A DNA stretch of 64,000 bases from Mytilus californianus. Lineage: Eukaryota. The notes under the pieces were generated by a model, which ran no database searches, was not told the DNA's origin, and worked only from the letters and a program-made list of their open reading frames with translations. Positions 1-64,000 of this stretch are shown here, piece after piece. The stretch is from positions 3,038,001-3,102,000 of the forward strand of contig NW_026262673.1 of assembly GCF_021869535.1 (NCBI RefSeq), in the 5' to 3' direction. The translations under genes and the position numbers were made by a program. How positions within the stretch are numbered: position 1 is the first letter of the stretch; the number at the start of each line of letters is the position of its first letter.

Positions 1-1
1 T

Positions 2-235
2 TCTATTTTAAACTGTCCAACAGGCATCACTGTAGATAATGATGGAAACGTGTACGTTGTTGGAGAACGATCGAGTAACGTGGTCATCATAGCAAACGAT
101 CGAAAACACCACAAGGAAATCCTGACTACAAAGGATGGTCTCTGTCAGCCCTCTGCTATCTTCTTTGATAAACTGAAAAGGAAACTTCTTGTGGCAAATA
201 TCAACAACACTGCCTTCCTTTACAGTGTTACGTAA
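2..235 (+). CDS. 3' end of an NHL-repeat (beta-propeller) protein, TRIM2/3/71-like family; 5'-truncated by the window
   Basis: Open from base 2: SILNCPTGITVDNDGNVYVVGERSSNVVII...DGLCQPSAIFFDKLKRKLLVANINNTAFLYSVT*. P-x-G-I-x-V-D-x-x-G-N-V-Y-V is an NHL repeat signature. AATAAA at 245-250. TRIM/B-box assignment is inferred because the N-terminus is outside the window. Confidence 0.8.
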   Translation, partial: SILNCPTGITVDNDGNVYVVGERSSNVVIIANDRKHHKEILTTKDGLCQPSAIFFDKLKRKLLVANINNTAFLYSVT

Positions 236-805
236 AGACAATTGAATAAATATAAATCACGGACATGACATAAAAGTTCTGAATAAAATGCAATTTTATT
301 TTATACTTAGTTTATACTTTATTTAACAGTTTACACCCAAACGGCATGCAAACAATTATGAACAAATAACTGAAATTTCTAAAAGAAAGCTGAGGGGATT
401 TAAATGTTACTTTGAAAGAATTGTTTCTTATTGCAAATATAAAAATAAGAAGATGTGGTATGATTGCCAAAACATCAAACAGAATTAAATGAAATGAATG
501 AAAGTAAGGGTCACTATATGGCCTTTAACAATGAGCAAACCCCAATCCGCATAGAAAGCTAAAAATTACGACGACATGACATAATATAGATTATCAATGG
601 CACTTGGCTGACAAAATGAAACGATTCAAACGAGAAAACCAACTACGTTATTCACCGTGACCAATGCTACATATGGGGACTGTATTCGGTGTCATGCTTC
701 GAACGAAATACAAATGTAGGTATAAATCGACAAATATCTAATCATTGAGATTGGTTAATAAAAACTGCGTACTTTATTTGGCCTTTTTAACTTTTATTGA
801 TTCGA

Positions 806-849
806 GCGTCACTGATGAGTCTTTTGTAGACGAAACGCGCGTCTGGCGC
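806..849 (+). ncRNA. Minimal type I hammerhead ribozyme (retrozyme/Penelope-like)
   Basis: Stem I GCGTCA(806-811)/TGGCGC(844-849); core CTGATGA 812-818; stem II GTCT-TTTGT-AGAC 819-831; GAAA 832-835; palindromic helix III ACGCGCGT; GTC cleavage triplet 841-843. Confidence 0.88.
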
Positions 850-2611
850 AAATACAAAATTTCAATCCTGGCATCTTTGATGAGTTTATTTGCATGGTAT
901 GCATATACAATATAAAGGGTATTCGCAAGACAAAGTTTGTGTACATTATCTGTACAGGAAATATAAGAAAGGGCAGGCCCGATATTCCGACACCCCAATA
1001 GTCCAACAACTCCATAGTCCGACGCCTCATTAATCTATGAAATATTTCTAAAAAAAGTATTTATTTTTACAGTAACATTAGAAAGCCAAAGTAAAAGGTT
1101 CGAAATTTGGAATGCTACTGGAAAATGAGGATATACTGGATAGGGAAAGAATATATAAAACGTTGTAGTAAGTGTTCTTCAAGTGCAAAGAGTCTCTCTT
1201 TCAAGAGGCATCGGATTTTACGTCATCATTTTGAACGACGTGGCTGCGAATTCAAACATCCGGCACAGACAAAACGGACATCCCATTTTGTCAATGGTTT
1301 TACTGCTGGTCTTTTTACATTTATTTAATCACGCAATTTATATACTGAACATCGATAATGTCAACAGGGTCATTGCCTACGCATAGAAATCTGGTCTTCT
1401 GGATAACCCTTGCTAAAGCTAAGCATTCGTTTGACTGCGCGGAATGTATAAATACGCAGCCACGTCCGTTAGGAATGAGACGTTATATCCGATTCCTCGT
1501 AAATTGATTGATTGTTAGCTACTTAAAGTCCAGTGGCAAATAGCTCATGAAAATTAAAAATGAATACAATAGGTAGGTCCTGTATCATAGGCCGTCCGAA
1601 ATGAAAGTATAACTGCCACTGGAAAATGAAGTTATATTGGATAGGGAAAGAAATTTGGGTTTGCAACGGGCTTTTCACTCTCTTTACACGAGGCATGTAC
1701 GTAAAAGACCCATTGCAACATCATCTGGGTCCGTAGGAGGCCTGTTGCAAGGTAAAACTTTCTGTTTTTATCCAAGTTAAATTACAGTAAAAATGATGAT
1801 TGTAATTGTTGCAATGATTTTAAAACATCTAAAATTGACATAAAACAGAGAACTACGACGTCATTTCGACGTACAATTGTTTAGTTTAATGCAACTTCAG
1901 TCTTTATTGTTTTCCAGATTTGACTTCTTCAGACAAAGTAAAGAGTATTAAAATGCTCAACATCATAGCCACTGATCTATTACAGCTTACATATCTTTTT
2001 CGATTGATTAATTGACTGATGTTTGCTTAATGTCCAGTAGCAAATATTTCACGTAAGGTCAATACGATATAAAATTAGAAGACTGGTTCTACATCGTTTA
2101 AAAAGAAAACTATTTTAAACACAGACCTTTCAGATAAAATTGAAGCTATACAACTTTATAGAACCAATAAAGACCTGATAAAAAGGAATGAAAGTAGGAA
2201 TTGATGTACTAAACTAACACACAGAATGCCTGCAGTTACGTTGCAAAAAAAAAAAAAAAAAAAGACCAAAGGTTTTGTTTGCTGATCCTTGCCTAATAGT
2301 TACAGTAGGGCCTTCAACATGGATCAAAAATGAAATCTTCACATCAAGTTAAAGAAAATTCCCAGATCTAGTTGTATACTTATATGGGTAACGTCTATTC
2401 AACTTTCCTGTCCAAAAGTATCGGGAAAGATCTCTGTTAAAGTCTCTCTACAGTATCATCCCCAAAGTGCAATTACGATTATTATTGAGAACTCGTAAAT
2501 TTCAGAGCCTCAAAATATTATTCATATATTGAATAAACATTTAGTACAAATATATGTCGGAAATGTTGCGTTTGATATCTTTGAAACCTAACGCATCAAC
2601 AAGCAATAACG

Positions 2612-3095
2612 ATATAAAAATAAGAAGATGTGCTATGATTGCAAATGAGACAACTATCCATCAGAGACCAAATGACGTCGATGTTAACAACTATAGGTCA
2701 TCGCACGGCTGTCAACAAGGAGCAAAACCCATACCGCATGGTAACCTGTATAAGACCACGAAATGACAAATCTAAAACAATTAAAAGAAGAAAACTAAGG
2801 GCCTGATTTATGAATAAAACAATAAACGAAAACCTAATATGCTATACAGCAACAAACAACAACCATTGATTAACAGGCTCCCGACTTGGGACAGGCACAT
2901 ACAAAATGATGCGGGCTTTTTTTTTTTGCTGGCGCCAACCATCCTTAAGCTGGAAGGTGGTGTAACAATACAACATCAGAACAAACTGTTAAAACCAGTA
3001 GAAAATTGCTAAACTCACCATATCGATATAACGCACAAAAGAAAACTTAACAAAAACGCAAAAGACACAAAGTACAGAAGCTGAGAGTACTTGCA
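2612..3095 (+). mobile_element. Abundant non-autonomous interspersed repeat, family A (head AAGAAGATGTGGTATGATTGCCAATGAGACAACT); class unresolved
   Basis: The same head motif or body recurs about 20 times in both orientations, e.g. ~440, 3150, 6220(-), 9510, 13670, 15310, 16820-17150(-), 24880, 25960-26335(-), 29860(-), 30290, 31440-31555(-), 32380, 39040-39175(-), 41460(-), 51915, 59345, 60360(-), 63920. No coding capacity. Boundaries approximate. Confidence 0.8.
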
Positions 3096-3728
3096 TATTC
3101 GTCTATTCCGATTTCGCCTATCTTGAGATGCTAGTAAGATTTCCTATTAAAAGATGTGGTATTATTGCCAATGAGACAACTCTTTGCTGTTTGTTAAAAT
3201 TTAACTCAACTTTGTGTAGAAGCGCACTTTTCTGCTATCTATTGTTGTCAATTCAATGTATTATTTTTAGTTTTTTTCCAAATTCCAAACTGTTTTAATT
3301 TTTTTCATTAGATAAATCAGATCAGAAAAATGCTAAGATTTTTATTATACAAACAACATTTAAGAACAATAAATTTTGAGGGAATTTTGTGGTTGTTTAG
3401 CTTGATATATTTATTCTTTTACCGGTTTCTGTATGTCAGTGATAGTATTCAAAATGATTAGCTAACATTGGTCTAAAATTGTCATTTACTAGCAAAAACT
3501 TAAATATGGAGTCGTCTTAAAAGTTAGATTGATAGAAAATGTAAACAGATCTTAACATTCTGGATTTTTTTTACACCTGCATACGGTTTTACACATATCA
3601 AAATAAAGATAATTATTTGCATTTCTCTATAACTTTCTATTTTTCACGAGCGACCAGGTTAGGTGGTCAGAGAACACAACACCCAGAAACTTTATACAAA
3701 AACAAAAATAACTCTCCATAAATTTGAT

Positions 3729-3770
3729 GCGTCCGAAGCGTTTTTCTGGGTTTGGCTTCATTAGGAACGC
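3729..3770 (-). ncRNA. Degenerate hammerhead-like motif (same family as 46317-46358), probably inactive
   Basis: Minus strand reads GCGTTC-CTAATGA-AGCCAAACCCA-GAAA-AACGCT-TC-GGACGC. Stem I is intact, but the core is CTAATGA instead of CTGATGA and the helix III palindrome is broken. Confidence 0.55.
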
Positions 3771-4049
3771 TCATACCAAAACATAAATTTTATATTCTAT
3801 TTTTAGAAATTTACCTGTGACGTCACTTTTTGTGGCGTTGATACATTCGTGTGACGCACAGTTCATTATTCTATTGTGCTGTATTTGTGTTCTGTCGTAA
3901 ATTAATTTTAGGTGTTCGTTGTTATTCTGTGGTTTACATGTTGAAATGTACTGTTATATTATTTATTTATGTATTTCTCTGTCCGGAATGTTCTTGCATT
4001 TATTCGTACTGTATTCTTATCACGTAATATGTCATTTTAGCGGTATTTT

Positions 4050-4325
4050 TAATATTGCCATATAAGCGGGAGGTTTGGCTAGCCATAAAACCAGGTTCAA
4101 CCCACCATTTTTTCTTAAAATGTCCTGTACCAAGTCAGGAATATGGCAGTTATTATCACATAGTCCGTTTCTATGTATGTTGGCGTTTGTTTTTGTAGCA
4201 GTTCAGTGTTTCTGTTTTCCGTGTTGTTTTCTCTTATAGTTGATGTGTTTCCCTCAGTTTTGGTTTGTGACCCGGATTTGTTTCATGACTATTGAACAGC
4301 GGTATACTACTATTGCCTTTATATA
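4050..4325. mobile_element. Interspersed repeat family C (second copy ~57530-57735)
   Basis: Shared block GAGGTTT.GCTAGC.ATAAAACCAGGTT.AA.CCACCATTTT...CCTGTACCAAGTCAGGAATATG.CAGTT at both loci. Boundaries approximate. Confidence 0.65.
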
Positions 4326-5674
4326 AAAATTACAAAAAAATCCTTGTTGTTTGTATTTTGATCTTTTTCTTTTTTTTCCATGGCGTTGTCAATCTATTTC
4401 AACTTATAGGTTTGAATGTCTCTTTGGTTTCTTTCGCCTCTCTTTAAGAATTGTTCTGTCTAGATTTAGGTTCAGAGAAGAAGAGTTTTGAAAACGGATG
4501 AAGAGGCAAAAGCTCACGTTAACAAAATAGACAATATGATGTAAAATGGATATACAGGGAAATTCTAAACACACAATCCCATTGTCAAAACGACAAAGCA
4601 CTCTACATAAAACTGAATACTGAGTATCACAAACAGCACAAAAAATAAGGGTGAACTCTTTGTCTAAATGTAAGTTGATATATAAAGCAAGCTCAACTGC
4701 ATAAGTGGTATCCAAGGTCCGAGTGGGATAAACGTGATTTCAATAGTCATCAATCTCTAATTGTGATTTAAAGTGAAAATCTAGTCAGGAACTACGTCAG
4801 TGTCTGTCGTCTTCTAGTGTCATATCTTATGATTTTGGGGTTTTCTTTTCATTTTTTGGTAATTTAGTGTTGACGGCATATCTTTGATAGTTTACTCTTA
4901 TTCAGTTCTTTTCTAGACTCGTGGGGATTAACAGCTTTTATAACACTAGATGTCTTAAATTATGTATGTTGAGTTGTTGGATTGCTGCCTCATTTGCAAA
5001 TACCCAATATTACTTTTTATTCATAAATTATAATAGATACTTTTATGAGAAATATATTTTATTCAAGGAATGACTGTAATATCTTTTTCTGTCTGTGAAG
5101 AAATAACATCAAAAATGTGGTGCACACTGAATAACCCGCGAAGACAACAAACTTTCAACCAATCAGAAGACGTGTTACATCCAAAATTAAAAATGTAAAT
5201 ATGAATTAACATGCAGACATCTTATACGTTCAGGTATTTCACATCCAATCTTTTATGGTAATATTCTATACAAAGCCCAAAAATGTCGGCATTCACCTCA
5301 AAAGCTAACCAAACCCTTAAACAGAATTATTCGGAAGGGATACAGTTACGATACTGTTGTCAAGTCATTAAGGATTGCATATTTTGGTATTAATATTGAT
5401 TCACTCATAGGGTCTTTGCATCGGAAATAAACACATTTATTCTAAAACCAGTTGTTGGCATGATACGGGTTATGTTCTTCTCATATATTTTATGATAGTA
5501 TGATACTAAACCCCTCACGGGAGGGATTGTACTTGATTTTCATATGATGAAGACATAATCTTTCAACCAGTTTAATTGAGGTCTGAAGCTGGCATGTCAG
5601 TAACTGCTAGTAGTCCTTTGTTAATTAATGTATCATTGTCATTTTGCTTTGTTTCTTTTGTTACCTATTTTGAC

Positions 5675-6078
5675 ATCGGACTCGGACTTCTTTTGAACTG
5701 AGTTTTACTGTTTGTATCGCTGTGTGTTTTTTTTTTTATTCTACATTGGCTAGAGGTATAGGGGGAGGGTTGAGATCTCACAAAACATGTTTAACCCCGC
5801 CGCATTTTTGCGCCTGTCCCAAGTCAGGAGCCTCTTACCTTTGTTAGTATTGTATGTTTTTTTAATTTTAGTTCATTTATATGTCTTGGAGTTTAGTATG
5901 ACGTCCATTTTCACTGAACTAGTACACATTTTTATTTAGGGGCCAGCTGAGGACCACCTCCGGGTGCGGGATTTTCTCGCTGCGTTGAGGACCCATTGGT
6001 GGCCTTCGGTTGTTTTCTGCTCTTTGGCCGGGTTGTTGTCTCTTTGACATATTCCCCATTTCCATTTTCAATTTTATT
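5675..6078 (-). mobile_element. Interspersed repeat family B (copies 14345-14575 +, 28705-28745 +, 53161-53560 +)
   Basis: Shared ~400-bp sequence AAAATTGAGAATGGAAATGGGGAATGTGTCAAAGAGACAACAACCCGACC...CCCAATGGGTC.TCAAC.CAGCGAGAAAATCCCGCACCC; 53161-53560 is a near full-length reverse complement of this copy. Confidence 0.8.
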
Positions 6079-6481
6079 TTATACAGTAATTGTTATCATC
6101 CATTTTTGATTTTTAAATTTCGTATTTTTTCTAAGACAGGCATTTATCTAATGGTAAGACAGGCATGTATCTAATGGTAAGACATTGCTTACATCAACTT
6201 CATTTGAACTTTAGTGGATAGATGTCTCATTGGCAATCATACCACATCTTCTTATTTTTATATGTATCTAATTATATGGTAAGACAGGCATGTATCTAAT
6301 GGTATAAAAAAAATTATTCAAACCAAATGCATAAACGGCGTTTATACTTAATCCTAAATTTATTTGTTTTGTTTAATCGCATTAAAGTGCAAAATAAATT
6401 GCAGACTGGACAAAAGAGATTAAACCTATAAGTTTACATTTTATAATGTTATTCTTTATTATATCTGTGTTGTTGTCTAAA

Positions 6482-7370
6482 ATGATCAGGCATTGGAAAC
6501 TCTTTCCATTTACTTTCTACTTTACGTTATTGTTTCAAATAATAAATGGAACATCTCCAACCGGTTGCAGTTATGACAGCGCCTTTTCATCAACGGGGAT
6601 TTATACTTGTGTATTTGGAAGCTACACCGAACCTTTGACTTACTCAGGATTTTCAAGTCCTCTTCCACAAAGACTGATGATAACGAATTTAAACGGAAAC
6701 TTACCAGCCAGTGGAAGTGCGTTTTCTGGATTTTCTAGCTTTACCTCTGGTTTGTTCGACAAAAATTACCCAGCTTACCTCGACCTAGTCTGTACAACGT
6801 CAGGTTCGATAACTCTTACAACAAGTACCTTCACCGATATGAGTTATCTACAAGAAGTTAAATTTTCTTATTGTAACATAGTTTCCTTATCAAATGGCAT
6901 GCTGGGACCATTCGGAAGTCTGAACTCATTGATATTTGAACACGGGTCCATAGCTTCTTATTCGGCAGACTTTTTGACATCTGTTACAATAGAACCACTT
7001 GCTGTTGCAGAACCTACGGGAGAACTTATTATAAAGGATTGTTCGATTACTCCAACTACAATACCCGCAGGTGTGTTCGACGGACAAACGTCAATACGAA
7101 CAATAAAATTAGATAAAGCTGGTGTTACAGCTATTGATGCTTCAGCCTTTAGTCTAACAACTCAGCTCAATTATATATCCCTGGTTGACAACTCTATTAC
7201 GTCATTGGAGAGTAACCTCTTCACAAGTATAAAAAGTCTGTCGTCCATTGACCTAGGTGGACTTGCATATGACTGTTCCTGTTCAAATTTAGACGTTCTA
7301 ACGTATTCTAATGAAAACTCTGTGAAACTGCCGTCTGACTTGATTTGTAACACACCAGCTAGTTACCAAG
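6482..7370 (+). CDS. LRR-TM paralog 1, exon 1 of 3 (signal peptide, LRRs, LRRCT start)
   Basis: MIRHWKLFPFTFYFTLLFQIING-TSPTGCSYD...YTC...LPQRL...LNYISLVDNSITSL...YDCSC...LICNTP. Donor CAAG/GTACGT at 7371, phase 1. An in-frame upstream ATG at 6446 is an alternative start; 6482 better matches paralog signal peptide lengths. join(6482-7370,7697-7753,8755-8987) = 392 aa. Confidence 0.9.
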
Positions 7371-7696
7371 GTACGTTATATTCCAAAAAAAAAAGGAAAT
7401 TCGTTAGTAAAATCATTCGAGTGTTAGTTTTGAATTCTTATCTTTTAAAAGCATTCGTAAAATTTTAGAAAATAAGCTTTTGAAATAGTGATGGAGCTTT
7501 AACTGACAAAAATATATTTTACTTTAAATAGACTGGTCTCATATCCAGTTATCTGTTTGGATTCTTACTGAGGTTGCCTTGCTACTCGCAATTATATATA
7601 TTATCTTTTAAAACATAAACTATTGATCAGAAAATGAGGTAAATTACATCAATATCTTAAGTTGTATATAAAAGAGAATGCTCTATATTTTTGTAG

Positions 7697-7753
7697 ATAA
7701 AAAGGCAACAAAGTTTTACGCTGAGACCTGTGCTACTGTGTCAAGTTGTTCAG
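7697..7753 (+). CDS. LRR-TM paralog 1, exon 2 (57-nt Cys micro-exon)
   Basis: TTTTTGTAG/ acceptor, /GTAAAT donor; encodes (D)KKATKFYAETCATVSSCS(G); homologous to the micro-exons of the other six paralogs. Confidence 0.88.
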
Positions 7754-7960
7754 GTAAATCTAAATTTCGTTTTCCTTCACATTCAATTGTTTTTTGTGAT
7801 CTGTGCTGATCTGAGGGATCAACTGAATTTCACAGTTTGATTTTATGCTGAACTGTTACACTACTACCCAAGGTTAGATTGAGGATTGAATGCGCACAAA
7901 ATTTTTAGACCCCGCAATCATCAGTTTGTCTTTGACTTATAAGAATATTCGTTCGGTTTA

Positions 7961-8220
7961 CTGATTCATTGATTGTTAGTGTTTAACCCCACTTTAATCA
8001 CTATTTACTATATCATATAGACCTTTGAGTTGTATTGTTGCAAGAAGCCAGAGTAACCGGAGATACTCTCTAACCTTTGGCAGGAAAACTAGCAATTCTT
8101 TTCAAGGAAGATTTGAGTCGAACGCACATGCCATGTACGGGGTTCGATCTCATATCCTAAGTGTTGACAGGCTTGTGATAAAGTAGATCAATATATAGAC
8201 CACTTGGCCACCGAGGCCCC
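7961..8220 (-). mobile_element. tRNA-derived SINE (copies 22675-22893, 52693-52943, 59075-59321, all minus strand)
   Basis: Minus strand begins GGGGCCTCGGTGGCCAAGTGGTC (A-box-like). B-box GAGTTCGAACC is clearest in the 22.8-kb copy. Central GGTGGTTTTCTCC.GGCACTCCGGCTTCCTCCACC block resembles conserved V/Meta-type SINE cores (from memory). 3' (ATCA)n tail. Confidence 0.75.
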
Positions 8221-8754
8221 CATATATTTCCCTTTGGTATCATCCGCCTCTTTTTGTCAACGTTCCCCCAAATCTCTATTTGACCTATTTGTTGTGTAAA
8301 GTCAAAGCATTATATAAAAAAAAAACATAAAAATAGACCTAGGATTTTTTCTCACTTTGTACATGTATATTCATCAACTTGAAACGCTTAATATTTTGAA
8401 ACAATGGACATAAAATTCGAGATAAAAAAGGCCCTTACCGAACTTACTCCTCTTTGTTCTACCCAAAAATCCATTTTTTCAGTGGTCGTCCAAATTGTCC
8501 GCTCTTCATACTGATGAAAAGGTTTACGTATCTGATAGATATTTTCTCTTCGTGAAAGAATGAAATGTTTGCCACTGGACGTTAAGGAAAAAGCAATGAA
8601 CAAATAAAGTAATATACAATGTATACTGGTGCGATTTAACTGTTGTGTTTAATTCTTAGTTTTAGAAAAATGTTATCTTCGATTTAATGCTTCAAATTGC
8701 AATCAATAAAATTGGGTGGCAGACTTTTATTATTTACTTTAAATTTAATTGTAG

Positions 8755-8987
8755 GTCTGTCTTGTTATACTGCAATAGAAATCGTAGGATTCGTTTTACT
8801 AGGCCTGGCACTGATCGTCGCATGTGTTGCCTTGGCAATGATATGTCATTCAAAACGACAAATTACTACTGCTGCAATAACATCAAGGAGAAGACAACCG
8901 AATAGATGGTCAAAAATGAAAACTGCTATGAGGGCTACAAATCGTGGTCGCCGAGGAGAAAAACCTCCAATGAAATCCAAATATTGA
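8755..8987 (+). CDS. LRR-TM paralog 1, exon 3 (TM helix and basic tail)
   Basis: TTGTAG/ acceptor; GLSCYTAIEIVGFVLLGLALIVACVALAMICH-SKRQ...RWSKMKTAM...KPPMKSKY*. Confidence 0.88.
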
Positions 8988-9977
8988 GGTTTTATGAAAA
9001 CGGATGGATTCACGGAAATTTTCTGATTATGATTGTTACTTGCATAAAGTAATATAAGCATATTGATGCATATATCCATGGGAACAATATATAAAAAAAA
9101 ATCACGAATACTTATTTTTAATGTTTGTTTGTTTCTTTCATGCCTATCAAAATGCCGGTTTTTTGTTGGTTATATATTAAGTAGTATGAATAAGAGGCGA
9201 TGAGTCGTCGATGATAACATCCAAAGAGTACTATTTAATAGAACAACATAATGAACAAAAGAAACTTTGATACATCTTCATTTGAAACCGATACGTCTCT
9301 GGAATAAACCGGTTTCATCAAGTGACCTCGAAATAAATATAAAGCCATAATTAACGTCAGATAAAAATCAATTCACCTTTTACTGTGTTTTACGGAAAAT
9401 TCATTTTTTTACATTTTGGATAAACACGATACTAATTTTGTGTTTATCCGGTTTTTTTTTTTTTTGTTTTTTTTTTTTTTTTTGTTGATAAAATGTAATA
9501 TATGCTACAAAATTAAGAAGATGTGGTTTGATTGCCAATGAATCAACTCTATACCAGAGACCAAATGACCTAGAAGTTAACATCTATAGGTTACCAAATT
9601 CAACAAAGTGCGAAACCTATATCGCATAGCAAGCTATAAAGGGCTCGAAAAGAAAAATGCAAAACAATTAAAAGGAGAAAACTAACGACATAATTTATGT
9701 ACAAAACAATAAACGCGATATTTAAATTGACAAACATTTTTACTGTAAGATAAACACAACAAACTAATTCATAACATATATTTAGAATAATGAGTTTACG
9801 ATAATCCTTGTTAATCTGACTAAACCTTTCTATAATATTCCACAAGTTTTAAGATCCAACTTTTATACTGAGCAGCCATTGACATATTTAAAATATGGAT
9901 TCATAAATGTTTCTGTACATTCTTTGAAAGTTGAAGTCAGTTTTTGTAGTACCAACTTGCGTTTTTAGTTTTACACG

Positions 9978-10854
9978 ATGAAAACAAACAACAATTTAAT
10001 GAAAGTACTACTGTTTCTTCTACTTGTCAAATATTCATCGAGTGCTCAACCCACCGGCTGTTCCTACGATGGCACATTGACATCAACCGGACTATATACT
10101 TGTGTTGTAGGAAGCTACACTGCACCTCTAGCCTATAGTTCTTTCTCCAGTCCTCTGCCACAGAGATTGAAGATCACAAGTGTTACAGGAACATTCACCT
10201 CTCAATTGTCAGGATTCTCCAGCTTCTCGACTGGTTCTTTTGACGCCAATTATCCAGCAAGCCTCGAACTGGAATGTTCTTCGTCAAATTCGTTAACGCT
10301 ATCAAGTGTATCCTTCACAGATATGGGTTATCTCCAGGAGGTGACATTCAGTTTCTGCAACATAGTATCGTTGACTTCCGGTATGCTGTCTCCTTTCGGA
10401 ACACTCAATTCTTTGCGATTTGAAGGGGGTTCCATTGCTTCATATTCAAGTGACTTTCTAACTGGACTCATAGTGGAACCCGTGACAACAACTCCAGAAC
10501 CGAAAGGAGAACTTGTCATTAAAGATTGTACGATTACCCCGACTTCCATACCAGCCGGGACATTTGACGCTTTGACAACAGTAAAGTCGATTCGTGTAGA
10601 GAACGCCGGCGTAACAGCTATTGACAGTTCACTTTACAATCTGGCAGTGGCTGTAGACGACTTATCTCTTGCGGATAACTCTATCACCACTCTAGACAGT
10701 GCTATTTTTAGCAGCCTGAAGGGTCTATCTGATATAAACCTTGACGGGATACCGTATGATTGTTCTTGTACCTCCCTAGCATTTCTACAGGCCGTGTCTC
10801 AGAACTCTATTCGATCGGCAGGTCCCATCTGTAATTCACCAGCTGCCTATCAAA
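9978..10854 (+). CDS. LRR-TM paralog 2, exon 1 of 3
   Basis: Signal peptide, then QPTGCSYD...YTC...PLPQRL...LSLADNSITTL...YDCSC...ICNSP; donor A/GTAAGT at 10855, phase 1. Closest to paralog 1. join(9978-10854,11652-11708,12810-13060) = 394 aa. Confidence 0.92.
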
Positions 10855-11651
10855 GTAAGTAACATTGCATAAACATCTTTTTTTAAATTCTAAGGGGTTT
10901 TTTTTAAGTCAAAATGATACTATAATTAATAACAGTACAAGTATTTGTACAAAAGCTAAAATTGGAAAAGATCAAAATGTTTGCAAAAAATATACAATGT
11001 TGTTTTATTAAAGTTCTTCTGATTAAACATTAATTTAATATTTGATTATATATACAAATTTACAAGATAAAGTTAAAAAAGATGGTCACGACACGAAATC
11101 CAGTTTTAAAAATCCATAAAATGTATTTTTGAATTATCTGACATCAACAACCATCAACACTCATCTAAACAATAAACTGATAACCTGGCGTGCTACCATG
11201 CATAGCATGAGGTTGGTTAAACCAGTTTAACTTGCGCAATAAAGATAAATTATGATGTTTTATTCTCTAAGGAATCTTATAGAATCAAATTATGCTCCAT
11301 CCTAGAAAACCAATGTATAAAGGGGGATATAAGGTATACGCCAATGCGACAGAAATCCAACAACAACTTAAACCAAACGACTTCTAGAGGTCAAAGTAAT
11401 GGTCTTAAACAATAGACATGTGTGTTAACAAGATATCGTCCCGATCTGAAAAATATTTAAAACAGTAACCGAACAGTGATTCTGGACGTTTTAAAGTTTT
11501 TTGTTCGTCACTGTTTCCATTGTAACTGATAGTGTGATGCCTTTTTTGAGATGGTCTATTTGATGTGAGATTGTTTACTCTTTCTTCATTCAGTTGTCTT
11601 CAAATTAAGACCTTGGATGCATCTAAAGTGTAATTGTAATTGTTATTTCAG

Positions 11652-11708
11652 ACAAGAAAGCGACAAAATACTATACAGATTCTTGTGCTACTAGTGTGAG
11701 CTGTGCAG
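11652..11708 (+). CDS. LRR-TM paralog 2, exon 2 (57 nt)
   Basis: TATTTCAG/ ... /GTTAGT; (N)KKATKYYTDSCATSVSCA(G). Confidence 0.9.
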
Positions 11709-11877
11709 GTTAGTATATACACAGTAACATGAGTCGATATGAGCTGTACAGGTTAGTATATAAGCAGTAACATGAGTCGATATGACCAAAACAGGTTAGT
11801 ATATAAGCAGTAACATGAGTCGATATGAGTTGTACAGGTTAGTAGGTTAGTATATAAACAGTAATATATTCGATATG
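11698..11877 (+). repeat. 43-bp tandem repeat x4 spanning the exon 2 donor of paralog 2
   Basis: GAGCTGT(G/A)CAG/GTTAGTATATA...GTAACATGAGTCGATAT units start at 11698, 11741, 11784 and 11827. Confidence 0.85.
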
Positions 11878-12809
11878 TTCAAAGTCTTTGAATTTATAAA
11901 GCCCCATGTTTTTAAAATAAATATACTGATAAATTGTTTCAGTAAACCAATGTTGTTTTTTTTTAATTTATACGGTTTCTTCGGATAAACTATTTAAAAG
12001 ATGAAACTGTTCTGTTAAGTAAACAAAATAATAATCTATATATATATATATATATATATATAAACATGTTTTAACTTTTTTGATGATAATTTTATGAATT
12101 TTATTGTGAAACTATATTGATATGTACATATAGCATGTGTTAAGTGTCTCATAAGTCAAATTTTGACTGGGTAGTGGTTGTATTATTGAATACTGTGATA
12201 TGTAAATATTTTGTCAATCAATATGTGACATTATATTAAAACGAATATTTATTTATTTATATAAGATAATGAGAGAGAAAGTACTTTGTGTAGACTAAAA
12301 TGCAAATCATGTGTCCAAGCTAAGGTAGCAAGGATCTGACAACACTCGATTTTACTTTCTGTTCTGGTAATGATTATAACAGCCAATGAAGTTTCAGTCT
12401 TCAAATTGTTGAAGGTGTGTATGAATCTGGTAAGACCAGAGAATCCCGAAAGGTCTTAAAAAAACTGAAAATATAACGGATTATTTTCAGATCCTTGTAA
12501 GAATAGCTTAGACACAAGACCTGTGTTTTAATCATATTGTTATTTCTTGCTATTTTAACAAATATTGCCTTCTTATAGCTACATTATATGCATTGAGTGC
12601 ACATGACGACTATTTCCTTCTGATGGCTACTTTATATGCATGAGGCAACTGCAAAATATCGATTCAAATATAATTTTATATACATTTAATGCCTATATAT
12701 ATATATATAGCTGTTGGACCTAATTATATGATTTTTTAGAAACTTAAATGCAGTCAGATTGTTCAGAATAATATATATAGTATAATATAAGTGTAACTTC
12801 TCTGTTTAG

Positions 12810-13060
12810 ATATAGCCATTGGATCAACCTGTATGACTGTGTATGAGCTTGTTGGTAGTGTTCTGAGCTTTGTTACCTTAGTGATAGCGGCAATAGCACT
12901 GGTTATCATTTGCCACACCCGACGTCAGCTCATGACAGCAACCTCTAACTTGGAAAAGAACAGAAACAGTGGATGGTCTAAAGCCAAGGACGTTATGGGT
13001 ACAAATAGATCAGTCAAACCTCCAATGAAAGGATCGCAAGCTGTACATGGTTGGGCATGA
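12810..13060 (+). CDS. LRR-TM paralog 2, exon 3 (TM and tail)
   Basis: CTGTTTAG/ acceptor; DIAIGSTCMTVYELVGSVLSFVTLVIAAIALVIICH-TRRQ...GWSKAKDVM...KPPMKG...GWA*. Confidence 0.9.
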
Positions 13061-13304
13061 TATCTTAAACTTTAATAGATAGATCGATTGCTGTTCGTGG
13101 CTGGACATGGACTACTGGAAACTATATATTTATTTTGTTATAATGTAAATGGAAAAAAAACATGTATTTTAACTATATATAATTATATAAGTATGTTTCC
13201 AAATGTAAATACCCGTGATAGATTTCTGTTTCCATTTATAACCGTCATATAGGAATATACAAGTCTCACTAGTAGTCAAGATCCAAAAGTTAATGAACAT
13301 ATTG

Positions 13305-13430
13305 AATCTTAACATTAAAGAGAGGTGAAAGATACCAAAGGGACTTTCAAACTCAAAAGTCGAAAACAAACTGACAACGTCATGGCAAAAAAGAAAAAAA
13401 CCAAAAAGGCAAACAGCAGTATACAATAAT
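13305..13430 (+). mobile_element. Interspersed repeat family D fragment (also ~44415-44640 +, ~35440-35540 -)
   Basis: Shared GATACCAAAGGGAC.TTCAAACTCA.AAGTCGAAAACAAACTGACAACG.CATGG motif. Confidence 0.6.
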
Positions 13431-13877
13431 ACACTTTTCATTTGACATTTCCACAACTTTACATAATTATACATATATCTAAAAAAAAATTAATACATTA
13501 TTCAGCTTAAACAGTAAAGCATGCTTTGCATTCCAAATTACCACTGTATCAGCCGAAGTTCAAATCGAGACTTCTGACAAAGTAATCCATTGTTAGGCCA
13601 ACTGAATTAAATGGTACTCTACTACCACACCCAATGGAAGTCTGGTAATATATCTACTGGTATAAAATAAGGAAATGTGGTATGATTGCCAATGTGACAA
13701 CTAAACAATGATTATTTGTTTATGAAATTACTTCAAAATCGAGCAAACATCTTTCAAAATTAGTTTATCTAATAAGCTTTAATTTTGGTACTTTTCAGAG
13801 TAAGACGACAAATTGTGTCACAACCTTTAAGTACATACACGAAGTGTGATATTATACAATTATTGCCTTTGTACGAG

Positions 13878-13977
13878 GTCGATACGAGAATATATCGACA
13901 TGAAAGAAGTAAATTGACTGAGGACGAAGTCCTAGGTCGATATACTTCTTTAGGTCGATATATATCCTCGTATCGAC
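13878..13977. repeat. ~100-bp imperfect palindrome (foldback/MITE-like) with AGGAC-GAA-GTCCT apex
   Basis: Left arm GTCGATACGAGAATATATCGACATGAAAGAAGTAAATTGAC pairs with the right arm ending CCTCGTATCGAC; apex at 13921-13933. Confidence 0.75.
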
Positions 13978-15511
13978 TACATACAAATGCTACAATTGTT
14001 ATATTAGTATTGCCAATAAGCCAGAAGTAGTGCGCCCTATATTTGATTGGTTGCTTCGATTGTGTCAGATATTCACAAAATAACCGTGCAATATTACTAT
14101 TCTAAAAATAACTTGGTAATATCACTTTTTTAAAAATAACCTTGCAATATCACTTTTCTCCTTGACATTTTCTCTACCTTTGTATACCATTTATTAGTTT
14201 TAAAGGGTTTAAGAAAGATAAAACTGGTCTCTAGTAATATAAATGTTGAAATATCCAAAGCTTTGCGTAGATAAAAATAATGTGGAAGGATAACAAAAAC
14301 GACTGTCGTGTGGAATACCTGATCAGACATTATCATATTCTAAAAAACATATGGCATAAACTAGAGAAACAACAACCCGATCAAAGAGCAGAAAACAGCC
14401 CAAGGATACCAATGGGTCTTCAACACAGCGAGAAAATCCCGCAGCCGGAGGCGGGCTTCAGCTGGCCCCTAAACAAAAATATATACATGCACTAGTTCAG
14501 TGAAAATGGACACTAAACTCCAAAACATGTGAATGAACTAATATTAATAAAACATACAGTTTATATCACTGACACTCCACTATGATATGGTCTTAAGACG
14601 AGCGCTCACCGGAAAATTTTACCAATTCTGAAATCTAGAAAAAAAGCGGAAACATGACATTTGAATCAAACCCAGACAGAGAAAAACAAAATGAGGTAAT
14701 GACATCTACAACAACTCAAAACAAGTAATGAGACGACAGTTGTCAGGAAAAAAAACCAAATTCGTTCTATTTGTAGGCATATATATCAAGACAAACAGTT
14801 TGTATCGTTGTGCTTGTTGGTCCAATATCATCACGGAAAGTCAGTATTCCTAACATTCTGAAAAGATAGACATGCAAATTTGCTTAAATCCGCTTCATTT
14901 GGACTATTTTGAATAGTTTCTATTAGCAATCATACCAAATCTGCTTATTTTATATGAAAGACAAAAATACTAAATGCACATGACCTAGATAGCTTTATTT
15001 GATACAGTCAAAAAAATAAGGAGGCGTTAGATTTGTTAAAAATGAACGACGGCTCCTGCTCCTCATGTCAAATATGACATGTATCTATCTATTGTCGATC
15101 TACTTTTAAGATAAAACAATGTAATGATATTGTCTGTAAAAAGCTTGAAATGTCTCCTTGTTTTGCAAATATCGAGTCCATATGTCGTTCTATTGTTTCG
15201 TTCAAATATCATGAATATCATAAAGAGCCTGTGCATTTCTCCTTGTCGGCCAACATTCAAAACGTTTAGTCTTTGTGTCTGTATCAAGTCTATATATCTG
15301 GTCTATAGATATAGGAAGATGTGGTATGAGTGCCAATGAGACAACTCTCCATCCAAGTTACAATTTATAAAAGTAATCCATTATAGGTCAAGGTATGGCC
15401 TTCAACACGGAGCATTGGCTCACACCGAACAGCAAGCTATAAAGGGCCCCAAAAAATTACTAGTGTAAAACCATTCAAACGGAAAAACCAACGGTCTAAT
15501 CTATATAAAAA

Positions 15512-16498
15512 TTCGTAAGGGTTCCGCGGAACCCAGTGTCTCGCCTACTTTTGCTGTTAATCGCAGGCTCAACAAAAATGAGGAAAAAAATAAATAAAAA
15601 TATTCCTCTCTATACTATCTTTTGATTGTTAGTAGCTTCTGTCCAAGTTTGGTAAAAATCCAGGATAGTTTATGAATCTAATAAATGTTTTAAAAACTTA
15701 AACTGCAGACTGTATGTAATGTTAACTGGAAGAAAAACAAAGTCCATTTATAAGTAAAATACGGAAAAAATCAAACAAAATTTTAACAAAATTTCCTTCT
15801 AGATACTAGCTTTTAATCATAAACAAGCTTCTGTCCAAGTTTGGTACAAATCCAGGATAGTTTAAGAAAGTTGTTCAAATTTTAAAAACTTTAACCACTG
15901 AGTGAATGTAATGTTAACTGGCAGAAAAACTAAGTCCATTTATAAGTAAAATACGGAAAAAATGGATTTTTTTTTTTACAAAATTTACTTCTGGATACTA
16001 TCTTATGATCATAAACAAGCTTCTTTCCATGTTTGGTAGAAATCCAGGATAGTTTAAGAAAGTTATTAAAATTTCAAAAACTTCAACCACAGAGTGAATG
16101 TAATGTTTCTTGGCAGAAAAACTAAGTCCATTTATAAGTAAAATACGGAAAAAATGGATTTTTTTTTTTACAAAATTTACTTCTGGATACTATCTTATGA
16201 TCATAAACAAGCTTCTTTCCAAGTTTGGTAGAAATCCAGGATAGTTTAAGAAAGTTATTAAAATTTCAAAAACTTTAACCACAGAGTGAATGTAATGTTT
16301 CTTGGCAGAAAAACTAAGTCCATTTATAAGTAAAATACGGAAAAAATGGAATTTTTTTTTTACAAAATTTACTTTTGAATATTATCTTATGATCATAAAC
16401 AAGCTTCTGTCAAAGTTTGGTAGAAATCCAGGATAGTTTAAGAAAGTTATTAAAATTTCAAAAACTTTAACCACAGAGTGAATATTTGTGGACGCCGC

Positions 16499-16534
<36 letters not shown>

Positions 16535-16584
16535 AATGTAGGATCGCTATGTCTCGCTTTTTCGACAAAAGTCGAAGGCTCGAC
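15512..16584 (+). mobile_element. Non-autonomous Helentron/HINE (pearl-like) element with internal 192-bp tandem repeats, nested in a family A copy
   Basis: Interrupts host CTATATAAAAA|CGAGAAACG (uninterrupted at ~25075-25095), with AAAAA on both sides. 5' palindrome GGGTTCCGCGGAACCC; ~4.5 units of 192 bp (GCTTCT at 15635, 15827, 16019, 16211, 16403); (GAC)n microsatellite ~16492-16532; 3' hairpin TTCGAC-AAAA-GTCGAA. Confidence 0.75.
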
Positions 16585-17196
16585 AAAAACGAGAAACGAG
16601 AAACACTTATGAACTACTATGTTTGTTTGTATACCTGATATTTTCGGTGGAATGAGTCGGTAGGTTATATTCTTAATTGTAATGTTTTGCTCAACAAGGA
16701 CCAATACGCACACAAACGGCTTATGAATCATCAGTATGCTTATGAGGACTTTTATATAGTAACGTTACTCTTTTTGTTATCAAACTTTCCCTTGTTCATC
16801 TCAATCACTGGACATAAGTTTTTTAAAAGGTACAAACATGTTAAACCCGCAACATTCTTTATATGCCTGTCCCCAAGCCAGGAGTCGGTAGTTCCGTGGT
16901 TGTCGTTGGTGTATGGTTTTCATATTTGTTTTTCGTAAATTGTTTTGTTATAAATTAGACCGTTAGTTTTCTGAATTGAATTATTTCATATTTTTCATGT
17001 CGGGGCCTATTAAAGCCGACTATGCGGTATGTGAATTTCTCATTGTTGAAGGCCGTACGGTTGCCTATGATAGCTTACATTCACTTCATTTTAACCTTGG
17101 TGGATAGTTGTCTCATGGGTAATCATGCCACATCTCCTTATTCTTATGCAGAAGAAGATACAATAAAGAAAGATGACAGAAATGATAACGACATGA

Positions 17197-17346
17197 TAGT
17201 GATTGGAGCCACCACAGAGGGCCCTGCTCGAGTTAGTGATTGGAGCCACCACAGAGGGCCCTGCTCGAGTTAGTGATTGGAGCCACCACAGAGGGCCCTG
17301 CTCGAGTTAGTGATTGGAGCCACCACAGAGGGCCCTGCTCGAGTTA
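17197..17346. repeat. 37-bp minisatellite x4
   Basis: TAGTGATTGGAGCCACCACAGAGGGCCCTGCTCGAGT, perfect copies. Confidence 0.92.
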
Positions 17347-18692
17347 ACATATAAATTAATATTATGATGGGTTGTTTGATCTAAATATATTTATATTATG
17401 GGAGGTAGACATTTTCTTACTCACGCTTATTTCAACCCCAAAATTAAACTGCAATGAGATATAAAGCTGAAATAAGTTTTGTACATATGTGATGGTTAAG
17501 TTGAACTAAATTATTGTTCATGCCTTTTCTATATGGTTTATCCATGCAACCGACTAATCTTTAATAAGGGGTTTATATTATGCCAAGTTTCATTTTCTAT
17601 CTCCAAGTGGTTCTAAACCGGAAACGACTTTTCTTAAAATGTCCAAGGATGACTAAGTTGAACTAAAGTTTTTGAATTTGACCTTCATTGTAAGGATTTC
17701 TTCTTTCTACGTGACACACGTCCTAGTAATGGTTGATATTCGTTTTAAGTTTCATGACAAATTTCCAATGGGTTTGAATGTTAGAGAGCAGACATAATTT
17801 TAAAATTAGTTGGAACTAAGTATTGACCTTGAACTTCACTGTATATGTGTTTGCAACACACCTTCTAGAAGTGCTGGATTGAATTGCCAAGTTGCAGTAC
17901 CAAACTCCAACGGGATTGAAAGTTAAAGAGCGAAAAGGATTTGTGATGAACGGACGGACGAAGCTAACGTGGAAGCTAATTACTATAGGACGTACTTTCA
18001 GCTATTGACTCATTTATTATGTTCCCTCTATAAGAAAGTATTTACCTGACTAAATACATATATGACATATAATCGATTGATGCGACAACGCATCCCACAG
18101 TATAATACATGTAGCATGCTCACATGAATCTTAATACCAAATTTCAGAAAGCTCAGATTCGTTTTTCTTGGGATAAATACGACCACAATTGTGTGTGACG
18201 AAGTGACGAACACAGGAAGCGTCTACATTTGCGATCTTTAAATCCCCAACTTTTTCAACCTCAGTTCTGTTATTCCTTACATATTTTTTAAATAACTTTA
18301 ATGTGATTTAGTAACAATAAATAACAACTCCTAGCTATAACTAGAATGTATATCTAAACAGGTCAATTTCGACATAAGGGGTTTATCTATTTAATCATGT
18401 TAATGTACATGAAACACTACAATTATTTAACATTATTTCTGAATCAACACGATTCTATTGTTTATTTAATCTCTCGTATTAAGGTGTATTTTTATTAAAT
18501 ATTATCTTTTGACCTTATTATTTAAAATTACTGTAATTTTACCACTGTGCCAATATTTCACTTAATCGGATTTAATTAGAATTATGTGTATTTTATATCC
18601 TAACCTTTAAAGGGTTGAATTTTTAATGTATTGCTTTCAATATGGCGGAATATTTCGTCAGAAGATAATAAGATAATTTCACTACAAAAACA

Positions 18693-19569
18693 ATGGGTCT
18701 TCATTTTCATGTTCTTTTTGTAATATCTGTTTTGTCATCATCATCCGGGGACCCTACCGGTTGTACCTATGATGCATCGACAATCTTATTCACCTGCAAC
18801 GCAAGAAGTTGGAGTTTGCCTCTTGTTTTTTCTGACTTTACCACAGCTCAGCCGCAAAGACTGATGCTGAAAGATGTTGATGGTGAAATCTCATCAAGTG
18901 CACCAAATGGACCTGCATTTTCGGGATTCAGTAGTATTAACACTGCTACTTTTGACCCAGACTATGCGCCAGCCCTGTATATCATGTGTTATTTCGGAGG
19001 GCAGTTGATTTTGGACAAAGAAGCGTTTGCCGATTTCAGTTACATTGAAGAAGTCAAAATCCTAAACTGTGATATTCTATCCATTCCTGTTGAAGCATTC
19101 TCTTACTTTGGAGATGTCAACTTGTTCCACATTGAAGGCGGATCCATTTCTAATATGGTGGCTGATAGTTTCAAAGATCTGAACGTAAATCGAATGACAA
19201 CAGTACCGAATCCTAAAGGAGAGTTCGCAATTATTAATTCAGAGCTGACTTCCGGCGCATTGGCGTTCGGAGCTTTGTTTAATATGCCAAATATAGAACG
19301 AGTGATGATTGAAAACGCGCACCTATCAACAGTAACATCCGACATGTTCTATGCTTTATCAAAGTTGAATTATGCTTCCCTGAACTATAACACATTTACA
19401 ACCATCCCGAACAACATGTTTGCCAATGTCTTTGGCCTCGCCACAGTTGATATGTATGGCATCAGCTGGGACTGTTCCTGCGACAACCTCTGGTTCTTGG
19501 ACTATCTAACAGAGAACAATATCACTATGAACGGTGACATTGTCTGTAGCACTCCCGTTGATTACGAAA
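18693..19569 (+). CDS. LRR-TM paralog 3, exon 1 of 3
   Basis: MGLHFHVLFVISVLSSSSG-DPTGCTYD...FTCNARSWSLPL...APNGPAFSGF...IMC...LNYASLNYNTFTTIP...WDCSC...DIVCSTP; donor A/GTAAGT at 19570. join(18693-19569,21136-21201,21729-22030) = 414 aa. Confidence 0.93.
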
Positions 19570-20859
19570 GTAAGTGATATTGTTTGTAGCACTCCTGTTG
19601 ATTACGAAAGTAAGTGATATTGTCTGTAGCACTCCTGTTGATTACGAAAGTAAGTGACATTAAATTGTCTGTAGCACTCCTGTTGATTACGAAAGTGAGT
19701 TACATTGTCTCTAGCACTCCTGTTGATTACGGAAGTAAGTTACATTGTCTGTAGCACTCCTGTTGATTACGAAAGTAAGTTACATTGTCTGTAGCACTCC
19801 TGTTGATTACGAAAGAAAGTTACATTGTCTGTAGCACTCCTGTTGATTACGAAAGAAAGTTACATTGTCGGTAGCACTCTTGCTGATTACGGAAGTAAGT
19901 GACATTATCTGTAGCACTCCTGTTGATTACGAAAGTAAGCGATATTATCTGTAGCACTCCTGTTGATTATGAAAGTAAATGATATTGTCTGTAGCATTCC
20001 TGTTAATAACCAACGCAAGTAACATTGTTTGTAGCACTCCTTTTGATTACGAAAGTAAGTAACATTGTCTGTAGCATTCCTATTGGTTACGAAAGTAAGT
20101 GACATTGTCTGTAGCACTCCTGTTGATTAGAAGGTTAGTGATATTTTGTGCAGCACTCATGTTGATAACAAACGTAAATAAACTTGTCTGTAGAACTCCT
20201 GTTCATTACGAAGGTAAGTAATATTGTCTATAGCACTCATAATAATTACGAAAGTAAGTGACATTGTTTGTAGCACTCTTGTTGATTACCAACGTAAGTT
20301 CCATTGTCTGATACGCTCTTGTTGATTGCGGAAGTAAGTTACATTGTCTGTAGCACTCCTGTTGATTTACAAAAGTAAGTGATATTGTCTGTAGCACTAC
20401 TTTTGATTATGAAAGTAGGTGACATTGTCTGTAGCACTCCCGTTGATTACGAAGGTAACTGATATTTTCTGTAGTACTCCTGTTGATTACCAACGTAAAT
20501 AACCTTGTCTGTAGCACTCCTGTTGATTACGAAAGTAAATGACATTGTCTGTAGCACTCTTTTTAATAACAAAAGTAAGTTACATTGTCTGTAGTACTCC
20601 TGTTGATTACAAAAGTAAGTTAAATTGTCTGTAGCACTCCTGTTGATTACAAAAATAAGTTACATTGTCTGTAGCACTCCTGTTGATTACAAAAGTAAGT
20701 GACATTGTCTGTAGCACTCCTGTTGATTACAAAAGTAAGTGACATTGTCTGTAGCACTCCTGTTTTTTAAGTAAATAAGTAACATTGTCCGTAGCACTCC
20801 TGTTGTTTACCAACGTAAGTAATTGTCTGTAGCAATCCCTTAGTTGATTACGAAAGTAA
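19536..20859 (+). repeat. 40-bp minisatellite (~33 copies) made of the last 34 nt of exon 1 plus the GTAAGT donor of paralog 3
   Basis: Unit GACATTGTCTGTAGCACTCCTGTTGATTACGAAA/GTAAGT; the first copy is the real exon end and the rest fill the first 1.3 kb of intron 1. Confidence 0.95.
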
Positions 20860-21135
20860 TTTGTCAAAGTTATACTCATTCTGGTACTTTATTGTATTGT
20901 ACAGCTTATTGTGTATTATTCCATACATTTGCTTTTCAGTACAATTTATAGCAAAAATTAACCTATATTCATTAAGGAAATGATTTACCTATAATTTGAA
21001 ATGTTAATAAAGGTACAAATTATCAATCAGGTACTAAATTAAGGTCAAAACGAGGACCTTTTTCCACAGTAATGCAATATTGTTTATACATTGCTAATGT
21101 TGATATAATATTTAATTGCGACTTTTCTCTTTCAG

Positions 21136-21201
21136 ATAAACGTGCAACAAAGTACAACTTGGACACGTGTGTGACAGATGGGGTCTGTGGTAGTATAACA
21201 G
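21136..21201 (+). CDS. LRR-TM paralog 3, exon 2 (66 nt)
   Basis: TCTCTTTCAG/ ... /GTAAAG; (N)KRATKYNLDTCVTDGVCGSIT(G). Confidence 0.9.
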
Positions 21202-21466
21202 GTAAAGCGCTGTAAAATTTAGGGTTCTGTGAATTTTAATAAAAGCAGATTCAAGGTATACACCAATGAGACAGAAACCCAACAACACAATGACATAACA
21301 AGGTCAAGTGTCTATATTCTAAAATTTTGCTTACAAGACTAAAAGCAAGTTAAGAATTATTTCATTGACAATTAAACTAGAAAAAGATAACAGGATGAAA
21401 AATATCAGGCTTTTTAAGCAGCCAAACAGAGGTACATTGAAAATGATAAACATGTTAAATGTATAA

Positions 21467-21638
21467 CAGACGCGAATCCAGGATTTGGTTTTGATGGGGG
21501 TGGGGGGCTCCTAAGAATAAGAAGTTAGAGAACTATATTTTGACAAAAAATATGGCTGAAATTTTACCTTTAAGTTACATTTGTTGTCTTGTTTTAGGGG
21601 GAAGGCACCAGGTGTGCTCCGGTCTGAGTCCGCGCCTG
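21467..21638. mobile_element. MITE with imperfect 15-bp terminal inverted repeats
   Basis: CAGACGCGAATCCAG...CTGAGTCCGCGCCTG; TATAA on both flanks (21462-21466, 21639-21643); lies in intron 2 of paralog 3. Confidence 0.65.
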
Positions 21639-21728
21639 TATAATTATATTAAACAACGTTGCACTAAGTCGGTACTTGTAATACATTATTTTCTGCAAAC
21701 TATTAGAAATATTTTTCTTTAATGATAG

Positions 21729-22030
21729 GTATTGGTATTGGTAGTACGTGTGTGAGTATGTTCGAGCTGATCAACTACATTCTCTTGTTAATCACGCTCG
21801 TCATATCCTGTGCAGCTCTTGGTCTTATTATCCACACGAAGCGGCAAGTCAGTGATACCATAGAACCAAACAAGCCTGAACAATCGCCTAGCAGGAACAT
21901 GAGCCAAAACAGAATTTCTGGTAATCAACGAGAGCCGCCGTCTTTAGAAGAATTACAGGCTGGTCCGTTGCCTAAGAAACAATCTGGAGCTACTATTAGT
22001 AACATGGATGCCATAGATACGGAAGCTTAA
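21729..22030 (+). CDS. LRR-TM paralog 3, exon 3 (TM and tail)
   Basis: GATAG/ acceptor after a T-rich tract; GIGIGSTCVSMFELINYILLLITLVISCAALGLIIH-TKRQ...DAIDTEA*; AATAAA at 22169. Confidence 0.88.
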
Positions 22031-23395
22031 TCAACGTGATATACAACTACATGTATAAAGAACTAAATGATAATACATGTTAATGTAAAATGATTATTAA
22101 CTGTTGATGCATTCGTTGCGTAATAATTTGCATGGTTTTGTTTGGTAAAAAGCGGAATTTCAAAGTTTAATAAAATACAGTTTTCCTTATTAACTTTTAT
22201 GCAGATTTCGTCAAAACCATTAAACCAAGTGTTCACGATCATTAAAATCACAAATGTATTCTTTAATCAACGAATTTTAGTACTCTCGAAATAACCTCTA
22301 ATCCTAGGTGAACATTTTATTTGTATTACTGTTCGTTGCCATTAATTGTTGTTTTAATTGACGAATTCATGTGTATGATTTTATTTATAATTATATTCTG
22401 TTTGCAATTTTAGTGTTGTTACTTCTCTCAAGGCAAGGAAAATGCTAGTTTTAACAAGTTTGATAGTGAAATGTATTGCAGCTTCAGTTAAGTTTTTTTG
22501 TGAAGTTTTTCCATCAATGTCGCCTGTCGTGTATCTTTATAAGTCTGTTGTAAATATAGTTAATCTTTTCCTCTGAAACACAATGACTAAGTAAAAACAT
22601 ACTTGGTTTTAATCTTTTGGGGGTAATTTTGAAACGCTTTGTGCGATACCCGTCTTCAAATTAACATCACTTTAATTGATCGATTGATTGATTGTTGGTA
22701 TTAACGCCACTATTTAGCTAAAACATGGTGATCAGTTTTTATTGGTGGAGGAATCCGGAGTGCTCGGCGATAACCAACGACCTTTGGCAGTAAAACCTAC
22801 AATCCTAGTCAATTAAAATTAGAATCGAACGCTCCTGCCACGTGCAGGGTTCGAACTCACAATACCGTTACTGTAGATGAAGTACTTAGGCCACTATATG
22901 TACAGTTGCCACCATTACAAGAAAATAAAACATGATATAAAATTAAATAAAAAGTCTTAAAAATAATTTGAAGAACAAATTTCTTCTAGTCGATTTATTG
23001 GTTTGTGATTTTGTTTTGGAATTAAATATGATGACTACATATATTTTCAAACATGGAGCCACATTTAAACAAAGCATTTGATAAGAATGCCCCAAAATCA
23101 TGTGATATCCAAACATTGGTTCTTGAAACAGCTATGCCCCCTCTCAATTACGATGGTTGATGATTTCATCTTCTCTCAAACATACATGTAAGCAAACATT
23201 AATATAAATATGAAACTTGTCAAAAAACTATCAATAATATATTTTGGGTTATATTTTGGGCGAGCCAAAAGACTACCAGATTATGGTTAAAGGATGCTCA
23301 TATCATCGTCTTTCAGGAGTAATTCTTAATTCTTAATTGTTCTAGCGATTTCTGAAAACCAATAGGAGGTTGGCTTATCCCTGTGTATTATTAGC

Positions 23396-23531
23396 TACAT
23401 AGTGTGCTAGTGACCTAATACGGTATATATAAGGTCAGTAAATTCCATATGAGGTGAGAGCGAAGCTCGAATCCCCACATGGAACTTACTGACCCCATAT
23501 ATATCGTATTAGGTCAATAGCACACTGTGTA
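23396..23531. repeat. ~135-bp imperfect palindrome (foldback/MITE-like) with GAGC-GAA-GCTC apex
   Basis: Arm TACATAGTGTGCTAGTGACCTAATACGGTATATATAAGGTCAGTAAATTCCATATG is the near reverse complement of CATGGAACTTACTGACCCCATATATATCGTATTAGGTCAATAGCACACTGTGTA. Confidence 0.8.
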
Positions 23532-24209
23532 ACGAATTTATCTTACCGACTATTTTAACATATGATATTTAGACTAGTGGCCTATCAAAGTGATTACGTC
23601 TTCTATACTTAGTATTAAGAACCTACTTCCACTGGTCTATACAAAAACAAATGCCAACAATAACAACTTGTTAGCTTTAAATGTGTTTTATGAATTTATT
23701 CCAATCGTTCATCATCAATTTCTTCGTCTGTTGAAACCTTTCAGATTTTTCCTCAACACCGTTTTGTTTTTATAAAGGGACGTAACACCACTATTAACCG
23801 TGGATTGAAATAAGCCCCGACTACTAACCTAATATGAAATATACACGGTCTCCACGCGGTTACTTTTGACCAATCATATTCCTATAAATGTATTGGAGGT
23901 AAGATAAAAGTTGAGGTTACAACACCCTCTGGCACCGTTGATCCTAAAATTGTTCAAATGGCTGTTCGGTTATGGACATCAAAACCCTCAAGATTGAATT
24001 CAAGCAATTGTTGAAAGAAGATGATAATTTTGCCAATACTAACATTAGTACATGTACATGTAGCAACAATAATTTTGAACCCCAAAATTGAACACTTCCA
24101 GTTTCAAGGCACTTTGAAAGAACCTGAAGATAAAACGCATATAGAAAATATTAAAAATTGCGTTTTAGTCGTAAGTTATTACGAAATTAATGATATAACT
24201 GATAAGGCA

Positions 24210-24330
24210 AATTCAGTACTGAAAATTAATAACTGTTTTACTGACTAATTTGGTATACACAGAGGAGTTTGGGTAGGTGGATTCTTTAAGCCCTACTCTT
24301 GCTAACATATATATAAATGATGTTCCTGGT
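24210..24330 (+). pseudogene. Decayed non-LTR retrotransposon reverse transcriptase fragment
   Basis: Reads VLKINNCFTD*FGIHRGVWVG/DSLSPTLANIYINDVP across a stop and a 1-nt frameshift; matches the LINE RT motif F....GVRQG..LSP.LFNIYINDL. Confidence 0.65.
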
Positions 24331-26884
24331 TTCTGGTTTATTCCAGGAAATGATTTTAATTATGGGAGGCCGAGGATAAGAATCCATTTGGAGCCATACG
24401 TGCGAGTAAGGTGACATTTCTTACTGAAGATGGTACTTAGCTTGTAAACTAGGACGTAAAAACTCGGTCAGCATGTCTGTCTAGTACAAAACAGGGTTCA
24501 TATTCATATAACATGTTAATTCTCGTCCTGCATACCTGAAAAAGTATTATTTAATATGACACTTAACGTTAAACATCCACCAATCATCATCATACATTAT
24601 GTAACCTAAGATATATATATATATTTCCATTGTTGATCTTTTTATGCTGTTAGGTTGGAGTCACTATGAAAAGGTTTATCCACATAATAATATAATTTAT
24701 ATTTATCAATATTTAAAAATTAGTTGTTGCATTCTTTCAGTTTTGAACGTTTCTCCAAACATGATAAAGAAAAAGCGCTGCAAACAGATGGCCACAGTAT
24801 GTTAGAATCTATAACATAGGATAAGTGCATGGTATAGATTTTTGACATTTAAAGGGGATGAATTTTCTTAAATCATAGATATAGGAAGATGTGGTATGAG
24901 TGCCAATGAGACAACTCTCCATCCAAGTTACAATTTATAAAAGTAAACCATTATAGGTCAAGGTACGGCCTTCAACACGGAGCATTGGCTCACATCGAAC
25001 AGCAAGCTATAAAGGGCCCCAAAAAATTACTAGACTAAGTGTAAAACCATTCAAACGGGAAAACCAACGGTCTAATCTATATAAAAACGAGAAACGAGAA
25101 ACACGTATGAACTACATAAACAGACGACAACTACTGTAATCAGATTCCTGACTTTGGACAGGTGCAAACATTTGCAGCGGGATTAAACGTTTTAATGGTA
25201 CCAGTTTGCTTGTCTTTTGATGTTTTTCATCATATATGCACCGGCGTAACGATTATGAACTCTATCCCTGTTCGAAATCAAATTAAATGAAATATAACGT
25301 ATATTGACCACATCACGGCCAGAATTCTACGTCACTCGAAAGGATACGTTTTTTAGGATACTATCGCCTCAAAGTAAGTTGCCAAAGTTTTATTCAACTG
25401 AACTTTAAGAAAACTGATTAGTGTATTGATCTCAATTCTACTACTACTAGTATTTAGTTTTTAAACCGTACAGAACTGTTTGTACTTTCGCAAACGCGGC
25501 AGCCCTTTAACTAATAAAATGATAGTGAAAAATAAGCAGACAACGGAAGGATGAAGTAGGACTGATTTATATGCAATGAATAAGAACGGTTTCAGTTGCA
25601 GAGAACTGTGTAAAATTTGTCTGATTAACACACAAGTGGTGTCGTTGTTGGCGATCTACTCTGTTAAACAAAATAATAGGATGAAATAAGTACAAGCTGT
25701 AATTCAATATTCTGTCAATTAAAAAATAAATCGCAAATTACACCCAAATGGGTCAAGCAAAATCACAATGTATAACACAGTAAAAACACAACAGTCAAGA
25801 ATTACAAGTTTAGACATATCAAAAAGAACATGATAGTAACTTTTAATGGTTGTTGTGAGGATGTAAAAATACCTTGACCCGTCCGTTCTGTGTTTTTGTT
25901 AGATGTCTTTCTGCTTTCTATCTTTCTGATGAGTTACGCCCTTTTCAAGTGATTTTCATGGTTTGTTCTTATGCTGTACTGTTACACCAATGTCCCAGTA
26001 TAGGGGAGGGTTGGCGTCTTCAAACTATTTTAACCCCGCCACATTATGTATTTGTCTGTCCCGAGTTAGGAGCATGCAATTCAGTGGTTGCCGTTTGTTG
26101 CTGAATATCATATTTGTTTTTCGCTCACTATTTTGTACATAAATAGGGCCGTTAGTTTTCTCGTTTGAATTTTTTACATTTGTCATTTTGGGGCCTTTTA
26201 TAGCTGACTATGCGGTGTGGGTTTTCCTCATTGTTAAAGGCCGTACGTTGGCCTATAGTTGTTAACTTCTATATCAATTGCTCTCTTGTGGAGAGTTGTC
26301 TCATTGGCGATCATACCACATCTTCTTAATTTTATATGTAACTTCATCATGTTCATTTTCGTAACTCTAAAGATTACTTTTTGTCCTATATGATCGATAA
26401 GCTCTTTGGTCTCGGGCTATATTCTTATGTCTTCCCGTTTCAACTTCTAGGTTATGATCACTACCCTAAATTTAGATATTAACTGTTTGGTTTTAAAACT
26501 TGATTCTTTTAATAAGTAAAAAGTCCTCTTTTTATATCTCAGATTTTATTTGGCTATGAAGAAATAATGTCTGTAATGGACGAAAGTTTTTTCAAGTTCT
26601 TTTTGGTTTGTATATAAAACAGCAAATAGAAAGACGCCCACTAGCTTATACAAGTTGTTACAGCAATTTACCGGTGTAATATTGTGTATCACCATTTAAT
26701 CTTGGCATGTTCAAATGATTAAAATAGTAAGTTAAAACAGTAATCGGATACAGCTTTAATCCAGATCTACACTAAACCAAATCAATAAAGAATTCTTTAT
26801 GTTAAGTATTTACCCCACAATTGAATGATAAGATGTGGATCTGTTGTAATTAGTAATACTATCAGGAAGTAAAAAAGACAAAAG

Positions 26885-27746
26885 ATGTATTCCGCAATAG
26901 TGGCGTCTTTATGTTTCTGTGTGTTGACACCATTGTCTGCACTTCCTGTTGGCTGTACTTACGATTCAACACAAATTCTTTATACTTGTAGTGCAAGAAG
27001 TTGGTCTCTGCCTTTGGCCTACGCTGACTTTGACAGCGTAGAACCACAGCGAATAGTTTTGGAAGAACTATCCGGAACAATAGCAGCAAATACGTTTTCC
27101 GGATTCACGAGTATCAACACAGGAAACTTCGATTCAAAATATGTTCCAAGTCTTTATATGATATGTTATGCAAACTCTGATATTATTCTAGATAGTGCTG
27201 CTTTTACTGATTTCTCCTTTATTGACGAGGTTAAGATTATCGATTGTGGATTACTATCGATTCCATCGGACGTTTTTTCCGGATTTGGCGATGTTAATTT
27301 GTTTCATATCACCGGTGGATCCATAACTAACATGCATCCTGATGGTTTCAAGGGACTAAATGTGAAAAAGATGACCCAATACAGTGAACCACTCGGAGAA
27401 TTCGCCATCATAAACTCACAGGTAGTAGGTAGCACAATGGCAACCGGGGCTCTGTTTAATTTGCTTGAAGTGGAACGAGTGCGCCTTGAACGTGCACATT
27501 TAATGGTGCTGCATGCCGACATGTTTTCTGCTCTAAAAAAGCTGAAGTACATCTCTCTAAATGACAACATAATGACTAAACTAGAGACTAATATGTTTAC
27601 AGGCCTAGATGCATTGTCTCAAGTGGATTTGTATGGAATCAGCTGGTTCTGCACATGCGGGTATCTCTGGTTTATAGAGTATTCCAAAGAAAATAACATT
27701 ACCATTGGCGGGGATATCGTTTGCCAAGACCCAGCTGATTATTTAA
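26885..27746 (+). CDS. LRR-TM paralog 4, exon 1 of 3
   Basis: MYSAIVASLCFCVLTPLSA-LPVGCTYD...YTCSARSWSLPL...LKYISLNDNIMTKL...WFCTC...DIVCQDP; donor A/GTAAGT at 27747. join(26885-27746,28941-29006,33284-33666) = 436 aa. Confidence 0.93.
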
Positions 27747-28940
27747 GTAAGTTCTGATTTCATTCTTCTTTTTTTATGTAGATGTATATTAAAAAAATGC
27801 TATAATATAAGTAATCTTAAAAGAGCCCTGACGTGACGTCATGATATACGTGTATCATTGTTTGACTAAACACGCTAACCATAAACCATAAACTCATCAA
27901 AATGAGGTTGCGATATCTTCGGTAGCACATTTCTGTCCATTTGATAAAACCGATCTGGAATTATCGTATATCATATGAAATTTACATTCTCCTTTTTGAA
28001 ATTCACATGTTTTTTTTAATATCATTTCGTTTCCAAAATGAAAAATCGAAAACATCGCAAGTCAGCTTTTGTCCATCAATTCTTTATTTTACTGTGGTAA
28101 TCTCACGTAAATTGGTCAAAGACAATAAATATTATTTAGTATACGTTGCTTAAAGTTGCTTTTTTTCATAATTATAGTTACACATAACTCCATAATTCAG
28201 AAAAGTGTGCAATTACAAATAAATATTTAAAGTTCGTCAAATGTAGACAATTCGGCCCAAATTTTTTTTTTTATAATGTTAACCTTTATGACGAATTGGC
28301 ACATTCCAACCCAATTTTAAAACAAGGCCCGTAACATCAAAACCGAACCGGGTGTTTTTTCGTCGATTCTCTAAATTGTGCTTAAATTTATTGATAATTA
28401 ACAAGAGCTTATTTGATATATTGCACGTGTTGGGTAACTATGTTATTATAAATTAACGGCAATGATAGCCTTTTCCTCAATTCATCTGTCCGTATCGTAA
28501 ACTTTGATATGTATAATGGCTCGTTTCAAAGCTGAGACCTTTTCTCATATGTGGTAAAATTTTCTGGGTACGAAGTGAGATTCATATCCTGAAAAGCCCT
28601 GTGTGGTGCAGTTTCTTGAGGTAAAAACAAATCCCTTCTTTCACACACAAAAATCTTTGAAAATTCAGTTCTTTGCATACATTAAATAACTCCATAGTTC
28701 TAATAAAATTGGAAATGGGGAATGTATCAAAGAGACAACAATGCCTTTATTCTATGATTCTCTGCTCTTCAATATTAATCTAACACTAAAAGTTATGCCA
28801 TGTTTAAAATTGCAACATGTTGAATAACACAGCAAAGATATTTTTGTCTACATATTATATTTGAGTGCCTCAACTTGTGACACATTAGGGATATCTACTC
28901 GGCTGTGAACGATAGTTTATCAATCAGTTTTCTATTTCAG

Positions 28941-29006
28941 ATAAGAGAGCTACAACATACTACCAGAGCACGTGTGTCGAGTATATCGTATGTGATGGTC
29001 AGATCG
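28941..29006 (+). CDS. LRR-TM paralog 4, exon 2 (66 nt)
   Basis: TCTATTTCAG/ ... /GTAAAT; (N)KRATTYYQSTCVEYIVCDGQI(G). Confidence 0.9.
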
Positions 29007-32000
29007 GTAAATATTATTTGTTCTTCATGCTATGTGACCAGAACCTACGTTTTGTAAAAGATCATTTTTTCGTGAACCCTGAGGGTTCACGCATATATAT
29101 TAATTGATGTTGTAGTCTTTCGGAATACCGGAAATGCCTTCTGTCTTTTCGAAATACATCTGTTCTTTCTATAGCCGCCTGCGTAATAGGTAATTAATTG
29201 ATCTAATGAATATGCATTAGCGTTTTACAGTTGCTATAGAGATAAGTGTTAATCGAGGCGGACTAATATCCTACATCAGTAGTTAATTAAATTAGCGTCG
29301 CATATGTTAAGTTTTCTAAATTACAAGCTGCATGGGGTTCACATTGCAGATTAAGTCACGGTCAATGGATAGGGAGGGCGTTTTAAAACTGAGCCATTTT
29401 AGCGTGATTAAAAAAGAGCAAAATATGTTTAAGCAGCAGTTAAAATTCTACGCCCAGGAAAGATGCGAACAAACAAGAAGTTTCTAAAATTGTTCCTTTT
29501 TCATTTAAAATAGCAAAAATGGAATTATTATTAGAAGTTCATTACTTTAATTGGAAAAATATCGGAACAAACTCTCCTTTATCGTTATCAAAATACAAAT
29601 CAAATTAAATAGAAAATAGATTAAAGAAAAACAAACTGAATTAGAATCGTTGAGATGTGTAAAATGCATATATATAAGATGCTACAATGAAACATTTTAT
29701 TTTTAAGTTATAAATTTTTTTTTAGAGTCATAGATGATATAACGAACTTCCATTTTTAGTAATTTTAAAAAGCTTTATCTTTCTATCAACATATAAATAA
29801 GGAGCAAAAGCAATAACAACAACTCGATGACAGGCAGTTTCATGAGTTGTTTCATTGGCAATCATAACACATCTTCCTCTTTTTATATATACAAATTACC
29901 ATACTTAATCTTATAAAAAAAAATGCAAATTAACCCTGGACATTGCGACAAAATTTGCAAGGTGTGTAAAATACAGAATTTATTGAAACAGTGCATAAAT
30001 GAATATGTGTTGGAGTCCTTATAATAATTCTATTAATATGAACAATTTTCAGACACTATGAGTGATATTCTTTGTGGTATTTGACCCCCCCCCCCCCCCC
30101 CCCCCCCCACCCCAACACACACACCTAACACATACACAAAATATCAGACTAAAAGTTAAAGTAGCAGGTGCACAACTTCATGTCCAACCTGAAGAAGAAT
30201 CAGTGCTAGTTTCTGGGGATTCCGTAAATTTGTTTTCAAGGAGTTGAGGCAATCTGTATTCATAAGCGAATTTAGAGGATCTTTATAAAAATAAGGAGAT
30301 GTGGCATGATTGCAAATGGAACAACTATCCACCAAAGTTAAAAGAAATTGTATATATATGTAATCAATTATAGGAAACCGTACGGCCTTCAACAATGAGA
30401 AAAACCCATACCGTATAGTCGGCTATAAAAGGCCCCGACATGAAAAATATGAAACAATTCAAATGAGAAAAAACGGCCTAATTTATAACAAAATAGTTTA
30501 CCAAAAAACAAATATGACAGACATGAACCAACGACAACCACTGAACTACAGGTTCCTGACTTGGGACAGGCACATAAAGAATATGGCGGGGATGTTTGAG
30601 AGCGCTCAATCCCCCCCTAACCTGGGACAGTGGTGTTACAGCACAACATAAGAACAAACTATAAAAATCAGTTGAAAAATGCTTCACTCATCAGATCGAT
30701 ACAAAGCAGAAAAACATTTAACAAAAACACAGACCGGACTTGGCAGGGTATTTATCGATCCCTCATCCCTAACACAAAGAGGTCTAGAGCGTTTTAAGCG
30801 AAAAAATATGACGATATCTTTAAAAATTAGGCGATACAAAAACATTTGTATTCATAAGCAAAAAATTGCACATCTTAGTAACAAATTATTTATCTTAAAA
30901 TGAATATCCGTATTCAACGGTCATGCGATTGCAAAAACAGGATTTTTAAATTACGTACTGGACATGAGCTATACTGAATTGTTATTCGTGTTTTCTTCTG
31001 TTTGTCACACAATCGTATAAAACAACAAATCAACAACTTCATTATATTTAGGCTAATAAACAAAAGGACAAGTTATGAAATGAAAAAGTGAGATTTGTTT
31101 AAACAAACTAGTTTAAGTATAAAGTTGAGGTTTCAAATTGTTTCTACTCTTAGACTAGATTGGAGTTGTTGCCTTGGTTATAAATAAATTGAGATCAATC
31201 ATATCTTGAATATGATAGCCAATGAACAAACCATATAAACCAGTGTAATTGACACGTGCGCTCTTAGTTTCTGACGATAATTTTCTATCTCAAGCGAGTA
31301 GCATGATATGAAAAATTATCACAAAAAAGATCAAAGGAAAAATACACAAAACAGAGATATAATTATAGTTTGTTCTTATGTTGTACTGTTACACCACTGA
31401 CCCAGATTAGGGGGAGGGTTGGCGCGCCTTCAAACTTCAACCTTGTAATGTTGAAGGCCGTACGGTGACCTATAGTTGTTAGTGTCTGTGTTAATTTGGT
31501 CTCTTGTGGAGAGTTGCCTCATTGGCAATCATACCACATCTTCTTATTTTTATATTATATACCAAACAGCCATTTAGGTTCACGATAACATTTCTTTTTT
31601 TAAAGAAAACAACTTGTTTGTACATTTCTGACAACATTTCAAAAATGTTAACGAAGTTTAAAATATGTACATACAATGTCAAATTAATATAATAGAAAAA
31701 CAAACGATATAGGGTATCCATCTATGACACAAAGTCGGTACATGCACAGCAAAAAAAAAAACACACAAACAGCAATCGTACAGCGCTTTTGTTGCTGTTC
31801 TTCATCTGAAAGTCACAGTAAGATTTCAACACGGAGCAAAAAAACACTTACATCACAGCAAGTTTAGACGGCCCCTTGCACCGGTTTGAGCGGAATTCTT
31901 TGCAAATAATTCGGATGTTTAATTTCTGTTGCCCTTGTTGAAGGTACTAAGACTTCCCAAAGGGATATAGCTCTTGTAAGAATACATTTTTTTTTCAGAA

Positions 32001-32467
32001 TTAAAGTAAAAAAGAGAAAGTGGTCTATCTGTTTTAGCAGGTTGACCATTAATTCATTTCCTATGTAAAATCTACTATTCTCTTGTGTGTGCAATATTTG
32101 AAAACAAGTTCACCTAAGTTTTGCATTATATTAAGAGAGTCACAAATTATGAATTTTATAATTACTATAATTGTGATAATTAATTATGAATTTTATAATT
32201 ACTATTGTGATAATTAATTATGAATTTTATAATTACTATTGTGATAATTAATTTTGAATTTCATAATTTTTAAGAAGTGTTCTTAATAAAATATTATTTT
32301 GCTGTAAAACAGGTGGAAAAAGATACGTTTTCAACTTGATTTTTACGGTTTGTTCTAATGTTGTACTGCTGTATAAAGTAAGAAGATGTGGCATGATTGC
32401 CAATGAGAAAACTATCTACCAACTATCCACCAGTGTCTTAACTACGAGGATGTAAACTACTTTAAGG

Positions 32468-32960
32468 AACCAAACCAGGTTAGGGGAAGGTTAAGGTAAC
32501 CAAACCAGGTTAGGGGAAGGGGAAGGTAACCAAACCAGGTTAGGGGAAGGGGAAGGTAACCAAACCAGGTTAGGGGAAGGTTAAGGTAACCAAACCAGGT
32601 TAGTGGAAGGTTAAGGTAACCAAACCAGGTTAGGGGAAGGTTAAGGTAACCAAACCAGGTTAGGGGAAGGTTAAGGTAACCAAACCAGGTTAGGGGAAGG
32701 TTAAGGTAACCAAACCAGGTTACGGGAAGGTTAAGAAAAAGATAGATAAACCAAGTATTCTGTAATTTATAAGTATTCTGTTACCAAACCAGGTTAGGGA
32801 AAGGTTAAGAAAAAGATAGATAAACCAAGTATTCTGTAATTTATAAGTATTCTGTAACCAAACCAGGTTACGGGAAGGTTAAGAAAAAGATAGATAAACC
32901 AAGTATTCTGTAATTTATAAGTATTCTGTAACCAAACCAGGTTAGGGGAAGGTTAAGAAA
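32468..32960. repeat. 30-bp G-rich minisatellite (~9 copies) followed by compound longer units, in intron 2 of paralog 4
   Basis: AACCAAACCAGGTTAGGGGAAGGTTAAGGT repeated 32468-32735, then interleaved with AAAAAGATAGATAAACCAAGTATTCTGTAATTTATAAGTATTCTGT. Confidence 0.9.
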
Positions 32961-33283
32961 TAGAAAACCAAAGATAGATAAACCAGGTATTCTATATTAA
33001 ACAACTGAAAATGAGAATCTTTTGATTTTCAGTGATAGTAGATATGGCAATTACTATTCGTTCAGATCGTTATATTCTGAACATAGATATGACTCGAGGA
33101 TAGTGAATCCGACAAGCGGTTTACATATTTGATTTTAATATGAAATTGTGATATCTAGTTCTTGTATCAATACTAACTGATTGAAACTAATTGAGAGCTC
33201 AAAGCATATGTTAATTCATTTCGTACATTTTGTACCGCTACATAAACAGTGTTGTTTTACAAATCCGATTGTTGTATCTTCAG

Positions 33284-33666
33284 GTATAGCGATGGGAGGA
33301 AATTGTATGACACTGGTACACATGCTGACCTATGGCTTCACACTGATTGTTTGTATTTTATCATGTGTAGCATTCGGTTTGACTGTCCATTCATACAGGA
33401 AAGCGAAAGCTGCCGGGCTGCTTGAAAAGAACGAAGAACCCAGACAAGGCCGGAAGTTAAGTGGTTCTACTTGGAACAAGATCGATGATGATGGATCAAA
33501 GAGGAAATCCAACAGGGATCCAAACAGGAGACGGAGTGAAAATCAATCAGAACGAAGGCATGACCGACGAACACGCGAACCGTCTGATCCCTCAGAACGA
33601 AGAGTATCACAGAATATCCTTAGATCACCTAGGTCGGATCCGTCGATCCATAATTTTGATTTTTAG
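33284..33666 (+). CDS. LRR-TM paralog 4, exon 3 (TM and Arg/Ser-rich tail)
   Basis: TATCTTCAG/ acceptor; GIAMGGNCMTLVHMLTYGFTLIVCILSCVAFGLTVH-SYRKAK...IHNFDF*; AATAAA at 33845. Confidence 0.88.
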
Positions 33667-33937
33667 CTCTATCTTAAAAATTTAACAACTGAATACAGAT
33701 AATACTTGGAATTTGAAGCTTGATATTTAGCTACGCTAAAACCTTTGTTTTATTTAGTTAATGCATATAAACTATGTTCGTTTCAGTAAATATTTATAAA
33801 TCTATTACGAATCATATGGCATTGCGTTCTTTAATCACCATATGAATAAAATAAAATTTATATCTTGAGTTAATGAGATAGCAAATAAACGACACAGATA
33901 GTCAGAAGACATCTACAATGTACAAAAACTATGCTTA

Positions 33938-35394
33938 TGACCTATAGTTGATAGAGTCTACGTCATTTGGTCTATTGTGGATAATTGTCTCATTGTCAAT
34001 CATATAGATGAAAACATCTACGTCATTTGGTCTCTGGGAGATAATTGTCTCATTTACAATCATATAGATGAAAACATCTACGTCATTTGGTCTGTGGGAG
34101 ATAATTGTCTCATTGGCAATCGTATAGTTGATAGCATCTACGTCATTTGGTCTCTGGGGGATAATTGTCTCATTTACAATCATATAGATGAAAACATCTA
34201 CGTCATTTGGTCTGTGGGAGATAATTGTCTCATTGGCAATCGTATAGTTGATAACGTCTACGTCATTTTGTCACTGGTCGATAATTGTCTCATTGGCTAT
34301 CGTATAGTTGATAACATCTACGTCAATTGGTCTATAGTGGATAATTGTCTCATTGGCAATCATATAGTTGATAGCATCTACGTCATTTGGTCTGTGGGAG
34401 ATAATTGTCTCATTGGCAATCGTATAGTTGATAACGTCTACGTCATTTTGTCACTGGTCGATAATTGTCTCATTGGCTATCGTATAGTTGATAACATCTA
34501 CGTCAATTGGTCTATAGTGGATAATTGTCTCATTGGCAATCATATAGTTGATAGCATCTACGTCATTTGGTCTATAGTGGATAATTGTCTCATTGGCAAT
34601 CGTATAGTTGATAGCATCTACGTCATTTGGTCACTGGGGGATAATTGTATCATTGGCAATCGTATAGATGATAACGTCTACCTCATTTGGTCTCTGGGGG
34701 ATAATTGTCTCATTGGCAATCGTATAGTTGATCATGTCTACGTCATTTGGTCTCTAGTGGATAATTGTCTCATTGGCAATCGTATAGTTGATAGCATCTA
34801 CGTCATTTGGTCTCTTGCGGAAAATTGTCTCATTGGCAATCGTATGGTTGATAACATCTACGTCATTTGGTCTCTGGGGGATTATTGTCTCATTGGCAAT
34901 CATATAGTTGATAGCATCTACGTCATTTGGTCTGGGGGATAATTGTCTCATTGACAATCGTATAATTGATAATATTTACGTCATTTGGTCTCTGGTGGAT
35001 AATTGTCTCATTTGCAATCATATAGTTGATAGCATCTACGTCATTTGGTCTCTGGGGGATAATTGTCTCATTTGCAATCATATAGTTGATAGCATCTACG
35101 TCATTTGGTCTCTGGGGGATAATTGTCTCATTTGCAATCATATAGTTGATAGCATCTACGTCATTTGGTCTCTGGGGGATAATTGTCTCGTTGGCAATCA
35201 TATAGTTGATAACGTCTACGTCATTTGGTCTCTAGTGGATAATTGTCTCATTTGCAAATCGTATAGTTGATAGCATCTACGTCATTTGGTCTCTGGGAGA
35301 TAATTGTCTCATTGGCAATCATATAGTTGATAACGTCTACGTCATTTGGTCTCTGGTGGATAATTGTCTCATTGTCAATCATACCTCATCTTCT
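33938..35394 (-). repeat. 60-bp minisatellite (~24 copies) amplified from the head segment of a family A element
   Basis: Unit TAGTTGATAGCATCTACGTCATTTGGTCTCTGGGAGATAATTGTCTCATTGGCAATCATA is the reverse complement of family A sequence; the array ends in the element terminus ATCATACCTCATCTTCT. Explains ORFs 33977-34942 and 34908-35270. Confidence 0.9.
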
Positions 35395-35759
35395 AGTCGA
35401 CATTCATCGATTTTCTATGTTAAGTTTTGTATCATGTTATTTGTCTTTTGATCGTGTTGAGATTTTTTGTCATGACATTGTCAGTTTTTTTTTCTCGATT
35501 AATGAGTTTGATTTTCAAGTTTGTAGCTTTCGCCTCTTTTGAAAAATGTTCAACACAGTAAAAGAAAAAGTTTCTGAAAAAATACTAGCATAAAAACACC
35601 ATGAAGAAGTTCTGAAAGAAATTATCCATAAAGGCAACATTAAGCCATTATCCAGACTTAAGATATACATACAAATAAATTCAACCAAATGTATTGTACA
35701 CAAGTCTTACAAAAAGAGCATGCGAAAAATGTAGAAAAAACATAGGAAATCAACCGAAA

Positions 35760-38575
35760 TCAATATACATATAAAACATGGCCATACGAATACATCTTAA
35801 ACATGGCCAAACGAATACATCTAAAACATGGCCAAACGAATACATATAAAACATAGCTAAACGAATACATATAAAACGTGGCCAAACGAATACATAAAAA
35901 ACATGGCCAAACGATTACATGTATAAAATTGCCAAACGAATACATACGAAACATTGCCAAACGAATACATATAAAACATGGCCAAATGAATACATATAAA
36001 ACATTGCCAAACGAATACATATAAATCATGACCAACCGAATTCATATAAAACATGGCCAAAAGAATACATATAAAACATGGCAAAACGAATACATATAAG
36101 ACATGGCCAAACGAATACATATAAAACATGGCCAAACGAATACATACAAAACATGGCCAACCGAATACATATAAAATATGGCCAAACGAATACATATAAG
36201 CATGGCCAAACGAATACATATAAAACATGGCCAAACTAATTCATATAAAACATGGCCAAATGAATACATATAAAACATGGCCAAACGAATACATATAAAA
36301 CATGGCCTAACAAATACATAAAAAACATGGCCAAACGAATACATATAAAACATGGCCAAACGAATACATATAAAAATGGCCAAACGAATACATACAAAAC
36401 ATGGCCAAACGAATATATATAAAACATGGCCAAACGAATACATACAAGCATGGCCAAACGAATACATATAAAACATGGCCAAACGAATACATATAAAACA
36501 TGACCAAACGAATACATATAAAACATGGCAAAACGAATACATATAAATCATGACCAAAACGAATAGATATAAAACATGACTAAAACGAATAGATATAAAA
36601 CATGGCCAAACGAATACATATAAAACATTGCCAAACAAATGCATATAAAACATGGCCAAACGAATAGATATAAAATATAGTCAAACGAATGCATATAAAA
36701 AATGGCCAAATGAATACATATAAAACATGGCCAAACGAATACATATAAAACATGGCAAAACGAATACATATAAGACATGGCCAAACGAATACATATAAAA
36801 CATGGCCAAACGAATACATACAAAACATGGCCAACCGAATACATATAAAACATGGCCAAAACGAATAGATATAAAACATGACTAAAACGAACAGATATAA
36901 AACATGGCCAAACAAATGCATATAAAACATGGCCAAACGAATAGATATAAAATATAGTCAAACGAATGCAAATAAAACATGGCCAAATGAATACATATAA
37001 AACATGGCCAAACGAATACATATAAAACATGGCAAAACGAATACATATAAGACATGGCCAAACGAATACATATAAAACATGGCCAAACGAATACATATAA
37101 ATCATGGCCAACCGAATACATATAAAACATGGCCAAACGAATACATATAAGCATGGCCAAACGAATACATATAAAACATGGCCAAACGAATTCATATAAA
37201 ACATGGCCAAATGAATACATATAAAACATGGCCAAACGAATACATATAAAACATGGCCAAATAAATACATAAAAAACATGGCCAAACGAATACATATAAA
37301 ACATGGCCAAACGAATACATATAAAAATGGCCAAACGAATACATACAAAACATGGCCAAACGAATATATATAAAACATGGCCAAACGAATACATACAAGC
37401 ATGGCCAAACGAATACATATAAAACATGGCCAAACGAATACATATAAAACATGACCAAACGAATACATATAAAACATGGCAAAACGAATACATATAAATC
37501 ATGAACAAAACGAATAGATATAAAACATGACTAAAACGAATAGATATAAAACATGGCCAAACGAATACATATAAAACATTGCCAAACAAATGCATATAAA
37601 ACATGGCCAAACGAATAGATATAAAATATAGTCAAACGAATGCATATAAAACATGGCCAAATGAATACATATAAAACATGGCCAAACGAATACATATAAA
37701 ACATGGCAAAACGAATACATATAAATCATGACCAAAACGAATAGATATAAAACATGACTAAAACGAATAGATATAAAACATGGCCAAACGAATACATATA
37801 AAACATTGCCAAACAAATGCATATAAAACATGGCCAAACGAATACATATAAAATATAGTCAAACGAATGCATATAAAACATGGCCAAATGAATACATATA
37901 AAACATGGCCAAACGAATACATATAAAACATGGCCAAACAAATACATAAAAAAACATGGCCAAACGAATACATATAAAACATGTCCAAACGAATACATAT
38001 AAAACATGGCCAAACGAATACATACAAAACATGGCCAAACGAATATATATAAAACATGGCCAAACGAATACATATAAAACATGGCCAACCGAATGCATAT
38101 AAAACATGGCCAAACGAATACATATAAAACATGACCAAACGAATACATATAAAACATGGCAAAACGAATACATATAAATCATGACCAAAACGAATAGATA
38201 TAAAACATGACTAAAACGAATAGATATAAAACATGGCCAAACGAATACATATAAAACATTGCCAAACAAATGCATATAAAACATGGCCAAACGAATACAT
38301 ATAAAATATAGTCAAACGAATGCATATAAAACATGGCCAAAAGAATACATATAAATCATGATCAAACGAATACATATAAAACATGGCCAAAACGAATAGA
38401 TATAAAACATGGCCAAACGAATACATATAAAACATTGCCAAACGAACGCATATAAAACATGGCCAAACGAATACATATAAAATATAGTCAAACAAATGCA
38501 TATAAAACAATGGTCAAACGAATACATATAAAACATGGCCATAACGAATGTATATAAAACATGGCTAAACGAAAA
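35760..38575. repeat. 25-bp satellite array (~110 copies) with higher-order duplication
   Basis: Unit AAAACATGGCCAAACGAATACATAT; the diagnostic variant CATACAAGCATGG recurs at 36441 and 37392 (951 bp apart). Source of the many spurious MFYMYSFGHVL ORFs. Confidence 0.95.
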
Positions 38576-40238
38576 TCCAAATACATATAAAATATGGAAA
38601 AACGAGACACGATGATAGACAAATAACAGTTCACAAAATATCCAACAGCAAACTAAAGATAAAAACGAGGCCTGACAAAAACCATGATGGATCTCAGATA
38701 CTGTCATCGTGTTATTCCTGACAAGTAAACTTTTGGTGAATAATGTCACGACCGAGGTAAAGGGGATAGGATTGTATATACTATAAGCGTATAAGTGTAA
38801 GGTGTGTAAGGTGTTCGTAGTCACCTTCCGCAAAGATACCACATAAGTTAACGGTCAATACTATTAGACTTAAGGTTACAATGACGATGAAATTAAATGA
38901 GAAAATTTCTTGTGTTATAAGACATGACATGAAAAAATATGACACTATTTAGACTAGAAACAGAATGGCATAATTTAAAGCTTAACAATAACGAAAAAAA
39001 AATATGACGACAATTAGAGGCTTCTGCCACATAAATGTACAATACAGTATGGGTTTTTCTCATTGTTGAAGGCCATATATACACGTTTGCCTATAATTGC
39101 TTACATCCAATTATTTTGAACTTTGGTGTATAGTTGTCTCATTGGCAATCATAACACATCTCCGTATTTTTATAACATGAACTTGAACTTGATTCTGAAT
39201 CTCAGAAAGCCTTAGTTTGTAGTTCCAGAGAAAAAAGTGACAAAAATTTCATACATGGCCGCTATATGTAAGAATATTTGATGTAAGGGCGATAACTCCA
39301 ATATCATGTATGTAGATAATAAGTACATAATATGTACATGAAACGGGTTATGTTCTCGTATAGATACTAAACCCCTAACGGGAGGGATTGTGGTTGATTT
39401 TCATATGATGAAGACATTATCTTTCAATATTTTTCAATCAATTTAATTTAAGTCATGAGCTGGCATGTTAGTAACTGCATGTTAATTCATGCCAAGTCGG
39501 GATGGAGTCCGCAAAAGTTTCGAAAGGATGATTTGAACTTCATCACATAGAAGACTTGGTTCGATTACTTCCTTGTAAGCAGCAACTATCTATCAACTAG
39601 AAGGTAATCTTGACATTAAAACTTAAGTCTGAATTTTGTTTTTCAACATTTTTTTTATTTCCAGTAACAAAGACTGCCGTATTTGATCGTGATGGGGTTA
39701 TCAACAAACACTGGTGGTCATACCGAGGGGGAAAATCTGTTAATCAGAATTAGTTGAAAATTAGTTCTTCCATGCAGTGATATTTAAGAAGTTTACTAAT
39801 TTTTTTGTTTAATGCCGGCTGCAATGTTTAACAACAGTTTGGGCCATCATCCACAATTCTCACAGAGGACCTTAAATGTATTATTTAAGAAATTTTACGG
39901 TAGCATTTGGTAATATTTTTTATTGGGGTTGGGATATTTTTATATTATTTTAATTTGATGCTAGTCTGTTTAAATATACAAAGCAAATGAAAAAAAAAAG
40001 GTTTAGATATATGTGCAAATATAACGTTATAAAAATTAAGGTTAATATTTGCCTATGAATGTATATCTAGATAATCCGCATTAAACTAATTACAAAAACC
40101 CATTCTCGAGTCTTCAAAATTTCTTTGGATTAAAATTTAAACGTTTCAAAAATAGATTTGTATATGAAAGAGGACAAAAATACACAGTGACATAATAATT
40201 CATTGTGAAGTTTTGAGAATACTAATACTGTTTTATAT

Positions 40239-41109
40239 ATGATGGAATTGTCGTGCATTTTAATAGTTCTATGTCTACCAACAATTTTCTCAGATCCAAC
40301 AGGATGCACTTACAACACAGACACAGTACTTTACACTTGTAATGCCAGACTTTGGGCTCTTCCGTTAGGTTTTTCCTCCTTCACAAATCAACCACAGCGA
40401 CTTTTGCTGAAAGATGTTGATGGAGAACTTCCGGCGTCTGCCCCTAACGGTCCAACATTTACAGGATTTAGTGCTATTGACACTTCATTATTTGACAACA
40501 GATTTCCAGCGTCATTCCACATCATGTGCTATGCAAACACAAATCTGATAATATTTAAGGATACATTCCAAGATTTAGGATTTATTGACGAGGTCATTAT
40601 TCAGGACTGTAATATTTTATCACTTCCGGTGCAAGTATTTTCGTATTTTAGTGAGGTGAACTCGTTTATCATCCAAGGAGGGTCAATAGACAATATGGTA
40701 GCAGATAGTTTTAATGGACTTGACGTAAAACCAATGCCAGCTTCTCTGACGCCAAAAGGAGAATTCGTATTACAAAATACCCAGATTATTTCTCAAAATT
40801 TTCCATTTGGAGTTTTCTATAATATATACAATGTAACAACTTTGGTACTCGACAACATCAACATAACGTCAGTTACCAAAGATACGTTTTATTCTAATCC
40901 ATACTTGACAAATTTAACAATCAGTAACAACAATTTGGCGAGTCTTCCAAGTCTACTGTTTGCATCATCGCATTCTTTGGAGTTCCTGTCTTTGTGGGGT
41001 ATGCCCTGGATATGTACCTGTAGCGATCTCTGGATTGTCCCTTACGTCATCAACAACAATATAATCCTGGACGGAGATATAATATGTTCATCGCCCGTAG
41101 TTCAAGCTA
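40239..41109 (+). CDS. LRR-TM paralog 5, exon 1 of 3
   Basis: MMELSCILIVLCLPTIFS-DPTGCTYN...YTCNARLWALPL...APNGPTFTGF...LTNLTISNNNLASLP...WICTC...DIICSSP; donor A/GTAAGT at 41110. join(40239-41109,42460-42525,43583-44202) = 518 aa. Confidence 0.93.
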
Positions 41110-41704
41110 GTAAGTAAAATTATCAGCCAAGTATAAAAACATACTAACATATGAGTGTTGAATAGACAAAGTCGAGATACGTTGACTAAACCCACCGTAG
41201 ACGACAGCTGATTATATATAACACTTTAATTATAAGCCCTACCAGTTAGGAATCCGTCTGTCGGTCTGTCATACTTAAATTTCCCGCAGTTTTTTTTTTT
41301 GTTATCAATAAAACGTTACAATTATAGACAAAGCACGGGTTTTATTTTGGTCGAGTGGTTTCTGCAGAAGTTGCGGCCGTTTCTCACAGGAAACTACTTT
41401 TTGAAATGTTTATGTAATGGCTAGATAAACTATTTACATCCACTTCATTTAGACTTTGGTGTATAGTTGTCTCATTGCCAATCATACCACATTTCCTTAT
41501 GTTTATATAGATATTAATTAGATGGTCATATGGTAAAAATTTACAGATTGAGTCTGAATTTCGTTTAATTTGAGTTGTTGCCCTAATATATAGATGATTG
41601 CTTGAAGTATTTCTGATTTTTTCTATAATTTATGTAATTCCTGAATGTAAGTTTGCAAAACCAAATACATTTTAAAAGTATAGTATAACTATACCGAAAT
41701 GTTT

Positions 41705-41821
41705 GCGGATCTAGAGGGATTCCGGGGGTTGAAACCCCTCCTCAGTTTTTGACGATAAATGCTTTTGAATGGGGACTTATGGTTGGAACCCCCCTTTAAA
41801 AAATGGCTGGATCCGCCCCTG
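41705..41821. mobile_element. Small MITE, 5' end eroded
   Basis: GCGGATCTAG ... CTGGATCCGCCCCTG inverted termini, same terminal style as the 21467 element. Confidence 0.55.
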
Positions 41822-41850
41822 GGTCAATATGGCTTCAATGCGGGAAAAGA

Positions 41851-42280
41851 AGCGGACACAGGGTTACTCATTAGTTCAGCGGACTCAGGGTTACTCATTA
41901 GTTCAGCGGACACAGGGTTACTCATTAGTTCAGCGGACTCAGGGTTACTCATTAGTTCAGCGGACACAGGGTTACTCATTAGTTCAGCGGACTCAGGGTT
42001 ACTCATTAGTTCAGCGGACACAGGGTTACTCATTAGTTCAGCGGACTCAGGGTTACTCATTAGTTCAACGGACTCAGGGTTACTCATTAGTTCAGCGGAC
42101 TCAGGGTTACTCATTAGTTCAGCGGACACAGGTTACTCATTAGTTCAGCGGACACAGGGTTACTCATTAGTTCAGCGGACTCAGGGTTACTCATTAGTTC
42201 AGCGGACTCAGGGTTACTCATTAGTTCAGCGGACTCAGGGTTACTCATTAGTTCAGCGGACTCAGGGTTACTCATTAGTT
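41851..42280. repeat. 27-bp minisatellite (~16 copies) in intron 1 of paralog 5
   Basis: GGGTTACTCATTAGTTCAGCGGAC(T/A)CA; accounts for ORFs 41759-42358, 41769-42143, 41824-42129 and 42114-42308. Confidence 0.93.
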
Positions 42281-42459
42281 CAAGAGAATATAATTCATAA
42301 AAATACACAAGTTACCGAAGCAATCGTGGCAATATCCCACACTTGTGGGCTTGGTTAGTAAAAGACTCTAGATTCTTATTAATGATAACACTTATATTCA
42401 AACATATAATGTGTCCCTCTTTTGAACATAAGTATTCAGATTTGTTTTGTATATTTTAG

Positions 42460-42525
42460 ATAGAAGAGTGGGGTCATATTATACAGCCTATTGTTTGAGT
42501 TATGATGTATGTCAAGGAGAAACAG
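42460..42525 (+). CDS. LRR-TM paralog 5, exon 2 (66 nt)
   Basis: ATATTTTAG/ ... /GTTTGT; (N)RRVGSYYTAYCLSYDVCQGET(G); same cysteine spacing as paralogs 3, 4 and 7. Confidence 0.87.
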
Positions 42526-43582
42526 GTTTGTTTAGTTTCGTTGATCTACTATGTTAAAGCTCCCATTCCTAATTGTGCTGCGTTAAAATATTCTCAACTC
42601 GATGAAAGTTGCAATGATTTGTTATTGAGCAGAAATGTATGAGTTTAATTAATTAACATAAAGATGCAGTAAACGTCATAAAATAAAAACCAAACGGCAT
42701 AAAACAATGATGAGACAGCAACCTAACAAAATTAAAGATCATCAAACAATGCCGATGCTAATAACGATTTAGTTCAATGATTTTGATTTTCATGCTCAAA
42801 GCATGCGTTTCTGGATATTATTTTTCGGTCAGGACGATCGCACGTAAAAATTTGGAAAGCCAAAAATATAAATATTTTGAGAGCATAAAAGGAAAGAGTT
42901 AGTAAACTAAACTAAAACATAGCGACGACTCAATAGTTAAGTTTTAAAACACATCAATTCTTAGCGAGCAACGTTCATTGGGGGAAAGAAACTGAAGACG
43001 TGGACGAATTTGAATTAAACTTTTCAAATCTCATCTATACATAAAATGAATACAATTCTATGTAAAAAATAAACCAACAAAAAACTGAGAAGATAAAATG
43101 AACTCCAAAAGTAGAAAATCTACTAGGTGTGTCGACCGAGAAAGTGTCATCAAACAAGACAAGGAAAATTGATTGAATGTTGTATGCTAAACATTTAATG
43201 ACAAATATTTCATGTATAATCAGGACAAGAAAAATTAGCAATGAATCCATTTTGGATGTTTTAAATAATGGTTTGACCGGGATGGCAGGTAAAATAAAAT
43301 CTAAATGTAGATCCTGCACAGCCAAACCGATCGCCTCATTAGTGTCGGGAATGGGAGGTACCAATACATTTATACCATACTTTACCTGTGGGGTAGAAAG
43401 GTTAGCATATCATGCTGTAATTATCCCCGTGGCATGTTGTACGATGAAACCATAACGAATAAAATCTTTAAGTTTATTTCTGCATGTCTCATCTTTAGAT
43501 TTAGTTCGATGTTAAGTTCCTGAATTATTGACGTGTGTGTACGCTCCAACTTCTTTTGTTTCTATACATTAATCCTTTTCAG

Positions 43583-44202
43583 GTTTTGCCTCGTCTGACA
43601 CGTGTGTAAAGGCAGTTGACATGGTAACGTACATACTGACTGTACCTATCATAACTTTCACTGTTATAAGTTTAGTATTTCTCATACAGTTGTTACTGTA
43701 TATAAAGAGAAATGAACAACATATACGTGAAATGATAGAAGTTCCAAACATCGATACACGAGAAGATAAGTTTGCTAAAGCATTAGCGGCGAAAATTGCA
43801 AAAAATGAAGAAACTACGGAAAACAAGAGCTATTCCCATAACTGGTTAGGTGCAAAACGGAAGCTTATGATAGCAAGAGCCTTATCGAAACAGATTACGG
43901 CTAACCAATCAAATAATCCTTTACCAGAGGATACAAAGCAATGGACCAACCAATCAAACAATCCGTTACCCGAGGATACAAAACAATGGAATGAAACATC
44001 TCAAGAAATATATAGTGACAATGAATCAGATCTAGAAGATTATGATGAAGATTATGAACTACAGGATCTATCAGCTTTACGAGGAGAAAGACTTACACAA
44101 GCTCTGGAAGAAAAGATATTAAGAGATTTAGAGAATATTCCTGTTGTTTCGGGTATATGGGTTGCTGCTCCAAGGGGAAGTAAACCTGGACTAGAGTTTT
44201 AA
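43583..44202 (+). CDS. LRR-TM paralog 5, exon 3 (TM and long tail)
   Basis: CCTTTTCAG/ acceptor; GFASSDTCVKAVDMVTYILTVPIITFTVISLVFLIQLLLY-IKRNE...(NQSNNPLPEDTKQW)x2...DLEDYDEDYEL...KPGLEF*; AATAAA at 44312. Confidence 0.88.
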
Positions 44203-45292
44203 GGTCGTACACAGCAACAAAATCAATCAACATTAGGAATGTTTCAAATCTGAATAAGATATTACCGTCATTGATTTATTGATACTTATATGCCAATCTT
44301 CATTGATTGCTAATAAATCTATAAATAAACTACTTCAGAAAATTAAATTATTATCGTTAACCAATGGAAATGATAAAAAAGGTAAAGTTGATTTTTAGAA
44401 CTTTTGTTTACTTAAAAGAGAAGCACACGATACCAAAAGTGATATTTAAACTCATAAGTCGAAAACAAACTGAAAACGCCATGGAAAAAAAACCAAACAA
44501 GACGGTACAAACATCAGTCACTGTACACAAAACACCATAGAAAACTAAATATTGAGCAATACAAACCCAACAAAAAAATAGGGGTGGGTCATTCCAGGTG
44601 CCATTAATGGGTAAGCAAATCCTGTTTCACATGTGTCACATATACTACTATATTGTAATAAATTATATTAACTATAAACTACAAAAAAACTTTGTTGTTG
44701 GCGTTAGATTCAATTGAATGTTTGTCGACCGATAAATCGATCAATTTGGCTATCATGCCTACAAGGTTTTGCGATTTTGACCTTTTCAGGATTGTAAAAT
44801 ATTATAAACTAAAATTTAATATAAGACCTAGTCGATGCTGATAGATATAAAACAAAAATCTAAACATGCAAAAACCATCTGACTTTTCCAAATGCAACTT
44901 TTAAAGATTCAGTAAATAAATAGAAATGGTATTTTAATTAGAACGTAAAACTTTTCATACTTCTGATTTTTATACGCCCCATATATACGTGTTTAAGAAA
45001 AACCTCTTTCTGGTATGCAAAAAATGAAACTAAGAAAATCATTCAGAACTGAAGACAAGATATAAGTTTGTTTGAAATTGTGTATGGTTTTTGTTGCAAA
45101 CTGTATTTATGCTTTATGACATGAAATAAAGGTTATTAGTGCCAATAGAGCTATGATTATATTGGCCTTGGTGTTATGCAATTTATTTGATTCAGCTCAT
45201 TGTGGAATATCTGGTCATCCAATTCACTTGAAGTATAGAAAATAAAAGCTTCAATATATTATAAGTCTTATAATAAATGCCTTATTTGAATA

Positions 45293-45915
45293 CTGTTACA
45301 ATCCGACGAGAAGAACAACACATTGTATGAGTAAACTCAACATATATGTCTGTTACAATCCGACGAGAAAAACAACACATTGTATGAGTAAACCCAACAT
45401 ATATGTCTGTTACAATCCGACGAGAAGAACAACACATTGTATGAGTAAACTCAACATATATGTCTGTTACAATCCGACGAGAAGAACAACACATTTTATG
45501 AGTAAACTCAACATATATGTCTGTTACAATCCAACGAGAAGAACAACACATTGTATGAGTAAACTCAACATATATGTCTGTTACAATCCAACGAGAAGAA
45601 CAACACGTTGTATGAGTAAACTCAACATATATGTCTGTTACAATCCGACGAGAAGAACAACACATTGTATGAGTAAACTCAACATATATGTCTGTTACAA
45701 TCCGACGAGAAGAACAACACATTGTATGAGTAAACTCAACATATATGTCTGTCAGTAAACTCAACATATATGTCTGTCAGTAAACTCAACATACATGTCT
45801 GTCACAATCCGACGGGAAGAACAACACATTGTATGAGTAAACTCAACATATATGTCTGTCAGTAAACTCAACATATATGTCTGTCAGTAAACTCAACATA
45901 TATGTCTGTCAGTAA
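45293..45915. repeat. 57-bp minisatellite (~8 copies plus shorter sub-repeats)
   Basis: CTGTTACAATCCGACGAGAAGAACAACACATTGTATGAGTAAACTCAACATATATGT; accounts for ORFs 45282-45767 and 45327-45758. Confidence 0.92.
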
Positions 45916-46041
45916 CGAAGTCGTGTACTCTTTGATACCTATGGTACAATTTGACATGTTTTATTCTTGTATCCCTTTGTTCAATGCTTCATGTGTATGT
46001 TACGTATGAAATTATTAAACGTGTTGTTTTCAATTTTTTAC

Positions 46042-46363
46042 ATCACTGGGTCGATACCTCTGCTGGTGGATTATCAGTCCCCGAGGGTATCATCAGCTCA
46101 GTAGTCAGTACTTCGGTACTGACATGATTTATAACAAACCTTTCTAAAATTGTCTGTTTATAAATTTTGAAATTATAAAGAAACTAAGGTTTCAACTCCC
46201 TCAGGCAAAGTTGACCTTAGATGAATTTGGCTATTTGTTTTAAGTATTTTTGTCATATAGCTCTTCAACTGTTTCGGTACTTATACATCCCTCGGATTTC
46301 AAATGTTTGGCCTTGAGCGTTCCTGATGAAGGTATATCCAGAAAAGCGCTTCGGACGCATGAC
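46042..46363 (+). mobile_element. Retrozyme-like insertion ending in a hammerhead motif, flanked by a perfect 31-bp direct repeat
   Basis: ATTATTAAACGTGTTGTTTTCAATTTTTTAC at 46011-46041 and 46364-46394; hammerhead-like motif at 46317-46358 just before the right-hand repeat. Confidence 0.7.
46317..46358 (+). ncRNA. Variant minimal type I hammerhead ribozyme
   Basis: Stem I GCGTTC/GGACGC; CTGATGA 46323-46329; stem II region A-GG-TATAT-CC-A; GAAA 46341-46344; palindromic helix III AAGCGCTT; TTC cleavage triplet ending at 46352. The 10.1/11.1 position is A.A rather than the usual G-C. Confidence 0.62.
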
Positions 46364-47453
46364 ATTATTAAACGTGTTGTTTTCAATTTTTTACGTTGGC
46401 TTTTTTTTGGAGATTTATTTTTGTCCTTGCCCTTTACATGAAGTTACAAATACATGTTTTTGTCGTGATGTTTATATTTTAATGAACGTAATAAGGCTAA
46501 AACAAATATAAATTATTAATTACTGGAATGACATCATGATCACTTTTTTAATAAAAAGTATGAAACAAAACCATCTTGCATCTTGCGTATCTTTTGTAAA
46601 GCAACCGGTATGATTTCATTTTAGTAGCTGAGTATTTTGGTCTTGCTATCAGAAACTGGCAGAAAAAGATTTCTGTGTAATATTTTGTATACTTGCTTTT
46701 CTTTCGTCGTTTTTTTTTTTGCCATGACATTGCCTGTTATACGTATGATGTATGATTGTCCTTATGGTGTCTTCCACTAACCCCAGCTACATGCAGAACA
46801 CACTCTTAACACCGCCACAGGAAGGTTAGACTCACACCATTAGTGTAGTTCTCTCTTTATTGGGTAAGAAATTCATCGAGCAATTATAAAAACAAAACAC
46901 TGAGAAAATTAAGACCATTATGTAGTTTCTCCGGTTTTAAGCTTTAAACTAATTATTCAAAAAATGTTAAATAACTTACATTCACAGTTTTTTTTTTTAA
47001 AGCAGGATTGTCTTAAATGAGTATTGAGTTGACGCGCAACTTGTAAACCCTTATGATTGTTGAAAAAGTAGATTTGCTAACGATATATTATAAATAGCTC
47101 GTTCTAATTCTGAGATTTTATTGGGGTTTTGCTTGACGTCCAGTGGCAAATATTTCATTTATATGCCCTAATTTTAATTAGTTCGACCTGCATAATTTAA
47201 AATGGTTTATATTTGCTTATAATTTTAATTATCAAATCGGTAATAACGATAATCCAAAACTATATGTTGGATTATAATAAGGCCAATTTAATCTGATATA
47301 TGCATGCATAAGATTATGGTGCTACCCTACATTCGACTTATAGGTCAGAAACAGGTTACAAAAGAATTCTAAAGAGAAACTTAAAGTACATCCTACATTT
47401 CATTATGTACATAAGACTACTAGAATCTTTTTGTTTATGGTATAAGAAATGAA

Positions 47454-48321
47454 ATGAATGTTGGATGCATTTTGATACTGTTATATCTACCTGGTGTTTT
47501 ATCAAATCCCGTCGGCTGTTCCTATGATGCAAGTAATGTACTTTACACGTGTAATGCTAGATACTGGTCTCTGCCTCTTGTGTACAGTGCCTTCACCGTA
47601 CAACCACAACGAATTGTATTGGAAGACGTTGCAGGGGAACTACCAGCCACTGCACCAAATGGACCAACTTTTAGTGGGTTTAGTTCAACAAGTGCTGCAC
47701 TATTTGACGGAAGATTCTCTCCGTCTTTGCAGATAATGTGTTTTGTAAATAGCGATTTGATCATTTTCATGGACACGTTTGACGACTTTGATTGGATAGA
47801 CGAGGTGATCATTACAGACTGTAACATATTGTCTCTGCCTGTCCAAGTGTTTGCTCATTTTGGTGTTGTTAACTCTTTTACAATTGAAGGAGGCTCTATA
47901 ACTAACATGGTGGCAAACAGCTTTCAAGGATTAAATGTTAAGAAAATCACAAGTGCGCCTACGCTGAAGGGATCATTTACAATACGAAACAGCCAAATTA
48001 CTTCTGGACAGCTAGCACCTGGTGCTCTGTTTAACATTAACAATGCCACAACCATTATCCTCGAAAATAACCACATTACAACAATTGGTAAGGATACATT
48101 TCAGGGCGTGCCACAATTATATAACCTTACGCTTAGTTATAACGACATTACAAGCATTCCTGAATCTATATTCGAAAACCTCCATGCTTTGGAACACGTG
48201 ACCATTTGGGGAGTACAATGGGATTGCAAGTGTAGTAATCTCTGGTTTCTGACTTACGCCTCTAACAACAATATAACTTTTAACGGAGATATTGTATGTT
48301 CTACACCAGCAGGATATACTA
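47454..48321 (+). CDS. LRR-TM paralog 6, exon 1 of 3
   Basis: MNVGCILILLYLPGVLS-NPVGCSYD...YTCNARYWSLPL...APNGPTFSGF...LYNLTLSYNDITSIP...WDCKC...DIVCSTP; donor A/GTAAGT at 48322. join(47454-48321,49145-49204,50278-50756) = 468 aa. Confidence 0.93.
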
Positions 48322-48468
48322 GTAAGTTCGTAGTTAACAGTTTGTCAGCTAATCTGCAAAAGATTACTTAACAAACATTCAGTTGCATTCGTATTGCTTC
48401 AAACTTACAATATGTGCATTCTATACAATCATATTTTTTGTGTATTCAGGGATTCTTTACGAACATTT

Positions 48469-48773
48469 AAGGAATGACTGTAATATTTTTTCTGTCTATG
48501 AAGAAATAACATCAAAAATGTCGTGCACACTGAATAATCCGCGTAGCGGGTTATTTTAAAGTGTGCACCACATTTTTTATGTTATTTCGAATAGACAGAA
48601 AAAATATTACAGTCATTTCTTATAATTTAATTCTAAATTCCATTTTAAACCGGAGTAAACCATGAAAAAACGTTGATGACGTCACGGTCACATGACAAAA
48701 TTATGTCTATGAGCTGATAAACAAAACAACGTCAGCCAATCAGAAGACGCGTTATATCCAAAATTAAATTATA
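48469..48773 (+). mobile_element. Palindromic MITE-like element (inverted copy 52253-52557; internally deleted copy ~5063-5190)
   Basis: ~150-bp hairpin 48469-48621 (AAGGAATGACTGTAATATTTTTTCTGTCTAT...CCGC-GTA-GCGG...ATAGACAGAAAAAATATTACAGTCATTTCTT) plus a tail carrying TGACGTCACGGTCACATG and CAGCCAATCAGAAGAC. Confidence 0.8.
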
Positions 48774-49144
48774 GTTGTGGGGTTTATGTCAATGAGACAA
48801 CAACCCAACGTCAGCTCAGAGAAGCGTTCCCCTAAAACAGTATTTTACATCTTTTACATCTTCTATGATTGGGCATTAAATGAAAATTATAATAATTATT
48901 ACAAATTAAAATGTACGTACTTTGTTTTTTTTTTAATTACCAATTTTGTAAGCTATAAAAGGTCATGACATAACAAAATGTATAACAAATTCAAACGAGA
49001 AAACAAAAGGCCTGATTTATGGAAAAACAAATATGGTAAACAGCCTCCAACGACCTCCATTGGATTACAGGCTACTGACTTGTGACAGGCACTTATATCA
49101 TTTGACTGTATTAACGTTTGTTATATGTTGTTAAATAATTCCAG

Positions 49145-49204
49145 ATACAAGAGCCTCGTCATTTTATCAGAATAACTGTGTATTTCCATGTGATGGGAAA
49201 ATAG
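49145..49204 (+). CDS. LRR-TM paralog 6, exon 2 (60 nt)
   Basis: AATTCCAG/ ... /GTAAGA; (N)TRASSFYQNNCVFPCDGKI(G); C-x3-C instead of C-x5-C. Confidence 0.87.
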   Translation: MQEPRHFIRITVYFHVMGK

Positions 49205-50277
49205 GTAAGAACATTAATTATAAAAAAAACTAGAAGGAGTAATATAACGAAGTGAAGTTTCTTTAAACCTTTTTGAAGCTACGTACGATTTGAACATGTT
49301 AATCAATAAATATCAGCTGTTGATCTTTTGGATATTATGTAGGCTTCTTTCACGTGTACCTATGCTTTCGAGCGCATTACATTTGCGCGCAGCTTTTTAT
49401 TGCACTTGCACGCATTCGTGTTACAGGTAATACATATAGATATAAAGATAATTCATTATAAATATGCCGACTGTCATTATTTTGAACATATTTATAATTT
49501 CAAACTATATACTTGTATATTGGTTTAAAACAAATATATTAAGTGATTAGGAAAAACCCCGTTACCGCTTAAGGAATATACAATTATATGTAACTTAATT
49601 CCGAATATTGGATAGCGAATAGTATTTTGTTTCCTAATTTTACTGAATAATTCAACAGCCGCACAGGGGGGCAAATACTAACGGAAGGGGCACTTGTAAA
49701 TAGATAAATAAATAGATTTGAATAATTTATTTGTGTTTAAGTAAATTTACCTGTGTTAACCTCTAAAATGGATGCGCGCAAACGTAATCAAAAGCTGCGC
49801 AAACGTGATGATTTTTACGTGCAAATGTATTTGCATGTTATCTATAATACCGGTATATTAGATATCTTATTAACTTTATAAGATGTTCATTAAGTATGTA
49901 TGAACAATCTAACAATAACAAGAACAGTAACGCATTAAAAAAATACATATGTACATTAGAATATACATAAGAATAAAAACATGTACTAAATTACGCCTCC
50001 CCTACCAACCGGCACACAGTCACAGAAAAAAACTTATTCAAAGTATCGAGAAAAGTATCAAAAGAAGGAAAACAAAAAGTAAAAATTAACTTGACATAGA
50101 ATAAAGGAAAATAAATCAAACCGGCAACGCTCTTCAATGAAGAATGACTAACACGATATGATGTTTTAAAACAAATAGAATAATTCTTCATCAATTGAAC
50201 AATAGTCGATAAACAAATGTAAATGTGTATTTTCAAATTTGTCATTTCATATGTCTTTTTAATAAAACTAATTCCAG

Positions 50278-50756
50278 GTTTCCACATCGGGGAAATATGT
50301 ATTACAGCTCTCGATGTAGTTAACTTCGCAACTGCGTTCTTAATTTTGATCCTGACAATATTTGGTTTCGGAATTATCATATATCTTCACTGTAAAGAGA
50401 AAAATGAAGAGGAAAGAATCGAAAAAGTCAGAGGCATCCGAAATGTTATGGCTGACAAACTTGCAGGTATCCTTCGAAATAAGATAAATAAAATCGAAGA
50501 GTTTGTTCAGGATAATATAGATGTCTATCGCGAAAAAACCAAGGCAAGTGAGGAAACTAAAGAAAACCAACACAAAACGGACACTCCAAAAACGCCAAGA
50601 AATTTAAATGAAATAGACGAAAATGAATACTCGAGAGACGACAATGATCTAGACGAAAGTGAATACTCGAAAGACGACGATGATCTAGACGAAAGTGAAT
50701 ACCAAAGCAGCGAAACAGATTTAGAAACCCGTGAAGAAAGTGATAGTTGTCACTGA
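50278..50756 (+). CDS. LRR-TM paralog 6, exon 3 (TM and acidic tail)
   Basis: AATTCCAG/ acceptor; GFHIGEICITALDVVNFATAFLILILTIFGFGIIIYLH-CKEK...(DE.EY...D..DL)x3...SDSCH*; AATAAA at 50797. Confidence 0.88.
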
Positions 50757-53700
50757 ACAAAAGTTTACAAGTTTCATTAACACATAATGTGCAAATAATA
50801 AAATATATATCTATGAATTACATAAAACTTCAGAGTTGTTGCAAAAATTAATATGGTCGTATCAACTCTCTTTCATCTTGCCAATCATACCCTTTCTGGA
50901 AAAAAAAGAAAAAAAACGGATTTTGATCATTATGCGTAGCATTCTGTATACCCGCAATTCCCTTGTATTTCGAGGGAACATTACAGAACTTCTTGGGAAT
51001 TGAACAAACTGTACATAAGTCTTTAGGCACCATTAGTTACATGAAATACATTATTTTCATCCCTTTTCACCGACAGTTTAATAAAGGTCCGTGTAAGAAC
51101 TGGTCTTTACATATTATAAATTTTCTTAAGTAATTGAAGGTAGGTTGACTTCAGGGGTTTAAAATGTTCTATTTGGCAATTCTGGATCTGATGGTTCCGG
51201 GTACTATATGTTTTTCGCGACCAAAAGTGTTTTGGTTGCGGCTAACTTTTGGTCGCGGCTCATGTCGTGAAGTTATGAATGAAAAGAGATATGGGTTTAT
51301 ATATTAATGAAATATTAATTCAACGACAAGAATAACAGGAAATCTCAAGAGACCATTCCAGGAAAATTGCATGCATATTTTCCAATGCAATGTAGCTACA
51401 ACTAGATTATCAACCGTCAGTTTCATTTTTACAGCACTTATATATTAGGTAATGCTCCAGTAAAGCAAATTTAAATTTCCGATTAATAATATGTTTATTA
51501 AACTTGATCTAAGGTTTAAACTTCTTGAGGTAAAACTGACCTCTATCTATTTTACTCTGTTTTTGTTTATTTCGATTTTAATTCTGTTAAAACTTTTATG
51601 TATTTATGTATTTCTTATCCTAAGCGGGATGTTATCCCTGGTTCATTTGCAGTGATTATGGATATTGGACTAGTAATATGAATAGGAGACAGCAAAGAAA
51701 GCAAACAACAAAACTAGAGACATGCACATTCCAACATACGGTCTTCAACAAAACAAATGTCTTTTCGACATGCTAAGCTCTTAATTATTACGATGTTAGA
51801 CAGTATAGTCTGAATACGTTTATCATAGAATATAAAAGATTTGCTTACAATACCAAGTTCTCCAAAATGACACAAAGAAACGATATTAAGACATGACAAG
51901 ACAAATACAAACTATAAATAAGAAGTGGTATCAATGCCAATGAGACAACTCTCCATCCAAGTCACAATGTATAAAAAGTTAAAAAAATTATAGGTCAAAG
52001 TACGGCCTTCAACACGGAGCATTGGCTCACACCGAACAGCAAGCTATAAAGGGCCCCACAAAGACTGGCGTAAAACAATTCAAAAAGGAAAATCACCGGT
52101 CTAATCTATACAAAAAACGAGAAACGAGAAACGAGAAACAACAGGCTCCTAACTTAAATGCAACGGGTCTAAACGTTTTAACAGGCGCCAACCTTCACCC
52201 TAACCCGAGACAGTAGTGTAACATTACAACATAAAAAGATGTACTATAAAATAATTTAAATTTGGATGTAACACGTCTTCTGATTGGCTGAAAGTTGTTT
52301 GTCTATCAGCTCATAGACAGAATTTTGGCATGTGACCGTGACGTCACCAACTTTTGTTTCAAAATTTACTCCTTAAAAATTGAATTTAGAATTAAATTAT
52401 AAGGAATGACTAATATTTTTTCTGTCTATTCGAAATAACCTCAAAAACGTGGTGCACACTTTTAAATAACCCGCTACGTAGGTTATTCAGTGTGCACCAC
52501 GTGCACATTTTTGAGGTTACTTCTTCATAGACAGAAAAACTATTACAGTCATTCCTTAAATATCAATTGAAATAGCTGAACTCGATCAAAAAGACATTTA
52601 AACAAAAAAAAAGTAAAAAACAGCATGGATGCATTTTATCGCCTACATTATTTTCTATTCTAATGTATGATGATCTTGTCTCAGTTATATAAGATTGATT
52701 GATTGATAGATTGATTGATTGGTGTTTATCACTTTTTTAAGCACTATTATGTTATTTTGTGGTGGACAGTTTTTATTGATGGAGTAAGCCGGAGTGCCCA
52801 GAATACAACCGGCCTTCGGTTGGTAAACTGACAATCTTAGGCAATTAAGATTGGTGTCGAGCGCACGTGCAGGACTGACAACCTCAGTGTTGACAGGCTA
52901 TTTATTCATGTACAGTTTTTTAACTACTTAAACCACTCGGCCAAACTCATGCAACGAAATGCTCGAAAGCTGGCAGTACAAAGTCACTAAAGTTATGATG
53001 AACTATTATTTAAAATAAACTTACAAAAATGCTCCGTTTTATCGGAGTTAGGGAGGGAATCTTAAACAAATTACATGGACCGTCAAATGTTTTTTGCAAT
53101 GTTCGATTCTTTACCGGATACAAGATTTTGCAGATGGATATTTAAAGAACTTAAACTATCAATAGTAAAATTGAGAATGGAAATGAGGAATGTGTCAAAG
53201 AGACAACAACCCGACCAAAGAGCAGAAAACAGCCCAAGGCCACCAATGGGTCTTCAACACAGCGAGAAAATCCCGCACCCGTAGGCGGGCTTCCGCTGGC
53301 CCCTAAACAAAAATGAACTAGTTCAGTAAAAATGGACGTCATACTAAACTCAAAAACATATAAATGAACTAAAATAAAAAAACAAACAAGACTAACAAAG
53401 GCCAGAGGCTCCTGAATTGGGACAGGCGCAAAAATGCGGCGGGGTTAAACATGTTTTGTGATATCTCAACCCTCCCCTATACCTCTAGCCAATGTAGAAT
53501 AAACAAACACACAGCAATACGCACAGTAAAACTCAGTTTAAAAGAAGTTCGAGTCCGATATAGTGAATATTTTAATCATATTTACGGTATATTCTGTCTT
53601 ATGGACTACACCATTATATAAATGAAATTATTACTATTGAAATGGTTATAAGTCAGTGCAGGAACAGGCGTATTGCATTGTTTTAATAACCAACAACTCA

Positions 53701-54513
53701 TCATTGGCGATATAGCATTTTGTTCAAAAAGGGGTGGGGGTAAAATGAGCAAAAGTATCCGACCTCAATCATTTTCATGTATTGTGTTTTGAAAGCCAAA
53801 ATAAAAATGGTTGGAAATCGAAAATATTAGATTCTGACTCATGATATAGTTTGTATAGATCGAAATAGTTTATGCCATTTAAATCCTCAATTTTGTAAAT
53901 GTGAATAAAAAAGAAATCATTCCCTACCCTCTAGACTCAGTCTAAATAAATTGTAGAATGATGTAACAGCTACTCAAGTTAGGGAACGAAGATTCAGCTC
54001 GGGGGTATTCTTATCCCCAACTTTGAAAAAAAAATATTTTGATTGAGAGTTTTGTCATCAAGCTTAATGTTACGTTCTTCAAAAGATGTTTGCCATGCAT
54101 TAACAAAAAAGAAGATAATTTGATGCTTGCGTAGTACGAAAAAAAAAATTCAACCACCTCTCCTCCCTCTTTTTATAGTAAAATGGTCGTTCCCTTACCA
54201 AAATATCACTAAGACATCAAGGTAGAAATCAGATGTTTGTCCCTATAATGTAACGACATACATGTATAACATTTAACTTTAAAATAAAGCACACCTAAAA
54301 TTGACCCTTATAAGAGGTTTGCCTTACATTTGAAATATCATAATCCTTTTTTAAGATTACAATATATGATTTATTTCGATTACAAGATTAAATATTAATC
54401 GATTATATTTTGGTTACATTACATTAAGAACAAATTAAAATGGCGTCATCATAATAATATCAAGAAGACACATCCAGCCTTTTGTTGATATTTTTTGGGA
54501 TGATTTAAGAGAT

Positions 54514-55381
54514 ATGGTTCTCCGATGCATTTTGATTTTGATATTTGTACCTTTCACACTGTCTAATCCGACCGGATGTACGTACAGTACAGACAACCTG
54601 TTATATTCCTGCGACAGCCGATTATGGGTGTTACCTTTAGATTATTCACAGTTTACGGTGCAGCCACAGAGACTTCTGATCAAAGACATGTCCGGAGAGC
54701 TTGCAGCGTCGGCTCCAAATGGACCCGTGTTTAGTGGCTTTAGTGCGATCAATACTGCATTATTTGATGTTAGATTCCCGCCATCTTTACATATTATGTG
54801 TGTCGCTAATGGCTTTCTCATGATGGTAAAAGATGCATTTCAAGATTTTGGATGGGTTGAAGAACTGATTATACAGGATTGTGACATTATTTCGCTTCCC
54901 GCGCAAGTATTCGCACATTTTGGTGAGCTTAATTCGTTAATCATTGAGGGTGGATCAATGGACGCTATGGTCGCAGACACTTTCTATGGATTAAATGTTA
55001 ACAAAATGGCGTCTGCTGTCACACCCAAAGGGGAATTTATACTTCGGAACACTGAAATTATTGGCGGTTCTTTGCCATACGGTGGTCTCTTCACTCAGAG
55101 CAATGCATCAACAATTATACTGGATAATATTCACCTGAGCTCCCTTCGCACTGATACATTTTATAACAACCTGAAACTTACTAATTTATCTATAAGTTAC
55201 AATGACTTAACTAGTATCCCAGACAATTTGTTTCTCCAGTCAAGTTCTTTACAATACGTTCGGATATACGGAATCCCTTGGGCATGTGCATGCAGCTCTC
55301 TCGGGTTTATCCCTTATGTCATCAACAATAACATCACTTTGGAAGGAGATATAGTTTGTACTTCGCCTGCGAATTATGCAA
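54514..55381 (+). CDS. LRR-TM paralog 7, exon 1 of 3
   Basis: MVLRCILILIFVPFTLS-NPTGCTYS...YSCDSRLWVLPL...APNGPVFSGF...LTNLSISYNDLTSIP...WACAC...DIVCTSP; donor A/GTAAGT at 55382. join(54514-55381,55873-55938,56922-57157) = 389 aa. Confidence 0.93.
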
Positions 55382-55872
55382 GTAAGTTATAATTAACATT
55401 TTCTTATCTTTATACACTGCTTTATCAACATAGCTTTAAATTTGTATTCCAAAAAGGCTATGTACAGTTTGTCTTTTTTTAAAAGAACTTGATTTGTTCT
55501 TGAAGTTTCACTGTAATTTTAAGACCTGTTTAATAGAATCAAAATATGATATTAGTACATAAAGTGACTAGACATGGCATTGTTACCCAAGTAGGTTTCT
55601 GTCACAATATAATGCCCGGATTTTGTGGAACATGTATATCACGGAAATATGCACTGTATCTCTCTAAAAGTACACGTTTAAAAACACTGACTTTAGGTAG
55701 GACTTCAAGAAAGAGAAGGACCATTGTACGTTTAAAAGTAAATAATGATAAGGAATGTTCATACGTGCAGTGGTTTAATAAAAGAGTAGATCTTGTCAGT
55801 TTAAAATATTACATGTATACTTTTATCTCTTGAGGATGTTTACATTAACGGCCATTTGATTTCGTTTTACAG

Positions 55873-55938
55873 ATCAGAGAGGAGCTGTTTATTATGCCAC
55901 GAACTGTATAAGTTATGATGTTTGTGCAGGTCAAACAG
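55873..55938 (+). CDS. LRR-TM paralog 7, exon 2 (66 nt)
   Basis: CGTTTTACAG/ ... /GTCAGT; (N)QRGAVYYATNCISYDVCAGQT(G). Confidence 0.9.
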
Positions 55939-56599
55939 GTCAGTATTCCAGAATTTTCTTTTATAAATAAATCAGCGTTAATCCCATAGTGATAGTAATG
56001 GGGTATAAACAAAAAATGAAATATTTTGTTCATACTAAGAAAAGTGGTATTGTTTCGTTCGTTCCTTCTTTTATTGTTTATATTTCAAACAGAACGACTT
56101 TTCTGTCCTTGTTTATATTTCCTTCCTGTCCTTTATATAGTGTGTCCATTTCACAATTGTGTTAAACGTGTCAGATGTCAGTTATTATGATATTTTTCGT
56201 ATAGACATTTGTGTTTGTGCTCGACATATCGTACATGCATCTTTGTGTTCATGTTTCGTGCTGTGCTATTATGTAATATGTAATTTAATATTCAGGATGA
56301 GAACAAAGTGAAATTAAAATGAATTTGTAGATCGTTGGCCTATGTATAGGACGTGAGGCTTGGAATGCCTTTTTAAAACAATGGTATATTGGATTAAATC
56401 AGATTGTTTTTCATTCTAACCGACCACTACGAAGACTATTGAAAAAGTCCTTTAGCGTGCAGAGATTTATAGTTGACATTCAATTGAAAGTTTAAACCAT
56501 CATGACCATTCGGAAAATGCTTTCACTTTTTCTATTTACATGTGTATTGTTCGATATAAATTTGCCACATAGCTACACGACAAAAGAGACCACACATCG

Positions 56600-56735
56600 A
56601 TTCTCCGCTAGACCTTAAACAACCACCCATCAATTTTTCGCTAGACCTTAAACAACCACCAATCAATTTTCCGCTAGACCTTAAATAACCACCAATCAAT
56701 TTTCCGCTAGACCTTAAACATGTTAAACAACCTCC
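56600..56735. repeat. Short ~33-bp minisatellite (3-4 copies) in intron 2 of paralog 7
   Basis: TTTTCCGCTAGACCTTAAACAACCACCAATCAA repeated. Confidence 0.8.
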
Positions 56736-56921
56736 AATCAATATCAATCAAACAATAAATCACGTGATAAAGTCTCTGTAATGCAAAGGTCGTGATTTAA
56801 ACACATTTTTAATCTGGAGTGACATTTAAATAAGAACTATTTGTACTAACTTGTATGTATACTTGTTGATTATGGAAGATTTATGTTAACTTGTATTTAA
56901 CATATGTTTTTTGTTTTCCAG

Positions 56922-57157
56922 GTTTTGCGAGTGGTGGAAAGTGTATAACTGTTTTAGATATCATAAGCTATGTATTCTTCGTTCTCAATACTATCATTGC
57001 TTGTATAGCCTTTGGTCTCGTGTTGCATCTTTTCCTCCGCCTTAAAGAAATTAAAGACAAAAGAAGAGGTTTTATGTTACGAAGAATGTTTGGTGTTGAG
57101 CAGGCCAAAACTAAAACGTTCAATGTAGTCAAACCACGGGACCCTTCATTTGACTAA
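56922..57157 (+). CDS. LRR-TM paralog 7, exon 3 (TM and tail, apparently truncated by a premature TAA)
   Basis: TTGTTTTCCAG/ acceptor; GFASGGKCITVLDIISYVFFVLNTIIACIAFGLVLH-LFLRLKE...KPRDPSFD*. The frame stays open from 57158 to a second TAA at 57371-57373. Confidence 0.85.
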
Positions 57158-60100
57158 TACCAGCAGGCAAAGACTAAAACGTTCAATGTAGTCAAACCAC
57201 GGGACCCTTCTTTTGACGAATACCAGGCGACCAAGACCTTGCCATTTAATAATGTCAATCCGAACACAGAAAGTGATCATAGTAGCTCCGCAAATTTAAT
57301 GGATTTCAATACAGAGTATATTCATTTGTATTCTGTTTTATACTATATTAATTTACCTAATGATGATAAATAAATAATGGACTTAACCGGAGTTATGTTT
57401 GACCTTTTTAGACTAAACGATTGAGTAAAGCAGGTAATGAACAAGTTTTCCTGTTTTTTGTTTTGTTCTTTTGCTCTTGTAAAAGCTGTCGTGATCTTTT
57501 GTAAAATGATATTTTATAATTTGATGCGACTGTCATACAAGTGAGAGGTTTAGCTAGCTATAAAACCAGGTTTAATCCACCATTTTCTATATAAGAAAAT
57601 GCCTGTACCAAGTCAGGAATATGACAGTTGTTATCCATTCGTTTGATGCGTTTCGTTTTTTTTTTATTTTGCCATTTGATATGGGACTTTCCTTTTTGAA
57701 TTTTCCTCGTAGTTCAGTATTTTTGTGATTTTACTTTTTATGATGTTTGTTTTACTTAATATAAACATAGATCATTCTTTTAGCAAAATATCTAACAAAT
57801 ATTCGGTTAATGTGATTTTTTATTTTCAAGAACAAAATTATTTCAATTTCCTGTTTGTTTTATTGAAAATGCATAAGGAGAATTAGGAGACATCATGTAA
57901 AGTTGCATTCGTGGACGGTGCATGTTGTATCATTGTCGTTAATGGTTACATATATCTCATAAAATCTTATTTCTCTAACATGACTGCTTCAATTTCAGTT
58001 TTTGAAAATAACATATTCTATCTATGGATCATTTGTCTTCAGTAGAAGTATTGTAATATTTAATCGCCATCGGTGATTAAAAAAGGAAATAAATAGACGT
58101 TCTGTTCAAATCTAAAATAAATAATACAAATATGGGACTCAGTTCTATCATTGATCATTTTATTTTAGACATAATTTGGTAAACCGAGACAGTTAACGAC
58201 CTGTTGCATTTCAGTAATGAAGAATACAAAGAAAAACACAAAAGAAAATTCGTGCCATATGACAACAACTCTGCATGATCGTATCCACCGTGTTTCAACA
58301 CAATAATAAGTGGGTAGGAACAGTATGGGATGAATTGGAGCTTTAACAATAAGAGTATAGACACTATTGTTGAGACTGTGTGTTGCTCTATTACTTCAGA
58401 GCTCGTATTCCCCGTCGTGGCTACACATTTTGGTCCTTTTCGTTTCTATCAGCTATCCAATGTTTGTAATAGATTTGGCCTCGGGCATGATTTCTGGCCA
58501 CCGTTAAACAGGCATGATTACTTATCGAAATGCGCATCTGTGGCAGTAGAATTGGAACCGTTACCGTTACTAGTTAATTTTGTTGTTGGGTTGCTGTCTC
58601 ATTGACGTACACCTACATCCCCTTTTGCTTGTGTCAAGAACAGTGAAGTTAAAGTGTAAGGGTTTGACAAGATTAAAGAATGAGACCATGTCACCAATTA
58701 TGACAAATCAAATGATTCAACAAATTATTTTTCAGGAAATAATTTGTGACCTATCCGGAGATTCTGAGTTCAATCCGTGTGTTGATGGTATTACTTTAGT
58801 GTTAAGTGTAGCGTTTTATACTGTTGTTTGTCTATTCATATAAAAATAAGATGTAGTATGATTACTTGGGACAGTTGGGTTATACTAGTTTGCTGGCGAC
58901 AAACCCTGCCCTAACCTAGGACAGTGGTGTAACAGTACAGCATATAAACAAACTATAAAAATCAGTTGAAAAGAGCCAAACTCATTAGATCGATAAAAAG
59001 CAGAAAAAAACAGCTTACAAAAAAAAAAAAACGGACCGGACGTGACAGGGTATTTATACATCCACACAACAAAATTGATTAATTGATTGATTGTTGGAGT
59101 TTAAACGCCACTTTTAAGCGCCACATTTGGGCTATTTCGTGGCGGCCAGTTTTTATTGGTGGAGGAAGCCGGAGTGCCAGGAGAAAACCACCGACCTTCG
59201 ATAGGAAAACTGAAAATCCTAGTCAATTAAGATTGGAGTCGAGTGCACCAGCACGAGCAGTGTTGACTGGCTAGTGATTACAGTAGTAGAACTACTTAGA
59301 CCACTTGGCCACCGAGGCCCCCTCCACACAACAAAAAAGACACTAAATATAAAAATAAGAAGATGTGGTATGATTGCCAATGAGATAACTCTCCACAAGA
59401 GACTATATACGACACAGAAATTAACAACTATCGGTCACAGTACGGCCTTCAACAATGAGCAAAGCCCATACCGCATAGTCAGCTATAAAGTCTGTACTAA
59501 GTACAGATCTGAGAGTACTCGTAGTTACTGACAGCTAGTTCAAAGCCAATAACAACTAATACAACAAAAGTGCACGTGCTGAAATGGCATAGATTGCGTT
59601 CATTGAAATCCAAAACGTCACTTCAAACACGGTCATAGCGAACGACTTGGGATATATAAACACGGTCATAGCGAATGACTTGGGATATATAAACACCGTA
59701 AGGTGGTACCAAAGGCACATCACCATCCAAAAAAGGAAAATAACAATAGGGAACGAAAAGTCGTCCCCTTTATCGTACATTTTGGTGTAAAACTGAAATA
59801 TGTAAATCTAGGAAAGGACAGCTATTACCGTTTATATTTGATTTGTTTAAAATAAGTTCCTTTGGGTAAATTTCCTTCTGGGTGAAACAAAACAAAAAAG
59901 AAACATTTCTTTGATTCAGACATCTGTTGATTAATAACACAAAACAGCAAAAAAAATCTAATTAATTTGAAAACATAATTATATAGTCTACAAGTCAAAA
60001 CAATGATAAAATAAATATACATTTCACAATTGTTCAGCTTATCTACTAAAATATACATAGAAAATGACAACATTCATTCCATTTGACAAATTCTCCATAG

Positions 60101-61538
60101 TCAATATACATTAGTCTGGGAAGAAGTATAAGGATCTAGTCTGGGAAGAAGTATAAGGGTCTAGTCAATGTATTCATACTGTCAACAAGTTGATCATCTT
60201 CTTGTGCTAATCCATTCACCTAATAAAATAAAACATTGTTTAAGAAAAGGTTTGTGAAAATTCATGGGCTATTGTAAAACAATGAGTTAGTTTAAGAAAT
60301 ACACAATATAGGTTCGTTTGTTTGTTTACAAGTATGATCAAATATATAAAATGTTCTCGTTATCATTTGGTCTCTGGTGGATAGTTGTCTCATAGGCAAT
60401 TATGCCAGATCTTCTGTTCTTCTATTAAACCCTAAAGTTTATAACGTACACATACGTGGTAAAAAGAAGGGGAGAATTATCATCCCTTCCATTCTCAAAA
60501 GTTGGGATACAAAACTATATCTTAGCACTTCCACCATTTTCAGAAAAAAAGTATTTGAAAGAAAGTAAATGAATAAAACGTTAAGTTGCATTGCCCTTTA
60601 AAACAAATCAATAGGACATCCAAACTATCACACTCTTTTGCTTGATCCATAGAAACTAATATTGTGCCCTTTGGGGGAAATAACTATCAAGTTCATCATT
60701 CATTCCCAGCATTGTTTGTATTTTTTATTTAAAAGTGAAATTTATAATGCTCAATGATGTAAATTTTTTGTATCACAAGTAATTCCACAGCGTAATTTTA
60801 AAATTATTCAGCGAGTCCACTTTGTTTTGTCTTTTCTCATGGAGAATACTCTCGTTACGGTTTTCAGTTTACTCGGGTTTGCTTTTGATATGTTTTCCGT
60901 GTATGTGAAGTGATACATGTATTACATTTTAAATGTCCGTGTTGTTTCAAACTAAATGTTCTCTCTTTTATGTCACATTTATGTATACATTCAAATATTT
61001 CGTTTCGGATAAAATTATGAAAATTTTGTAAAATACTTGACAATGTTTACCTTTGTCATTATATCTAACAGATGATTGTGATGTGCATGGTACTTCATTA
61101 TGTGTACAAACGCTTGGATGAACCAGAAACCCTTGGATTCCGTATTAGAAACGATGGGGTCTGAAATCAAACAATTCATCTATATATATCATGGATATTT
61201 TCGCATCAATCAAACACATATAGTAATTATTAATGATCATATTTATCAATTTGAATGGAATCAAACAAATAACTCATCGAAGATAAGAATATTTCCTACA
61301 ATTACTAAACAAGTGATCTAGATAGTGATCACAAATACCCTATCGCAGAAACTGAGAGATCATAAATTTGTTCAAAAACATTCAATTTAAAATTTCAATC
61401 AATTTAAAAGAGGGGTTCTTCGTTTATTATCCTGAAAACAAAATTTTGAACAATCAACTAAAAGTGAAAACGACGAAAGTAAAATTAAATCTGTCTTTCG
61501 AAGTGTGGTAAATGAGAATAAAACATATATTTTTTACA

Positions 61539-63691
61539 GATAATATATAAAATTGCCGTATTTAGTAGCTCTCGCTAAGATAATATATGAAATTACCGTA
61601 TTTAGTAGCTCTCGCTAAGATAATATATGAAATTACCGTATTTAGTAACCCTCGCTAAGATAACATATGAAATTACCGTATTTAGTAGCCTCGCTAAGAT
61701 AATATATGAAATGACCATATTTAGTACCTCTCGCTAAGATAATATATGAAATTACCATATTTAGCACCTCTCGCTAAGATAATATGTGGAATTACCGTAT
61801 TTAGTACCTCTCGCTAAGATAATATATGAAGTTACCGTATTTAGTAGCCCTCGCTAAGATAATATATGGAATTACCGTATTAAGTACCTCTCGCTAAGAT
61901 AATATATGGAATTACCGTATTTAGTAGCCCTCGCTAAGATAATATATGGAATTACCGTATTAAGTACCTCTCGCTAAGATAATATATGGAATTACCGTAT
62001 TTAGTAGCCCTCGCTAAGATAATATATGGAATTACCGTATTTAGTAGCCGTCGCTAAGATAATATTGGGAATTACCGTATTTAATTGTCTCGCTAAGATG
62101 AAATATAGAATTACCGTATTTAGAAGCCTCCCTAAGATAATATGTGGAATTACCGTAATAAGTAGCCCTCGCTAAGATAATATGTGGAATTACCGTATTA
62201 AATAGCCCTCGCTAAGATTATATATGGAATTACCGTATTTAGTAGCCCTCGCTAAGATAATATGTGGAATTGCCGTATTTAGTAGCTCTCGCTCCTCGCT
62301 AAGACAATATGTGGAATTACCGTATTTAGTAGCCCTCGCTAAGATAACATGTGGAATTGCCGTATTAAATAGCTCTCGCTCCTCGCTAAGATAATATATG
62401 GAATTACCGTATTTATTAGCCCTCGCTAAGATAATATATGGAATTACCGTATTTATTAGCCCTCGCTAAGATAATATAAGGAATTACCGTATTTAGTAAC
62501 CCTCGCTAAGATAATATAAGGAATTACCGTATTTAGTAGCCCTCGCTAAGATAAGATAAGGAATTACCGTATTTAGTAGCTAGCTAAGATAATATGTAGA
62601 ATTGCCGAATTTAGTAGCCCTCGCTAAGATGATATATGGTATTACCGTATTTAGTAGCCCTCGCTAAGATAATATATTGAATTACCGTATTTAGTAGCCC
62701 TTGCTAAAATAATATTGGGAATTACCGTATTTAGTTGCTCTCGCTAAGATAATATATGTGGAATTGCCGTATTTGGTAGCTCTCGCTCCTCGCTAAGACA
62801 ATATGTGAAATAACCGTATTTAGTAGCCCTCGCTAAGATAATATAAGGAATTACCGTATTTAGTAACACTCGCTAAGATAATATAAGGAATTACCGTATT
62901 TAGTAGCCCTCGCTAAGATAATATATGGAATTACCGTATTTAGTACCTCTCGCTAAGATAATATAAGGAACTACCGTATTTAGTAGCCCTCGCTAAGATG
63001 ATATAAGGAACTACCGTATTTAGTAGCCCTCGCTAAGATAATATGTGGAATTGCCGTATTTAGTAGGTCTCGCTCCTCGCTAAGATGATATATGGAATTA
63101 CCGTATTTATTAGCCCTCGCTAAAATGATATATGGAATTACCGTATTTATTAGCCCTCGCTAAGATAATATATGGAATTACCGTATTTAGTACCTCTCGC
63201 TAAGATAATATATGGAATTACCGTATTTAGTAGCCCTCGCTAAGATAATATATGGAATTACCGTATTAAGTACCTCTCGCTAAGATAATATATGGAATTA
63301 CCGTATTTAGTACCTCTCGCTAAGATAATATATGGAATTACCGTATTTAGTAGGCCTCGCTAAGATAATATAAGGAACTACCGTATTTAGTAGCCCTCGC
63401 TAAGATTATATGTGTAATTGCCGTATTTAGTAGCTCTCGCTCCTCGCTAAGATGATATATGGAATTACCGTTTTTAGTAGCCCTCGCTAAGATGATATAT
63501 GAAATTACCGTATTCAGTAGCCCTCGCTAAGATAATATGTGGAATTACCGTATTTAGTAGCCCTCGCTAAGATAATATATGAAATTACCGTATTTAGTAG
63601 CTCTCGCTAAGATAATATATGGAATTACCGTATTTAGTAGCCCTCGCTAAGATAACATATGGAATTACCGTATTTAGTAGCCCTCGCTAAG
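61539..63691. repeat. 40-bp minisatellite (~54 copies)
   Basis: GGAATTACCGTATTTAGTAGCCCTCGCTAAGATAATATAT; occasional units carry a CCTCGCT insertion. On the minus strand each unit contains TACG/GTAATT. Confidence 0.95.
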
Positions 63692-63779
63692 AAAATATCT
63701 GCTTTAGTAAGAGTATGATGGTCTTCGTGAATACGTGGAAATATATTGCTCATATCAGTATTTTCTGGTTCTCCACAGT
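63669..63779 (-). CDS. Candidate internal coding exon of an unidentified minus-strand gene (starts DCGEP, possibly Sushi/CCP-like)
   Basis: Minus strand: TATATTTTAG/AC TGT GGA GAA CCA... encoding (D)CGEPENTDMSNIFPRIHEDHHTLTKADIFLARATKY(G), then /GTAATT; 111 nt, phase 1-1, non-repetitive sequence between two tandem arrays. No homology could be checked. Confidence 0.4.
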
Positions 63780-63782
63780 CTA

Positions 63783-63890
63783 AAATATATACACTGCATA
63801 AAAAGAGCAATAATATACACTGCATATAAACAACAATAATATACACTGCATATAAACAACAATAATATACACTGCATATCAATAACAACT
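63783..63890. repeat. ~27-bp tandem repeat (about 4 copies) next to the candidate exon acceptor
   Basis: AATATACACTGCATATAAACAACAAT repeated. Confidence 0.8.
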
Positions 63891-64000
63891 ATCACTGTAT
63901 ATATATATATAAAAAAAACAATAAGATGTGATCTGAATACCAATGAGACAACTATACACCAGAATCCAAGTGGTTGTAGACGTAAGCACCTATAGGTCAC

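What the first reader, a model, noticed from the sequence alone, without database searches (positions are those of the whole stretch)
6446..57373. Seven-gene tandem family of TIR-less LRR receptors with a shared ectodomain and unrelated cytoplasmic tails
Seen: seven co-oriented genes with the same three-exon, phase-1/phase-1 structure, all splicing in frame. The ectodomain has a PxGC..YxC cap and about 7-8 irregular LRR-like units, and only the penultimate one carries the canonical LxLxxNxL Asn. Other units have Cys, Gly or Ala there, and one has a loop insertion (e.g. MTTVPNPK). This is followed by LRRCT, an extra juxtamembrane cysteine pair and one TM. Two subfamilies are visible: paralogs 1-2 versus 3-7, the latter mostly with an APNGP insert. 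Cytoplasmic tails range from ~45 to ~165 aa and are basic, Arg/Ser-rich or acidic. Known: bivalves expand LRR and TLR pattern-recognition genes, and TLRs signal through a TIR domain that is absent here. Inference: a lineage-specific diversified receptor family (immune recognition, adhesion or allorecognition) in which related sensors are coupled to different intracellular outputs. I do not recognise it as a named family.
Basis: partly seen in the sequence, partly recalled or inferred. Interest (0 to 1): 0.85.

Follow-up and report, generated by a model that had tools for sequence, protein, structure and literature searches.

The report
Seven tandem TIR-less LRR membrane-protein genes
This is a real cluster of seven intact mussel genes for small cell-surface leucine-rich-repeat proteins from an unnamed but old mollusc-and-annelid family; the mussel copies carry different, individually conserved inner tails, but they evolve conservatively and their function is untested, so it is a well-built yet fairly ordinary gene-family expansion.

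Summary
Window 6446-57157 (+ strand) carries exactly seven co-oriented genes and no extra fragments. Each has three exons, GT-AG introns and phase 1/1 splicing. Each encodes a signal peptide, a two-Cys N-cap, eight LRR rungs (the first six irregular), an LRRCT, a Cys-containing stalk, one TM helix and a 40-168 aa tail. No TIR is present anywhere in the window. The genome is Mytilus californianus. A spliced transcript contig from a congener matches both g2 junctions exactly.

The interpretation needs three corrections.
- The family is not bivalve-specific. It occurs in heterodont and pteriomorph bivalves, gastropods and the annelid Owenia. Scallops and oysters have the same co-oriented tandem arrangement and exon structure. 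Mytilus expanded subfamily A to 2 genes and subfamily B to 5.
- The tails are not all unrelated. g1~g2 and g5~g6 are homologous pairs. g2 keeps an ancestral tail ending in GWA that is conserved as far as annelids.
- The two ortholog pairs tested are under purifying selection (dN/dS 0.07 and 0.30, tails included), which argues against arms-race or allorecognition receptors.

g7's stop at 57155-57157 is shared by four other Mytilus species, so the CDS ends there, not at 57373.

Best reading: an uncharacterised spiralian eLRR-TM family of adhesion or co-receptor type. The genes are already in RefSeq under inconsistent automatic names.

The parts
6446..8987 (+). g1 (subfamily A), 404 aa; exons 6446-7370, 7697-7753, 8755-8987. 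The start may instead be the Met at 6482.
   Evidence: Model. It is 98.7% identical to M. californianus XP_052097361.1, which is annotated as only 302 aa. The basic tail is homologous to g2's.
9978..13060 (+). g2 (subfamily A), 394 aa; exons 9978-10854, 11652-11708, 12810-13060. It keeps the ancestral tail that ends in GWA.
   Evidence: Model. A 1287-nt contig in run X1 joins 10854|11652 and 11706|12808 (the cut fits 2 nt further, equal to 11708|12810) and ends about 13 nt after the stop. Residues 116-394 are 100% identical to XP_052097379.1. The M. coruscus ortholog is also 394 aa.
18693..22030 (+). g3 (subfamily B), 414 aa; exons 18693-19569, 21136-21201, 21729-22030
   Evidence: Model. It is the closest mussel copy to the oyster genes P0011 and P0012 (50% identity).
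26885..33666 (+). g4 (subfamily B), 436 aa; exons 26885-27746, 28941-29006, 33284-33666. It lacks the APNGP insert. The tail keeps SGSTWNK and then runs into an Arg/Ser-rich extension.
40239..44202 (+). g5 (subfamily B), 518 aa; exons 40239-41109, 42460-42525, 43583-44202. The 168-aa tail is helical plus acidic.
   Evidence: Model. Orthologs of 511-517 aa exist in M. edulis, M. trossulus and M. galloprovincialis, with tails 86-89% identical. AF2 predicts no folded tail domain (pLDDT 48).
47454..50756 (+). g6 (subfamily B), 468 aa; exons 47454-48321, 49145-49204, 50278-50756. The 122-aa acidic tail is homologous to g5's.
   Evidence: Model. It is 95% identical to, and the same length as, M. coruscus P0001. 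dN/dS is 0.30. Tail alignment is A4.
54514..57157 (+). g7 (subfamily B), 389 aa; exons 54514-55381, 55873-55938, 56922-57157. The basic tail is 40 aa.
   Evidence: Model. Residues 59-389 are 100% identical to M. californianus XP_052097429.1. Orthologs of 389 aa exist in M. trossulus, M. edulis and M. galloprovincialis. dN/dS is 0.07; the tail shows 0 aa changes at dS 0.41.
19534..20859 (+). 40-bp x 33 minisatellite in g3 intron 1 that copies the end of exon 1 together with its GTAAGT donor
   Evidence: An in-frame stop follows the first donor, so only the first donor can yield the conserved product.
11697..11844 (+). 43-bp x 3.4 repeat that copies the end of g2 exon 2 together with its donor
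   Evidence: The transcript contig uses the first copy.
57099..57226 (+). 63-bp x 2 duplication spanning the g7 stop codon at 57155-57157
   Evidence: The stop position is shared by orthologs in four other Mytilus species.

Best explanation
What is shown. The seven genes are functional members of an uncharacterised spiralian (mollusc plus annelid) family of small type-I extracellular-LRR membrane glycoproteins. An ancestral co-oriented tandem pair (subfamily A, subfamily B), still seen in scallops and oysters, was amplified in the mussel lineage to 2 + 5 genes. For g2, g5, g6 and g7 this happened before the Mytilus species split. Each product has a capped eight-rung LRR arc, an LRRCT and a short Cys-containing stalk. 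The TM helix has a conserved acidic or polar residue at its outer edge and a (C)H-T-K/R-R-Q basic edge inside. The tail is short and mostly disordered.

What is inferred about mechanism. The LRR arc binds an extracellular partner. Output goes through short linear motifs in the tail and/or through lateral contacts of the conserved stalk and TM segment with another membrane protein. This is how vertebrate small eLRR-TM proteins work (LRRTM, NGL and FLRT adhesion molecules; TRIL- and LRRC26-type accessory subunits). There is no catalytic or adaptor domain of the protein's own.

The tails. The ancestral tail has the SSWNKV box, then KPP.K, then a C-terminal G-W-A/V/I. It survives in g2, partly in g1 and g4, and was replaced in g3, g5/g6 and g7. 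So the paralogs probably couple diverged but individually conserved ectodomains to different cytoplasmic partners. Purifying selection points to stable, probably endogenous, ligands.
For: Gene integrity and structure.

Transcript evidence: a spliced contig matches both g2 junctions and ends just after the stop.

Species and orthologs.

Family range: bivalves of both major clades, Haliotis, Babylonia and Owenia.

Tree: B clade 100/100, Mytilus g3-g7 monophyletic 96/92, g1+g2 100/100.

Synteny and exon structure: conserved in Pecten and Saccostrea. The g6-to-g7 order is conserved in M. trossulus.

Selection: dN/dS 0.07 and 0.30, with the tails constrained. Paralog-specific tails are 80-100% identical between species.

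Tail and TM motifs: conserved from annelid to g2.

Fold: LRR arc with caps. Nearest matches are Nogo receptor, NGL, Slit D2, FLRT and LRRTM in PDB, and TRIL, chondroadherin-like, LRRC15, LRRTM4 and LRRC26 in the Atlas.

No other domain: none in the tails, and no TIR anywhere in the window, with a positive control of 7e-22.
Against: - No ligand, partner, tissue or induction data exist for any member, so the mechanism rests on analogy with vertebrate eLRR-TM proteins.
- Only g2 has direct junction evidence, and that comes from a congener. The same-species RNA run showed no reads on g1 or g2 in the 6% of it that was sampled.
- dN/dS comes from two pairwise comparisons, which cannot exclude a few positively selected sites.
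- G-W-A/V/I is not a canonical PDZ class I, II or III ligand, so its partner is unknown.
- The flanking genes are immune or apoptosis types (TRIM/NHL-like upstream according to earlier notes, CARD-caspase downstream). That would fit an immune role equally well.
Confidence: 0.6

Rival explanations
1. They are innate-immune pattern-recognition proteins or TLR accessory or decoy molecules (like TRIL, RP105/CD180 or CD14, or membrane-bound counterparts of the scallop 'LRR-only' PRRs). They would bind microbial ligands and act with the expanded bivalve TLR set.
For: - The C-terminal rungs plus LRRCT align with TLR3, TLR13 and Toll ectodomains as well as with other eLRR proteins.
- The best structural cluster in the Atlas is TRIL.
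- Scallop LRR-only proteins are reported to bind LPS, PGN, glucan and poly I:C (PMC5877582).
- The cluster lies between TRIM/NHL-like genes and a CARD-caspase gene.
- Tandem expansion is typical of bivalve immune genes.
Against: - Purifying selection on the ectodomain (0.08 and 0.21).
- Conservation of the family, its tandem arrangement and its tail motifs across phyla.
- The LRR similarity to TLRs is generic and no better than the similarity to LGI1, LRRC15 or LRRTM.
- No expression or binding data.
- No sequence link to the CfLRRop proteins could be tested.
Confidence: 0.2
2. They are auxiliary subunits of ion channels or other multipass membrane proteins, analogous to the LRRC26/52/55/38 gamma subunits of BK channels or to AMIGO and LINGO. 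They would act mainly through the conserved stalk, TM helix and post-TM basic stretch.
For: - Same size and layout as LRRC26: about 300-400 aa, a capped short LRR arc, one TM and a basic stretch after the TM. The LRRC26 cluster is among the structural neighbours, with TM-score 0.64 normalised by the target.
- The stalk and TM segment and its polar boundary residues are conserved across the family, which is unusual for a passive anchor.
- g2's stalk plus TM is 100% identical to M. coruscus, against 96% for the ectodomain.
Against: - No sequence-specific similarity of the TM or tail region to any solved chain.
- The N-cap has two Cys rather than the four of LRRC26-type LRRNT.
- In g5 and g6 the stalk plus TM is less conserved than the ectodomain.
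- Nothing links the family to a channel.
Confidence: 0.12
3. They are hypervariable allorecognition or self/non-self receptors, diversified among individuals.
For: Tandem paralogs with diverged ectodomains (32-59% identity). Mussels show strong presence/absence variation in general; this rests on my own knowledge and was not tested here.
Against: - Orthologs are 95-96% identical between species, with dN/dS 0.07-0.30.
- A DNA run of the same species covers g1 and g2 at even depth (about 35-50x). Over g2 exon 1 it shows about 0.8% differences (10 of 1225 nt), which is ordinary for mussels.
- The cluster is syntenic in M. trossulus.
Confidence: 0.03
4. Some or all copies are decaying duplicates or annotation artefacts.
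For: Repeats have grown on exon ends in g2, g3 and g7. RefSeq models for g1, g2 and g7 in this species are truncated. No same-species RNA reads were seen on g1 or g2.
Against: - All seven ORFs are intact with canonical splice sites.
- Lengths are conserved in congeners.
- Purifying selection extends up to the g7 stop.
- A spliced g2 transcript exists.
Confidence: 0.03

Closest known systems
Vertebrate small eLRR-TM adhesion or organiser proteins (LRRTM1-4, NGL/LRRC4 family, FLRT, LRRC15)
   Same: Type-I topology, a capped LRR arc with LRRCT, one TM and a short tail that works through linear motifs. These are the best sequence and structure matches.
   Different: - No Ig domain (NGL) and no FN3 domain (FLRT).
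- Only 8 rungs, six of them irregular.
- A two-Cys N-cap and an extra Cys-containing stalk.
- The tail motifs (SSWNKV, C-terminal GW[AVI]) are unlike ECEV or ETQI.
- No orthology: only the last two rungs plus LRRCT align significantly.
BK-channel gamma subunits (LRRC26/52/55/38)
   Same: About the same size: a short capped LRR ectodomain, a single TM and basic residues after the TM. LRRC26 is a structural neighbour.
   Different: No specific sequence similarity in the TM or tail, and a different N-cap cysteine pattern. LRRC26-type proteins are, to my knowledge, vertebrate-specific.
Toll-like receptors and TIR-less TLR partners (TRIL, RP105/CD180)
   Same: The LRR plus LRRCT plus TM layout. TLR3, TLR13 and Toll are among the HMM hits and TRIL is the top Atlas cluster.
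   Different: No TIR domain in any tail, ORF or frame of the window. The ectodomain is far shorter than a TLR's. The similarity is generic LRR.
Scallop LRR-only proteins (CfLRRop-1 to -6)
   Same: Bivalve proteins whose only recognisable domains are LRRs. They are reported as PAMP-binding PRRs (PMC5877582).
   Different: The proteins in this window are membrane-anchored, with conserved tails.
Nogo receptor (RTN4R) / Slit D2 LRR domains
   Same: Best Foldseek matches over the whole arc.
   Different: NgR is GPI-anchored and Slit is a secreted multidomain protein. RMSD is 8-10 Å over the full length, which indicates different curvature.

Membership tests
Extracellular LRR (eLRR) type-I membrane proteins (generic class) | Signal peptide, N-cap, LRR arc, LRRCT and a single TM | tested here: met
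Toll-like receptor | Cytoplasmic TIR domain | tested here: not met
   Pfam scans of the ectodomain exons, the g4-g6 tail exons and other ORFs find no TIR. A tblastn of two TIR domains against all six frames of the window gives nothing below E 0.1, while the control scores 7e-22. The g2 transcript ends just after the stop.
NGL / LRRC4 family (the automatic name 'LRRC4C-like') | Ig C2 domain between LRRCT and TM; C-terminal ETQI PDZ ligand | tested here: not met
   Only about 35-45 residues lie between LRRCT and TM, there is no Ig hit or fold, and the tails end differently.
FLRT (the automatic name 'FLRT1-like') | FN3 domain after the LRRCT | tested here: not met
Nogo receptor family (the automatic name 'RTN4RL2') | GPI anchor with no cytoplasmic tail | tested here: not met
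   A hydrophobic 21-residue TM is followed by a 40-168 aa tail.
LRRC26-type BK gamma subunits | Four-Cys LRRNT, six LRRs, LRRCT, TM and a polybasic stretch; orthology to the vertebrate genes | tested here: inconclusive
   The layout is similar and LRRC26 is a structural neighbour. But the N-cap has two Cys and the TM/tail region has no sequence match.
Spiralian LRR-TM family defined here (unnamed) | PxGC..C cap; Cys at the Asn position of rungs 2 and 3; single canonical Asn rung; LRRCT; K[RK]A..YY..C..C stalk exon; three exons with phase 1/1 | tested here: met
   All seven genes meet these features. The same exon structure is found in oyster and scallop.
Scallop CfLRRop LRR-only PRRs | Sequence identity with the published CfLRRop clones; PAMP binding | not testable with these tools
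   Known only from the review text. No sequences were at hand.

The most novel reading that the evidence does not exclude
A spiralian-specific LRR-TM receptor family has an ancestral cytoplasmic code: the SSWNKV box plus a C-terminal G-W-A/V/I that docks an unknown scaffold. It has been conserved since the mollusc-annelid ancestor. In mussels it has been repeatedly re-wired by replacing the tail within a single exon. The result is a natural series of related ectodomains coupled to at least four different, individually conserved cytoplasmic outputs. Possibly these act as TIR-less partners of the expanded bivalve TLR repertoire.
Probability: 0.2. Interest if true: 0.55.

Novelty: new member of a known kind. 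Interest (0 to 1): 0.35.

Why it matters
It defines an unnamed, phylum-spanning family of cell-surface LRR proteins that databases currently label with about ten contradictory vertebrate names.

It fixes correct full-length models for seven M. californianus genes. Three RefSeq models for these genes are truncated.

It gives a clean example of tandem duplication followed by replacement of the cytoplasmic tail while the ectodomain scaffold is kept.

It also warns against reading every expanded bivalve LRR cluster as a fast-evolving immune receptor, because these genes are under purifying selection. Beyond that, it is an ordinary eLRR-TM expansion with no demonstrated function.

Tried and rejected
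- Profile search in the word-indexed protein database. It was swamped by generic LRR candidates (8000 scored) and added no new taxa.
- Atlas search by features. Only generic arthropod LRR clusters came back.
- PDB sequence searches of the stalk/TM/tail and of the N-terminal irregular half. These gave no match and only weak generic LRR hits, so no hidden domain or named relative was found.
- tblastx and blastn among the exon-3 regions, to test whether the different tails are frameshifted versions of one another. Only the TM-coding parts match, and in the same frame, so there is no evidence for frameshift origin.
- AF2 of the g5 TM plus tail. pLDDT was 48: helical segments but no folded domain.
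- Same-species RNA run X7 laid on g1 and g2. About 6% of the run was read and no exon reads appeared. This is uninformative about silence.
- Pfam on unrelated ORFs of the window: nothing.
- Findings-index search by words: nothing.
- Literature searches. No paper on this family turned up, only on TLRs and the scallop LRR-only proteins.

Full report
1. OBSERVATION

ORFs and models. The window has seven + strand ORFs of 290-340 aa, beginning at 6446, 9978, 18693, 26885, 40239, 47454 and 54514. They align along their whole length with 39 invariant columns. Each ORF ends at a conserved A|GTAAGT donor (G|GTACGT in g1). A 57-66 nt middle exon follows, encoding K[RK]A..YY..C..C. The third exon opens with one more Cys, then the TM helix and the tail.

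All 14 introns are GT-AG and phase 1. The spliced products are 404, 394, 414, 436, 518, 468 and 389 aa. A tblastn of the models against the window returns exactly 21 exon hits, all on the + strand. There are therefore seven genes and no stray fragments. The window has no N.

Domains and fold. Pfam finds only LRR_8 and LRR_5, on the last rungs. I built an AF2 model of the g7 ortholog from a 45-sequence family alignment (pLDDT 89, pTM 0.76). It shows a cap hairpin, eight concave-face strands with irregular spacing, the LRRCT, a short stalk and a continuous TM helix. The strand starts lie near residues 53, 91, 117, 141, 174, 200, 224 and 248.
- the two-Cys PxGC..C cap;
- Cys, Gly, Ala or Ile in place of the ladder Asn, except in rung 7;
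- a loop insertion between rungs 4 and 5;
- the APNGP insert;
- one TM, and tails of 40-168 aa with contrasting composition.

2. IDENTITY AND SUPPORT

Species. g7 residues 59-389 and g2 residues 116-394 are 100% identical to Mytilus californianus RefSeq proteins on one 6.5-Mb contig. g1 is 98.7% identical to a third protein from the same contig. The window is therefore M. californianus. Those three RefSeq models are truncated (331, 279 and 302 aa).

Orthologs. Full-length orthologs of the same length as my models exist for four genes:
- g2: M. coruscus, 394 aa;
- g5: 511-517 aa in three species;
- g6: M. coruscus, 468 aa;
- g7: 389 aa in M. trossulus, M. edulis and M. galloprovincialis.

Transcript. 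I laid reads on 7250-13249. Run X1 (a congener, about 95% identical) holds a 1287-nt contig at depth 91. It covers 9900-10854, 11652-11706 and 12808-13073, which is g2 spliced exactly as modelled. It ends 13 nt past the stop. The same-species RNA run showed no reads there in the 6% sampled. That says little.

3. NO TIR

- The ectodomain exons, the g4-g6 exon-3 regions and the unrelated ORFs have no TIR or other signalling domain.
- Two TIR domains searched by tblastn against all frames of the window give nothing better than E 0.17. They find each other at 7e-22.
- The g5 tail is predicted as helices plus disorder.

4. FAMILY RANGE AND HISTORY

Range. An exhaustive phmmer search with the oyster member gave about 50 full-length cluster representatives. 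The rest were giant generic LRR proteins. Named members come from Mytilus, oysters, scallops, Mactra, Dreissena, Mya, Haliotis, Babylonia and the annelid Owenia fusiformis, the last on a 62-Mb scaffold. Their automatic names contradict each other.

Tree. The maximum-likelihood tree gives these clades:
- subfamily B at 100/100, containing scallop genes, then oyster genes, then a monophyletic Mytilus g3-g7 group (96/92);
- g1+g2 at 100/100, grouping less firmly with scallop and oyster subfamily A genes (84/81).

Synteny. In Pecten maximus a 402-aa A gene sits directly upstream of, and co-oriented with, the 389-aa B gene. In Saccostrea three co-oriented members lie within 9 kb. Both species have the same three-exon phase-1 layout. 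In M. trossulus the g6 exon 3 lies upstream of the g7 ortholog, as it does here.

So the cluster is an old tandem pair that the mussel lineage expanded to 2 + 5.

5. SELECTION

I built codon alignments with the orthologous loci.

| Region | g7 vs M. trossulus | g6 vs M. coruscus |
|---|---|---|
| Whole CDS | 0.07 (dS 0.29) | 0.30 (dS 0.07) |
| Mature ectodomain (exon 1) | 0.08 | 0.21 |
| Tail | 0 of 39 aa changed at dS 0.41 | 0.35 |

Paralog-specific tails are conserved between species about as well as the ectodomains: g2 100%, g7 100%, g5 86-89%, g6 80%.

A DNA run of the species covers g1 and g2 at even depth with about 0.8% differences in g2 exon 1.

These data argue against an arms-race or allorecognition role. 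They also show that g7's stop at 57155-57157, inside a 63-bp duplication, is old and sits at the end of a constrained tail. The gene ends at 57157, not 57373.

6. TAILS

Shuffle-controlled local alignments show g1~g2 (z 11.9), g5~g6 (z 4.3, supported by alignment A4) and weakly g3~g4 (z 3.9). All other pairs are at background. There is no frameshift relationship between tails.

Across the family an ancestral tail is visible. It starts with (C)H-T-K/R-R-Q at the membrane and continues with an SSW[NS]K[VA] box, then KPP.K. It ends in G-W-A/V/I (AWG in Owenia).
- g2 keeps all of it.
- g1 lost the terminus.
- g4 and the oyster and scallop B genes keep the SxWNK box.
- g3, g5/g6 and g7 carry new tails.

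The segment just outside the membrane (C.T..D/E/Q...Y) is also conserved. A conserved C-terminus and TM boundary suggest specific cytoplasmic and lateral partners. This step is inference.

7. COMPARISON WITH KNOWN PROTEINS

- Sequence similarity to solved structures is limited to the last two or three rungs plus the LRRCT. The hits are LGI1, LRRC15, LRRTM2, TLR3/13, VLRs, NGLs and NgR.
- The N-terminal half and the stalk/TM/tail have no specific relatives.
- Foldseek and Atlas neighbours are NgR, NGL, Slit D2, FLRT, LRRTM, TRIL, chondroadherin-like, LRRC15 and LRRC26.
- The proteins fail the defining features of TLR (TIR), NGL (Ig), FLRT (FN3) and NgR (GPI).
- They work most like small eLRR-TM adhesion or co-receptor proteins but belong to none of the named families.
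- Scallop 'LRR-only' PRRs (PMC5877582) are the nearest bivalve literature. Their relationship to this family could not be tested.

8. VERDICT

The genes form a real, intact, conserved, TIR-less eLRR-TM cluster of an unnamed spiralian family. The genes are already present in RefSeq, and function is unknown. I put the identity at about 0.95 and the adhesion/co-receptor mechanism at about 0.4-0.5. The immune-accessory and channel-auxiliary readings remain open. Interest is moderate to low (0.35).

Noticed in passing
window 19534-20859: A 40-bp unit repeated 33 times copies the last codons of g3 exon 1 together with the GTAAGT donor. The period is not a multiple of 3 and a stop follows the first donor, so all downstream copies are decoy donors.
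   Followed up: partly
window 11697-11844: A 43-bp unit repeated 3.4 times copies the end of g2 exon 2 and its donor. The congener transcript contig uses the first copy.
   Followed up: partly
window 57099-57226: A 63-bp tandem duplication spans the g7 stop. The open frame continues to 57370, but the stop is shared by four other Mytilus species and the 40-aa tail is invariant against M. trossulus.
   Followed up: yes
window 33943-35383 and 35765-38573: Two large satellites (60 bp x 24 and 25 bp x 112) lie between g4 and g5, with strong AT and GC skew at 36-38 kb. They produce many spurious long ORFs on both strands.
   Followed up: no
window 41851-42282; 45293-45915; 15634-16483; 32462-32964: Further tandem arrays in g5 intron 1 (27 bp x 16), between g5 and g6 (57 bp x 10), between g2 and g3 (192 bp x 4.4) and in g4 intron 2.
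   Followed up: no
window 9450-9850: A very high-copy repeat lies between g1 and g2: summed contig depth is about 90,000 in DNA run X5, against about 40 in the flanks. It is also present in the RNA-type runs.
   Followed up: no
window 59834-61286 (compare L003:18039-20289): The downstream flank is syntenic with the region of a minus-strand CARD plus caspase (Peptidase_C14) gene next to the g7 ortholog in M. trossulus.
   Followed up: partly
g1, g2, g7: The RefSeq models of M. californianus for these genes are truncated (302, 279 and 331 aa) compared with the 404, 394 and 389 aa supported by paralogs, congeners and, for g2, a transcript.
   Followed up: yes
L001:19213-19818 (-): The Pecten maximus locus carries a third family member on the opposite strand, downstream of the A-B pair.
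   Followed up: no
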